From assembly GCF_030028105.1 (NCBI RefSeq), contig NC_092383.1, forward strand, positions 86,013,921-86,077,920: a stretch of 64,000 bases of DNA, in the 5' to 3' direction. Shown here piece by piece: positions 1 to 64,000 of the stretch. The position numbers and the translations under genes were made by a program. The DNA is from Mobula birostris (taxonomy: Eukaryota). The number at the start of each line of letters is the position of its first letter. Position 1 is the first letter of the stretch. A model generated the notes under the pieces. It saw only the letters and a program-made list of their open reading frames with translations. It was not told the DNA's origin and made no database searches.

Positions 1-1862
1 CAGAGAGAGGCATGGCACAGGCTTAGAGCTCAAGGCAAGGTCAAAACAGTGGCAGAGATGAGTGAGAGACAAAAAAGAAGCAAGAGGGCCTATTGGAGGA
101 AAGTACAGCAAAGAAGCAGATAAAAAAAAGTGCCGACTTGAGACCTTAGCTACGCCACCAGAGGCCCAGACAGTGAAGTTTTCCAACAACCTGAGGAACA
201 CCTCTACAGAACTTTGGCAAACAACAAAACTGTGAGAGTGTTTTACATCCAGGAGGATCTCGTGGAAGAAGCTACAAAAAAAATGCCAAGTATTCTGCCA
301 GTGCTGCCCCCAACTATGCGGATCTACCAGGTAGTCACAGTGGCACCCAGAGAAATCATATACTGAAATGTAAGCTGCCCTTGCACCATAAAACAAAGTT
401 TTGAGTGTCAGTGTGAGAACACTAATAACTTTAGTTTTGGAGTTCAGCAAAAAAACCCTGCGCTACCTCAAGCAGACAAAACAAGGATGACGAAATCCGG
501 TGGGTCCTCATTTGATTGACCAGTGGTCTGCTCTGAAATACGATGGTAAAATTTACCCAGGAGTCATTCAGGAAGTCACTGAGACACATGTGCAGATAAA
601 GTGCATGCACCACATAGGAGTCAACTGTTTCTTCTGGCCACTAAGAGATGTTGTACTGTGGTACCTGTTTGAGGACATTGTGAGAATGATTCCTCCTGCA
701 AAGCCAGTGACATTGCGTCACGTCGAAATCGATAAAGATACCTGGTCTAGTTTCTAAGATGTGCAACTGAATGTTGTAGTTAATATGTTCTGTTAAATAT
801 TGATTTTACTGTACTATTTTTAGGTTAGGCTTCACTTGGACCCCTGCTGCCACAGTTGTTTGAACTCATTATTTTAACAAAGCATTACATAAAAAAAAAC
901 TGTTGTCTTCTATGATTCACCAGTTAGTCAAACTAAAGCTTGTTCTTCTACTACGTTTTTTTTGCCTCACATCTGTCAAATTTCTAAATGTCAATGTAAA
1001 ATACAATATATTGACTGTTTTGTATGAATTTTGTTAGTCAACATTTTATTCTGATTAAATGTGTGAATTGAAAGCACTTGTTTGAACCCTTCACCAGTTA
1101 CTGGTCAATATTTTATTCAGACTGTACAAAAGCTTGTTCCTCTACTATGTGTTTGTTTCAAGTAAATGAAAATGTATTGTGTTCTGTATTCCTTTAATTA
1201 TTCATCATTGAATTCTATCTATGAATTGAAAATTGAATGGCACTTCTGCCTTGAAATAAACACTGTGCTGATGGTTAATAAATATGTCCAGTCAACTATG
1301 TTACTTGTGTCAACTATAGGACTTTCATTGTCAACTATGTCACACCTGCTTTTTTTTACATTGAAACTAACGAAAATGCTGCTTCTGATATCCTTCAAGA
1401 TATATCATACATCCACACAGGTTTGAGTTTTGCATAACATCTCTTAAAACTATGAAAAGGACCTGTAAGGCAGATTTATGATAAAAAAAAAGTACTCCTG
1501 ACCTTAATGACAGCACTGAGCATATCACATTTATATCTGCAAAATATTAAATTCTTATAAAAACTTAAAAAAAAATCATTGTGCATATGGCAGAATAGAC
1601 ACAAGAACTCCTAAAAATGTATGTTACCTAAAGTAGAGCATTAGACTAAGTGTGTAATGGCATACAGTTTGTTCATAACATAGTTGACAAACTAACTAGC
1701 AAAAATATCCTTTCCCTTAAAATATCAAAAAAGTTGTCAATGCTTAAGCTTTGCAACTACTGAATACATTACATTGAATGAATATTTTAACTTAAACCAC
1801 TGATTGTTTTATTGAGAAAGCACATTACTTTTGTACTTTTTATTTATGTGAAATGTACCCCC
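1..1862 (+). mobile_element. Decayed, internally deleted DNA-transposon-like element (transposase-type N- and C-terminal remnants plus AT-rich 3' region); family not assigned
   Basis: Frames at 1-757 give a basic segment (WHRLRAQGKVKTVAEMSERQKRSKRAYWRK), then ...TMRIYQVVTVAPREIIY*NVSCPC... and KYDGKIYPGVIQEV...FFWPLRDVVLWY, resembling C-termini of fish transposon ORFs; stop and frameshift present; ends in gaaatgtaccccc (possible terminal repeat; left end outside window). Confidence 0.45.
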
Positions 1863-1879
1863 AATAATAGAATGACTCA

Positions 1880-1982
1880 CAAACAGAGAGAGGGAGATAG
1901 ACAGGGTAGCAGGAGAAACACAGGGAAAAGGGAATTAGGAAAACATGAGGATTAAAAGGAAGGAACGGCTGGGACCGTGACA
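1880..1982 (-). repeat. Truncated 3' LTR preceded by polypurine tract
   Basis: Minus strand reads gaggaagggggttac (PPT) then TGTCACGGTCCC...; gggaattagga.aacatgagga.taaa shared with the 5' LTR with several mismatches. Confidence 0.75.
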
Positions 1983-1984
1983 GT

Positions 1985-2160
1985 AACCCCCTTCCTCAAA
2001 AGGAGCCTCCAGGCGAACCAGCAGGCTTGCCGGGATCGTTGATGACCCAGACGGGTGGAAGGGGTTCAGCAGGTGGGCACAAAGGGCTGACAGATACGGG
2101 TTCAATTGGGAGACGTGGACCGTGGGACGAATGTGCATGGATCTGGGTAGCTTGAGTTTT
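1985..2160 (-). pseudogene. Gypsy integrase C-terminal remnant
   Basis: KLKLPRSMHIRPTVHVSQLNP (cf. RIHPTFHVS motif), ending ...EGGYC across the PPT/LTR junction. Confidence 0.75.
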
Positions 2161-3140
2161 ATGTTGTCATCTTTTGCGTTCTGGACTTGCTTCTCTTTTT
2201 ACGGCCTTGTTTAATCACAGGAGATGGTTGATTTCTTGATCTTGTAACTAATACTGGTGCTGGAGATTTTCCTGACTTTAGTTCAGTTGTTGGCTTCTCT
2301 TTTGTAGAAGTCAGTGAATGCTTTTCTTGCTCAGTTACAGACAAGTGATCAGGACAGCTACTTTCTACGCTGCACGAGTGGTTGGTTTACTCTGGCTACT
2401 TACACCACTGGTCAGGTTTCTTGCTTTACCTTCAACCTTTGTGGTCTTTTCTTATGATTGTGTTGGACTTTCCTCCTCTGGTGTTAGAACTGGTTTGGCT
2501 TCAACAGGTTCATCCACGACAGCAGATCTCTCCTCTCATTTGTCTTCAGATCTCAACAACTTTTCAATTTGCACCATGTTTCCTGGAGAAACATGTGCAA
2601 TTTCCTTAGTATTCAGTCTGCTTTCTTTTAAATGCAACTGGAAATTTTCTATATCAGTTCCTTCATTAATTTCAAATTTTTCACTAGACTCTGAGAATGT
2701 ATTTTCAGATTTTTCTTTTGTACTATTTGTTTCATTTTCTCCTAAATGCCATTCCTTTAACTTGAAATATACAATATCTTTTTTCCCTTCTACAATTTCT
2801 TCATCTTTGATATCTGTATGCAGGTTAGATTAAGATTCCGACTGATCATACTCCACTTTATGATTCTCTTGCATTTTATTACTTTTGATCATCTCCACCT
2901 CCTCCACATATTCTGCCACATTTTTCAGCTTATTACTCTTGGCTCTGCTTTGTTCATCTTCATGATCTGTTTTAGTCTTAGATAAAGCAGCTGGCGACTT
3001 GATCTCTTTTTCTTCTAATTTCTCATTACAAAGCAGATCTGGCACTTTATCCTTAGAACATGACAGTGAGTTGTTTCAAAATTACCCTCAGATCCTTTCT
3101 CACCACCTTGTGCTTTATTTTTGGACCGTGCTTGCATGCT
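2160..3140 (-). pseudogene. Non-retroviral E/K/S-rich degenerate coding segment embedded in the LTR element (captured host-exon-like sequence)
   Basis: Minus frame reads ~300 codons of charged low-complexity protein (EKLEEKEIKSPAALSK...SPAPVLVTRSRNQPSPVIKQGRK) with a few stops; composition shifts abruptly from GC-rich pol to AT-rich at both ends. Confidence 0.6.
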
Positions 3141-3760
3141 TTCTGGACGGGGCAGGCTATACAGCCGACTGATAGGTAATGAGGCTCCAGGGAGAAGGTC
3201 AGTCGTGCAGTCGTAAGGGTGATGTGGAGGCAGAGAAAGGGCCCATTGCTTACCAAACACCTCTCCACGATCATGATATTCTATGGGAACGGCGGACAAG
3301 TCAGAGGGCTCGGAGGCGGACGAGGTAGCAGTGACCTCCACTGGGGGAAGGGCTGATTGCAGGTAAGAGGAATGGCAGAACATGCTCCAGCTGACCATCT
3401 TCCCAGTGGGCCAGTTGACGTGGGGGTTATGACGGCTTAGCCATGGGTGGCCGAGAACGAAAAGGGCTTGGGAGGGGATTAGATTGAACCGTATCTGTTC
3501 CTGATGGTTTCCGGAGAGAACGAGAAGCAGGGGTTCCGTGTAGTGCGTGACTCGGGCCAGGAGTCTAGCGTCTAGCTCATTGGCGTCCAGCGCGGTACAC
3601 AGAGGCTCATGAGGAATACCGGCTTGGAGGGCTAGTTTTCATCCAGGAAGTTTCCCTCTGTCCGGAGTCCACTAGTGCTAGCAGAGGCAAGGACTGTTGA
3701 TTATGACACACAGTGGCTTGAAGCTGCATCCGGGGTCGGGGCGGGGCGACAGGGAAGGTT
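3140..3760 (-). pseudogene. Gypsy pol 5' remnant (aspartic protease and linker up to RT start)
   Basis: ALVDSG..GNFLD protease motif at ~3640-3680; DLSAVPIEYHD..EVF.K..ALSLPPHHPYDC..DLLPG..LP.SRLYSLPRPE. Confidence 0.85.
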
Positions 3761-3791
3761 ATCTGGCTCACCAGGGTCCCCCCCTCCCCTG

Positions 3792-4754
3792 CTACTGCTG
3801 AGCCCTCCCTTTGGGCCGAAGGGGACAGGAGGCAAGGAAGTGGCCGGACTGACCGCCCGCTCTCATTCTCTGGATATGTTCAGCGGGAGAAAGGTGTGCC
3901 TGCCCCAGCTGCGTGGGTTCCTCTCGGGGGTGGTAGAAGCGGCAGGGCTGGGAGCTACTCGGGGTGCAGGAGGGGGAGAGAGGTTTGTTCTGGTGAGGGG
4001 TGGTGAAGAGCTGAGAAGTGTCCAAAGGTGGTGGACGACCAGTTCTCTCTCTACGGCACTCCCGGAGGCGATTGTCCAACCTGGTGGCCAGGGAGATCAG
4101 GGAATCCAGGCTGTCAGAATCGTCTCCCGCCGCCAACTTGTCCTTCACCAGGTCACAAAGTCCACCCAGAAATACCCCCTGGAGCAACTCATCGTTCCAC
4201 CCCGAGTCGACTGCTAATGTCCGGAAATCCACTGAGTATTCAGCAATACTGCGGGAGCCCTGGTGGAGAGTGAGTAGGCGCTTAGTGGCGCCTTTACCCC
4301 AGACTGGGTGATCGAAGACGTTTCTCATCTCCGCAATGAAATTGGGGAAAGAGGAGCAGATATCAAGTTGGTTGTCCCAAAGTGCTGTGGCCCATGCTTA
4401 TGCGTTTCCCCTTAGTATCCTAATGACCTAAGCAACTTTGGACTTACCTGTGGAGTAGGTCGGCGGCTGCTGCTGAAACACCAGGGAGCATTGAAGGAGG
4501 AAACCCCGGCTCTTCCCCTGGTCTCCGGCATTGTGCTGCAGCTCTTGTACGTGAGGCTCTCTGAGTGGGGTTCCAGGTGTGTGTTGAGTGATATGAGTGG
4601 AGATACGGTCCACCTGGTTCCCGATCTGTGTGACGTTAACAGACAGAGAACGGAGGTTCTCCATGACCTTCTGGAGGAGTTGGTCATGCTGTCCCAGTAG
4701 GGAACCCTGGCTGGCGACAGCTTGTAGGATGGTGTTTGTGTCCGCTGGGTCCAT
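3792..4754 (-). pseudogene. Retrotransposon gag (PEG10/sushi-like), frameshifted, zinc knuckle partly deleted
   Basis: MDPADTNTILQAVASQGSLLGQHDQLL...; FDHPV...[26 protein letters not shown]...F..GL...KDKL; [11 protein letters not shown] lacks the first CxxC. Confidence 0.9.
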
Positions 4755-4770
4755 GTTGGCCAGATTTTTC

Positions 4771-5133
4771 GGTTACGTCAAACGGGTGAACCCAAATGCA
4801 GGACACTCACACAGAGGGATAGTAATCTGAAGAGTGTTTATTAATGGTTGCAGGGAAGGCCGGGGAGTGAGGATTATGCGGAAGAAAGCAGAGGAGAGAG
4901 CGAGGCTGAACCGGGAGATGAACCCGGGTTGCTGCGGTGAGAGCGCAGCGTTTAACCACCGAGCCAGCGGAGAGTGTAGGCCGGCAGTGCAACAAGGCAG
5001 AGCAGGGATGCTGACGAGGGTGTGAGTGTGGCTGGAGGAGAACGGCAGGCAGGAGGATGAATGGGAAGGCAGGCGGAAAAGGGAATTAGGAGAACATGAG
5101 GAATAAACGGAAGGTATGGCCGAGACCATGACA
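4771..5133 (-). repeat. 5' LTR (~360 bp)
   Basis: Starts TGTCATGG at 5133; aataaac signal near its 3' part; ends ...gacgtaacc, 16 nt before the gag ATG; its first ~60 bp match 1920-1982. Confidence 0.8.
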
Positions 5134-5269
5134 TTATGATTAAATGCTATAATCGGCTACAAAAAGAAAGCAGTATATGTTTGATCACACTGCATCCCTT
5201 CCCAATGAACCTTATGCATTCTAAGCATGTTTTAAACAGGAAGGGTTTGGAATGTCATCACTTGCCCCG

Positions 5270-5870
5270 ACAGCCTCCAAATGCTCCTGAACCTACAGTC
5301 ACTGTTACAGATATCAATTCGGTCTGGAGACTCAACCCATGGAAAGCATCTGGACTGGATGGTGGACCTGGCCAAGTTCTCAGATCCTATGTGGATCAAT
5401 TGGTGAGGGATTTGGCAGACATTTTTTAAACTTTGCCCTGCCTCTGTCTGAGGTTCCTTTCTGCTACAAGATGAGCACTATCATCCTGGTACCAAAGGTA
5501 ATTTGCCGAAACCACTTTTGCTTGTTAGCTCTGACATTCACTATTCTGAAGTGCTTTGAGAGGCTGGTTGTGACACACATTAATATTAGCCGCCTAGACA
5601 ATCTCAACCCATGGAAGTTCAACTACTGCAAAAACTAGTCTATGATGGAGGCCATTTTCCTTCCCCTATACTCCTCTCTGGAGCATCCAGACAGTAAAAT
5701 ACACCTGTGTTAGACTGCTTATGAATAAAGCTCTGTTTTCAATACAATAATCCAAGTACAATCATCTCCAAACTCCTAGATATGGGGGACAGCATCTCTC
5801 TTTGCAATTTGATCCTTAGCTTCCTGACCAACAAACCACAATATGTAACGATAGGCAGCAACACCATCAA
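5270..5870 (+). mobile_element. Rex1/Babar-type non-LTR RT fragment
   Basis: NPWKASGLDGGPGQVLRSYVDQL...ADIF; KMSTIILVPK; LALTFTILKCFERLV; multiple frameshifts. Confidence 0.75.
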
Positions 5871-5879
5871 GATTATTGA

Positions 5880-6600
5880 GTTTAAAAGCCATTAGGTATT
5901 GTAGCAACTCTATAAAAACCCTGGTTATACCAGACTGGAGTATTGTGTTCAGCTGTAAACATCTCATTATATGAAGGACGTGGCAGTTTTAGAGAGGATG
6001 CAGAGGAGGCTCTCGTGTTCAAACGAAAACAAATATTTGTTCAGCTTGAGCACATTTACAATCATTGGATGAACAGCCCGAAGGTCAATTAACAGTGGGG
6101 GAAACTGTTGGATATTGAGTTGGACCATACAATGATCAATGTGTTGTGACATTTTTCAATAGGATAGAATCTCGGTGCTGTTTGTGGCTGCCCCAGACTC
6201 CAGTTGTCACCAGTTGTAGTTTCAGGTGAAATATTATTTCCTTCAGTGACCTTGTAGAGGACTACTGATCTTATAGAGGGATATAAAATCATGAGGGGCA
6301 CAGAAAGAGGAAATCACACAATCATTTTCCCCAGGGAAACTCATGCCTGAAGAATCTTTTACAGTCTTAGGAATAGGGGTTTTATGTTGCAGTCGTACAA
6401 TTCGTTGTTGAGGTCTCACTTGGAGTACTGTGGACAGTTTTAGTCACCCTGCTAGAGGAAAGACATGGTTAAACTAAAAACAGTGCAGAGATGATATATC
6501 AAGGTGATGCTCGGTTTAGAGGGCACTGAGTTACAGGGACGGGTTGACCAGGTTAGATCTTTATTCCTCAGAATGCAGGAATATGTGGAGCGACCTTGTC
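5880..6600 (+). mobile_element. Fragmented CR1 3' pieces with an unassigned ~250 bp interruption
   Basis: LYKTLVIP.LEYCVQ-like and ggtctcacttggagtactgtggacagttttagtcaccc match the RT C-terminal region of the CR1s at 10-14 kb. Confidence 0.6.
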
Positions 6601-7444
6601 GTATAAACAAGCAAGAACAACTTTACAGATATAGCCACCTGAAACACACACAATGTATAGAAATCGACCAGTGAAAAAGAAAAGTACACTGAATTAAAGG
6701 AGAAAATTGAAGAACTGTGGAACAGGAACAGGATAGATGGTACATTGCCCAGTAGTAATATCTACAACTGGTATCTCCCAAATTTACCACACAATAGCAT
6801 TAAACAATTAGATCTACACAGCAAATATTTATGTAAATCTCACATTACTAAATACCACTAGAATAATCCGAAAGGTCCTGGCAATTGAGAAATGAATGTG
6901 CTTGGCTCTGGTCATACCTCAAGTTTTACCAGCTTGAACTGAGGGGAAAAAACAATAACTAAATAATAAGAGGCCCTCGGCTGGTCAGGGTCGACCATGG
7001 ATATTGCGTCCCAGGTGTCTACGTGATAAGCAAGCCAGTCAGTACAATGTAGAGAGCAAGCTGTTGCCCATGTAACAGACGCCCCCCGCCCCCCAATGCA
7101 GCTGATGGTTCCAAAGGAACAGCAGAGACAAGTACAGATTGGCACCAGTGGCCTTACAGCAGTTGCCAATCAGCATTCAACTCAATGTAGGACTGCCATA
7201 GGGACACCTGGATACTCACCAAGCCTTACCCATGAGTAGGTATAGCTGCAAGGCAGTAGAGGTTTGAGTTGTGGAGTCTTCCAGAAGAAGTGATGAGGCA
7301 GGTACAGAAGTACCATATAAGAAGCAGTTGAGTGGGTACATGGAAGGACAGGGTTTTGAGAGATTTGGGCTGAATGCAGAAAATCAGAATCACGTTTAAT
7401 ATCTGTCATGAAATTAGCTGTTTTGCAACAGAGGTATATTGATA

Positions 7445-9016
7445 TTCATGTCTGTCTGTCTAGGTACCATATCCGATGCGGACTTTGGTGACCATGGTTT
7501 TCCATATAGATCTATCCTTCGTTTTTTGGATGACTTCCATTTCCTCGATGTGTAGCCACCTGGCTATGCTTTTGATGTACATAAGCCGAGGTCTTCCTCT
7601 AGGTTTACTCCCCTAGATCTTTCCAGAGAGTATGAGTTTTTCTAGTTCATCTTTCCGCATATGTGTCCTAGGAATCTGAGTTGTCTTTCTCTTATTGTTG
7701 GTGTGAGTGATGGAATTGCTTGGGCTCTTCTGAGAACTTCTTCATTTGATGTGTGTGTGGTCCATGATATTTTTAATATTCTCCTGTAGAACCATAATTC
7801 AGCTGCTTCTAGTCTCTTTTCCATTGCTGGAGAAATGGTCCAGCATTCACTTCCATAAGTCAGGATGGAATAAATGTAGCACTGCAGTATTCTGTTTTTA
7901 GTGTACATGCTCATCTTTCTGTCTGTTAATATGGTCTTCATTTTTTGGAAAGCTTCTTTCACCATAGCTATTCTGTATTTGATCTCTGTGTCGCACCTGC
8001 CATTACTTACCATTAGGCTGCCAAGATATTTGAATTTGTTGACTTGTTTGATGTTTGTATTTCCGATCTTGATCACACATTGTGGGATGTTTGTCTTTCT
8101 GGAGATGACCATGCTTTCTGTCTTCTTGGTGTTGATTGAGAGGCCTCTGCGATTACTTTCTGCTGCCACTATAGTGAGTAGTTCTTGACGTTTTGTTTCT
8201 GAGTCAGCTATTAGCATGATGTCATCAGCATATCTGATGTTATTTATATTACGGCCTCCAATTGTGAATCCTTTGATGTCTTTGATACTTCTCAAAATAT
8301 TTTCACTATACAGGTTGAATAAGTCTGGCGAAAAAACACAACCTTGCCTGACTCCTCTCATGATATATACATACTCACTCACTTCTCCTTCTATTCTGAT
8401 GGATGCTGTCTGGTCCCAGTATAAGTTTCTTAAGAAACATATATCTTTCCCATCTGTGTCAAGATCTTGAAGCATTTCCAAAAGATCTTGCTGTCTGACA
8501 GTGTCAAAAGCTTTTGTATAGTCAATGAAACGTAGCTAAATGTCTTTATGTACCTGGATGGCCCGTTCACAGATCATCCGTAGCATGAAAATTGCATTTC
8601 TGGTTCCAGTGTTTTCCACAAAGCCGCATTGTTCTTTTCTGATTTCTGGTTTTAAACAGCATCTTGCTCTCATCATGATTACTCTGAGAATAATTTTTGC
8701 CACATGGCTCATCAGGCTTATTGTATGATGTAACTCATATTCTGTTGCTCCCTCTTTCTTTGGAAGTGATTTACACTGATTTACTTAAATCATCAGATAT
8801 CTCCCCATGAACATAGATTTCATTTGCTATTTCTGTTATTTTCTCTATTCCAAAATCTTCTAAGGCCAGTATCATTTCAACGGGAATGTTGTCTGGACCA
8901 GTTGCTCTATTATGTTTTGTTTTATTTACAGCTGCTCGAATTTCTGATTTTAGAATGCTAGGTCCCTCAAGATTCTTCTTTATGTTTGGCTTTTCTCCTC
9001 TTTGGTCTTCAAAAAG

Positions 9017-9063
<47 letters not shown>

Positions 9064-9808
9064 TCTGTCCATCTGTTTAGGATTTCCTCTTTGTTCATAA
9101 TTAAGCTGCCATCTTTTGCCTTGATGCATCCACTTGCTGAGCAAGGTAATTTCCTCATTAGTTCTTTAATCTTATTGTGCATCAACTTTGTTCCAGGGTT
9201 ATGGGTTTGTAGCATTTCTATCTCTGAGCATTTCTCATTTAGCCATCTGTCTTTAGCTTCTCTGCATTTTCTTTTTATTGTCTTATCAAGTTGTTTGTAT
9301 TCTTTGCTATCTCTTAGTTTGATGCTCTGTTTTTGTTGCATCAATTGTATTTTATCTTCAGTTATCCATTTCTGTTTACTTTTCTGTTCTTTTCGTGGGA
9401 TGGTTTCTTTTGCAGCTAAACCATGGATTCCTTCAGTATGTCCCAGGAAGATTTGCCTCCTTCATCCTGCAGCAATTGAAAACGGTTTTTCACCTTGATT
9501 GTGTATTCTGTTTTCACATGAGGGTTGATTTGTGGTTGTTGATAATCCAGTGGTTCTGATCTTTTTGGTTTCTTTAATTTTCTCATCTTTATTTTCATTT
9601 TGCAAATGACCGGTATGTGGTCACTTCCACAGTCTGCTCCAGGGTACCTTTTAGATTGAGTTATCGAGTTTTTGAATCTGTTATTGATTGTTATGTAGTC
9701 GATTTGATTTTTGTTGTTCCCATCTGGGCTTCTCCGTGTCCATTTCCTTCTTGGATGTTGTTTAAACCAAATGTTGGTGATTATCTGATTGTTTGTTTTA
9801 CACCATGA
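7445..9808 (-). mobile_element. RTE-clade LINE, 5' truncated (end of APE plus RT)
   Basis: RGVRQGCVFSPDLFNLYSE...NINNIRYADD (ORF 7642-8481); linker ORFs 9060-9344 and 9416-9598; short (AGAC)n tail at ~7445-7460. Confidence 0.92.
9020..9059. repeat. (TA)n microsatellite, ~20 units, inside the RTE
   Basis: Read directly from the sequence. Confidence 0.98.
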
Positions 9809-10204
9809 TATAAGCTTTTCTCATAATAATTGATATACATAATAAAAAACATAAATTACTATACAATATATAAGCAATGCAAAAAGCCAGGAAAAATAGT
9901 GGGGTGATGTTCATGAATGCACTGTCCGTTTAGAAGTCTGCTGGTGGAAGGATTGAAACTGTTTCTGAAACATTGAGTGTGTGTTTTTGGGCTTTTGTAA
10001 CATCTTCTTGATGATAGCAATGAGGAGAGGGTCTGTCCTGGGTATAGAACATAGAATAGTACAGCACAGTACAGGCCCTTCGGCCCACAATGTTGTGCCG
10101 ACCCTCAAACCCTGCCTCCCATATAAGCCCCCACCTTAGATTCCTCCATATACCTGTCTAGTCATCTCTTAAACTTCACTAGTGTATCTGCCTCCACCAC
10201 TGAC

Positions 10205-12986
10205 TCAGGCAGTGCATTCCATGCACCAACCACTCTGAGTAAAAAACCTTCCTCTAATATCCCCCTTGAACTTCCCACCCCTTACCTTAAAGCCATGTCC
10301 TCTTGTATTGAGCAGTGGTGCCCTGGGGAAGAGATGCTGGTTATCCACTCTATATATTCCTCTTATTATCTTGTACACCTCTATCATGTCTCCTCTCATC
10401 CTCCTTCTCTCCAAAGAGTAAAGCCCTAGCTTCCTTAATCTCTGATCATAATGCATACTTTCTAAACCAGGCAGCATCCTGGTAAATCTCCTCTGTACCC
10501 TTTCCAATGCTTCCACATCCTTCCTATAGTGAGGTGACCAGAACTGGACACAATACTCCAAGTGTGGCCTAACCAGAGTTTTATAGAGCTGCATCATTAC
10601 ATCGCGACTCTTAAACTCTATCCCTCGACTTATGAAAGCTAACACCCCATAAGCTTTCTTAACTACCCTATCCACCTGTGAGACAACTTTCAGGGATCTG
10701 TGGACATGTACCCCGAGATCCTTCTGCTCCTCCACGCTACAAAGTATCCTGCCATTTACTTTGTACTCTGTCTTGGAGTTTGTCCTTCCAAGGTGTACCA
10801 CCTCACACTTCTCCGGGTTGAACTCCATCTGCCACTTCTCAGCCCACTTCTGCATCCTATCAATATCTCTCTGCAATCTTTGACAATCCTCTACACTATC
10901 TACAACACCACCAACCGTTGTGTCATCTGCAAACTTGCCAACCCACCCTTCTACCCCCACATCCAGGTCGTTAATAAAAATCACGAAAAGTAGAGGTCCC
11001 AGAACAGATCCTTGTGGGACACCACTAGTCACAATCCTCCAATCTGAATGTACTCCCTCCACCACCACCCTCTGCCTTCTGCAGGGAAGCCAATTCTGAA
11101 TCCACCTGGCCAAACTTCCCTGGATCTCATGCCTTCTAATTTTCTGAATAAGCCTACCGTGTGGAACCTTGTCAAATGCCTTACTAAAATCCATATAGAT
11201 CACATCCACTGCACTACCCTTATCTATATGCCTGGTCACCTCCTCAAAGAACTCTATCAGGCTTGTTAGACACGATCTGCCCTTCACAAAGCCATGCTGA
11301 CTGTCCCTGATCAGACCATGATTCTCTAAATGTCTATAGATCCTATCTCTAAGAATCTTTTCCAACAGCTTTCCCACCACAGGCATAAGGCTCACTGGTC
11401 TATAATTACCCAGACTATCCTTACTACCTTTTTTGAACAAGGGAACAACATTCGCCTCCCTCCAGTCCTCCGGTACCATTCCCGTGGACAACGAGGACAC
11501 AAAGATCCTAGCCAGAGGCTCAGCAATCTCTTCTCTCGCCTCGTGGAGCAGCCGGGGGAATATTCCGTCAGGCCCCGGGGACTTATCTGTCCTAATGTAT
11601 TTTAACAACTCCAACACCTCCTCTCCCTTAATATCAGCATGCTCCAGAACATCAACCTCACTCATATTGTCCTCACCATCATCAAGTTCCCTCTCATTGG
11701 TGAATACCGAAGAGAAGTATTCATTGAGGACCTCGCTCACTTCCACAGCCTCCAGGCACATCTTCCCACCTTTATCTCAAATCGGTCCTACCTTCACTCC
11801 TGTCATCCTTTTTTTCTTCACATAATTGAAGAATGCCTTGGGGTTTTCCTTTACCCTACTCGCCAAGGCCTTCTCATGCCCCCTTCTTGCTCTTCTCAGC
11901 CCCTTCTTAAGCTCCTTTCTTGCTTCCCTATATTCCTCAATAGACCCATCTGATCCTTGCTTCCTAAACCTCATGTATGCTGCCTTCTTCCTCCTGACTA
12001 GATTTTCCACCTCACTTGTCACCCATGGTTCCTTCACCCTGCCATTCTTTATCTTCCTCACCGGGACAAATTTATCCCTAACATCCCACAAGAGATCTCT
12101 AAACATCGACCACATGTCCATGGTACATTTCCCTGCAAAAACATCATCCCAATTCACACCCACAAGTTCTAGCCTTATAGCCTCATAATTTGCCTTTCCC
12201 CAATTAAAAATTTTCCTGTCCTCTTTGAGTCTATCCTTTTCCATGATAATTATAAAGGCCAGGGAGTGGTGGTCACTGTCCCCCAGATGCTCACCCACTG
12301 AGAGATCTGTGACCTGACCCGGTTCATTAGCTATTACTAGATCTAGTATGGCATTCCCCCTGGTCGGCCTGTCCACATACTGTGACAGGAATCCATCCTG
12401 GACACTTAAATTCTGCCCCATCTAAACCCTTGGAACTAATCAGGTGCCAATCAATATTAGGGAAGTTAAAGTCACCCATGATAACAACCCTGTTATTTTC
12501 GCACCTTTCCAAAATCTGCTCCCAATCTGCTCCTCTGTATCTCTGCTGCTACCAGGGGGCCTATAGAATACCCCCAGTAGAGTAACTGCTCCCTTCCTGT
12601 TCCTGACTTTCACCCATATTGACTCAAAAGAGGATCCTGCTACATTACCCACCCTTTCTGTAGCTGTAATAGTATCCCTGACCAGTAATGCCATCCCTCC
12701 TCCCCTTTTTCCTTCCTCTATCCCTTTTAAAGCACTGAAATACAGGAATATTGAGAATCCATTTCTGCCCTGGTGCCAGCCAAGTCTCTGTAATGGCCAC
12801 TACATCATAATTCCATGTATGTATCCAAGCTCTCAGTTCATCACCTTTGTTCCTGATGCTTCTTGCATTGAAGTACACACATTTCAGCCCTTCTACCTGA
12901 CTGTCTTTACACTGTTTATTCTGCTTCTCTTTCCTCAAAGCCTCTCTGTATGTTAGATCTGGCTTTACTCCATGCACTTCTTTCAC
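10205..12986 (-). pseudogene. CR1 ORF2 (APE endonuclease plus RT), broken by frameshifts and stops
   Basis: YFNARSIRNK, VAITETWL, GDFNFP, LGDSDHH; DFSKAFDKVPH, GVPQGSVLGP, KFADDT. Confidence 0.95.
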
Positions 12987-12990
12987 TGCT

Positions 12991-14007
12991 CTATCGCTCT
13001 GGGTCCCATTCCCCTCGCAAATAGTTTAAACCCTCCCGAACCATGCTAGCAAACCTACCTGCAAGGATATTGCTCCCTCTCGAGTTCAGGTGCAACCCAT
13101 CCAATCTGTGCAGGTCCCACCTTCCCCAGAAGAGATCCCAATGATCTAAAAATCTAAAACCCTGCTCCCTGCCCCAAATCCTCAGCCACGCATTCAACTG
13201 CCATCTCCTCCAATTCTTACCATCTCTGTCACGTAGCACTGGCAGCAATCCTGAGAACATCACCCTTGAGGTCCTGTTCTTCAGCCTTCTGCCTAATTCC
13301 CAAAACTCACACTTCAGGACCTCATCCCTCTTCCTGCCTATGTCATTGGTCCCAACATGTATCACGACTTCTGGTTGCTTTCCCTCTCGTACCAGGATGT
13401 CATACACCCGGTCAGAGACATTCTGGACCCTGGCACCCGGGAGGCAACAAACCATGCGGGTGTCCTCCTCACGTCCACAAAATCTCCTGTCTGCTCCCCT
13501 GACTATAGAGTCTCCAATGACAACAGCTCTCCTCTTCTCCGTCCCACCCTTCTGCGCCACAGGGTCAGACTCAGTGCCGGAGGCCCTGCCACCATGGCCC
13601 ACACCTGGTCGGTCGTCCCCACCAACAGTATCCAGGATGGTAAACTTATTATTCAGGAGAATGGCGATAGGGGTGCTCTGCACTACCTGTCTGCTCACCT
13701 TCGCTTTCCCCCCTCTGACTGTCACCCAACGACCTGCTTCCAACAGCCTAGGTGTGACTACCTCCCTGTAGCTCTCATCTATGACTGCCTCATTCTCCCT
13801 TATGAGTCAAAGGTCATCCAGCTGCTGCTCCAGATTCCTTACACAGTCTTCCAGATCGCCCACCTGTATGCACTTCTGACAGATGTGACTCTGCAGGAGA
13901 GGGGAGTTCCCCCAAGACTGCCACATCTTACATGAGAGGCACATCACCATCTCAGGAGACATTGTAAAAACTAACTGCGATCTAGCTTGTCCTCCGCCTC
14001 TTCTCAA
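12991..14007 (-). pseudogene. CR1 ORF1 (N-terminal zinc-finger-like CLSC..C.KC plus SGNH esterase domain), frameshifted
   Basis: VVIGDSIVRG (GDS), PGARVQ, VVIHVGTNDIG (GxND), DGLHLN (DxxH). Confidence 0.92.
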
Positions 14008-14817
14008 GCCTCTCGAGTCAAAGCCTCAAAGCTCTACTCCTTCACTGGCCAACTCACACTATGGCCACTTTGCTTGAGCTATCCCTCTATTTATCTGTTT
14101 GAGCTTTTCAAAATGTTTGGTCACCTGACCTCGACTGCCCAATCAGCTGCTTTCTGCTGAGTCTGAGCTTATTCAAATCTTGATTGTCTAATTAATGGCT
14201 TACTGCTGATCTATTCAAATCTTGATTGACTTGATTGCACAGACCAACTGCCAAAACTGCCAGAATCTCTTGAGTCAAAGCCTCAAAGCTCCACTCCTTC
14301 ACTGGCCCACTCACGCTCTGGGGGTATTGGGGGTCCTCAATGATGGATGCTGCCTTTTTGAAGCATCGGCTTCTGAAAGTGTTCTCGATGCTGGGCAGGG
14401 TAGTACCCGTGATGGAGTTGGCTGAGTTCACATCTTTCTGCAGATTTCTCAGATCCTGCACACCAGGCAGTGATGCAATCAGTTAGAATGCTCTCCACGG
14501 AACATCTGCAGAAATCTGTGAGTATCATTAATGACAGACCAAGTCTCCTCAAACTCCTAAAGAAATATGCTGCTGTCGTGCCTCCTTGGTAATTGCAACA
14601 ATATGTTGGGCCCAGGATATACCTTCAGAAATGTTGGCACTGAGGAACTTGAAACTGCTCATCCTTTCCCCTGCTGATCCCTCGCTGTGCACTGGTGTGT
14701 GTTCACTAGACTTTCCCTTCCTGAATCGGGACCAGCTGGGGGGCCCTCTGGTCGGCATGGAGAGACTGGGCCGAAAGGCCTTTATCCGCGCTGTATTGCT
14801 CTGTAACTCTACGAGAT

Positions 14818-15300
14818 TGTTGTGAGTGCTGAACTGAACCACATGGAAACCGAAAGTGTGAGATACAAAAGAACTTTATTCAACACAGCAGATCCAGAGA
14901 ATCTATTTCTGCTCTCTCCAAGCATCAGTACAGTGACGTTTTATACTTTTCAACAAAAAGACAACAATAAGTGATTAAATGCATTTTAGTAGCTATTGTT
15001 ACCTAACATTTGACTTCAATTTTTGAAAATAAACAGGCAACTTTTGCAGAATTGCATATTTACAATGGGAGATCAGCACATCTGAATAGACTAGTGGCTG
15101 GTCCAAGAGCTTCTGAGCATAAACACCAGGCACCCAAAATATATATCTTTTATTGCAGAGCTGAGCAATGAACCCTTGACTATACAAAAGCAGGTATGTG
15201 CCTTTAACACTGTGTTAATACAGGAGACGACCACTTAATGGCTCCCTTGATTTTATCCTGAAGGCTTCATTAAGTACAATTTAACATCACCATTCATCTG
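14818..15300 (-). repeat. Possible solo LTR
   Basis: Minus strand has aataaa followed ~55 nt later by ...cactcacaaca (CA end); other boundary not established. Confidence 0.3.
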
Positions 15301-15314
15301 TTGTCTCATCCTAT

Positions 15315-15480
15315 GGCAGTGTATAATCAGATGAGGCCATCCTCAGGGTGGAAGATCAAAAGCTTATTTTCCATCTGGTTAACCTCCAACCTGATGGCAT
15401 GAAAATCAGTTTCTCCTCCTCACCTTTTCTTCTATTCCCCACCTGCCGATCACCTCCCCCTGGATCCCTCCCTCTTCACT
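15315..15480 (+). mobile_element. Penelope-like GIY-YIG C-terminal fragment
   Basis: Homologous to 18030-18140 (LIF.L..LQPDGM motif). Confidence 0.6.
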
Positions 15481-15559
15481 TTCTCATATGTTCTCGCAAT
15501 GTTGTAAAATAATAAAAAATGCAAATATTCAAGAGGGGGGGTGAATACTTTTTATAGGC

Positions 15560-16310
15560 ACTGTAGATCAGCTGGGAGTTTGGGACAGAGAAAAGACAGA
15601 TAGACTTCAAATCACACAAGCATGAGGTGTTGCATTTTGAGAGGTCAAATGCAGTTATGTAGTAACTGGCAGGACCCTTTGGAGCACTGATCGACAATGG
15701 GATTGTGGCACGAAAGTCCACAGCTCCCGAAAGTAACAATACAAGTGAACAGGGCAGCAAAGGCAGCATACGGCATGATTGCCAGCATTGAGTATGAAAG
15801 TTAGCAAGTCATGTTGCAACTGTGTAAAACTTTGGCAACATTTGGAGTAATTGTGTTTAGTTTTGGTCTCCACAATATAGAAAGAATGTGGAGGCTTCAG
15901 AGATGCTACAGTAGAGGTTAACCATGGTTTGGCCTGGATTAGAGTGTAATAGCTATATGGAGAGTGTAGACAAACTTGGAGTGTCAGAGTATGAGGGGTG
16001 ACCAATTGGAAGAGTGTAAACTTATGACAGGCATAGATAGTAGAGATAGTCATAATTCCCTGGGTAAAATTATAAAATACCAAAGGACTTACATTCAAGG
16101 TGTGCAGTAGAAAACCTTGAAGGGGATGTGAGAGACATTTTTTTTACACAGGGAGTATAAATGGTGCCTGGAATGGTCTACCAAGGGACGTGGTGGAAGC
16201 AGATACAATAGCAACATTGAAAAGGTATTTAAACAGACACATGGACAGGTAAGAACATGTGCAGGCAGATAGGATTAGGTAGATAGGAATAATGGTCAGT
16301 ACAGACAGGG
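15560..16310 (+). mobile_element. Old CR1 3' fragment
   Basis: Degenerate HFGRSN, KTL...LEYCV.FWSP.YRK and 3'UTR-like ggtaggaataatggtc. Confidence 0.7.
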
Positions 16311-16544
16311 TGAGTCCCTGTGTTATACCCTTATATAATTTATATCCTATATTCTTTATTTCACTGAATTGGCCTCTACAGTTAAGGGAGTAGATTTCCA
16401 GTCAGCCTCATACAGCAATCTCTCCTTATATAACAAACACAAAATCCCAAGAATCTTTCTGGGTAAATGTTGCTGTACTCAGTCCATTTTAAGTGTGTCC
16501 TCCTTTAGATGGGAAGAACTAGACTTGTCCAGATCTAGCCTCCA

Positions 16545-16960
16545 AGAGGATCACAATCTTGTCATGGTTTGGAGGCTTGTATGCCTGAATGACCTGGAGA
16601 GCTACATTGACCGGAGTCAAGGCATTATGCTTTGGCTCTTGGTAGGGTTACCCTTGTCAAACAGGTCAAACAGTAGAGGCCAGACTAAGTGTAGTCTATA
16701 AGTCCTCCTGGTTCAGTTGTTCAGCTCAGGACTAACAACCCTGACAGGTAAAACAAAACTGCTGTGGAAACAGCAATGAAGTATTTTCCTATATCTGAGT
16801 GTGATAGTATTCCGGAGTCTCAACCTGGGATTTGCATGACTAACAATAGTGAAAACTGAGAGAAGGCTACTGACATGATGAAGGAAGCCCTGAACACCAC
16901 CAGCGATGGAGGACTTTCATCGCTGCCTGAAACGCCAGTGGTGTAATGGGTAGTAACACA
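16545..16960 (+). mobile_element. RTE/Expander 5'UTR-like repeat
   Basis: cctgaatgacc..gagagcta...ggtagggttaccc..gtcaaacaggtc...ggccagact...actaacaaccctg pattern recalled from fish RTE leaders; no ORF to confirm it. Confidence 0.4.
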
Positions 16961-17084
16961 GAGATGATTTGGATTCAGACACTCATTGCCAATGGGCTAT
17001 ACTTGCCTGTGAAGGGGAACTGGAAGAGGGGTGTGTCTGAAAGAAGCAGCTCACAATCAGCTTGAGAGAATAATTATTTGGATA

Positions 17085-17335
17085 GATTCAGTGGCCAGTT
17101 TATTAGGTACACCAATACACCTGTTCATTAATGCAAATACCTAATCAGCCAGTCATGTGACAGCCACACAATGCATAAAAGCATGCACATATGATCAAGG
17201 GGTTCAGCTGTTGTTCAGACCAAAGTTTGGAATGGAGAAGAAATATGACATCAGTGATTTAAAAAAAATTCCAGTTCTGTGCGCGCAATGCCTGGTTAAT
17301 GAGAGAGGTCAGAGGTGTTGGAAACCACTGCTTTT
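17085..17335 (+). mobile_element. Tc1/mariner deletion derivative (left part; the rest at ~18575-18738)
   Basis: Terminal cagtggcca.tttattaggtacacc; inverted end gtaccaaataaagtggcctctgagtg at ~18710-18735. Confidence 0.7.
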
Positions 17336-17861
17336 TAAAAACAATACTTTTTCTTATAAGATTTGTACATTTTAACAAATTTATGTATTTTTCACAGTAA
17401 GTAGTAGTTCGTCCCCACTCCCTGACAGAAACCGGTATAGCAGTTAAACTAACGGTTTATCACCTTCCTCACTTTCCATTGGCTAAGTATTAGCAAGTTA
17501 CCCACGAGAGGTAATTGTTTTAATTATGTGGCCTATTAATTAGTTTATTTCTATCGATTTTCCTGATCTTAACTATAAAGGTCATGGATTTTTCAGAGAT
17601 GCCATCATTTTGACTTCACATCTTTTGCTATTCATTTACCTCCAGGCATAATTTCTCACACTTCATTTACTTTGCTTAATCTGCTGAGTTACTCCAGCAT
17701 TTTGTGCGTGTTGCTTAGTATTTGTCTGTTTATTTGTACTTTAAAATAAATGATCATTAGAGCTAAGACTGCTCGTCGTTCCTGTCTCCTGAACGAACCC
17801 GAAGGATCAGTAAATAAACAGAGGTCTAATAGAGGACAATGGCCAAACTGGTTTAAACTGA

Positions 17862-18570
17862 CAGGAAGATGACAGTATCTTCTATATATTGGCGAGACCC
17901 AATGCAGACTGGAAGACCATTTCACTGAACACCTACGCTCTGTCCGCCAGAGAAAGCAAGATCTCCCAGTGGCCACACATTTTAATTCCACACCCCATTC
18001 CCATTCTGATATGTCTATGCATGGCCTCCTCTACTGTCAAGATGAAGCCACACTCAGGTTGGAGGAACCACACCTTATATTCCGTTTGGGGAGCCTCCAA
18101 CATGATGGCATGAACATTGACTTCTCTAACTTCTGTTAATGCCCCTCCTCCCCTTCTTACCCCATCCCTTAGTTATTTTTTTTCCCTTTCTTTCTCTCTC
18201 TCCCTTTTCTCCCTCTGTCCCTCTCACTATAACTCCTTGCCTGCTCTCCATCTCCCTCTGGTGCTCCTCTCCTCCCATCCCATGATCCTCTCCCTTCTCC
18301 AGCCTTGTATCCCTTTTGCCAATCAACTTTCCAGCTCTTAGCTCCATCCCTCCCCCTCCTGTCTTCTATCAATTCGGATCTCCCACTTCCCCTCCCACTT
18401 TCAAATCTCTTACAATCTCTTCTTTCAGTTAGTCCTGACAAAGGGTCTCGGCCCGAAACGTCGACTGTACCTCTTCCTATAGAAGCTGCCTGACCTGCTG
18501 CGTTTCACTAGCATTTTGTGTGTGATGCTTGAACTTCCAGCATCTGCAGATTTTCTCGTGTTTGCGTAAC
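17862..18570 (+). mobile_element. Penelope-like element 3' part: GIY-YIG endonuclease, pyrimidine-rich spacer, hammerhead motif, tail
   Basis: Translation LYIGETQCRLEDHFTEHLRSVR...DLPVATHFNS..HSH.DM...L....DEATLRLEEPHLIFRLGSLQHDGMNIDFSNF*. Confidence 0.85.
18430..18467 (+). ncRNA. Minimal type I hammerhead ribozyme motif (core variant, G8>A)
   Basis: tagtc-CTGACAA-a-gggt ctcg gccc-GAAAC-GTC-gactg: stem I tagtc/gactg, stem II gggt/gccc, palindromic ACGT stem III. Confidence 0.7.
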
Positions 18571-18787
18571 TCAAATAAACATGCGTTACAACAGTGGTGT
18601 GCAGAAGGTGTGCAATGCGCGGCATGCCAACACGCATGCTCTTATGCATCGAGTTCCTGCCATATGATTGGTTGATTAGGTATTTGCATTTTCAAACAAG
18701 TGTACAACTGTACCAAATAAAGTGGCCTCTGAGTGTAAATCTTCTGCCTTACTCCACATAATGACTTTGTCAAGCTTATTCTGAGTC

Positions 18788-19030
18788 CTATGGAGTACCA
18801 GGAGAGAAAGCTTTCCGTCTGGGCTTTGTGGGTTGGCTTTGAAATTTGATATCTGCGTAGGTGGTGTTGTCCTCATCCATAACAGAGTGTCCTGCTCGTG
18901 ACTTCCTTTTAAATTTCATGTTTGCATACACAGTTCCATTTTCATTGTTAGCTGACTGAGCAGCTGCCTCATTGTTTTGATCATGGTGTAGATCAGCATA
19001 AACAATGTTTTCTTCCAACATGGCCGTTTC
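18788..19030 (-). CDS. Terminal cytoplasmic exon of inhibitory CD300/pIgR/MDIR-like receptor
   Basis: Acceptor ttatcatttcag|GAA (phase 0); ETAMLEENIVYADL...NGTVYANM...DNTTYADI...SPGTP*. Confidence 0.88.
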   Translation of the reverse strand, partial: ETAMLEENIVYADLHHDQNNEAAAQSANNENGTVYANMKFKRKSRAGHSVMDEDNTTYADIKFQSQPTKPRRKAFSPGTP

Positions 19031-19489
19031 CTGAAATGATAAATCAATTCCATTATCTATTGTCTGGTTGGTGAATGTGGAAGGTGAGGCACGAAAGGTT
19101 GCAGGGAGAAGGCTCCTTGCTTTCTGATCTATGGTTTTAAGTTGCCGGATTTTTAAAAAAATTATCTTATGTTTATAGCTAGAGTTCTATTCTCAACTTT
19201 AAGTGGAAACATATTCACTACTCTATAAAACAATTTGATACTCTTGCAGACATCTACCAGAACACCTTCAGTTTCCTCTCTTTAAATAAACCCTGATTCA
19301 TTCAATCAGCTTGTAGAATATAATTTTCCAGAATGTTTGACAACAGTTTATGACTCAGTGGCTGTAATCCTTAGTCCGGACCCACTACTAACTGGGCAAC
19401 AACAGCATGTTGCTTTACAACACCAACACACTAAACTGGTCGAAGGTGTTTCACAGAGTTTAGCAAGGGAAGAGGTTGAAAATGAACTT

Positions 19490-19880
19490 GAGCTAGGGCT
19501 TTTACTCTTTGGAGAGAAGGGGGATGACAGGAGACATGATAGAGGTGTACAAGATAATAAGAGGAATAGATAGAGTGGATAGCCAGCGCCCCTTCCCCAG
19601 GGCACCACTGCTCAATACAAGAGGGCATGGCTTTAAGGTAAGGGGTGGGAAGTTCAAGGGAGATATTGGAGAAGGTTTTTTACTCAGAGAGTGGTTGGTG
19701 TGTGGAATGCACTGCCTGAGTCAGTGGTGGAGGCAGATACACTAGTGAATTTTAAGAGACTACTAGACAGGTATATGGAGGAACTTAAGGTTAGGGGGTT
19801 ATATGGGAGGCAGGGTTTGAGGGTCGGCACAACATTGTGGGCTGAAGGGCCTGTAATGTGCTGTACTATTCTATGTTCTA
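19490..19880 (+). mobile_element. 5'-truncated CR1 3' end, same subfamily as 10044-14317
   Basis: GDMIEVYKIIRGIDRVDSQ..FPRAPLLNTRGHGFKVRGGKFKGD; tail tactattctatgttctatg. Confidence 0.92.
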
Positions 19881-20544
19881 TGCTCTATGTTAACTTGAGA
19901 ATTATTTGGGTAAATTACAATACTTTTAGGGTTTACAGTCTAAATGGTTTGTTGTAGCAGGTTAATTGATCACATGGGTGTAATTGAGTGGTTCGTGGGT
20001 TGGAAGGACCGGTTACTCTGCTGTATCTCTAACAAACAAAAGTTAAGAGGACAGAATTGCAGGAGTTCATGGATTTGTGGGATTTGTCCAGTATGTGGGA
20101 TTTGGGCAGCTGAAGCTACTGACATTGGTGGTGGGATTCAGAGACTGGAGGATGCACAAGAGGAACACACAGTTCTCTGAGGGTACAGCTCTTGGAGGGG
20201 AAGTGATGCCAACAAGGGAAAATGTATGGCAGAGCAGAATCCTTCAACAGTCCCCACCCTGCAGTTCCTTTGAGAAAGTGAAAAGCAACTGATGAAGTTG
20301 AGAGAACAATTGAATCCCTTTGATAACATTGACCCTAATTATTCAATTAGGACAAAGTTAAATCAATTGGGATTTTAATGAAGAAGATAATAAAAATTAA
20401 ACAAACATTCTGAAAACTGTGGAAAATATCACAAAAAATGTTGTTTATAACAGACCGAATAGACAATAGAATATTCATACTGGTGTCAGGATTGAGGGGT
20501 AGAGTGAGAAAGTTGGGTGGGTGAGGTCAGCAGAGAACAGATAT

Positions 20545-20790
20545 TTACTTATTTAGATATACCGCATGGTAACAGGCCATTCTGGCCAAACAAACCCATA
20601 CTACCCAATTAAACCCATGTGACCAAAGTAACGGACTTTGGTATGTGGGAGGAAATGGGCGCACCCAGAGGAGATCCACACAGTCATGGGGAGAACATAC
20701 AGACAGCAGCCACAGTGAATGTACGTTGCTGGCGCTGTTACAGCGTTACGCAAACCGCTATGCCAGCGTGCCATCCCCAGTTTATTCTTC
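20545..20790 (-). mobile_element. SINE (HE1-like elasmobranch SINE), degenerate
   Basis: Shares ctttgg..tgtggga..aa...gcacccag.gga.a.ccac.ca.tca.ggggaga with copies at 21.3 and 23.3 kb; (ATTT)n-like tail. Confidence 0.55.
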
Positions 20791-21228
20791 TGAATAGACT
20801 TGCCCTATTTTTCTGACTTCACATCAGAGTTTGAGACTCAGACGGATTACACAAAATGTAAGCTGGTAAATTATTAAACCCAAAGACAGATTTAGACAAT
20901 TAGACACTCGATCTCCAACAGTAGAGAAAGGACCAACCTCACTTTTCACCATTTGGTAATGATAATCAGGCCTGGAGCCACTTTGAAGAATAGTAACGCA
21001 AAATATTATGGATAGACTGAAAGAAAATCTGGATGAGCATGAGAGCAAGGGACAAATAACTGGAAGGATATGCTGATGGGATTCAGTGAGAGGGGTGTTC
21101 AGAGGTTTGTGTAAAATATTAATACTGGAATGGACTGGGAGGGGGGAATGAATGATCTGTAAACTCCTATGTAATCCAATTGTTAAACATTCTGAAACAT
21201 TCAGACACTTTATACTTCATGTCCGTAC

Positions 21229-21275
21229 CTGGGTTTCATTGTTGCCTTCTCCGTGAGATGTGTTGTGCTTCGATT
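21229..21275 (-). CDS. Short cytoplasmic exon (47 nt, phase 1->0) of the inhibitory receptor
   Basis: tgtattttccag|AA TCG AAG...ACC CAG|gtacgg; (E)SKHNTSHGEGNNETQ joins the TM exon to the terminal exon in frame. Confidence 0.75.
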
Positions 21276-21334
21276 CTGGAAAATACAACATTACTGCTAA
21301 AAATTCCATGAGGGGAGCACAGGCATGAATATGT

Positions 21335-21645
21335 ATTTACTTATTTATTGAGTGATACAACACAGAGTCGGCCCTTGCAGCCCTTTGAGCTTCGCCACCC
21401 CAGCAACCCCCGACAAACCAGATTAACCCTATCCTAATCATGCGACAATTTCCATTGACTCATTCACCTACCTGGTACGTCTTTGGACTGTGGCAGGACA
21501 CTGGAGGACCCGGAGTGTATCCATGCATCCCACAGGGAGGGCATACAGAGACTCCTTTCAGAACGGCTCTGGAATTGAACTGCAAACTCTAGAACGCCCC
21601 GAGCTGTAATAGCTTCACCTGAACCGCTAGGTTACCATGACCCCC
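21335..21645 (-). mobile_element. SINE copy
   Basis: Closely similar to 23335-23645. Confidence 0.65.
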
Positions 21646-23334
21646 ATACTGAATCACAGAACCACGGGAACCCCAGCTGCAACACAGTAATGATTCTCCA
21701 CACAGAGCAATCCTCTGCTCTGGTTACTACACAATGTTCAGAAAGGATCATAGTTTCTACAACCCCCCCACCACCTTCTCTGCTACTGAAAACTAATGTT
21801 TACCATCTTTGTACAGTGTAATGACGGTTTTGGATTTGACATTTTAATTGTTTTTCATTGTTAAAAATTCTGTCTGATCTACCAAGCATTTTCTACATTG
21901 TCTGTGTGTGCATTTAGATCAGATTTCTCCCTCACAATATGGTGGAGCAGATTATCTGACAAAATTCTCATTATCTCTCCAGGTCTCTGTGGCAGATTGT
22001 CCCTCAGACAGAAGGAACAAACTGCCCAAAATAAAAATCACCTCATTTTCCAACTGACCATAAAAAAACACTTTTCAAATTCAACACTGAGATCAACAAT
22101 TTAATCTGTTGCCTCACCCTGGGGTCATACAGAATCTGAATGTTCCATTCTCAATAAGTGGTTTTGATGACCTGAGACTATTAGTGGATGTTATGTCCCC
22201 GCCGATATGGTTTGCTATTTTATTTCTAGCCACTAGATATCACTGCTTACTTGTAAGTTTGCAGCTGTTTTTCATTCCTTACAACTGTGTTTCTAAGCAA
22301 TTGACCTTCGACATCAGGTCGGCCATTTTATAATCATTTGTATATTTTTTTCATTCAGAAACACTTTGTTACGAGTCAAATGAATTTATAATAATATTTA
22401 AATCCATCTCTTGTGAGATCATCTAGAAACACTGTCATTTTGCTCACTGAGTTCCTGGCTTACTGTAATGTGTTGCTGGACAATAGAACTGCCTTCAGAC
22501 TACAACTACACCTGGACTGGAGTTTACCTGTCTGACTAACTTAAGAAAACAGGGAAAACTCCTGAGTGAGGGCAGAACAGTGGAAGTTGAGTTGTGAACA
22601 GATTTTACTTCCCAAAGCCCGTCTCATTTTTTTATTAATAGTAGTTAACAATATAAAGAGAAATGTCAAAGGAAATCAAGAGCAGTACACTCTGTTACTG
22701 ATGAGGATAATGTCACCAATGAAGATATCAAATTTCAAAGCCCGCCCATCTTTAATTCTTCATTAATCCTATTACCACCCACCTTTTGCCTCACACATTT
22801 TCTTTTCTAGTGATTTTTTCTGTCTTGTACTCTATCAGAATCGCACTTTTTTGTGCTTGCTTCCGTGCTTCCTCTGCACCTCGAGACTTGTTATTGCTCA
22901 CATTTTCCAGTTCTGATGCAAGACCGTTGCCTTGAAGGATCAGCTGTTCCTCTCTCCACAGCTGCCATCTGACATGCTGAGCATCCAGAGCACTTTTCTG
23001 CCTGTATCTCAGGTATTGAACTTTTAGGGAATTTCTCTTTGGAAAAGAATGCATTCCTTCTGTTCAGATCTATGCAACAAACAGTGACTTGGCGATAATA
23101 CAAGGCTGAAAGTAACTGTCTGGTTTGTTGGAGAGAGAGAGAAGCCAGGAAATACGTCACGGGGAGCAGTCGAATTATTAGTTGTTATAATTTTCAGCCA
23201 ATGAGATATGAGGCTGCAGGGGCTTTATTTTCCAGTGATCAACTCAATTTCCCCATCTGAAAATAACACACAGAAGATCACTGTACTCACAGCTCTCTTT
23301 ACTGGTATACAAAGTCTATTGAAGGGACACAAGA

Positions 23335-23645
23335 TTACTCATTTATTTATTTATAGATCACAGAGTAGGCCCTTCTGGCCCTTTGAGCCATGCTGACCCA
23401 GCAACCCTGACAAACATGATTAACCTTAACCTAATCATGGGACAATTTACAATGACCAAATAACATACCTGGTACGTCTTTGGGCTGTGGGAAAAATGTA
23501 GAACACCCCGGGAAAGCCTACACACTCGATGGTGAGGACATAGAGACTCCTTACTGAATTTCACCGGAATTGAACTCCAAACTCCAAAGTACCCCGAGGA
23601 GTAATCACGTCATGCTAACCCCTACGCTACCATGGTGCCCATCTC
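23335..23645 (-). mobile_element. SINE copy
   Basis: Closely similar to 21335-21645; atttatttattt tail. Confidence 0.65.
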
Positions 23646-24179
23646 AGGATCATCTCAACAAAGCAGACCTATAAGTTAATCTACAGCAACTTTTCCAATA
23701 AGAGCAGGGAAGTTTCTCCAGTGATATGTAGTGAGTGATAGATTGGTAAAAGATACACCTGATCTTTAATTGGAGAATTGCACGTAAGTATGATTTTACA
23801 CATACATTGTCCAAATGATTACATTTAATTGGAGGTTGTACTGAGGAACAGCTTATTGAATACACTTTCAAATACTGTACAACAGCTAATTTCCCAAAAC
23901 TGAGAACAACAGGTGAGACCATCTAAATCTTTCTTCTACCCAAACTCTTGGTTCTCTGCCATTCCACAGTTGATGTGAGATTCCATCGCCTGATGTTTCA
24001 GGAATAATGGAGTCACCAGGTTACAGTGAGAGCAACACCATTCATTCATGTGTTGTAAACCAACACATCAGCACTCTAAACCTGGCTTTTTGTTCACTGC
24101 AGCCAGATCAAGTTCATTAAGATTCAGCAGCTAGCTATCATATTCATCATGAAATAATGAAAGCAAAAACAAAACCTAC

Positions 24180-24271
24180 CCTTGTTTTTTCTCTTCAGGT
24201 AGCAGAGGAGACAAATGACAAGTAGTATGAGAAGAATTCCAATGACACTGAGCACAATTATGTAAGTGTGG
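24180..24271 (-). CDS. Transmembrane exon (92 nt, phase 2->1), uncharged TM, inhibitory receptor
   Basis: cctttccttttctttaccgcag|C CAC ACT...AAC AAG G|gtaggt; HTYIIVLSVIGILLILLVICLLCYLKRKNK. Confidence 0.88.
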
Positions 24272-25022
24272 CTGCGGTAAAGAAAAGGAAAGGGTTAGTC
24301 CTTGTTCACCATTTATTCTTGGCCATTTGTAAAGTCTGACATTTACACAGCATTTTTCATGAGCTCAGGATGTCTGCAGCTCAGAAAATGAATATTAGAC
24401 ACTGTTGACTGTGGGAAATTGCAGCAGCGAATCTGCTCACAGCAAAGTCTCACAAGCAGAAATGTGACCATGACCAATGATAGTGATGTTGGTTAGAGTG
24501 TAACGATTGTCCAGGCCATTTGGGAACCCTACCATATTCCTTTACAAACATTTCATCAGAACTGTTGCACAATGGGTTTGATTGGTGTTTTCTTCTCCAA
24601 CAGACACCATTGCTGACCATGTAGCTGAACCTGTTCTTGGAATGGCCCCCATGGTTTTCTTCGTTTCGTGGCTGTCTGGACTCTTGTCTGGCTTGGATGA
24701 GTCAGGCTGAAGAGCCTGTTGTTCTAATATATAACAATGACTTTATGACTCAGAACATGAGCTTCAACTGCTATACTTAAATTATTAAATATTTAGGTTA
24801 AGAAAATTATATTTGTTTTCAGGCTTAATGCCTGTGCAATAAAATCAGGAATACTCAGTTTCCAATACATCATTTCATTGAAGTTAATCATGTCAAACAA
24901 GTGTAAATCCAGTTAAAGAGAAACAAATTTCTCTCCCACTGAATATATTTGGAAACAGTCGCAGTGAACCCTCCTGTAGAGAGAACCTTATACTTTACAT
25001 TTGAGGTGAAATAGTTTCTTAC

Positions 25023-25061
25023 CTTTGTGTACTTGTCATTGATTTTGTCACAGTATTTTCA
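25023..25061 (-). CDS. Ser/Thr-rich stalk exon (39 nt, phase 2->2)
   Basis: aatttcag|T GAA AAT...CAA AG|gtaaga; ENTVTKSMTSTQ; its AG plus the C of the TM exon gives Ser. Confidence 0.65.
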
Positions 25062-26413
25062 CTGAAATTATTTGACCCTGTTAAAAGAGTATGAAATTCA
25101 ATTTCATCTGCTTTGTACTTGCAAAACCAAAAGAGCAGAATTGTAAGACCAATAGGTACTTGAGCACGGTGGACCAAAGGTGATCTGTTATTTAATACAC
25201 TTTTAATGATTAAAGGTGAGATTTATTTGTTGCATGTATATCAGAACGTACACCACTTTTATGTTGTCCACTAATTCCCATCCTCTAACCCCAGTATGAC
25301 TTTGTGTGACAGAAACCTCAACCATTCTCAGAAGCTGTCATAAAATATTGATAACAATTTTCTATGTACGTATAGGATTTCTGTGATTCTCTTGTTGGAG
25401 GAAATCTTTCCACTCCGCCAGCGAGCACTCAGATATTTGAATAAAGCTTTTCATTTTTGAAACATTTGCTTAAACTGCACAGAGTAATAGATCTAAGTAT
25501 AAGAATGAAATGATGATCAATGTTCTCCTGTAATTGTCCCCAGTCCGGACCCTGCAGCCTGTGAAACATCCCTTTCAACATGAACTCCATCCATTCCTCA
25601 GGGAATACTTTATGCATTAAAGAGACCCCCTTCGAGCTTTTAGACCATCAAGCACAGCTTTCAAAAGAAATTTGTGAACCTATTAGATCCAAGGAAATGT
25701 GCCATGTTCAGTAAAAGCAGCAATGCTGAGTATTAGAAGTATTTTAGAAGTTAAAAGAAAACAAAGTAATTGATTAAAACACTGAAAATATAGAAAGTGA
25801 GCAAGTTTGCCAGAAACATATGTACCTATGTGAAAACTTCAATACGTATGTGAACAGAAGGTTAATTAAAACAAATATAGGATATCTAACAGACAGAAAT
25901 GGGGAAATTTATAATGGGTACAAAGAAACACAAGACCAATTCAATACATTGGTTTTGGTTTTGTCCTTCTTCACCGCATTTCCTGATACCAATGTCAGGT
26001 TAATTGATCTGTAATTTCTTCTTTTCTCTCCACCTCCTTTTAAAAATAGAGTAGTGATCTTCTCTCCAATCCATTGGAATTAAAAAGGACCAGCAATGCA
26101 TCTATATTTTCCTAATGCCAATTCCTTATGTTATCTGGGATGTAGAGTATCAGAACCTGGAGATTTATTGGTTTTCTCCCACATCAGTATTCCCAACACC
26201 TTTCCACTATTATTGGTGATTACCTGCTTTCTGCCTTTCAATAAACCCTGTGATGTCCAGTATTTCTGGGAGATAATTCTTTCCCATATTTTTTTGATCT
26301 CTCTACCTCTGAGAAAAATAACTAAATCTTTCGTGAATACAGGGTTCACCACTTTCTGAGAGAAGAAGTCTTCCCTATTCCCAGTCTTAAATGGCTCACC
26401 CTTATAGATTATT

Positions 26414-29400
26414 TTTTTCTTTTTCAATATTTGTATTGATTTCTTACATAAAAGAATACAGAGTACAGGAGGATATATATTATATCAATTGCAATATATT
26501 TAATCAGACTTATAGTCTCATTACCCCGTATTCATGTAAATTAAATTAAATTATAATATTGAAAAGTAATAATTTTATTATACAAAAAAACCTAAACACA
26601 CTACCAAGAAAAGCTGTTTGGTAAAGAAAAAAAAAAGGGAAAAAATCCTTATCATATATAAAACATATTATTAGCCAACATCTGTACATAATAACAAGTC
26701 AAAGGTTTTGAAAATAATTCAAAAAGGGTCCCCACAATGTTAGAAAGTCTTGTCTAGATTCAGAAATTGAACAACGAACCTTCTCTAAATTTAGGCATGA
26801 CATAACATCACTTAACCATTGAGCGTGAGTAGGTGGAGCAACATCCTTCCACTTAAGCAACAATACCCTCCCAGCTATAAGAGAAATAAAAGCCAAAATG
26901 TGCAAATCAGGTGTCTCCAAGATGATATATTTTCCTCCAAATAAGTCAGTCAGAAAGTTAGTAAAAATGGGACTTGAAAGAGAAAATCTCAATAAACCAA
27001 AATATTTTCTAAATTGTACCTATCAGTTAGTTTACTTAAAAATAAAGGAATTGAGGATCCAAGAAGAGAAATTATAGAAAATTTATTAACAGAGGTAGCT
27101 TCTAAAGAAACCCAAACCGAACAGTCCTCTGGGTTAACATAATATGACCAAAATGTGAGGTTCCGTATATTGACTGCCCAGTAATAAAACCTAAAATTTG
27201 GGAAAGCTAAACCTCCATTCTTTTTAGCTTTTTGAAGATGAACTTTATTTAGTTAAGAAAGTTTATTTTTCCATATATATGAAGATATGTAGAATCAAAA
27301 GAATCAAAGAAGGATTTAGGAATAAAAATGGATAAGGCCTGAAAAAGATAAAAATTTAGGCAAGATATTCATTTTAATAGAATTAGTTTGGCCAATCAAC
27401 AATAATGAAAGGGGCGACCATTTTGATAGTGCCCTTTTTATATAATTCAGTAGGGTAAAAAAATTTGCTTTAAATAAATATTTATAGTTCCTAGTAATTG
27501 TTACAGCTAAATAAGTAAATTGAATTTTTACAAATTCAAAAGGAAGATTAGTATTAATTGATACCAAATTATTCAAAGGAAAATGTTCACTTTTATGAAA
27601 GTTTAATTTATATCCTGAAAACTGACCAAAGCAGGAGAGCAAGGAAAGCACGGAAGGTACTGAAGTCTCAGCATTAGAAATATAAAGCAATAGATTGTCA
27701 GCATAAAGCAAAACTTTGTGAATAGTACCTCTCCTTAAAATACCAGTGATATGATTAGATTCTCGAAAAGCAATAGCTAAGGGTTCTAAGGCCAGATCAA
27801 AAAGCAAAGGGCTCAAAGGACAACCTTCCATGTTCCATGTTGAAGTTTAAATGTTTTGGAATTCTGAGAGTTAGTAAGAACCCGAGCAGAGGGAAATAAA
27901 TAAAGTAACTGAATCCATCGAATAAAATCGGGCCCAAAATTAAATTTTTCTGAGGTTTTAAATAAATAATTCCATTCAACCTGATCAAAAGCTTTCTCAG
28001 CATCTAAGGATATTGTACATTCTGATATCTCTTTAGAAGAAGAATAAATAACATTTAATAAACGACGAATCGACCTTCCCCGAGTGCAATGAGCATACAG
28101 CCTCGGCAATTTCCTCATAAGAAATAGGTAGATCAAACTGTTTTCGGTTATCATCAGAAAGTGTAGGGATGTTTAATTGATCTAAGAAATTATTCATTAC
28201 AGTATTATCTTTAGAAAGATCAGAACTATAAAGTTTAGAATAAAATTCTCTAAAGCTATCATTTATATCTAAATGATAAGTTGTCCTATCACCATTAGCT
28301 TTACGAATTTCTTTAATTTGCCATTTAGCTATAAATGTTTTTAATTGATTAGCCAATAATTTACCTGTTTTGCCTCCATGAATATAAAATTGACTTTTAT
28401 CTTTTAGGAGTTGAGTTTCAATTGGCTATGTTAAAAGAAGATCATATTTAGTTTAAATTTCAACACGCCTTTGATATAAAGCAGGTTCTGGAGCCAAGGC
28501 GTATTTATGATCTAATTGTTTCAACTGATTAGCTACTTCAATTCTCTCTTTATTAGCTTTTTGCTTAACATTTGCAGTACAAAAAATAATTTGTCCTCTA
28601 ATATAAACCTTAAGAGCATCCCATATAATAAGACTAGAAGTCTTTTCCCGCGTATTCTCTTCAAAAAAAGAGTAATTTGTCTCTCCAATTTTTTTTTAAA
28701 ATCCTTATCTGATAGCAAAGTTAGATTAAAATGCCAAAATCTGTTTATTTGAGGGAGACGAGGGAGATTGAAAGATAAAAACACAGGAGCATGATCTGAG
28801 ACAGCAATCTCTTTATATTCACAGCATCAAACTGATGGAATCATTTGGCAATCAATAAAAAAAAATAATCAATCCTGGAATACGTATGTTGGATATGGGA
28901 AAAAAATGAGTACTCCTTATCTATTGGATGTAAGAAATGCCAGACATCAATAATATCATATGTCATTAGAAAAGATTGAATAAACAAGGCTGATTTACTA
29001 AGTGTCGCTGGTTTGGAAGATGATCGATCTAAAACTGGGTCTAACCAGCAGTTAAAATCTCCGCTCAAGACCAGTGGGTAAAGACTTAAATCTGGCAAAG
29101 GCAAAAAAAAAACACTCAAAAAACCCTGGATCATCTATATTCGGGACATATACCTTAGCAAGTGCCATTAATTTATTATCTAATTTTCCTGATACTATAA
29201 CCAAATGCCCATTGGTACTTTATGTTGAACAAAAGAAACTGTATCTATAAAAATCAAAATCCCCTCGACTTATCCTGAAAGTAGGAATGAAATTGTTATT
29301 TTTTCCAATGACTAAAGATGCATAAGTTGTCATATTTACGAACATGAGTTTCTTGTAAAAAAATAATTGGGACCTTAAATTTTTTAATGTAGGTAAATAT

Positions 29401-30880
29401 CTCATTCCGTTTTACGGGGTAGTTTAATCCATTTACGTTAAAACTAAGTAAATTAATAGTATGATCCATTCTTAATACTACTTAAAGGAAAGGTTAGAAT
29501 AGTAACCACTGGAATGTATATTAAATCCAAACAATGAACTTTGAGATAGGGTAACCAGGCAACAAGTGTGGCTAAGTGACCAAAACAGCTTACAGAAAAG
29601 AAAACACCCCGCCTCCCACCCAAAGTCAAAAAGCCGACCAATAGACAGTCGACAGCTAAACCTAATGACATTACTTCCCAAAAGTATAGGTCCAAATAAT
29701 TTTCCAAGATTAACTGCATTCCAACCTAGACAACTCATGAGACAAAGCAACTAAACCTTATTGAAAGGAAAAACCTCAAAAATGTATAATATATAATATT
29801 AAAAAAAACTATCAAAGTTCAAAACATATTAACACTCAAGGTATTATCTCATTAAAATCTTATTTTTTAAGTAAAGCATTGAAGAGTTCAAAAAGAGAGT
29901 TAGCTGCAAAGGTATACCAAAAGTAAAAGAAGCAATTATTCATGTAGGAAGATATTAAACAGTTAGTCTCCTGATTCTAAAAAACTCTTGAGCTTCTTGT
30001 ATTGAACGGAGCCATTTCTGAGAACCATTCCTCAAAATAATTCTGAGCCGAGCAGGGTAACAGAGAGATGGCTAGAAACCTTTGTTATACAGTTCCGACA
30101 TAACCTGTTTAAACTTGAAGTGCTCATTCACCACCTCAGGTGAAAAATCCTCGACAATTCTGATCTTCTGACCGTTGTAATCAATCATACCTCTTCAATG
30201 GAATTCACGAATTAAAAGTTCTTTTGTTTGAAAATCATGAAACAGATTATCACTGGTCGGGGTCTCTCTCCCTCGACAGGTCTGGGCACGGGTGATCTAT
30301 GGGTTTGATCAATTTAAGGTGGAGATTTTAAAATTTTAGGAAATAATTTTGCCAAGAAGTTTGCAAAGAATTCCATAGGCTGATTACCTTCCATTAACTC
30401 TTCAAGACCCAGAATTCGTAGATTATTTCTTCTACTTCTGTTTTCTAAGTTGATAATCTTCTGTCTTAATTTTTCATTAGACTTTGACTGTTTTTCACAA
30501 AGCTGTTGCAGGTCTTCAATTTTCGCATCTAAAATCGTCAGAGTATCTTCATTCTTCTGTAATCGTTTATCATGTTCAATTAAGGTTTTTTGAATAGAGT
30601 CCAATTTTACATCAATTTGTTTAATTTCAGTGCTGAGGTGATGGAACTTCTGCTGGAACTCCTCTGAAAATACTTTTTTATGTTTCCGAAGTGTCTCCAT
30701 AATAGATCCCAAAGTTGCAGGAGAGTCCTCTTCTTTTTTACCTTTGGCACCCCTCATAATAAAACAATGTTATGTTTTCAAGTAAGATTTCAAAACAGCT
30801 TGGAAACAGCAAAGTAAGTAATATAGGAGCAGACACAAAAAGCTGTTACAGTACTCCATCAACAATCAGTAGGCATCTCC
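26414..30880 (-). mobile_element. L1-clade LINE, near full length (5'UTR, ORF1, internally deleted ORF2), inserted into an older CR1 fragment
   Basis: ORF1 coiled coil ...INLENRSRRNNLRILGLEE; APE (LSGDFNCWLDPVLDRSS, TYSRIDYF); RT (ISLDAEKAFDQVEW, GCPLSPLLF, LYADN); candidate TSD agattatt at 26406-26413 and 30881-30888; CR1 sequence continues on both sides. Confidence 0.9.
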
Positions 30881-31129
30881 AGATTATTCTAAGACTCCAT
30901 GCCTATCCTGTATTCCCTGGCATTGGAAGCATCCTATCTACACCAGTATCACCCTGTTAAAATATTGCACATTTCTATGACATCACCTCTCAGCCTTCTA
31001 AACTCCAGTAAATAAAAACCTTATCAACCAAATCTCTGATCTAATGTCACTTGTTCCTTTGCTCACCTCCTTCCATAACAAGAACATCTTTCATCGGACC
31101 AAATCGTGCACACAATATTGGTGGCCCGA

Positions 31130-31650
31130 GAGTGAGGATCAAGTTAGTGTCTGACCGATTTAAACTTCAGGCCTGAGTGGAAATATTGGGTACGAGCCGA
31201 ATTAAGTCGGCGGGTCCCGAGCATGAGAGCATATCGAAGCAGTAGGGCCTGAGTGTGAGTGTGAGGAATGACTTTCTGTTTGGCTGGTTAAAGCACTGGA
31301 CCAGATTGAAAAGTTCAGGGTGTCAGGGCTGGACAAGAAGGACGGGCTGATGTGAGGCTAACTGTTCCACAAGGTTTAGTCATCACTGCGCTGAGCTGAA
31401 GCTGTGGCCGGCAACTAACGGGCTCCTAGATCAGCTTGCTTGGCTTCATGGCTGTGGACTTCAGTCCTGAATGTTATTTGCTTACTATTAGTATTTGATT
31501 GATTAGTATTTTTTCTGCACATTGAGTGTTTGATATTCTTTTTTTGATAGGTTCTATTAGGTTTCTTTGTGTTATGGCTGCCCGTAAGGAGACGAATTTC
31601 AAGGTTGTATACGGTACAGATACTTTAATAATAAATACACTTTGAAATTT
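31130..31650 (+). mobile_element. SINE-like repeat with Rex1/L2-type tail
   Basis: 3' end ...aaggagacgaatttcaaggttgtatacggtacagatactttaataataaat resembles the tail at 32640-32700. Confidence 0.45.
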
Positions 31651-32022
31651 GTTCCCTGTATCATTGCAGTGTTTCATTCTTGTTCCTCTATGCGAATCTT
31701 CTCTCTGCAAGTCCGAATACAATTTGCATTCTTTATGCCTTGCTGCATCTGCAAGTTTACCTTCAGTGAAAGATGTACAAGGACACCCAAAACTCATTAT
31801 ATTCCTCCATTTTCTATTCTATTGCTATCCAGATAATTATCTATATTCCTGTTATTCCACAGTCTAAGTGTCACTAAATTTTTTACCCAAGTATTTTCAA
31901 TTCACTGAATTGGGGAAATAGACAGAATTCAACTCATCCAAGCCCCCAGTGGTTTAGTGGTTGAATGTTTCCAATTTAACCCTACCCTCTCCAATAATGT
32001 TTCTGTCCTTGAAACTGCTCAC

Positions 32023-32061
32023 CCATAGAATTCACTTGGGCTCAATCTTTCTTCGCTTTTG
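32023..32061 (-). CDS. Candidate stalk exon (39 nt, phase 2->2)
   Basis: tctccaag|C AAA AGC...TAT GG|gtgagc; KSEERLSPSEFY; phase-compatible with both neighbouring exons. Confidence 0.5.
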
Positions 32062-32269
32062 CTTGGAGACTCAGTGAATGAGAATACACAGTTCTTTTTT
32101 GTGTGTGGTCATATGTTGTTTTTAGGACACAGACATTCACGATCCATGTGATTTCTGTACTTTTCATCAAGATAAATCTCCTTTAATTTTATGACTCAGC
32201 CCATTTTCTATAAAATGCAGCACAGATAATTGTTTATAAATTCAGGCAGAGCAAATATGGATAAAAGTC

Positions 32270-32705
32270 TACAAAGAGCTCTGCCACGAGAAAACAGCAT
32301 CCATCATCAGGGACTGCTACCATCCAGGCCATGCTTTCTTCATGCTACTGCCACAACACCAGGTTCAGAAACAGTTATTACCCTTCAACAATCAGGCTCC
32401 TAAACCAGTGTGGATAACTTCACTCACTTCAACACTGAACCGATTCCACAAACTACGGACTCATTTGCAAGGACTCTACAACTTATGTTCTCAATATTAT
32501 TTATTTATTTACTTATTACTAATTTGTTTCTTTTGTATTTGCACAGTGTGTCATCTTTTGCACATTGGTTATTTGTCTATCTTCAATGTGTTGTTTTTCA
32601 TTGATTCTGTTTTATTTATTTGTATCTACTTGAATGCTTGCAAGAAAATGAATCTCAGGGTAGTGTATGGTGACACATGTGTACTTTGATATAAATTTAC
32701 TTTGA
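32270..32705 (+). mobile_element. Rex1-like 3' end
   Basis: aaaacagcatccatcatcagggac...catccaggccatgct; tail aatctcagggtagtgtatggtgaca..tgtactttgat. Confidence 0.65.
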
Positions 32706-32833
32706 ATTTTGAGTGATTTTTTCTTGGAAGGACTGCCTTAACAAATGGCCAGAAATATTAGCAGCTGTGACACATTCACAGTCAGCCAGCGAAAGAAGAT
32801 CAGAGGCAGGAGACACTGTGGTGAGCGACTCAC

Positions 32834-32900
32834 ATTTGAACTGCTGCGCTGAAAGGCTTTTCATTCTCTGAAAGGTGGTGACAACATACACTCCTTGCTC
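32834..32900 (-). CDS. Linker/stalk exon (67 nt, phase 1->2)
   Basis: cttcactcag|GA GCA...CAA AT|gtgagt; (G)ARSVCCHHLSENEKPFSAAVQ. Confidence 0.6.
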
Positions 32901-32996
32901 CTGAGTGAAGTTCCAACAACACAATATCCAGCACACATCAGTCATTCAGTTGTACTCCATCAACCATTACAAAGAATCAAACCCTCCAGCACTTAC

Positions 32997-33319
32997 CTAT
33001 GCTGTTGACTTCAATCACATCTCTGCAGGTGCTGACACTGTTGGAGATGGACACACTGACCACTTCACTGGACTTTTCTCCTTTTCCATTAACATTTGAG
33101 GCTTTGCAATAATACATTATTTTATGGATTGACAATGTAGATCCAGATTATTGGTATCAGATGTATTTAAATCCACAGATGGGGTCTTTTCATCACTTGA
33201 GTACTGAATGGGAAGGGAGACATGGGCAGACCCACAGGACGCTGACACGGAGTCCCCACAACTTGAGCCGCTTTTTGGTGGTGAAAATCAAAGCAAAGGA
33301 ACAGACATAGAACAAGGTT
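32997..33319 (-). pseudogene. Disabled C2-type Ig exon (paralog of 39076-39396)
   Basis: cccgtag|AA CCT...ATA G|gtaagt; SVPLL*FSPP (TGA where the paralog has CGA), DSVSASC...SLPIQY...DTNNLDLHCQSIK, then a frameshift before MYYCKASN. Confidence 0.85.
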
Positions 33320-33779
33320 CTACGGGCAAAAATCAGCAAACTTCTAATACCAAACACACTGAAGGTTTCAGTAGTTTTGTATCTCAGCCAGAACCCACAA
33401 GTTTGGATTCTCAGCAGCGCATCTGCTCCACTGTATCTCTGCATCCTCGCATCTGACTGATCTTCCATGTCTGTCAGTATCCCTGAAAACAGCAGGATTC
33501 CTGATCAGAACAACAGTGGTGACACTGAGTGAAAATCTGGGCTTCAGTCTCTCTCAGCAGCAAGGAGACAGTCTTAAATGATACCTAATAATGTGACTTT
33601 GGAATGGCAACATTGTGTGTGTGTCCTGGAAAACTCACCATAATTTTAAAGCAGGAAATTGTCAGACGTACAAAATGAATAGTGACTTTAAGGAGAGAAT
33701 ATAATTGTGGTTTGGTTTCAGTGACCTACAGCAGCAAGGGAACCCATTAGTAATGATAGCTATATGAAGACAACAAGGA

Positions 33780-34920
33780 ATCATGTGAGATCATAGACCA
33801 TAATACCATGAAACTTAGGAGCAGAATTAGGCCATTCTGTCCATTGACTCTGCTCCACCATTCCATCATGGCTGAATTATTATCCCTCCAAATCTATTCT
33901 CCTGCCTTCTCCCTGTATCCTTTGATGTCCTCACTAATCAAGAACCTATGAAATCCCGTTTTAAATATACCCAATGAATGACAGCTGACAGCTCATTCCT
34001 CACTCTTAAATTCCTCAGATTGAAGAGGTTTCCCCTCATACTTCCCTTAAACCTTTCACCTTTTACTTTTAACCCATAACCTCTGGTTGTTGTCCCACCC
34101 AACCTCAGTGGAAAAACCCTGTTTCCATTTGCCCTTTCTATACCCCTCATAATTTTGTGCACTCTATCAAATGCCCTCTCAAACTTCTATGTTGTAAGTA
34201 ATACAGGCATAACCTAGTCACTCTTTCCTGATAGCTAAGCTCCTCTAGAACTGGCAACATACTTGTAAAGTTTGTCTGTATTACATCTCTCCTGCAGGTA
34301 GGTGACCAAAACTGCACAAAATACTTCAAGTTTGGCCTCAGCAACATGTTATACACCTTCAACATAACATCCCATCTCTCTTGTACTCAGTACATTAACT
34401 TATGAAGGTCAATGTGCCGAAAGCTTTCTTTACGACCCTATCTAACTGTTACACCACTTACAAAAATTATAGACCAGACTTCACGTTGATCTACCACACT
34501 CCTCAGTGCCCTACCATTCGCTGTGTAAGACCTACCCTGGTTGGTCCTACCAAAGTGCAAAACCTCACTCTTGTCTGTATTGACCTCCATTTGTCATTTT
34601 TCAGCCTATTTTACAATCTATTGTAGATCGCTCTGCAAGCCATGATTGGATTCCTCACTGTGGAATACACACACAATCTTGGTGTCATCTGGAAATTTGC
34701 TGATCCAGTTTACCACATTTACATCCAGATCATTGATACAGATGCAAACAACAACAGACCCAGCACCAATCCCTGCGCTAAGCATCACTGTTGCCAAGAA
34801 TATTTTAATTATGTCTGCCAGGGCCCCAGTAATTTCTGCACTTGCCTCCTGTGAGGTCCGAGATAACATGTTAGCAGGCCTTGCGGATGTATTCACACTG
34901 ATTTTCCTGAGGATATCTAA
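33780..34920 (-). mobile_element. Old CR1 3' fragments
   Basis: INDLDVNVVNWISKFPDDTKI; YNMLLRPNLKYFVQFWSP; RGYGLKVKGERFKG. Confidence 0.8.
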
Positions 34921-35174
34921 CACCTCCTCCTTTAACAGGGTGGCGTTTCTTGGAGTTCAGAAGCAGGAAAATATACTGAGCCTTACACTGGAAATCAGTA
35001 TCCCAACAGTGGATGAGACAATTATGAGTGAGGTATCCTCAGCTTTGCCCACTCGCTGCAGGGCTCTGCACTGCTGTGGAGCCTCAGGATATTCCTGCTG
35101 CCCTGACTCTTCCCAGAGAAAACCTGAATCAGACATTTCAGTGGAGACATCAAGTCAATCAATGAGAAACCTAC

Positions 35175-35495
35175 CGTCAGATACTTGGAGATGCACATCA
35201 AACGCTGGATCATTGCCAGATGTTGTAATTCCACATCTGTAATGTCCTGTATCATTAGAGACAAGATTCTCCATAGTAACAGTAAATATTCCCTGGGATG
35301 TGTTATCTCTGATTGTCATTCTTCCATACTGCTCAGTTGTCCCATTTGTATCCACTAATGATGTGCATTGGTGATCCCACATGCGGCACAAATACTTTGT
35401 GTGTGAACGGTACATTGGTGCACAGTGACAATCGATTGTGACCGCTCTTCCCACAACTCCTCTTACTTTATCTTCTGCCCATAAAGCACCTGAAA
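35175..35495 (-). CDS. Ig V-set exon V2 (CD300/pIgR-like), 321 nt, phase 1->1
   Basis: ttttccctcag|TT TCA GGT...GAC G|gtaggt; SGALWAEDKVRGVVGRAVTIDC...KYLC...C...GIFTVTMENL..NDTGHYRCG. Confidence 0.92.
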
Positions 35496-35999
35496 CTGAG
35501 GGAAAAGATCTTCAGAAAATGGACAGGTAAAATAAAATTTACAAAAGCAGATTCCAGTTTCAAGATTGTTTTATGTCATTTCCTGTACGAACGTGTAAAC
35601 TAGAATAAAATTATTGTTATGCTGGATCTAAGTGCAGCAGAAAAAACACAAAAGATAACGAATACAATTATAATAACTAAAGATGTTTTATTTACAATAA
35701 ACATTGTGTTCTAAGGAATCTGCCACAGTGTCAATTGGTGTAATTGAATTCCGCATTGACTGAGAAGACGACACCATCGTCCCTCATCACGTGCTAACAT
35801 CTCTTCACAAGTAATGATTTTTATTTGATTGGAGTCATCATTGTCACTGCCCACTAATGTCCCAGTGTGCTTCCACATTTCTGAGTCAATAGATTACTGA
35901 TCCAGTCCCATTCCAGGCAGGTGAGCATAAGATCAGTGGCGGGGTGGGGGGGGGGTGGTAACATTCTGGAGGCAATTGCGAGAGACAGGATCTACCTGA

Positions 36000-37200
36000 A
36001 TTTGCAAAGGCAAGATCTGATTTGGGATAGTCAACATGATCTTGTGCATGGGAAATCCTCTCCCAAAAATATTTGACTGAGTTTTTTTTGAAAAATGATC
36101 AAAGGAACTGATGACGACAAGACCTTAGAGTTTAGCAGTTTTGTTTAGCAAGGCTTATGATCATACCTTGCATAGCAGACTGATCTGCAATGTGAGATCA
36201 CATGGTAACCTAGCTGGATGGATATTGAATAGGCTTGGTGGAAGGAGTCAGATTGTGGTCGTAGAGTATTGGTTTTCTGACAACATCAGACTTGATCATC
36301 AGTGGTATGCCATTGGGATCGGTGATTGATTTGTTAACCACTCTTAATTGTCATCAATATTAATAATTTGCAATGAATATGGAGGTAGCATGATTAATAA
36401 GTTATGGATAACACTGCAGTGTGGTGGACAGTGGAAAGAGTTTTGTAAATTTACATAAGGATCTTGAAAATGAGCCGGTGTTCAGCCCCATTACTCAGTG
36501 CCAGCAAGCTGCCCCTACCTGAGCCTATATGGTCTGCTTGCATTTGACCCGTCTCCCTCTCCTCTCGGTACTACCATCAGGTGGAAGGTGCAGGAGCCTT
36601 GGGGCCCACACCACAGGGTTTGTAAACAGTTGTCCTGCAGCTATCAGGCTCCCGGATTGGTTTCACTTGGCTCAGCACTGAACTGACTCTGCAGCTGTGG
36701 ACTCACTTTCAGAGACTCTGCCTCTCATGTTCTATGTATTATTTGTTTACGTATTTTTATTATTTGCATGATTCATCATCTTTTGCACATTGGCTTTTTG
36801 TCAGTCTTTGTTGTGTGTGGTTTTACATGGATTATATTGTGTTACTTTGTTTTGTGGACAAAGGTGCGGTGGATAATCACTGTCTTTATCCCAGGGTGGG
36901 GGAGTCGAAAATGAGAGACCCTTGGCTTAAGGAGTGAAGGGAAATTCTTAGAGAGCCTGGAGGGGCAGTGTTTTACACAGAGCAGTGTGTGCATGGAAAA
37001 GGCTGCCAGAGGAAGTGCTAGAGATGGTTACAAATACACTATATAATACACATTTGGACAAGTCCATATGTAGGAAAGTTTTAGAAGGAAACCAGCCAAA
37101 TGCAGGGAAATGGGAGAAGCTCAGGAAGACACTGTGGTCAGCATGGACGATTTGGGGTGAAGCTGCTGTTTCCATAACCTATAACTCTCTGACTCTGCAG
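36000..37200 (+). mobile_element. Degenerate CR1 fragments interrupted by a SINE-like repeat
   Basis: FSKAYDHTLHSRL; LAGWILNRLGGRSQIVVVE; 3'UTR-like end ...ataactctctgactct. Confidence 0.6.
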
Positions 37201-39075
37201 CATCCTCCCTAAACTGGAACACACTTTTGAAAAGTTAAATTCAGAATTCTATTTCATTGCATAGATGTGACAGCTCATGGGATCACAGCTAATCAGATTG
37301 CACTTCAATTTCAAAATTCAAAGTTCAAAGTACATTTATTATCAAAGATTTGATACCATATACAACCTTGAGATTCACCTCCTTCCAGGTAACCATAAAA
37401 AAAAAGAACACCCAATATACAGAAAAAAAAGCAAATCAAAGTAAGCAAATAACATTTGGAATTGAAATTCACAAAACTGAGGCCACAGCCAAGAAGCCAG
37501 TCATCACTGTAGCCAATTCATGAGCCCGTTACTTGCCAACCACGGCCTCAGTTCAGCATAAAGACACATAAACCTTACTGTGCAGCAAGCTGAACACCAG
37601 CCCATCCCTCGCCTTGGACTGACATTCCTTTAGTGATTAAAAGGGATTTGAAGATTTATTATCCTTGTTGTAATCATGAAATGCAGCAGTCTTGTTCATA
37701 GAAGGAATGGGTTTCCTTCTCATGTCTCAAAGCGAGTGAGGTTTTTTATTCAACAACTAAAAATTCAGTCTCAGCAGTTAGTAATTCACCTGGGCTGCTC
37801 AGATATTCAAAAGCTAGAGATGACCAAAGACAATGAGACCATAAGACATAGGAGGAGAATTAGGCCATTTGGCCCATACAGTCTGCTGCACTATTCCATC
37901 AAGGCTGATTTATTACCCGACTCATTTCTATTCTCCCCGTAATCTTTGATGCCTTTCCTAAACGAGAAACTATTAAGTACGCTTTAAATATGCCCAATGT
38001 CTTGGCCTCAAAAGCCATGTATGGTATTGAATTCTATAGATTCAACACCCTCTGGCTACAGAAATTCCTCCACATCTCTGTTCTAATGTACGGAGTCTGC
38101 ACATCCTCCATGTGGACTGTATGGGGTCTCCCCAAGTGGTCCTGTCTCCTCCCACAGTCCAAAGACATACTCATTAGGAGAATTGCTCTTTGCAGATTGC
38201 CCTGTGATGAGGTTACAGTTAATTGGGTTTGTCGAGAGTTCCTTCGGTGTTGTGGCCCAAAGGGCCGGAAGTGCCTACTTTGTACTCTATCGGTAAATAA
38301 ATAAAATAAAGGGATGTCCTTGCATTCTGAGGCTGATTTTTCAGGCATGTTTTCCCCATAAGGAAACCATATTTGATCATATACCTCCAAATACCCCAAA
38401 ATCCTGTTCTTAATAATAGACTCCCACATCTTCCCAACCACTAAGGTCATGCTAACTGGTCGACAAACTCTTTTCTTTTGCCTCCCTCCTTTCTTAAGCA
38501 GTGGGGTGATACTTCCAATTTTCCAATCCTTTGAACAGTCCAGTCTAGTTATTCTTGAAAGGTCACCACTAATGCTTCCACGATTTCTTTATACAACTCT
38601 TTTAGAAATTTGGGGTGTAGTCCATCTGGTCCAAATGACTCATCAGATCCCTCAGCTTCCCAAGCAATTTCTGTTTAGTAATAACAATGACATTCATCCC
38701 TGCCCTCGACATTGCCAAATTTCTGTCTTTCCCACTAATAATTGCAACATTATAAGTCCTTCCTTTTGCTTTTATGAGAATCAGAAGTCGATATCTAGTC
38801 TAGACTTTTCAAAGTAAAGCCAGAAGTATTAATGGAATATTCTCAATTTGTCCAGATGTGCAAGTCCAACTATGTTTGAGATGCTCCATATCTTCCAGGA
38901 GCAAGTGACAGACTTAACTGTTCACTGCACTTTAGTTCTACCCCATGGATGCTGCAATGTGCAGCTTCTACAAATGCAAAGAAATTCCTTACCCTAACGA
39001 GAATTGTAAGAGCAGCAGTAACAGAGGAACAAAAAGAAATATTTAAATGTATCCTCCCTTAAAATTAGAACTTAC

Positions 39076-39396
39076 TGGTGCCATTGATTTCTGTCACGTA
39101 ACTGCAGATCTCTCCGTTGTTGAAGACTGTCGCATTAACCATTGCACTGGATCTTGCTCCAAGCCAATTCGAGGCACTGCAGTAATATTGCTGGTGTGTG
39201 TGTTTGAAGGATTGACAATGTAGAGTCAGTTCATTGGTATCTGAGATCGTCAGATACCCAGATGAGGTTTGTTCATACCATCTGTAATGAATGGGAAGGG
39301 ATCCCTGGAAGGACTCACAGGAAAGTGACACAGAGCCCCCGAGACGTGAGATATTTGCTGGTGACAGATATCGAAGCACAGGAACAGACACGAGTT
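39076..39396 (-). CDS. Ig C2/I-type exon (FCRL-like), 321 nt, phase 1->1, intact
   Basis: tttcccacag|AA CTC...ACC A|gtaagt; VSVPVL...GGSVSLSCES.QGSLPIHYRWY...QYYCSASNWLG..SS. Confidence 0.9.
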
Positions 39397-39454
39397 CTGT
39401 GGGAAACAATTAAACATTCAGACATTGAATGAACATCAGAAAATCAGACACTCT

Positions 39455-39995
39455 TCTGCCACTTTATTAGGTACAAATATTAACCTGATCATTAATGCAA
39501 ATATCTAATTAGTCAATCAGACCATCAGCAACTCAGCCCATCAAAGTATGCAGAAATATTCAAGAGTTTCAGTCAATGTTCAGGCCAAACATCAGAATGC
39601 AGAAGTAATATGATCTAAGTGCCTTTGACCATGAAATTATTGTTGGTGCCAGACAGGGTCATAAGTATGTGAGGAACTACTAACCTCCTGGGATTTTCAC
39701 ACACAACTGTCTCTAGAGTTTACTGAGAATGGTACGAACAACATGAAAAACATCCAGGAAGCAGCAGTTCTGTGAACAAAGTGCCTTGTTAATGAGAGAG
39801 ATCAGAGGAGAATGGCCAGGCAGGTTCATGCTGACAGAAAGGTGACAGGAATTCAAATAACCGTGGGTTATGACAGCGGTGTGCTAAAGAGCATCTGAAG
39901 GTACAACACGTCAAAGCTCGAAGTGGATGAGCCACAGAAGCAAGAGACCATGAACATACACTCAGTGGCCACTCTGTTATGTACAAGAGGTTTAA
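39455..39995 (+). mobile_element. Tc1/mariner deletion derivative retaining the N-terminal HTH region
   Basis: gccactttattaggtac ends; degenerate DLSAFDHEIIVGAR...LLGFSHTTVSRV; paralogs at 17.1, 55.55 and 59.7 kb. Confidence 0.7.
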
Positions 39996-40200
39996 AGGCA
40001 GCAACTTGTGAGATATCTGTCGCAAGTTTGGTGGCTTTCAGGAGAGAATGAAATTTTGACTGGGTTCAGTGACCTGCCGTATAGAGGGAAACATTTGGCA
40101 TTATATTAATGCAGAGATAGTGAGGGGTGGACAGGGTCTGGATAAAGATCATGAGACATTTATTTTATGAAAGGCACAAATCAATCAATGAGAAACCTAC

Positions 40201-40521
40201 CATCATTTACTTTTAGTTCTAAATTAAATCTTGAATCGACACCTGTTGTTTCAATTCCACAGCTGTACCATCCTGAATCTCCAGAGTGAAGATCTTCCAT
40301 AGTAACAGTAAATATTCTCTGTTCCGGGTTATCTGTGATTGACACTCGTCCACTCCGTCTGTGCTGCCCATTTGTTTCCACTAAAACTGAACAATGGAGA
40401 GTCCATCCATGGCACCAATACTTTGTGTGTGAGCGGTACTTTTCTTCATAGAGACAATCGATTGTGATCGCTCTTCCCACAACTCCTCTTACATGTTTCT
40501 CTGCCCACAATGCACCTGAAA
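40201..40521 (-). CDS. Ig V-set exon V1 (CD300/pIgR-like), 321 nt, phase 1->1
   Basis: ctccctcag|TT TCA GGT...GAT G|gtaggt; AITIDC...TKYWCHGWTLHC...RIFTVTMEDL.SGDSGWYSCG, with the extra C-C' cysteine pair typical of CD300/pIgR/TREM domains. Confidence 0.93.
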
Positions 40522-40887
40522 CTGAGGGAGGCATTTTCAGATTTGAGGGAAAAGAACAACTTAATGCAACAATTATTTTTGAACATGACGGTAAAAACAG
40601 GTGCTGGTCACGTACAGCATGTGGTCCATGACACCACAGCCAATGATTTTGGTCTGAGGTGCAGTCAGTGCTGTTACTGTGTCAGCTGTGTCAGTGCTCT
40701 CTCCCCTGTGTCAGTACATTGTGGGTTCACTTCCCACTCCAGAGTCCTGAGCAGAAACCCAGGGCTGATCTTCCAGTGCAGTACTGAGGGAGAGCAGTAG
40801 TGTTGAACTTTCAATTACACAGATTATGTCGGCCTTTGAAATGTCCACAGAGGTCCCAGCTGTTTCATCTAACATGCTCCCAATTTT

Positions 40888-40906
40888 GTGTGTGTGTGTG
40901 TGTGTG
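40888..40906. repeat. (TG)n microsatellite
   Basis: Read directly from the sequence. Confidence 0.95.
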
Positions 40907-41844
40907 TATGTCTGTGTGTTCAGACAAGTTTATAAACTGCAGAAAGGGACCCCTCATGATGTCTGAAACTGTGCCCTCTGGATCTGAAGCAAATTGTAAA
41001 TATTGTACCTATCAAGTAGTTCTATGTGTAGTTAGAAAATGGTGCAACAGTGGTCATTAGTACTTTAGTGTTTAGAAATCCAGGTGTGATTTCAATAACT
41101 GTTGGGATACTTTGCGTGCTAAAATCCAATTTATTATTTCTGGAATTTAAAAAACAAGTATCAATAATAATAATGATGAACTGCCAGAGTGTCAAAATCC
41201 CATCTGGATTGTAAAGGCTTTTAGGGAGAGAAATCTCTCATCCCTACCACCCTGGTTTACCTTAGACTCCAGATCTGATAACATCCTCTGCCAGCTGCAC
41301 CACTGAAGTCGCCCAGGAAGAATTCTGATTTCAGGACAATAATGTCGATTGTCATAGTGATCCCTGCAGAGTGAGATCAGATTCCAGTAACGGTAGACCT
41401 GAAGTCCTCGCTTAACAGGTTCCAGGAGATTTCTCCAGCTGGATATATTCTCCCCGCATCTGGCTCTACGCTATTCCTCTTTTCTCCTTATCTGCTTCCA
41501 CCTCTCCCCCACCTCCAAACTCTATCCCTTTTCCACCCCATTCCAATTGCCTGTACTGCTTCACTATTCCTCAGCACCGACCCAGTTTCACGCCTCCCCC
41601 TTTCCTATTTACACCCTCTCCCTCACCAGTCACATGTGATGCAGGGTCTCGACCCAAACCATTGATATTTCCCCTCCCTCTGACAGATGCTGCTGGACAC
41701 ATTGAGTTTCTCGAGGCGTGTACTCTGAACTCCAGTTTCCGACATCTTTAGTGTCTACAGGTGTTCAAGCATTGTTGCGGAAACGTTGTATGACCCCCAA
41801 TCCAACACTGATTATGCTGTTGTCCAGTGCTGTCTGTAACTCAC

Positions 41845-41884
41845 CAGGTAGGAAACCAATCAGAAGAATCAATGTCCACATCAT
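41845..41884 (-). CDS. Leader (signal peptide) exon of the inhibitory receptor
   Basis: ATG ATG TGG ACA TTG...CCT G|gtgagt; MMWTLILLIGFLP, then G|TT = V-SGALWA with the V exon. Confidence 0.85.
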
Positions 41885-42838
41885 TTTAATCACAGAGACA
41901 CAGGCAGGACCTGTCTGTCCTCAGAGAGAAATGACTGAAGTAAAAATAAGGAAGAAGGCAACGGGAAGTTTGATCAAAAAAACTACAGTAACACAATCTG
42001 AAAATCTCTTAGTTATATTTAGCAGGACAGAAACATGTAAACAATTCTCAAAGACTGAAGGAAATGCTGAGACGTGTCAAAAGATTATACACAAGCAACA
42101 GTAAATGTTCTGATCTGAAGTCAAAATAAATGACTAGAGGTGTCCTGAAGCAGGGGATTAATCTGAAATGTTGATCACTTGACTCCTGAAGTTCAATTTA
42201 TTTTTTGCATGATTTATAATGTCAGCTGTGGTGTGTCATTAGGGAGAGTGTTAATGGTGAAAAGTTAATGATGGAAAGAGAAAGAGCCCATGTTGAGTGT
42301 TGTGAGTGTGAGGAGAATGTTTGATGGCTGTGGGCCTGTACTCACTGGAGAGTAGAAGAATGAGGGGGAGAGGGGGAATCGTATTCAGACCTATTGAATA
42401 TTGGAAGGACAAGAGAGAGTGGATGTGGAGAGGACGTTTCCTGTGATGGGGAGTTCTAAGATCGGAGGGCAGTGCCTCTGAATACAAGCACATTCCTTTG
42501 GAACTCAGGGCATACCCTTTTCTCATTGTTACCATCAGTTAGGAGAGACAGCAGCCTGAAGGCACACGCTCAGCGATTCAGGAACAGCATGTTCCCCTCT
42601 GCCATCTGATTCGTAAATGGACATTGAACCCTTGAACACTACCTCACTTATTAAATATATATTATTTCTGTTTTTGCATGATGTTTAATCTATTCAATAT
42701 ACGTATACTGTAATTTATTTATTTATTTATTATTATTTCTCTTCCATATTATATGTTGAATTGAACTGCAACTGCTAAGTTAACAAATTTCATGACACCT
42801 GCCGGTAATAATAAACATGATTCTCATTCTGATTCTGA

Positions 42839-45800
42839 TAGAACATAGAACATAGAATAGTACAGCACAGTACAGGCCCTTCGGCCCACAATGTTGTAGT
42901 GACCCTCAAACTCTGCCTCCCATATAAGCCCCCACCTTAAATTCCTCCATATACCTGTCTAGTAGTCTCTTAAACTTCAATAGTGTATCTGCCTCCACCA
43001 CTGACTCAGGCAGTGCATTCCATGCACCAACCACTCTCTGAGTATAAAACCTTCCTCTAATATCCCCCTTGAACTTCCTACCCCTTACCTTAAAGCCATG
43101 TCCTCTTGTAGTGAGCAGTGGTGCCCTGGGGAAGAGGCGCTGACTATCTACTCTATCTATTCCTCTTATTAGCTTGTACACCTCTATCATGTCTCCTCTC
43201 ATCCTCCTTCTCTCTAATGAGTAAAGCCGTAGCTCCCTTAATCTCTGATCATAATGCATAGTCTCTGAACCAGGCAGCATTCTGGTAAATCTCCTCTGTA
43301 CCCTTTCCAATGCTTCCACATCCTTCCTTTAGTGAGGTGACCAGAAATGGACACTGTACTCCAAGTGTGGCCTAACCAGAGTTTTATAGAGCTGCATCAT
43401 TACATCGCGACTCTTAAACTCTATCCCTCGACTTATGAAAGCTAACACCCCATAAGCTTTCTTACCTTATCCACCTGTGAGGCAACTTGCAGGGATCTGT
43501 GGACATGTACTCCCAGATCCCTCTGCTCCTCCACACTACCAAGTATCCTGCCATTTACTTTGTACTCTGCCTTGGAGTTTGTCCTTCCAAAGTGTACCAC
43601 CTCACGCTTCTCCGGGTTGAACTCCATCTGCCACTTCTCAGCCCACTTCTGCATCCTATCAATGTCTCTCTGCAATCTTTGACAATCCTCTACACTATCT
43701 ACAACACCACCAACCTTTGTGTCGTCTGCAAACTTGCCAACCCACCCTTCTACCCCCACATCCAGGTCATTAATAAAAATCACAAAAAGTAGAAATCCCA
43801 GAACAGATCCTTGTGGGACAACACTAGTCACAATCCTCCAATCTGAATGTACTCCTTCCTTTTTTTTTCAATCTTTTTATTAATTTCAAAATATAGAAAC
43901 AAAACATAGCAATAATATAAATAATATGAGATGTATTGTTACATTTAAAAAAAGAGTAATTGCAAAACCAAATAGTGGAAATTACCAAAACTCCCATACA
44001 TGTAGAACTGATCACGGATAATATAAAGCAAAAAAAAAAGGAGAAAGACAAAAAAAAGAAAAAAAAAACCCATCCCAAAAGAAAAAAAAACTAAACTAAA
44101 CTAAAAGACTTGGGCAAAACTAACAACTTAAAAATGGAAAAGAAGAAAACCTCAGCGTCGACGCCTCCACTCCCCTCCAACAACAGTACAGAGAAATAAA
44201 ACCAGTTTGGAAATGATCAAATTACATCAAATGAAAATGCTGAATAAATGGCCTCCAAATTTTTTCAAACTTAATAGAAGGGTCATAAACTGCACTTCTA
44301 ATTTTCTCCAAATTCAGACACACCATAGTTTGTGAAAACCAATGAAATACTGTAGGAGGGTTGATCTCTTTCCAATTCAACAAGATGGACCTTCTAGCTA
44401 TTAAAGTAAGAAATGCAATCATCCTTCGTGATGAAGAGGTTAAATTATTTGAGTCTATCATTGGTAATCCAAAGATAGCAGTAATTGGATGAGGTTGTAA
44501 GTCTAGATTTAGGACCGTTGAAATAATATCAAAAATATCTTTCCAATATTTCTCCAACAAGGGACATGACCAAAACATGTGAGTTAAAGAAGCAATCTCA
44601 GACTGGCATCTGTCACATATTGGATTAATATAAGAGTAATAATGAGATAGTTTATCTTTGGACATATGAGCCCTGTGAACTACTTTAAACTGTATCAACC
44701 TATGCTTAGCACATACAGAGGATGAATTCACCAACTGAAGAATTTTTTCCCATTTTTCAGTCAGTATATTAATCTCAAGTTCTCTTTCCCAGTCAGCTTT
44801 AATTTTATTAGAGGCATCAGGACATAAATTCATAATTATATTATAATTATGAATGCTATTACACCTTTGCTATTGCTATTACACCTTTCTGAGAAAGATT
44901 TAAGTCTAAGATTTTTTCCAAAGTGTCCATTGGATATGGGTGTGGAAAATTAGGAGAGACAGTAATTAAAAAGTTTCTAATCTGTAAATATCTAAAAAAG
45001 TGAGATCTGGGTAAGTTGTATTTATTAGAAAGTTGATCAAAAGACATAAAACAGTTATCCAAAAATAAATCGCGAAAAGATATTATACCTTTGGTTTTCC
45101 AATCAAAGTAAGCTTGATCCATCATGGAAGGTTGAAAAAGAAAATTTGATATAATGGGACTTGCTGGAATGAATTGATTAAACCCAAAAAATCTTCAGAA
45201 TTGAAACCATATACGTAAAGTATGTTTAACTATTGGGTTATTCATTTGTTTATATGATTTAAAAGAAGTAAAAGGAAGTAAAGTTCCTAAAACCGAACCC
45301 AAGGAAAACCCTTGTAATGAATTAGATTCAAGATTTACCCAATGAGGGTTTAAAGATGCGTCCAAATCTTGTAGCCAAAATTTTAAATATCGAATATTAA
45401 TTGCCCAATAATAGAATCTAAAATTTGGGAGGGCAAGTCCCCCCTCCTTCTTGTATTTCTGTAAATATCTTTTACCTAACCTAGGATTTTTATTCTGCCA
45501 AATATATGAGGAAATTTTTGAATCCACGTTATCAAAAAAGATTTTGGGATAAAAATTGGAACCGATTGAAATATATACAAAAATTTAGGCAAAATGATCA
45601 TCTTAATAGCGTTAATCCGACCAATCAAAGACAAAGAGATTGGGGACCATTTGGTAAATAAAAGTTTAATCTGATCAATTAAAGGTAAAAAATTAGCTTT
45701 AAATAAATCTTTATATTTTTTGGTAATTGTTATCCCTAAGTATATAAATGAATCAGCAACCAATTTAAATGGTAAACGTCCATAAATAGGTACATGCTTA

Positions 45801-48800
45801 TTTAAAGGGAATAATTCACTCTTACTAAGATTCAATTTGTAACCAGAAAAGTTACTAAATTGAGCTAACAGATCTAAGATAGCAGGAATTGACTTCTCCG
45901 GGTTAGAGATGTATAACAACAAATCATCTGCATATAATGATAGTTTATGTATTTCATTTCCACGGGTAATACCAACAATATTTGGCGAGTCACGGATAGC
46001 AATTGCTAAAGGTTCAAGAGCAATATTAAATAGTAAAGGACTAAGAGGGCAACCTTGCCTAGTACCACGAAAAAGACGAAAAAAAGGAGATCTATAATTA
46101 TTTGTACAGACCGAGGCTACTGGGGAGTAATATAACAATTTAATCCAAGATATAAATGTCAAATTAAAATTAAATTTCTCAAGAATATTAAATAAATAAG
46201 GCCATTCAACTCTGTCAAAGGCTTTCTCAGCATCTAATGAGATAATACATTCCGGGGTAGTAAGTGAGGGGGTATAAACAATATTCATTAACCTCCTAAT
46301 ATTAAAAGATGAATAGCGATTTTTGATGAATCCGGTTTGATCCATGGAAATAATTTGAGGTAACACCTTCTCCAGTCTAGTAGCTAGAATTTTTGAAAAA
46401 ATTTTGGAATCTACATTCAGAAGAGAAATCGGTCTATAGGATGCACAATCCGTAGGATCTTTATTCTTTTTAAGAATTAAGGAAATAGAGGCTTCATAAA
46501 ATGATTGTGGTAATTTACCTAAACTAATTGCTTCCTTAAATATTCTAGACAACTTAGAAGAAAGAATGGAGGAAAAAAATTTTAAAAATTCCACTGTAAA
46601 CCCATCGGGACCGGGTGCTTTACCGGAATTTAATGATGAGATTGCAGTTATTATTTCTTCCTCTGAAATGGAAGTTTCTAATGATAGGCAATCTTCGGGA
46701 GATAGTTTCGGAAAACTCAATTTACTTAAAAAATCATGCATGAAATTAGAATCATGAGGAAAATCAGAATGATATAAAGAGGTATAAAATTCTTGAAAGG
46801 TTTGGTTTATTCCAACATGATCAACTGTGAAAGTATCATCCTGTTTGCGGATCTTAGTAATTTGACGTTTAACCGAATCAAATTTCAATTGGTTAGCCAG
46901 TAATTTACCCGATTTATCACTATGAATATAAAAATCACTTCTAGTTCTCATTAATTGATTTTCGATCAAGGATGTTAATAATAAGCTATGTTCCAATTGG
47001 AGTTCAACTCTGTGTTTGTACAGCTCCTTGCTAGGAGAAATAGCATATTTTTTATCAACTTCTTTAATTTTATCAACCAGTAGAAGTATTTCATTGTTAA
47101 TACGTCTTTTCAAACCGGCCGAATAGGAAATAACCTGACCACGGATATAAGCTTTAAAGGCGTCCCAAACAGTTCTGTTGGAAACTTCATCCGTAGTATT
47201 AGTTGAAAAGAAGAAATCAATCTGCTCCTTTATAAATTTGACAAAGTCCTGATCTTGAAGCAAAATAGGGTTAAATCGCCATTGTCTGGTAGTACAAAAG
47301 GTATCCATTAACTTGATGGAAAGTTTCAATGGAGCATGATCTGAAATAGCAATAATGTCATAATTACAATCAACTACATATGGAATCAAACGAGAGTCAA
47401 TCAGGAAATAATCAATTCAAGAAAAAGAACGGTGACCATGTGAAAAAAAGGAGAATTCCTTATCATTTGGATGTAGAAATCTCCAAATTTCTGAAATCCC
47501 AGCATCCAACATAAAAGAGTTGATAATAGTAGCCGACTTATTCGGTAAAGCCGGACTACTTGTGGATCTATCCAACATGGGATTCAAACATAAATTAAAA
47601 TCACCGCCCATTATCAACATATACTCGTTTAAATTAGGAAGGGAAGTAAGTAAATGTTTAAAGAATTCAGGATAATCCACATTCGGAGCGTAAACATTAA
47701 CCATAGCGACCTTTTTATTAAAAAGTACCCCCGTAATTAACAGAAATCTGCCATTAGGATCTGAAATGATGTCTTGATGAATGAATGTAATTGAGGGATC
47801 AATAAGAATTGAAACGCCTTTAATTTTGGCTTGAGCATTTGAATGGTATTGTTGACCTTTCCAAAACTTAAAGAAGCGTTGACTGTCCTCTTTCCTTACA
47901 TGAGTCTCTTGAGCAAAGATAATATGAGCATTCAGTCTTTGGAATATTTTGAAAATCTTTTTCCGTTTTATTGGATGGTTTAAACCATTTGTATTCCAAG
48001 AGACAAAATTAATAGAATGAGCCATAACTAAAATGTACTCCTTCCACCACGACCCTATGCCTTCTGCAGCCAAGCCAATTCTGAATCCACCTGGCCAAAC
48101 TTCCCCGGATCCCATGCCTTCTGACTTTCTGAATAAGCCTACTGTGTGGAACCTTGTCAAATGCCTTACTAAAATCCCTATAGATCACATCCACTGCTAC
48201 CCTCATCTTATGCTTGGTCACCTCCTCAAAAAACCCTATCAGGCTTGTTAGACATGATCTGCCTTTCACAAAGCCATGCTGACTGTCCCTGATCAGACCA
48301 TGATTCTCTAAATGCCCAGAGATCCTATCTCTAATAATCTTTTCCAACAGCTTTCCCACCACAGATGTAAGGCTCACTGGTCTATAATTACACAGACTAT
48401 CCCTACTACCTTTTTTGAACGAGGGGACAACATTCGCCCCCCCCCCGCCCCAATCCTCCGGTACCCTTTGCGTGGACAATGAGGACATAAAGATCCTAGC
48501 CAGAGGCTCAGCAATCTCGTGGAGCAGCCTGGGGAATATTCCATCAGGCCCCGGGGACTTATACGTCCGAATGTATTTTAACAAATCCAACACCTCCTCT
48601 CCCTTAATATCAACATGTTCCAGAACATCAACCTCACTCATATTGTCCTTACCATCATCGAGTTTCCTCTCATTGGTGAATACGGAAGAGAAGTATTCAT
48701 TGAGGACTTCACTCACTTCCATAGCCTCCAGGCACATCTTCCCACCTTTATCTCTAATCGGTCCTAACTTCACTCCTGCCATCCTTTTTTTCTTCACATA

Positions 48801-50170
48801 ATTGAAGAATGCCTTGGGATTTTCCTTTACCCTACTTGCCAAGGCCTTCTCCTGCCCCCTTCTTGCTCTTCTCAGCCCCTTCTTAAGCTCCTTTCTTGCT
48901 TCCCTATATTCCTCAATAGACCCATCTGATCCTTGCTTCCTAAACCTCATGTATGCTGCCTTCTTCCAACTGACTAGATTTTCCACCTCACTTATCACCC
49001 ATGGTTCCTTCACCCTACCATTCTTTATCCTCTTCACCGGGACAAACTTATCCCTAACATCCCGCAAGAGATCTCTAAACATCAACCACATGTCCATAGT
49101 ACATTTCCCTGCAAAAACATCATCCCAAATCATACCCGCAAGTTCTAGCCATATAGCCTCATAATTTACCCTTCCCCAATTAAAAATGTTCCTGTCCTCT
49201 CTGATTCTATCCTTTTCCATGGTAATGCTAAAGGCCAGGGAGTGGTGGTCACTGTCCCCCAGATGCTCACCCACTGAGAGATCTGTGACCTGACCCGGTT
49301 CATTAGCTAGTACTAGATCGAGTATGGCATTCTCCCTAGTCGACCTGTTCACATACTGAGACAGGAATCTGTCCTGGACACACTTAACAAACTCTGCCCC
49401 ATCTAAACCCTTGGAACTAATCAGGTGCCAATCAATATTAGGGAAGTTAAAGTCACCCATGATAACAACCCTGTTATTTTTGTACCTTTCCAAAATCTGC
49501 CTCCCAATCTGCTCCTCTGTATCTTTGCTGCTACCAGGGTGCTATAGAATACCCCCAGTAGAGTAACTGCTCCCTTCTTGTTCCTGACTTCCACCCATAC
49601 CGACTCAAAAGAGGATCCTGCTACATTACCCACCCTTTCTGTATCTGTAATAGTATCCCTGACCAGTAATGCCACCCCTTCTCCCCTTTTTCCGCCCTTT
49701 CTATCCCTTTTAAAGCATTGAAATCCAGGAATATTGAGAATCCATTCCTGCCCTGGTGCCAGCCAAGTCTCTGTAAGGGCCACTACATCATAATTCCATG
49801 TATGTATCCAAGCTCTCAGTTCATCACCTTTGTTCCTGATGCTTCTTGCATTGAGGTACACACACTTCAGCCCTTCTACCTTACTACCTTTACACCGTTT
49901 ATTCTGCTTCTCTTTCCTTAAAGCCTCTCTATATGTTAGATCTGGCTTTACTCCATGCACTTCTTTCACTGCTCTGCCGCTCCGGGTCCCATCCCCCTTG
50001 CAAATTAGTTTAAACCCTCCCGAACCATGCTAGCAAACCTACCTGCAAGGATATTGCTCCCTCTCGAGTTCAGGTGCAACCCATCCAATCTGTACAGGTC
50101 CCACCTTCCCCAGAAGAGATCCCAATGATCCAAAAATCTAATACCCTTCCCTCTGCACCAACTCCTCAGC
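42839..50170 (-). mobile_element. CR1 LINE (ORF1 3' end, ORF2, 3'UTR), split by an L1 insertion
   Basis: Same subfamily as 10044-14317 (MKEVHGVKPDLTYREALRKEKQNK); segments 42839-43859 and 48046-50170. Confidence 0.93.
43860..48031 (-). mobile_element. L1-clade LINE, complete ORF2 region (about four frameshifts) with 3'UTR and poly(A); no ORF1
   Basis: MAHSINFVSWNTNGL (ATG at 48025), FAQETH, GGDFN, ISDHAP; SLDAEKAFDRVEW, GTRQGCPLSP, LYADD; CDRC...HMFWSC; 14-bp TSD aatgtactccttcc at 43846-43859 and 48032-48045. Confidence 0.95.
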
Positions 50171-51039
50171 TGCTGATAATTCAATAACTCCTCATAATTC
50201 AATCAAATATGTTTTGGGGAACTTGCTGCTGAGGAGGGACAAAGTAAGAAATAGGTGTGATGTAGAAGCGGCTTTTCATGCAAACTCAGCATACAATACT
50301 TCACTTCATTCCCTCTCCTCTCTGAAAGCTGTGTCTGCTCTTTGAAGGAAACTTTAAAGCTCACCTCTTCTGAATTATTTTCCATCTGTTGATGCAATTA
50401 CATGAGCTCTGATGGAATTTCAGTTTGCTATGGTTAGATGTGAGGGGAAACCAAGTGAATGGAATTACGCAGTCACAATGGAGTAAAATCCATGTCAGAT
50501 CTGTTCTTAAACCAAATCAACTCCATTTTGACAGGAAGTTGTCTGTGTTAAGTAGACGACCCTGTGTTTCTATTTTCATAGAATCATAGGGCACAGTAAA
50601 TGGGCGGGTCACACTTGCCCAAGGAGAAGATATTTCTATCTTACTTAGCTCAACTCCGTGGTCTCCCTTTCCCCTAACCCTGCATACCTTTGCTGAGATT
50701 CTCAGTCTCTAGCATCACAGTATCTCTGTTCACCAGGTTAGATCTTTCTGTTAGTCAAAGTGTGATTTATGCTGTGCGATACCTGGGGCAGATGAAGTCT
50801 GAGGAGAGTATCAGTACAAGGGATAACAATTCTCACATGTCACACATGTTGGAGAAGTAATACAGAATCAGAATGAGAATCCATTTTAATATCATTGCAT
50901 GTCGTGAAATTAACTACAGCAGTCCTAAACGGGAATAATCGATGATTACCATTGGATTACTGCACAGAGTCAACACTTACCAGCGCCATCCTGAATTTTA
51001 TCTGAACAATGTTAATTGTTTAACTTTAACTTCATTGTA

Positions 51040-51471
51040 AACACTGGAAAATCTACAGACAATAGAAATCCAAACCAACCAACAGAAAATGCTGGAGGGA
51101 ACTCAGCAGGTCAGGCAGCATCTGCGGAAATGAATAGATTTCGACATTTCAGGCTGAGACTCTTCTTCAGGTCTGAGAAGGAAGCTGGAAGTTGTCTGAA
51201 TAAAAAGATGGGGGAGAGGAGGAAGGCTGTCTGGAAGGTGATCGGTGAAGCCAGATGGATGGGAATGATGGTAAAGGCTGTAAAGAAGGAATCTGATGGG
51301 AGGGTAGAGTGAACCAAAGGAGAAATGGGAGGAAAAGGGGACCCAGGAGGAAGTAAAAGACAAGTGAGGAGAAGAATGGCCTCAACCTGAAATGTCAACT
51401 ATCTGTTCATTTCCGTAGATACTGACTGATCTGCTGAGCTCCTCCAGTATTTTGTGTGTGTTACTTTTGAT
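51040..51471 (-). mobile_element. Penelope-derived short element with hammerhead motif and inverted tail
   Basis: Minus strand agac-CTGAAGA-agagtctcagcct-GAAAT-GTC; 51085-51160 is inverted at 51381-51460; candidate TSD ttcattgta at 51031-51039 and 51472-51480. Confidence 0.65.
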
Positions 51472-52139
51472 TTCATTGTAGTGTGAGGGTTGAGGTGATG
51501 CAAGAATGTGGCTGATTTATAGTTTCCTGAATTTTTGTTGCTGACTTTGCAATTGTTTATTAACAGTTAATTTCACATTGTATATAAAGAGATAAATGAT
51601 AAAATAATTCAGTATAGAAGGAGATCTTTTGTAAGTTTGGGTTTGTTATATTTGTTTTAGGGGAAAACAGTGCAGTATATTAGCTGTGAATGAAAATCTG
51701 CTTAAATTCTGTACCTTCTATAGTATGAGCGCTGACTCTGTTGCATCAGTCACTGTTGTCATCTGTGTAAAGTTCACCCTCATTGGAGGATGTGGTCAGA
51801 ACTTCTGTTTTCTTTAATTGTCTTACCAAACAGAATATAGAGAAGTAACAACAGATGCTACACATTGATCTCTTGCTCTGGTCTCTTTCTGCATAGCCCC
51901 ATCACTTCTTGGAAAACTTCTCAACAACCATGGGTCAATATGCTGATGAGAACAAGTACAGAGACACAAAACATCTTCAGCAAAGCATTTCTATTTCAGC
52001 AACTAGATCACTGAACAACAATAACAATTTGGTGAAGAAAAGTGAAAAGGCTAATTAACCATTGTGTTTCAACCTGATCCGAATCCTGTGTCAATAGGAC
52101 GGTGGGATTGTAAAACGTTTTCTGTTCTGTTGTTGAGAA

Positions 52140-52820
52140 ATCATACAGAAAGTGCAGCTTGATGAGGTTTTGGTCAGACTGCATGTGGAAAATGGTGAAC
52201 AGTTCCAGCCCTCTTATCGTTGAATGGATGTGCTGTAATTGGAGAGGGTTCAGTGGATGTTCCTGAGAACAATCTGAGGAATGAAAGGGTTAATGTATGA
52301 GGAGTGTTTGATGGCTCGGGGTCTGTATTTGCTGGAGTTTAGAAGAATGGAGTTGGGGGGGTGGGGGTTCTCATTGAAACCTCTTGAATAGTGAAGGGCC
52401 TTGAACTGGGATGGAGTGTATGTGGAGAGGATGGGGATCTCATAAAAACATTCAGAATGTCAGAAGGCCTGAACAGATTAGATATGGCTAAGTTCACATT
52501 TAGGGGATTCTAGGGAAAGAGGGCACAATTTTAGGATTGAGGGACGTCCTTTTAGAACTGAGGCGCGGAGAAATTACTTTAGTCGGAGGATGGTAAATCT
52601 GTGGAATTTGTTGCCATGAGTGGCTGTGGAGGCCACGGCATTGGGTGTATTTAAGGCAGAGATAGATAGGTTCTTGATTAGCCAGGGCATTGAAGTGTAT
52701 GGAGTGAAGGCAGGGGAGTGGGGATGACTGGAAGAATTGGATCAGCCCACGACTGAATGGCAGAGCAGACTCGATGGGCCGAAAGGCCTACTTCTACCTT
52801 TATATCTTATGGTTTATTGA
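52140..52820 (+). mobile_element. CR1 3' fragments (two overlapping ends)
   Basis: ctcattgaaacc...; 3'UTR gatgggccgaaaggcctacttctacc. Confidence 0.7.
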
Positions 52821-55017
52821 TCAGTGTCAAAAAGCCAAATTAAATCCTCTGTTAGTCAATGTTATAAAACATGAAAACTTCCAAGGGGGGAGAATACTTT
52901 TTATGGGCTCTGTACATGTACTGCATGTGCCTACGAGTCTCTGAATGTCCCTGTTGTATCTGCCTCTCCCTCCATGTCTGCAGTGTATTACAGGGACCCA
53001 CCACCCTCTGTGTAAAAAAAAAGCTTACCTCTTGTATCTCCCTGAAACCTTCCTCCGCTAACCTAAAATGGATGTCCTCTGGTATTGGTCATTGTCACCA
53101 TGAGAAAGAGGTGTTGGCTGTCAACTCAAGCTGTGCTTTATACTCCACAATACAATGATCGAACCAGAGTTTTATCGAGCTGTAACATTACCTTGTGGTT
53201 CTTGAACTCAGTCTACTAATCCACTGAAGTCCAGCTCATCCTGCACCTTTTTAACACCCTTTCAAATTGTGCAGCAACTTTGTGGAATTTACAGACTTGG
53301 AACCCAATATCGCTCTGGACCTCCACATTGTTAAGAATTCTGCATTAACCTTGTAATCTGCCTTCAAGTTTGATCACCCAAAGTGTATCACTTCACATTT
53401 GTCAGAGTTAAACTCCATCTACCATTTCACCCCCCAGCACTTTAACCTTTCTATTGTCCTCTTGTAACTTACAATAACCTTCTCTACAATCCAGCACACC
53501 GACAATCTTTGTGTCATGTGCAAACATATGTATATACCTTGGACTTTTGGATTAAGTAACATTACAGCGGCGTCTTCAGATGTAGAAGTGTTCATAAATC
53601 AGGAGTTCATAACCTGGGACTGAACTGTATCGTCTTTTACCTTACACTTCATTCCTCTGACCAGATCAGCTTTCAAAACTGACAGTCTTCCTCTTTTTAT
53701 CCAGATCTAAGGAGGGGTCCCTGACCTGAAACTGGGTTCAATGAAGGGACTTGGCAAAAAGCATCAGTTGCTTATTCATTTCTGTAGATGCTGCTGATCT
53801 CCTGAGTTCCTGCAGCACTCGTGTTGTGTTCAATCAGCATTTTGGAATGAGATTGTAAATCTGGCTGAGTGGTGTCACAACAACTATCTCTCACTCAACA
53901 TCAGCAAAATCAAACACTGCATTAGGAGCTATCCAGAGGTCTATGAGCCAGCACTCAGCAGGGTGCTAAGGTTGTGGGAAGGGTCAGTAACTTTAAATTC
54001 CTTGGCGTTATCATTTTAGAGGGTCTGTCCCGGGTCCAGCTTGTAACTGTCATTACAAAGAAAGTACAGCAGCGCGTTATTTACTTAAAAGTTTGCAAAG
54101 ATCAAACTGTCATCTAAAACTTTGACAAAGTTCTATAGATCCACAGCGGAGAGTATTCTTACTGGTTGCATTATGGTATGGTATGAAAATACGAATGCCC
54201 TTGAATGGAAAAACCTACAAAAGGCAGTGGATACAGGCTAGTCCATCATTAATATGCCCTGTACATTGTCACTCTAAAAACATCATGGTAGTATATGGTG
54301 ACATGAATGAATTTTATAATAAATTTACTTTGACTTTGACTAATGCAGCAGTTTGTCAAAGGCCTTCTGTTCTGAAAATCCAAGTAAACAACTTCCACTG
54401 ACAGACAAAGTCTCCTTTCTCTATCCAGCCTGTTAATTCCTTAAAGAATTCCAACAGATTTGGTAGGGTAGATTTCTCCTTCAGGAAATCATGCTGACTT
54501 AGGCCTATTTGATCATATGCCTCCAAGTACTCTGAAACCTCAACATTAATTATAGATTCTAACATCTTACCAACCACTGTAATCAGGCTGCCTGGCCTAT
54601 AATTTCCTGCCTTTTCTCCCTCCCTTCTTAAAGAGATGAGTGACATTTGTTATTTTTCAGTCCTCTGGAACGAAACTTACAAAATCATTACTCATGCCTC
54701 CATAATCTCTTCAGTTACCTCAATCAGAACTCTGGGGTGCTGTCCAGGTAATTAATCTTATTTCACAATGTCCTCCATCCTATTTACACCATCTTCCCTT
54801 TCCACTCAGATTCAATGCAGGGTCTCAAGCCAAACCGTCAACAGTTACCTTCCCCCTGACAGATGCTGCTTGGCCTGCTGAGTTCCTCCAGCTTTCTCTG
54901 AACTCCAGATTCTGACGTATTTAGTGTCTACACATATTCAAGCACTGTTCTGGATACGATGTAAGACCCCCAAACGAACACTGATTATAAATATGTCCCA
55001 TGCTGGTTGCCACTCAC

Positions 55018-55054
55018 CAGGTAGGAAAGTAATTAGAAGAATCGAACTCCACAT
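55018..55054 (-). CDS. Second, orphan leader exon (paralog of 41845-41884)
   Basis: ATG TGG AGT TCG...CCT G|gtgagt; MWSSILLITFLP; flanks 54780-55150 align with 41590-41960. Confidence 0.7.
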
Positions 55055-55184
55055 TAGTTTATTCATGAGGCCTGTCAGCAACCCACAGAGAGAAATTACT
55101 GTCAAATGAAAATAAGGACGAAGAGGGCAGGCAGTCCGATCAGAAACCACAATGAGCCAACTTAGGCTGACGTGTGATCGTATG

Positions 55185-55500
55185 AAAAGGAACACACAGA
55201 AAATTCTGGAGGAACTCAGCAGGTCAGGGAGTATCTATGTAAATGAACATACAGTCGATGTTTTGGATCAAGACCCTTTATCAGGACTGAAAAGGAAAGG
55301 GGAAGACACCAGAATAAAAAGGTGGGGTAAGGGGATGCAGGCTAGCTGGAAGGTGATCGGTAAAGCCAAGTGGGTGGGTAAGGTAAAGGGCTGGAGAGGA
55401 AGGAATCTCATAGGAGAGGAAAGTGGACCATTCGAGAATGGGAAGGAGGCAGACACCCAGGAGGAAGTGAAAAGTAGGTCGGTTGAGGTATCACGCCAGA
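55185..55500 (-). mobile_element. Penelope-derived short element with degenerate hammerhead motif
   Basis: Minus strand cagtc-CTGATAA-agggtcttgatcc-AAAAC-ATC-gactg plus the typical tail. Confidence 0.6.
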
Positions 55501-55544
55501 ATATAAAAAGCTCATAATTATATTTAACAAAATAAAAGATAACT

Positions 55545-56005
55545 GAGGAAGAGAAAAGGCATGATCAAAGGGTTCAGTTGTTGTTCTGAACAAACATCAG
55601 AATTGGCAAGAAATGTAATGTAAATGACTTTGGCTGCAGAATGATTTTAGGTGCCAGATGAGGTAGTTTGAGTATCTCAGAAACAGGTGATCTCCTGGGA
55701 TTAGCACACATTACAGTTTCTAAAGTTACAGAGAATGATGCAAAAAAACAAATGAAAAAAACATCTTGTGAGTGGCAGCTCTGTGGGTGAAAACACCTTG
55801 TTATCGAGAGAGACCAGAGGACAATGGTCAGACTGGTTCAGGTTGACAGTAAGGTGACAGTATCTCAAATAAGCATGTGATACAACAGTGGTGTGCAGAA
55901 GAACATCTCTGAATGCACAATACATTGAACCTTGAAGTGGATGAGCTGCAGCATTTGAAGACGACGAACGTACAGTCAGTGGCCACTTTATCAAGTACTC
56001 CTGTT
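55545..56005 (+). mobile_element. Tc1/mariner deletion derivative
   Basis: Paralog of 39455-39995. Confidence 0.7.
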
Positions 56006-56084
56006 GAGGGTATATTGAGTGTTATTTTGGATGTGAGTGGAATAGTTCCCAACCCCAACCCCTGTATGTTTTCACCGGTGCAGG

Positions 56085-58915
56085 GGATTTTTTTTGTACC
56101 TTTGAATATTTTTATTAATATTATATAAATTGCATGAATACAAATACAAAATTTATAAGGATACAATTAAGTAACACAAATTACATTACATTTAAATCAC
56201 AGTAATATGATCACAGTATCCATATTCCAAAGCAATCATGTAGAAAAAAAGATTGAATTATGAAATTCAATAAAATTATTTTATTTTATTTCATTAAAAA
56301 AATCTACCCCCACTACCAAAATGAACTGCTTGGTAAAAAAAAGACCTTACCATATAATATTATAATAATAATGGCTCAGATCAATACTTTAATAGCAGTT
56401 CAAAGATTATGAAAATAACTCAGAAAGGGTCCCCATTACATTAGAAAATCATGTTTAGAATCAGAAATCAAACAATGCATCTTCTCTAGATCAAGGCATA
56501 ACATAACATCAGATAGCCATTGAGCATGAGTGGGCAGGGCAGCCTCTTTCCACTTGAGCAAGATCAAACTCCCGGCCATGAGAGACATAAAGGCCAATAC
56601 CTGCAAATGAGATGGCTTCAGTTTTGTAGCTCTATCCGCAACAATACCAATCATGGCAGTCAGAAGATTGGGCTTAAAGCTGACATTGAAATGTGCAGAG
56701 AAAGTTTGAAATACATCTTTCCAAAATTTTTCAGGCTCAGAAACATTTAAATTAGTGTGGCCACTCCATTAGTACATCTATCACAGTAAGGGGAGATACC
56801 TGCGTAGAAACGAGAGAGCTTGTCTTTAGACATATGATCTCTATGTACCACTTCAAATTGTAATAAAGAATGATGAGCACATAATGATGAAGAATTAATC
56901 AACTTTAAAATAATCTTCCAGCTCTCTTCAGATATAAAAATCTGTAAATCCTTTTCCCAGTCTCCTTTAATTTTATCTAAAGAAGCCTTTTTCAGTCCCA
57001 ATAGCAGACCGTAAATGTAAGATATTGAACTGTTGTCAAAGGGTTTCAAATTAAAAATTGTATCTATTATATTCTTATCTGGACTTGCAGGAAATGCATG
57101 TAATTGAGATCTTAAAAATTCTCTCATCTGTAAGTATCAAAAAACGTGGGTGTTGGAAAGGTTAAATTTTGTTGAAAGTTGCACGAGAGAGATTCCTTCC
57201 ATCATACATGTCCTGAAATCGTTTAACACCCAATCTATCCCATTCTTTAAAAGATAAGTCAATTATAGATGGTTTGATAAATCAATTAGAAAAGAATGGA
57301 CTTGAGAGGGAGAATCTCAATAAACCAAAATGTTTCCGAAACTGTAACCAAATCCTCAAAGTATGCTTGACCACCACATTGTCAGTTAGTTTATTTAAAG
57401 ATAAAGGAAGCGAGGATCCGAGTAAAGAAATAATGGAAACTTTCATAATAGAGTTGACTTCCAAAGAGACCAATATAGGACAACTCTCATGGTTAATGTA
57501 ATACAACCAGAACGTAATATTTTGTACATTAACTGCCCAATAATATAACCTAAAATTGGGTAAGGCAATGCCTCCATTCTGTTTGGTTTTTTGAAGGTGA
57601 GCTTTATTTATTTGAGGTTTTTTATTCTTCCATATATAGGAAGAATGAATTGAATCCACAGAGTCAAAAAAAGATTTAGGAATAAAAACAGGCACAGCTT
57701 GAAAAAGGTATATAAATTTAGATAAGATATTCAGTTTAATAGAATTAATTCGGCCAATCACTGATAAAGAGATAGAAGACCAATTAGAAAGTGCTTTTTT
57801 AACATAATTCATTAAAGTTAAAAAAATTTCCTTAAACAAATCCTTATAATTCTTAATAATTGTTATTCCTAAATACGTAATTTGTTTTCTTAAAATTTTA
57901 AAAGGAAGGTTAATATCAGTTGGTATTAAATTGTTTAAAGGAAACAGTTCACTCTTATGTAAATTTAATTTATATCCTGAGAACTGACTAAAATTAGTCA
58001 GTAAACGGAACACAGATGGTAAAGAGGTTGTAACATTAGATATAAAAAGCAATAATTCATCAGCATAAAGCGACACTTTATGAATAGTACCTCTCCTTAA
58101 AATACCAGTAATCTCTTTAGACTCTCGAAAAGCAATTGCTAGGGGTTCTAATACCAAATCAAAAAGCAGAGGGCTCAAAGGACAACCTTGTCTAGTCCCA
58201 CATTGGAGTTTAAAGGGTTTAGAATTCTGAAGATAAGTGAAAACCCGAGCGGAGGGAAATAAATAAAGTAATTTAATCCAACGAATAAAATTAGGTCCAA
58301 CATTAAATTTTTCTAATGATGTAAAAAGATAATTCCATTCAACTCTGTTAAAGGCCTTCACCGCAATCAGGGATATCACGCATTCCGATATTTCCTTAGT
58401 TGGAGAATGCATAACATTTAACAAACGACGTATATTAAAATGGGAATATTGATTTTTAATAAATCCTGTTTGATCATCCGAAACTATAGAAGATATAATA
58501 TTTTCAAGCCTGCGAGCCAACACTTTAGATAAAATTTTAGTATCAAAATTGAGTAAGGAGATAGGTCTATATGAAGAACTGTCAGTAAGATTCTTATTCT
58601 TTTTAAGAATAAGCGAAAGGGAAGCTTTGTAAAAAGACTGCGGTAACCTTCCTACCTTAAAGGAATCTTTAAGGGGAGAACATAAATGTGGTATAAGCAA
58701 GGAGGAAAAAGCCTAATAAAACTCTCCAGAGAATCCATCGGGTCCTGGGGATTTCCCAGAATGCAATTCTCAAATAGCCTGGGCAATGTCCTCCTGGGAG
58801 ATAGCTTGATCCAATTGCCTACGATCATTTATCGAAAGATTAAGAATATTTAATTGATCTAAAACATTATTAATTGCAATATTATCATTAATAGAGTCAG
58901 AACTATACAATTTGA
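56085..58915 (-). mobile_element. 5'-truncated L1 (RT plus C-terminus), related to the 26.4-30.9 kb copy
   Basis: ORF 57282-58700: SSYRPISLLNFDTKILSKVLA, GTRQGCPLSPLLF, TIHKVSLYADE; CDRC near 56760. Confidence 0.92.
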
Positions 58916-59689
58916 AATATAAGTGCACAGTTACCTTAAACTAGTATTATGAATGTCTGTAATGTTCTTCACTTGTTGCAAGCTAGAGTCACGGAGTCAG
59001 AGTGTGAAAGCATGGAAACTCTCCATTTGGACAAATCATAAATGCCGGTCACCTGCCTTCAGTTTGCATTGGTTGGAGTAGTCAACAAAATGTATATCAT
59101 GCTATGGTTAGTTAATAGAACATGAAACAGTAACGAACAGGAAAAGGTCTGCTCTGACTCTGGCAAATAAACTGATCCAATCTGTCTGTAATATTTTCCA
59201 TATCGATCTATTCCTAACATGTTCATGTGTGTGACTAATTGCCTCTTAAATGCTATTATGATATCTACTCCCACTATCTATCTTAGCTGTACATTCCAGG
59301 CGTTTACAACTCTGTGTACATATCTACACTGGTAAATTCATTTATGTGTCACCACTCTCACCTCTCATATTAGATCCCTAGGAAAAAGAATTTGAGTCTC
59401 TGCCCTATCTACCTCTGCTGCTTATAATATCATAAACTTTTGTCTGATGTCTCCTCAGTCTCCAGAGAAGACAATCCTCATTTGTTCAATCTCTCCATAC
59501 AGTTTATATGCTGCAATCTAGAAAATAAGCAGGTGAACCTCTTCTGCAACCTGCCTCTGAGGAAAGAGCAGAGCAGAAAGCAGGTGTGATGAAGAAAGGG
59601 ATTTTCATGCAAACTCAGCATGTAATACTTGGCTTCTTTCCCTTTGAAGGCTATGTCAGTTCTCTGAGGCAACTTTAAAACTTACCAAT

Positions 59690-60560
59690 CATGTGGCAGT
59701 AACTCAATGCATGAAAGCATGCAGAGATGGTTAAGATGTTCAATTGTTGTTCAGACCAAACATCAGAATGGGGAAGAAATATGATCAGTACACTGGATGA
59801 ACTCAGCACGCCGGGCAGCATCAGTGGAAACGATGAGTTGACGTTTCGGGGCGGGACCCTTGGTCAGGACTGAAGAATGAAGGAGGTGGAAGTATTTGAA
59901 GAATGCTTGTAGGTTCAGTTGAAGGACCAGTAATTTGAAAGACAAAGGGGTGGGGGAGGGGATGCTTCGAGGATGCTTCTCCTTCCCCTCCCCCTCCCTT
60001 TGTCTTTCAAATTACTGGTCTTTCAACTGAACCTACAAACACTCTTCAAATCCTTCCACCTCCTTCATTCTTCATTCCTGACCATGGGTCCCAGCCTGAA
60101 ATGTCGACTCATCGTTTCCCCTGATGCTGCCCGACGTGCTGAGTTCATCCAGTGTAATGTAAGTGTTGCTTTGATCACAGCATCTGCAGATTATTTTGTG
60201 TTGAAGAAATATGATCAAAGTGACTTTGACCGTTGAATGAGGATTGATGCCAGACAGGGCTGTTTGAGTATCTCAGAAAATGCTGATATCCTGGAATTTT
60301 CATACACAAGTTTCTGGAGATTTTAGAGAATGGTGCAAAAACTAACAAATAAAACATCAGAGCGTCAGATCTGTGACAAACACGCCTTGTCAAAGAGAGA
60401 AGTCTGAGGAGAGCAGCAGACTGGTTCAAGTTGAGAGGAATATGACAGTAATTCAGACAACCGTGTGTTATGACAGTGATGAGTAGAAGAGCAACAAATC
60501 AAACCTCAATGTGGATCAGTTTTAGCAGCAGAAAACCACAAATATACAATCAGTAGTCAC
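59690..60560 (+). mobile_element. Tc1/mariner deletion derivative interrupted by a palindromic Penelope-derived insert
   Basis: Host sequence resumes after the duplicated gaagaaatatgatca. Confidence 0.75.
59788..60202. mobile_element. Palindromic Penelope-derived element with two inverted hammerhead motifs and a 15-bp TSD
   Basis: Arms 59790-59961 and 59984-60155 are reverse complements with few mismatches; TSD gaagaaatatgatca at 59773-59787 and 60203-60217. Confidence 0.85.
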
Positions 60561-62691
60561 TTCATCAGGTATAGGATGTACATAATAAAGAGGCAACTGA
60601 AGGTACTGTGTATAGAAATATAGAAAACCCACAGCACAATACAGGCCCTTTGGCCCACAATGCTGTGCCGAATGTGTACTTACTTTAGAAATTACCTAGG
60701 GTTACCCATAGTCCTTTATTTTTCTAAGCTACATGTAGCTATCTAGATGACTCTTAAAAGACGCTCGTAGATGCCCCCAACAGACTCACAGGACTGCATG
60801 AATTGTGTGCATCACATCGTATGAATATTGAGATTGTTGTATCAGGTAGGCACTCTTCTTAGCTGTTTGATAGTTATTTCCAGTAAAGATCTTTGTCTGG
60901 AACCTCTGCCCTCTGTACTTTCCTTATGAAACACAATGTGGAGATACTGCAGTGGGTACTCCAGAATGACAACTTCTTCCATCCTCTTCCTTGAATGCCC
61001 CATCACATCAGAAAAGTGCTCAGCAAACCACAGTACCAGGTGCTGATGAGAACAAGTGTGAAGATATGAATCACATCCTGTGTTTCACTGGTGGATTAGA
61101 GTTTCAACATTTTACAACAATTCAATGAAGTGCGTAAAAATGTTGTTTAATCATATTTGCTCAAAGCAAAACTCAATCCTGTAAACTGAGCTATGGAATC
61201 TTGCAATGTTTACCACTCTGTGCTATGTGATGCCCAATAACAGTGCAAGGCTCCATTTTAAGGCAACCCTTCCCATCAGTGGGGCAACTGCATCTGGAAA
61301 TAACTGTGGCTAATCAACATTCATGAGATAACAGTGACCTGAAGAGGTTATGAACTCAAAACAGACTCTGGTCATATTGCATCACTTTCTCTCAAATCAG
61401 GTGAAGAATGCCATGTCATCTGATCATTTGTACCTGATTAGGAGTAAGTAATTATGTTTTAGAACTTCATGATTAAAATGATGGAGTTCTCCTTCTGTCA
61501 TTTTTAAGTAAGATGATTTATTGTACAATTTTGGGTTACAGTCACAGATCGGCTTTGAGATACGCCACATCTCCTGTTTGGAATTTCACAACCAGTTGAC
61601 TGATACAAGATGCAACGAGTTGTGCATCACTCATTTTATTCATCTCCCTATATTACTTTCTATTGCTCTCTGTCATTTGACACCCTTGTACAGTGACATC
61701 AATTGTACCTGTACTGAGTAATTCTTCACAGCAATCACTGTGTAGCAATATTTCTGAACACAAAAGCAAAATAAGATAGTGGCATGTTCAATTGTTGTGG
61801 CTTCTATGAGCTCAACCAAATGTGTCATTGCCCATTTTAAATGTAGTTTTTACAAACACCAGACCCTGCTGGACATTAACAATATTTCTGAACACACAAG
61901 CAAAATAAGGTGGTGGCATTTTCGATCATCGTGACTGTATTTTACTAATATCTTAAATGTGTTATAGGTACTTTGTGCCATGTGTGAGTATTGGTACTAT
62001 GTTTTGTACCTTGGCCCCAGAGTAACGCTGTTTCAGTCTGTATTCATGCATATTCGTGTATGGTGGTTGATTGACAATAAAACTTGAACTATGAACCATG
62101 AATATGTACCTATCTGAAATGAAATCTTTGAATAATAGAAATACCCAGTAGGTCCGACAGCTTCTGAAGAGATAAAAGTCAAGTGAATACTTCATAAATT
62201 TGTTCTGATGGAATGTCAGAATGAGTGATTAACTGCTTCTCTTTCCTGAAGATTCACAACTGTTGACAACAAAGGGAAGTCCAGGGGACTGAATGTGATC
62301 TATTTCCCATAAATGCATTTCAGTTCGAAACAAAACCCTTTCTTGATAATATCAGTTTATGAAGAAGAATCGGAATTGATTAGCATTGATTGGTTATTAG
62401 AATAAAAAACATCTGCAGACATTTGAATCCATAGAACAAAGTTTAACCATGCAAAAAGGTATTAATCAGTTCAGAGGTATGTAAGGGTTAAATTTTTTGT
62501 TGGGGTGATGAAGGAAGCATTGGGAAAACTGCCAGTATATTGATATCCTTGAGGGTAACATGTCAGAGAAGGAATTCAAAAATCAAAGTCACTGCCTTGA
62601 AGGATGAGGACATTGTCTTGTAATTTTTTATCTTCACGGAGACAGCAGTTGAATTCTCACAGCACAAAGTGGGCGGAAAAACTAATATTTG

Positions 62692-62735
62692 TTCTTGATG
62701 CAAAATTGCAGCATTCTTGATGCAAAATTGCAGCA
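62692..62735. repeat. Perfect 22-bp tandem duplication
   Basis: ttcttgatgcaaaattgcagca twice. Confidence 0.95.
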
Positions 62736-62867
62736 CAGTCAGTGTAATCTGGGAGTCTTCACTTTACCTCCTGGACCACCATGCTGTGAGGATCAGATTC
62801 TTCACGTCTCTGGAAAAGGCAATGATCAATCCATGAGATTTTTCGACAATGGGATCTCTGCTCTATT

Positions 62868-62888
62868 TCACTCACTACGAAATTCCGT
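62868..62888 (-). CDS. Terminal micro-exon of a putative activating receptor
   Basis: atgcttgtttcag|ACG GAA TTT CGT AGT GAG TGA (TEFRSE*), phase 0, ~120 nt downstream of the TM donor. Confidence 0.6.
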   Translation of the reverse strand, partial: TEFRSE

Positions 62889-63008
62889 CTGAAACAAGCA
62901 TTCCATACATTGACATCAAGCATTCTACACACAAGAGAGCATGTCAAAGCTGAGTTATATCATGAGCAGTATATTTGAAAGTGATTCCACTGATGTCCAT
63001 AAGCCTAC

Positions 63009-63099
63009 CTTAGTTACTCTTGTGAACCACATGACTGAACTGGTGCTGATCATCAGGAGAGCGAAGAGCAGCCAACGGCCCACCTGCCATATCATGAAA
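63009..63099 (-). CDS. Transmembrane exon with an intramembrane Arg (putative activating receptor), 91 nt, phase 2->0
   Basis: tctcttcccctttgctcag|T TTC ATG...ACT AAG|gtaggc; FMIWQVGRWLLFALLMISTSSVMWFTRVTK. Confidence 0.78.
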
Positions 63100-63519
63100 C
63101 TGAGCAAAGGGGAAGAGATATAGAATCAGTACGAGGAAATGGGGCAGCGTTGTGTTTTAATCATTTGCCTCCTGATTCTGCTGTAATCTCAGTGGAGTAG
63201 AGTGAGGTAAAGCAGCTGAGCCGGGGGAGTTCAAACTGGAGACTAAACGTGTGTTCAACTGAGAGAGAGAAAATAACCTCTGATCGTCAGTTGCAGACTG
63301 AATTACTGGGACATGAATGCTGGGAAAATGAGGTCTGTGAATCAGAAATTGCAAAGTAAAAATAAATTTTGTGAAGGAAGAGAAAGAAATGGTGAAGTGC
63401 AGAGGTGCGACGATGATAAAGAAATATAATTGAAGGAAGTGGACACTGCCGTAAGGAAGACAGTGATAGAGTGCACATGGATAGATGTGAAAGATAATAA
63501 ATGACGCGTGACTGATGGT

Positions 63520-64000
63520 GAAAGGGAGAAGGGACGTGAAATAATGCAGACAAATTAGAATGATTAATATGGGGTTGTGGGGTGGAAATACATCTCTACC
63601 AGAGGTGTAAGGCCTGAAGACAAAGGAGCATTCATCTATCGAGTCTGCTCTGCCATTTCATCACGGCTGATCCCGGATTCCACTCAGCTCCATACACCTG
63701 CCTTCTTGCCATATTCTTTGATGTCCTGAGCAATCAGCAAACGATCCACTTCGGCCTTAAATATATACACAGACTTGGCCTTCACCACAATCTGTGGTTC
63801 AGCATTCTACAGATTTACTACTCTCTGGCTAAAAATTTCCTCCTTACCTCCGTTCTAAAGAGTCAGAGCTCAATTTTGAGGCTGTGCCCTCTAGTTCTGA
63901 ATACCCCCACCATAGAAAACAGCCTCTCCACATTACCCCTATCTAGTCCCTTCTGCATCTGGTAGGTTTGATGAAATCCCCACATATTCTTCTGAATTCC
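63520..64000 (-). mobile_element. CR1 3' fragment
   Basis: Reverse complement of ...ggatggagtggcagagcagactcgat...ggcc; same 3'UTR type as 52600-52820. Confidence 0.7.

Follow-up and report, generated by a model that had tools for sequence, protein, structure and literature searches.

The question raised by this locus is whether the giant manta ray, Mobula birostris, carries a paired receptor system, in which activating and inhibitory genes with similar ectodomains lie together in one cluster. The window (the whole stretch of DNA analysed, 64,000 nucleotides of assembly GCA_030028105.1) holds two neighbouring minus-strand genes, of which the upstream one presents an activating-type 3′ end and the downstream one is a complete ITIM gene, so that the tandem order of activating then inhibitory is read directly in manta genomic DNA. 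The activating gene is represented by its last two exons only, its ectodomain lying beyond the window end. The original prediction placed the ITIM gene about 21 kb downstream on the same strand, and about 21 kb is indeed measured from the transmembrane (TM) exon of the activating gene, whose helix bears an arginine; if the activating gene's poly(A) site is taken as the starting point, the ITIM-gene ATG at 41884 is about 19.6 kb away. The window is very probably a piece of the MDIR gene cluster of the giant manta ray, with an activating-type member upstream and an inhibitory-type member downstream. The coordinates of the features are collected in Table 1.

Table 1. Exons and other features of the two receptor genes, in window positions
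Feature	Position	Strand	Remark
Activating gene, TM exon, (S)FMIWQVGRWLLFALLMISTSSVMWFTRVTK	63009..63099	minus	acceptor phase 2, donor phase 0; spliced in 4 RNA runs
Activating gene, intron, 199 nt, GT..AG	62810..63008	minus	RNA joint 62809/63009
Activating gene, last exon	61500..62809	minus	RNA contigs match 61520-62809 without mismatch
ITIM gene, leader exon, MMWTLILLIGFLP plus 1 nt, GT donor	41845..41884	minus	100% identical to P0070 residues 1-13
ITIM gene, V1 exon, pIgR/CD300-type V-set, four Cys	40201..40521	minus	Pfam V-set 3.4e-11
ITIM gene, C2a exon, FcRL-type C2 Ig domain	39076..39396	minus	Pfam Ig_3 2.7e-7
ITIM gene, V2 exon, second V-set	35175..35495	minus	Pfam V-set 1.2e-10
ITIM gene, decayed fourth Ig exon (C2b)	32997..33319	minus	in-frame stop and frameshift
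ITIM gene, stalk exon, GSNNFSENTVTKSMTSTQ plus 2 nt, phase-2 donor	25023..25077	minus	89% identical to P0060
ITIM gene, TM exon, HTYIIVLSVIGILLILLVICLLCYLKRKNK, helix uncharged	24180..24271	minus	translation
Inverted relic of part of the tail exon	22660..22748	plus	82% identical over 89 nt, in TM-cyt1 intron
ITIM gene, small cytoplasmic exon (cyt1), ESKHNTSHGEGNNETQ	21229..21275	minus	translation
ITIM gene, last coding exon, three motifs, stop TAG	18788..19030	minus	translation

The TM exon of the activating gene, bounded by a CAG acceptor and an AAG/GTAGGC donor, encodes a helix with an Arg near its outer face, as had been predicted (FMIWQVGRWLLF...; codon CGT at 63075-63077), and shares 87% identity with the corresponding exons of the annotated ray proteins P0049 and P0020. 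The original prediction named as its own point of failure that this exon might never be spliced. A GT..AG joint, 63009>62809, was found in four RNA runs (X3, X4, X6 and X7) at depths of 31 to 181 with zero mismatches. The exon had also been taken for the gene end, with a tail of about 10 residues; it is spliced to a further exon at 62809, and the cytoplasmic tail therefore comprises 21 residues and is free of Tyr (TRVTKRREESDPHSMVVQEVK, then the stop codon). The coding part of the last exon (62759-62809) adds RREESDPHSMVVQEVK and the stop codon, followed by about 1.25 kb of 3′ UTR. RNA contigs extend about 1.3 kb past the joint to the AATAAA at 61517-61522 and, in the other direction, 134 nt upstream of the TM exon into sequence outside the window. 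The tail matches those of P0020 and P0091 at 76%, and more than 25 annotated ray proteins, skate MDIR5 among them, have ends that match the C-terminus (FMIWQVGRWLLFALLMISTSSVMWFTRVTKRREESDPHSMVVQEVK). The RNA splice evidence at this 3′ end shows that an activating-type (Arg-TM) MDIR gene is expressed in manta.

Two other endings were considered for the activating gene. For an ending like that of P0005, with KPEELSSQLGP as a short last exon, the minus strand gave a single pattern match, at 51171, but this falls within a repeat and its phase does not fit; the true last exon, at 62809, was revealed by the RNA joint. A word-indexed homologue search with the 50-residue TM region of P0005 recovered P0005 alone. 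Read-through of the donor at 63009, as in the Narcine model P0012 (TKVGL...), was dropped for manta because all four RNA runs splice there. Between 63100 and 64000, tblastn found neither a stalk exon nor an Ig exon belonging to the activating gene.

The ITIM gene comprises eight exons between 41884 and 18788 on the minus strand, arranged as leader, V, C2, V, stalk, TM, cytoplasmic exon and tail, with an open frame of 479 codons and with GT and AG bounding every intron. The original prediction of an ITIM-bearing gene with an uncharged TM is borne out by these exons, and the V exon that it had placed at 40201-40521 was recovered at exactly those coordinates. The tail carries the ITIM IVYADL (18989-19006), TVYANM (18917-18934) and the ITSM TTYADI (18848-18865), all of which fit the consensus. 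The V1, C2a and V2 exons are each separate, 321 nt long and in phase 1, and V2 is 77% identical to V1 in DNA sequence. Compared to P0060 of Mobula hypostoma, a protein of 479 aa with the same build, the gene is 87.9% identical without gaps, the identity climbing from 80% in V1 to 96% in the tail; compared to P0011, the tail is 80% identical.

The ITIM gene is left with three working Ig domains (V-C2-V), as its fourth Ig exon, C2b, is dead. This exon carries an in-frame TGA at 33288-33290 and a deletion of about 10 nt with a frameshift at about 33106-33131, its length, 323 nt, is not of the form 3n + 1, and the domain has lost its conserved Trp. The open frame requires that C2b be skipped, and M. 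hypostoma P0060 is likewise without a C2b domain; since the Ig exons are all in phase 1, skipping preserves the frame. The stop codon and frameshift raise the possibility that, although both genes belong to the family, the ITIM gene is silent or in decay here, giving either no product or a TM-less product that ends in LINE sequence, and that there is therefore no working activating/inhibitory pair here. The long introns of the gene contain LINE insertions, and the NCBI M. birostris model P0070 ("polymeric immunoglobulin receptor-like"), which matches the leader, V1, C2a and V2 exons at 100%, omits the TM, cyt1 and tail exons, splices into the dead C2b at a cryptic acceptor and terminates in exons derived from LINE ORF1/ORF2. 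An inverted relic of the tail exon, in which the Tyr of TYADI is lost, lies within an intron. Furthermore, in four RNA runs from one study no contig covers the TM, cyt1 and tail exons with the gene's own sequence, and just two short contigs, about 95% identical and probably derived from paralogues, map to the TM/tail region. However, RNA contigs show presence and not absence, and these represent four samples of a single study. The eight remaining exons are all open with canonical splice sites, the frame survives the loss of C2b, exactly this C2b-less build is annotated as a protein in M. hypostoma, and the tail is the best-conserved part of the gene, which argues for constraint. We consider a decaying or silent gene unlikely, and on the preferred reading, in which the ITIM gene is the inhibitory-type member of the cluster, it would be expressed.

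The MDIR family is an activating/inhibitory multigene family described in 2006 from the clearnose skate, Rostroraja (Raja) eglanteria, with members MDIR1-5 (Cannon et al. 2006, Immunogenetics 58:362; pmid 16738934, as cited in PMC3031540). Our identification draws on the description given in PMC3031540 and on the UniRef names of skate proteins. With a family member as query, skate MDIR2, MDIR3 and MDIR5 (P0034, P0024 and P0038) were retrieved at E values of 1e-175 to 1e-232, and the ITIM-gene model is 61-63% identical to these three over 230-330 residues; for MDIR3 the ectodomain is 61% and the tail 46% identical. MDIR ectodomains are modular, with one to six Ig domains of few subfamilies. The manta gene shares with the skate proteins the same domain types in the same order of V-C2 repeats, as V-C2-V plus a dead C2 exon, and its relatives include V-C2, V-C2-V-C2 and longer builds. 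Skate and manta both have multigene families with activating and inhibitory forms, represented in the window by an Arg-TM with a 21-residue Tyr-free tail and by an uncharged TM with IVYADL and TTYADI, respectively. Skate MDIR5, ending in SWKVGRWLLF...KKRDESEPRHSAHELQ, resembles the manta activating gene in its Arg-TM and short tail. The differences are that the manta is another species, of the Myliobatiformes, and that its ITIM gene has three working Ig domains with the fourth exon dead. On sequence grounds, both genes in the window are assigned to MDIR, a family with pIgR/CD300-type V and FcRL-type C2 domains. The locus is an ordinary additional member of a known system, and the novelty implied by the original prediction does not stand, as the family and its activating/inhibitory duality were, according to PMC3031540, published in 2006.

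Compared to mammalian receptors, the manta genes exhibit partial likenesses. First, V1 matches pIgR in the PDB at 1.9e-47, the best score of any solved-structure relative of the V domains, and the automatic "pIgR-like" annotation arises because of this match. However, pIgR consists of V-type domains only (four to five) and has a long transcytosis tail without ITIM or Arg-TM, whereas in the manta family C2 alternates with V and the tail either bears an ITIM or measures 21 residues; nothing in these genes suggests a role in Ig transport. Second, CD300 (CMRF35-like) has the same V domain type (PDB match to V1, 1.2e-18; four Cys in V1) and the same paired logic, with ITIM forms (CD300A/F) and charged-TM, adaptor-coupled forms (CD300C/LB/E). 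CD300 is, however, a single V domain with two disulfides ahead of stalk and TM, without an FcRL-type C2, while the manta ITIM gene has several Ig domains, C2a matching PDB FCRL5 at 5.9e-36; the TM charge in CD300 is Lys or Glu, not the Arg of W-x-V-G-R-W. The manta gene is therefore a relative of CD300, not a member. Third, LILRA, GPVI, FcalphaRI, NKp46 and OSCAR have an Arg in the outer third of the TM and a short, signal-less tail, and LILRB and KIR are ITIM-bearing inhibitory sister genes as in the manta family; their ectodomains are unrelated and of C2-only Ig type, and the resemblance would be a functional one only. Members of the family in rays appear at NCBI under the names "pIgR-like", "CMRF35-like" ("CMRF35-like molecule" for many) and "FcRL5".

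The pairing of activating and inhibitory forms is seen beyond the window. The same manta genome encodes an activating protein, P0053, and an inhibitory one, P0032, whose ectodomains show 91% identity across 459 residues. On a V-C2 tree these two form the sister group of the window's ITIM gene, and activating and inhibitory members are intermingled there, with at least 16 changes of label. In the electric ray Narcine the genes stand in the same order, model P0012 running an activating gene together with the inhibitory one that follows it, and the ectodomains agree at 242 of 245 residues. Judged from these comparisons, similar ectodomains, one cluster and both forms occur together at the family and genome level. 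It is at this level that the predicted paired-receptor system of a cartilaginous fish finds support, the ectodomain of the upstream gene lying outside the window.

The two neighbours could nevertheless be merely adjacent members of a large cluster, with differing ectodomains and ligands and with the true partner of each elsewhere in the cluster. This reading carries real weight, although we think it probably does not apply. The ectodomain exons of the upstream gene are beyond the window, and the TM exon of P0053, by sequence the closest activating relative of the ITIM gene found here, is only 77% identical to 63009-63099; P0053 is therefore another gene. Against this, the activating proteins P0049 and P0020, which the upstream gene matches in stalk, TM and tail, have ectodomains 82-84% identical to that of the ITIM gene, and the Narcine genes with near-identical ectodomains are immediate neighbours. 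If the two manta genes are likewise partners, they may share ligand specificity.

How the activating form would signal is suggested by its TM helix. The helix carries a conserved family motif, W-x-V-G-R-W, which is present in sharks too, and near-fixation extends to positions that the search pattern did not specify (among 43 sequences, F at +4 in 41, L at +7 in 43 and I at +9 in 40). In the mammalian FcR-gamma-coupled receptors GPVI, FcalphaRI, LILRA and NKp46, an Arg is found at the equivalent TM position. By analogy with mammalian Arg/Lys-TM receptors, an ITAM adaptor dimer of the FcR-gamma, CD3-zeta or DAP12 kind would provide an Asp in its membrane helix as the partner of the buried Arg, and this adaptor would signal through Syk-family kinases. 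In the inhibitory member, the tail's single ITIM and its one or two ITSM-like tyrosines would upon phosphorylation recruit SH2 phosphatases (SHP-1/2) and dampen signalling.

It is also conceivable, though quite improbable, that the conserved Arg serves without an ITAM adaptor, sitting at the outer membrane interface for helix positioning, homo-oligomerisation or contact with another membrane partner. The Arg is just 6 residues into the hydrophobic stretch; yet the 17-residue helix beyond it is too short to cross the membrane alone, and the position of the residue is that of the mammalian Arg. Conservation along the entire helix is unusually high from sharks to rays, which fits a helix-helix interface, and the tail is short and Tyr-free whereas sister forms bear ITIMs. 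A 2014 survey reported that the FcR-gamma chain was not found in shark genomes (PMC4016189), which favours an adaptor-free role, and a literature search for FcR-gamma or DAP12 in cartilaginous fish yielded only this negative report. Returning to adaptor coupling, a far more speculative extension is that the W-x-V-[G/I/L]-R-W-x-x-F-x-L-L helix, invariant from sharks to rays, may mark coupling to an uncharacterised ITAM adaptor of cartilaginous fish; separately, and equally speculatively, the C2b-less ITIM gene, with its annotated transcript ending in LINE exons, could give a soluble decoy isoform.

These results leave the known picture unchanged, as the skate work of 2006 already covered both the family and its activating/inhibitory duality (according to PMC3031540). 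They are of use for annotation, since NCBI files ray MDIR genes under the names listed above and the model of the ITIM gene ends in LINE sequence. Across the family, sharks and rays have many times exchanged activating and inhibitory tails on almost identical ectodomains, a hallmark of pathogen-driven paired receptors. The locus also helps the search for the elasmobranch ITAM adaptor. If the reading of an uncharacterised adaptor is true, the expressed manta gene would be a direct handle on this partner and on the date at which Arg-Asp adaptor assembly arose.

The two receptor genes belong to the MDIRs (modular domain immune-type receptors), a known family of cartilaginous fish. The V1 domain of the ITIM gene is a pIgR/CD300-type V domain (PDB matches to pIgR at 1.9e-47 and to CD300 at 1.2e-18, with NKp44, TIM, FCMR and TREM2 ranking lower), and its C2a domain is of the FcRL5/CD22 C2 type. 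Searching with a skate relative as query brought up 110 proteins of sharks, rays and chimaeras, including MDIR2, MDIR3 and MDIR5 of the clearnose skate; the ITIM-gene protein shares 61-63% of its ectodomain residues with these three, and its tail is 46% identical to that of MDIR3. Skate MDIR5 terminates in SWKVGRWLLFLLLVIWSISTAVFTRGSKKRDESEPRHSAHELQ, a TM and tail type shared with the manta activating gene. The family and its activating and inhibitory duality were described for the skate in 2006, as cited in PMC3031540. Both were thus already known, and the interpretation of the manta genes as a paired system is not novel.

All features of both genes lie on the minus strand. For the activating gene, the original prediction had placed an Arg-TM exon at its 3′ side, and RNA data confirmed both the exon and its splicing. 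Four RNA runs of one study contained every word sampled from it, and the contig joint 63009->62809, which skips a 199-nt GT..AG intron on the minus strand, was found in all four runs at depths of 31 to 181. The spliced contigs matched without a mismatch across 1277+93 nt and reached approximately position 61520, where an AATAAA signal lies at 61517-61522. However, the TM exon is not the gene end with a tail of about 10 residues that had been proposed, since the last exon, spliced on at 62809, contributes RREESDPHSMVVQEVK and a stop codon, giving a cytoplasmic tail of 21 residues without tyrosine (TRVTKRREESDPHSMVVQEVK). The expectation that the preceding exon lies beyond the window was borne out, as 134 nt of contig 5′ of the Arg-TM exon have no counterpart in 63102-64000; the visible 30 letters of this overhang give ...EYSFTTVSSVS ahead of FMIWQVGRW.

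Exons and related segments of the two receptor genes (TM, transmembrane)
Feature	Positions	Strand	Remarks
Activating gene, Arg-TM exon	63009-63099	-	reads (S)FMIWQVGRWLLFALLMISTSSVMWFTRVTK; pyrimidine tract and CAG acceptor 5′; donor AAG/GTAGGC; Arg codon 63075-63077
ITIM gene, leader exon	41845-41884	-	homologue mapping
ITIM gene, V1 exon	40201-40521	-	homologue mapping
ITIM gene, C2a exon	39076-39396	-	homologue mapping
ITIM gene, V2 exon	35175-35495	-	homologue mapping
C2b, expected fourth Ig exon, dead	32997-33319	-	323 nt
P0070 segment from cryptic acceptor, dead C2b	32992-33102	-	NCBI model
P0070 LINE-derived pieces, end of model	30389-30742, 28036-28182	-	LINE ORF1-like and ORF2-like
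ITIM gene, stalk exon	25023-25077	-	homologue mapping
ITIM gene, TM exon	24180-24271	-	homologue mapping; helix IIVLSVIGILLILLVICLLCY without charge
ITIM gene, cyt1 exon	21229-21275	-	homologue mapping
ITIM gene, tail exon	18788-19030	-	ETAMLEENIVYADLHHDQ...GTVYANMKFKRKSRAGHSVMDEDNTTYADIKFQSQPTKPRRKAFSPGTP, then stop; TTTCAG acceptor

Several LINE-like elements with long reverse-transcriptase/endonuclease ORFs on the minus strand (7645-8535, 10208-13806, 43445-43867, 45479-49541 and 57285-58712) occupy the flanks and the spacer of about 20 kb that separates the two genes. At 59676-59872, 60464-60857 and 63616-64000, RNA contig depth was very high, with values in the thousands and in places above 20,000, and joints led from 59780-59784 to 60263-60266 with about 40 replaced letters. 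These segments are abundant transcribed repeat copies, and their place coincides with a hammerhead retroelement proposed from sequence alone.

A search with the tail exon of the ITIM gene found P0011, a stingray protein of 597 aa with a V-C2-V-C2-stalk-TM-ITIM build and a tail identity of 80%. The exons were placed by mapping P0011 and other relatives onto the window; all introns carry GT/AG ends, and the joined exons form an open frame of 479 codons. The predicted ITIM-bearing gene with an uncharged TM is present, and its tail exon holds IVYADL, which matches the ITIM consensus, TTYADI, which matches that of the ITSM, and TVYANM, a near-ITSM. The C2b exon has an in-frame TGA at 33288-33290, a deletion with a frameshift near 33106-33131, and has lost the conserved Trp of the domain. 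Because all Ig exons are in phase 1, skipping C2b preserves the reading frame. P0060, a Mobula hypostoma protein of 479 aa, has exactly the same C2b-less build and aligns without gaps at 87.9% identity; V1 is 80% identical, C2a 85%, V2 91% and the tail 96%. Such a rise is consistent with a ligand-binding tip that varies and a signalling tail under constraint.

The NCBI annotation of the gene is P0070, a Mobula birostris "polymeric immunoglobulin receptor-like" protein (assembly GCA_030028105.1), which matches the leader and the V1, C2a and V2 exons at 100% identity. This model splices V2 to a cryptic acceptor at 33102 within the dead C2b exon and ends in LINE-derived pieces, and as a result is devoid of the TM and ITIM exons. 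The LINE ending is either a mis-annotation or a true LINE exonisation that would yield a TM-less product. No contigs of the gene's own sequence were found on the TM, cyt1 and tail exons in the four runs of one study, and contigs cannot prove absence; one 63-nt and one 108-nt contig at about 95% identity were the only ones in this region and probably derive from paralogues. The TM-cyt1 intron holds, at 22660-22748 on the plus strand, an inverted 89-nt relic of the tail exon (82% identity to 18829-18917) in which the Tyr is gone (KCQRKSRAVHSVTDEDNVTNEDIKFQS). Repeats at 18500-18696, 19485-19878 and 23425-23621, directly downstream of the tail exon and within the introns, showed RNA depths of thousands to tens of thousands, and many contigs link them mutually, as is typical of dispersed repeat families.

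The [W/Y]-x-V-[G/I/L]-R-W motif of the activating helix occurs in 43 ray, skate and shark sequences. The search pattern itself dictates the residues at its own positions, but those outside it are also nearly invariant: F at +4 occurs in 41 of 43, L at +7 in all 43 and I at +9 in 40. Judged from residue conservation, this near-invariant helix would fit a helix-helix interface. ITIM forms reach the chimaera Callorhinchus. In GPVI, FcalphaRI, LILRA and NKp46, the helix carries within its outer third an Arg that pairs with the Asp of an ITAM adaptor, and phosphorylated ITIM/ITSM motifs of mammalian receptors bind SHP-1/2. By analogy, the similarly placed Arg of the activating-gene helix may pair with the Asp of an ITAM adaptor dimer, and the phosphorylated ITIM and ITSM motifs of the inhibitory tail may recruit SHP-1/2. 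The FcR-gamma chain was not found in shark genomes in 2014 (PMC4016189, the sole paper found on this point); thus, the FcR-gamma of the original prediction is one candidate adaptor beside CD3-zeta-like and DAP12-like chains.

The stalk, TM and tail of the activating gene match the homologous proteins P0049 and P0020, whose ectodomains are 82-84% identical to that of the ITIM gene, an indirect link between the two genes, which may form a pair. At the family level, the proposed paired activating and inhibitory system is supported. Two manta proteins, P0053 with an Arg-TM and P0032 with an ITIM, have ectodomains of 91% identity over 459 residues and bear no relation to each other once the TM is reached; a tree built from the V-C2 unit at the N-terminus places them as sisters and jointly as the nearest relatives of the ITIM gene. 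P0012 (electric ray Narcine bancroftii, XP_069798680.1) is a chimaeric public gene model in which an Arg-TM MDIR gene is read past its splice donor, through transposon ORFs, into the neighbouring ITIM MDIR gene. Between its two V-C2-stalk ectodomains, 242 of 245 residues are identical, and the gene order and strand are the same as in the manta. Among 55 labelled proteins, the activating or inhibitory label requires at least 16 changes on the tree, a near random placement, which points to repeated exchange of tails on similar ectodomains.

Follow-up and report, generated by a model that had tools for sequence, protein, structure and literature searches.

The MDIRs (modular domain immune-type receptors) were reportedly described in the clearnose skate by Cannon et al. 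in 2006 (Immunogenetics 58:362, as cited in PMC3031540). These receptors join pIgR/CD300-type V domains and FCRL-type C2 domains in one chain, which bears on the origin of both families; this bearing could already be read from current annotations and, reportedly, from the 2006 work, and the manta ray gene analysed here matters little when taken alone. The skate MDIR2, MDIR3 and MDIR5 (Rostroraja/Raja eglanteria) and the receptor of the manta ray (Mobula birostris) share the same two kinds of domain in the same alternating order, and the tails of MDIR2 and MDIR3 carry tyrosine motifs, as does that of the manta receptor. They differ in the number of domains: two, four or five Ig domains are detected in the skate MDIRs, whereas the manta receptor has three (V-C2-V) and its fourth-domain exon is dead.

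Other receptor families share parts of this build. The V domains of CD300 and pIgR have an extra C-C' disulphide pair, as do both V domains of the manta receptor (V1 and V2). Despite this pair, the manta receptor is not a CD300 receptor: CD300 (CMRF35-like) proteins have a single V-type domain with the extra disulphide and no intercalated C2, whereas the manta ectodomain has a C2 among its three domains. CD300A and CD300F signal through ITIMs. The pIgR, which binds polymeric Ig, is a tandem array of V-type domains only, with no intercalated C2, and has a transcytosis tail with no ITIM; the manta receptor, with a C2 between its V domains and ITIM-type motifs in its tail, falls outside pIgR. A related C2 domain and ITIM-type tail signalling are features of FCRL and CD22-type receptors; such a C2 and ITIM-type tail motifs are seen in the manta receptor. 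However, FCRL ectodomains are built of C2/I-type FCRL domains only and lack pIgR/CD300-like V domains, whereas one of the three manta domains is FCRL-like and the other two are V-set, which sets the manta receptor apart from FCRL as well. In a 2014 survey, no pIgR or FcRL homologues were reported in cartilaginous fish (PMC4016189).

Exon structure and domain types

The gene lies on the minus strand of the window (the whole stretch of DNA that was analysed, 64 kb in length), with its ATG at 41884 and its stop codon ending at 18788. The features are as follows:

41845..41884, minus strand: exon 1, start codon and signal peptide (MMWTLILLIGFLP), 40 nt, with the phase-1 donor GTGAGT; matches the N-terminus of the RefSeq model P0005 exactly
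40201..40521, minus strand: exon 2, V1, a V-set domain of pIgR/CD300 type with the extra cysteine pair C50/C57, 321 nt, phase 1-1
39076..39396, minus strand: exon 3, C2, an Ig domain of FCRL type with four cysteines (147, 181, 193, 218), 321 nt, phase 1-1
35175..35495, minus strand: exon 4, V2, the second V domain of pIgR/CD300 type, with the extra cysteine pair C264/C271, 321 nt, phase 1-1
32997..33319, minus strand: pseudo-exon psiC2, relic of a membrane-proximal C2 domain in intron 4, 323 nt
27316..30757, minus strand: LINE remnant (ORF1-like coiled coil and reverse transcriptase; Pfam RVT_1, 3e-8 and 3e-7) in the 10-kb intron between V2 and stalk
25023..25077, minus strand: exon 5, stalk (GSNNFSENTVTKSMTSTQ), 55 nt, phase 1 to phase 2; aligns with the stalks of P0183, P0185 and P0186
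22660..22748, plus strand: degenerate, inverted partial copy of the tail exon in intron 6, outside the transcript (blastn, 82% over 89 nt)
24180..24271, minus strand: exon 6, transmembrane (TM) helix without a charged residue (hydropathy scan), followed by the stop-transfer sequence KRKNK, 92 nt; 86% identical to the TM of P0012
21229..21275, minus strand: exon 7, first cytoplasmic exon (ESKHNTSHGEGNNETQ), 47 nt
18788..19030, minus strand: exon 8, cytoplasmic tail with the ITIM IVYADL (Y410), YANM (Y434), the ITSM-like TTYADI (Y457) and the stop codon

All exons are bordered by AG and GT, and when the dead exon is skipped the phases are compatible at all junctions, so that the eight predicted coding exons give an open coding sequence of 1440 nt and a predicted spliced product of 479 aa. 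A preliminary description of this DNA had given both ends of the gene exactly and had proposed the same GT-AG, phase-compatible assembly around a disabled exon; these points are confirmed, as are the CD300/pIgR-type extra cysteine pair of the V domains, the FCRL-like character of the C2 and the uncharged TM, which is evident from the hydropathy scan and the sequence. Its count of 11 exons was too high: leader, V1, C2, V2, disabled C2, TM and two cytoplasmic exons are all found, but the three stalk exons are not, and one exon of 55 nt suffices in their place, which leaves eight coding exons and one pseudo-exon. This stalk exon (25077-25023) is entered in phase 1, left in phase 2 and joined in frame to the TM exon. 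When the stalk of a homologue with four domains served as tblastn query, this exon was the only match. The same search revealed no relic of the 8-aa mini-exon of the four-domain relatives, and when the interval from the dead exon to the TM exon was scanned ab initio for further small exons of compatible phase, only weak, unrelated candidates emerged. It should be noted that in the inverted copy of the tail exon the tyrosine of the last motif is replaced by asparagine.

V1 is recognized as a Pfam V-set domain (8e-12), with pIgR (3e-47) and CD300 (1e-18) as its best PDB matches. The C2 domain matches Pfam Ig_3 (2e-7), and its best PDB match is FCRL5 (7e-36, over six repeats), followed by titin and by CD22 d6-d7 (4e-5). 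V1 and V2 are 62% identical; V2 has an odd extra, unpaired cysteine, with CHC in place of the CHY of its relatives. The AlphaFold model of the ectodomain has a pLDDT of 87.6, and a structural search with the whole ectodomain ranks pIgR first, where the ranking alone is usable because the TM-scores are low owing to differing inter-domain angles. The tail has a weak Pfam similarity to the SHP2-interacting adaptor SIT (E 0.13); its motifs predict an ITIM-bearing receptor of the inhibitory class.

Membership in the MDIR family and origin of the layout

The manta product is similar to the named skate MDIRs (names taken from UniRef) along its full length, with identities of 62.7% to MDIR5 (P0202) over 332 aa (residues 2-333, E 3e-146), 61% to MDIR3 (P0176) over 322 aa of the ectodomain plus 46% over the tail, and 62% to MDIR2 (P0232) over 229 aa. 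Scanned with the same two profiles, the skate proteins have the layouts V-C2-V-C2 (MDIR5), V-V-C2-V-C2 (MDIR3) and V-C2 (MDIR2). The manta ectodomain is likewise a mixture of CD300/pIgR-like and FcR-homologue-like domains, and its domains fall inside MDIR domain clades. The division into inhibitory and activating forms within a multigene cluster is also found here: the manta protein has an ITIM, two more Yxx-hydrophobic motifs and an uncharged TM, and the TM of a neighbouring gene has an arginine.

In the domain phylogeny, V2 belongs to a batoid second-position V clade together with MDIR3 d4 and MDIR5 d3, and V1 and C2 are placed among batoid first-position domains. Dozens of proteins annotated in rays, skates, sawfish, sharks and a chimaera have the alternating V/C2 layout. 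According to these trees, the split between V1 and V2 is older than the batoid radiation, and duplication of a V-C2 unit underlies the layout but did not happen at the manta locus, because the second-V clade includes skate MDIR3 and MDIR5 and because psiC2 is nearer to the C2 domains of other rays than to the first C2 of its own gene.

The manta gene is thus an ordinary member of the known MDIR family and not an undescribed subtype. The preliminary description had suggested such a subtype, which is contradicted by the same build in MDIR5 and MDIR3 and by the form V-C2-V-TM-tail in three other ray species. Its idea of a tandem V-C2 duplication survives as the origin of the layout, though not at this locus, where the position-specific batoid clades speak against it. 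It was right that skate MDIRs mix such domain types and that automated annotation would name the gene only as pIgR-like, and two of the checks that it had proposed, domain phylogeny and structure prediction, gave the placements and the model reported above.

Orthologues, the decayed C2 exon and the RefSeq model

The 479-aa product is colinear over residues 1-479 with P0183 of Mobula hypostoma (87.9% identity), and it is also colinear with P0185 of Hypanus sabinus (81%) and P0186 of Hemitrygon akajei (80%). All three are annotated as pIgR-like, and like the manta product they have 478-479 aa, the order V-C2-V-stalk-TM-tail and the same tail motifs; by sequence, they are the orthologue and near-orthologues of the manta receptor. 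The gene spans 23,052 bp in M. hypostoma versus 23,097 bp in the manta, and in a tree of the stalk-to-tail parts the proteins of these two species are sisters at 100/99. Between them, the cytoplasmic tail is 96% identical and V1, the fastest-changing part of the manta receptor, only 80%, a pattern indicative of a receptor under selection.

The pseudo-exon psiC2 contains a stop codon (TGA at 33290-33288), a serine at the position of the canonical tryptophan, a deletion with a frameshift and TAA at 33119-33117, and an insertion of 2 aa. Its flanks look normal (pyrimidine tract and AG on one side, GTAAGT on the other), and its inclusion would place a stop ten codons into the exon. It is 72-78% identical to the membrane-proximal C2 domains of other rays but only 47% to the first C2 of its own gene. 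In the domain phylogeny psiC2 sits at 100/100 inside the clade of myliobatiform MDIR membrane-proximal C2 domains, where its end branch is 0.28, compared to a median of 0.11. A search of sequencing runs with the dead exon alone gave only an uninformative word share of 0.06. These comparisons indicate that the three-domain form is derived from a V-C2-V-C2 ancestor through the death of the membrane-proximal C2 exon, and the gene is a concrete case of a change in domain number within the family, in which one symmetric 321-nt exon dies. At the manta locus, the dead exon is presumably skipped, as suggested by the annotated proteins of the orthologues. We give little credence to the reading that psiC2 is an old relic common to mantas and stingrays and that its role as a "poison exon" has preserved its splice sites; if this were true, inclusion would bring a stop into the message and yield less inhibitory receptor, and skipping would yield the receptor.

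The only RefSeq model of the manta locus is P0005, "polymeric immunoglobulin receptor-like", of 536 aa and without a TM; there is no 479-aa model. P0005 is a chimera in which the first four exons are fused to a cryptic piece of psiC2 and to LINE ORFs, and it is wrong at the 3' end: its residues 370-536 correspond to 30742-30389 and 28182-28036, where pieces of the LINE remnant are used as exons. P0005 thus lacks the V-C2-V-TM-tail form that P0183, P0185 and P0186 hold. The LINE origin of its last two "exons" suggests an artefact of the gene predictor rather than a real mRNA. With this correction, one properly delimited inhibitory member of 479 aa is added to the manta MDIR cluster, and the faulty P0005 is flagged.

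Alternative readings and a candidate signalling route

The locus is very likely a real, single gene for one modular inhibitory V-C2-V receptor of the MDIR family. Under a different reading, the manta copy is dying or dead: the decayed C2 exon would be included, the premature stop would lead to degradation of the mRNA or at most to a secreted V-C2-V fragment, and the downstream exons would be intact through slow elasmobranch decay or recent death. The normal-looking splice flanks of psiC2, the LINE in the intron that holds it, the odd cysteine of V2 and the RefSeq model, which uses part of psiC2 and never gets to the TM exon, are all compatible with such a decay. However, the last two "exons" of that model are LINE ORF pieces, the eight other exons are all open with canonical sites, and the exon-skipped protein of 478-479 aa is annotated in three other species; moreover, the stronger conservation of the tail compared to V1 argues for continued signalling constraint. 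We therefore consider a dying gene unlikely, while granting it some weight.

A different objection concerns the unity of the gene, as V1-C2 and V2 could belong to two separate neighbouring genes, with the single-gene model an artefact. The intron between C2 and V2 is 3.6 kb long and repeat-rich, and a second leader-like exon is present in the window; but the latter is located upstream of the gene, and no leader-like, TM or tail exon was found between 39076 and 35495. Within 35100-40600, contigs join 40201 to 39396 (V1-C2) and the end of the C2 exon straight to 35495 (C2-V2), exactly at the predicted sites; it should be noted that these contigs come from probable RNA runs, are mostly 90-95% like the window and may derive from paralogues or a sister species. 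Since V-C2-V also occurs in one protein in every close relative, two separate genes are hardly credible. It is only slightly less improbable that a V-C2 unit was recently duplicated in tandem at this site and so gave rise to a new subtype of receptor, distinct from all described families. The 62% identity of V1 and V2, the identity of about 50% between C2 and psiC2 and the uninformative annotation label could be taken in favour of this reading, but the alternating build is shared by skate MDIR5 and MDIR3 at 61-63% identity, the V and C2 domains form clades by position that run across skates, sawfish and rays, and the layout is annotated from chimaera to manta. On the skate MDIR identity and the position-specific domain clades, we rejected this reading.

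If the single-gene reading is correct, the gene is presumably expressed, and psiC2 would have to be skipped for the receptor to be made. The product would be a type I membrane protein of 479 aa with a signal peptide, V1, C2, V2, a short glycosylated stalk, an uncharged TM and the tail. The membrane-distal V1 may bind a putative ligand, after which Src-family kinases might phosphorylate the tail tyrosines and the phosphorylated tail could recruit phosphatases of the SHP-1/SHP-2 type, as its motifs would predict. The recruited phosphatases would then damp signals from ITAM-coupled partners, for example the activating MDIR with its arginine-bearing TM exon 21 kb upstream.

The manta gene is part of a large gene cluster in which activating and inhibitory members are paired. 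The TM and tail exons of the activating neighbour, at 63101-62762, match P0153 at 94-97%, and the arginine is in its TM exon (63101-63006). The second leader-like exon, upstream of the inhibitory gene, is at 55054.

Gene structure and the public model

The window sequence contains no N, and all features of the gene lie on the minus strand. Stop-to-stop open reading frames and tblastn within the window revealed two V-type exons, 62% identical to one another, one C2-type exon and a broken second C2-type copy that is ~50% identical to the first.

Coding exons of the receptor gene (junctions read and assembled)
41884-41845, minus strand: leader exon, 40 nt
40521-40201, minus strand: V1 exon, 321 nt
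39396-39076, minus strand: C2 exon, 321 nt
35495-35175, minus strand: V2 exon, 321 nt
25077-25023, minus strand: stalk exon, 55 nt
24271-24180, minus strand: transmembrane (TM) exon, 92 nt
21275-21229, minus strand: cytoplasmic exon 1, 47 nt
19030-18788, minus strand: cytoplasmic exon 2 with stop codon, 243 nt

AG/GT flanks were found at all eight coding exons, the phases are compatible, and the coding sequence of 1440 nt specifies 479 aa. The TM helix is without charged residues, and the tail contains the motifs IVYADL, YANM and TTYADI. The gene is sound, and its parts had been read correctly in the preliminary description, the end coordinates of which fall precisely on the start codon ATG and on the final base of the stop. 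Three stalk exons had been proposed, and support was found for one only: the 55-nt exon starts in phase 1 and ends in phase 2, continues in frame into the TM exon, is the only stretch resembling a homologue's stalk and, when included, makes product residues 1-479 colinear with three proteins in the annotation that are 478-479 aa long. Four-domain relatives differ in having an extra 8-aa mini-exon, which is absent from the three-domain proteins.

The RefSeq model of this locus (P0005, 536 aa) extends into two further elements:

33319-32997, minus strand: dead C2 exon, 323 nt, with normal-looking splice flanks
27316-30757, minus strand (the gene's orientation): LINE remnant with an ORF1-like coiled coil, an endonuclease-like ORF and a reverse transcriptase (Pfam RVT_1)

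P0005 matches the window without a difference through exons 1-4. Past exon 4 it uses a cryptic acceptor within the dead exon (about 33101-32997), and its remainder consists of two pieces mapping to 30742-30389 and 28182-28036, both of which fall in the LINE, whose reverse transcriptase passes RVT_1. P0005 lacks a TM segment, and we read it as a chimeric mis-prediction, i.e., the public model is faulty. Its NCBI name, "polymeric immunoglobulin receptor-like [Mobula birostris]", bears out the expectation that automated annotation would label the gene merely as pIgR-like.

Family membership, domain types and age of the V-C2 duplication

Exhaustive searching with V1 as query returned 148 proteins below 1e-30, and the top proteins, mapped with V, C2 and tail profiles, are alternating V-C2 arrays of 2-11 domains. 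With the stingray homologue P0012 (79% identical) as query, we found three clearnose skate proteins carrying the UniRef names modular domain immune-type receptor (MDIR) 3, 5 and 2; according to the profiles of this analysis, their layouts are V-V-C2-V-C2 plus tail motifs, V-C2-V-C2, and V-C2 plus tail motifs, respectively. The 479-aa product is 62.7% identical to MDIR5 (residues 2-333, E 3e-146), and its identity to MDIR3 is 61% in the ectodomain and 46% in the tail. According to PMC3031540, the MDIR family was the subject of a 2006 paper. Annotated proteins with this alternation of V and C2 come from Mobula, Hypanus, Hemitrygon, Pristis, Leucoraja, Amblyraja and Rhinoraja, and from several sharks and Callorhinchus as well; therefore, the proposed undescribed receptor subtype does not hold, given this wide occurrence across cartilaginous fish and in skate MDIR3 and MDIR5. 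The novelty claimed for the gene was overstated; it encodes an ordinary inhibitory MDIR and has a single dead exon.

The domain types that had been recognized were confirmed. Both V exons pass Pfam V-set and the C2 exon passes Ig_3. The extra cysteine pair of the CD300/pIgR kind is present in V1 and V2, and the solved structures nearest to V1 are pIgR (3e-47, several domains summed) and CD300 (1e-18). The C2 domain is FCRL-like, its best match being FCRL5 (7e-36, six repeats summed), followed by titin (8e-10) and CD22 d6-d7 (4e-5). The structure prediction proposed earlier was run as an AlphaFold model of the ectodomain (63 relatives as input, mean pLDDT 87.6), and pIgR ectodomains were the top structural matches. 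It should be noted that V2 reads CHC in the region 35427-35425, versus CHY in five of five aligned relatives; the additional Cys adjoins the B-strand Cys and is presumably without a partner.

Domain phylogenies were used to date the suggested tandem V-C2 duplication. In the V tree, second-position V domains of batoids form a clade, among whose members are skate MDIR3 d4 and MDIR5 d3, sawfish and ray domains and a Leucoraja protein, and in the C2 tree two C2 kinds separate across rays and skates. Such position-specific groups imply that the duplication is old and family-wide, not local; the duplication itself stands, whereas an event at the studied locus does not. In sharks and the chimaera, the domains within one protein are mutual sisters, a pattern that points to possible homogenisation or separate duplications.

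The dead C2 exon and the three-domain orthologues

The second C2 exon had been described as disabled, and the lesions are read directly: TGA at 33290-33288 stands at a position that is Gln in relatives; the canonical Trp is replaced by Ser; a few codons are deleted, with a frameshift and TAA at 33119-33117; and two residues are inserted. Entered in the C2-domain tree with X at the breaks, it is nested in the clade that myliobatiform receptors form with their membrane-proximal C2 domains (support 100/100); it is 72-78% identical to these domains, versus 47% to the first C2 of its own gene. Its end branch is 0.28, compared to a median of 0.11.

Three ray proteins have the same V-C2-V-stalk-TM-tail order: P0183 (M. 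hypostoma, 87.9% identical), P0185 (Hypanus sabinus, 81%) and P0186 (Hemitrygon akajei, 80%). Their V2 domains group with that of the product (support 89/84), the two Mobula proteins pair as sisters in their stalk-to-tail parts (100/99), and the gene spans 23,052 bp in M. hypostoma versus 23,097 bp in M. birostris. The Mobula proteins share 96% identity in the tail, against only 80% in V1; V1 and C2 are nearer to the manta paralogues P0162 and P0172 (88-92%), the latter with an activating-type TM. This likeness fits a possible exchange between paired receptors.

Transcripts and surroundings

No run recorded as RNA was found to contain the stretch. Four small runs from a single study, presumed to be RNA, were mapped to 35100-40600. 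Depth was essentially nil over the unique intron 35652-36571, while exons and repeats were covered. Contigs connect 40201 to 39396, i.e., V1 donor to C2 acceptor, and 39078/9 to 35495 with 2-3 letters between, which in minus-strand reading joins the C2 donor 39076 (one mismatch) to the V2 acceptor. For most contigs, identity to the window is only 90-95%, and one joint is clearly derived from a paralogue; thus, they show the family splicing pattern in a manta-like animal, not expression of the studied locus. In the same runs, contig depth reached thousands at 37308-38227 and 39700-39883, which marks both as highly repeated or transcribed elements within introns 2 and 3. Paralogous contigs pass from the 39.8-kb element directly into a V exon, so that the element was duplicated together with that segment of the gene.

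Related features around and within the gene
63101-63006, minus strand: TM exon with Arg (SFMIWQVGRWLLFALL...), 97% to the end of P0153
62812-62762, minus strand: short tail exon, 94% to the end of P0153
55054-55018, minus strand: orphan leader-like exon (MWSSILLITFLP), intact, with a phase-1 GTGAGT donor
22660-22748, plus strand: inverted, degenerate partial copy of the tail exon, 82% over 89 nt

P0153 is a manta protein of 820 aa with seven domains (V-C2-V-C2-V-C2-V). The match of 63101-62762 to its C-terminus places the end of an activating relative ~21 kb upstream; an activating MDIR gene has its 3' end at 62762-63101 and its Ig exons beyond the window end. The orphan leader and its flanks (about 200 nt) are 78% like the leader region of the studied gene, and the interval down to 41884 contains no V or C2 exon; this leader either is what remains of a lost gene or represents an alternative first exon. 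In Hemitrygon, P0195 and P0211 begin with this type of leader, and P0195 overlaps the P0186 locus. The inverted tail-exon copy, in which Asn replaces the last-motif Tyr, is located in the intron between the TM and first cytoplasmic exons. GC skew (2-kb bins) is strongly negative, -0.34 to -0.38, at 10001-14000 and 48001-50000; these stretches are probably low-complexity or satellite-like.
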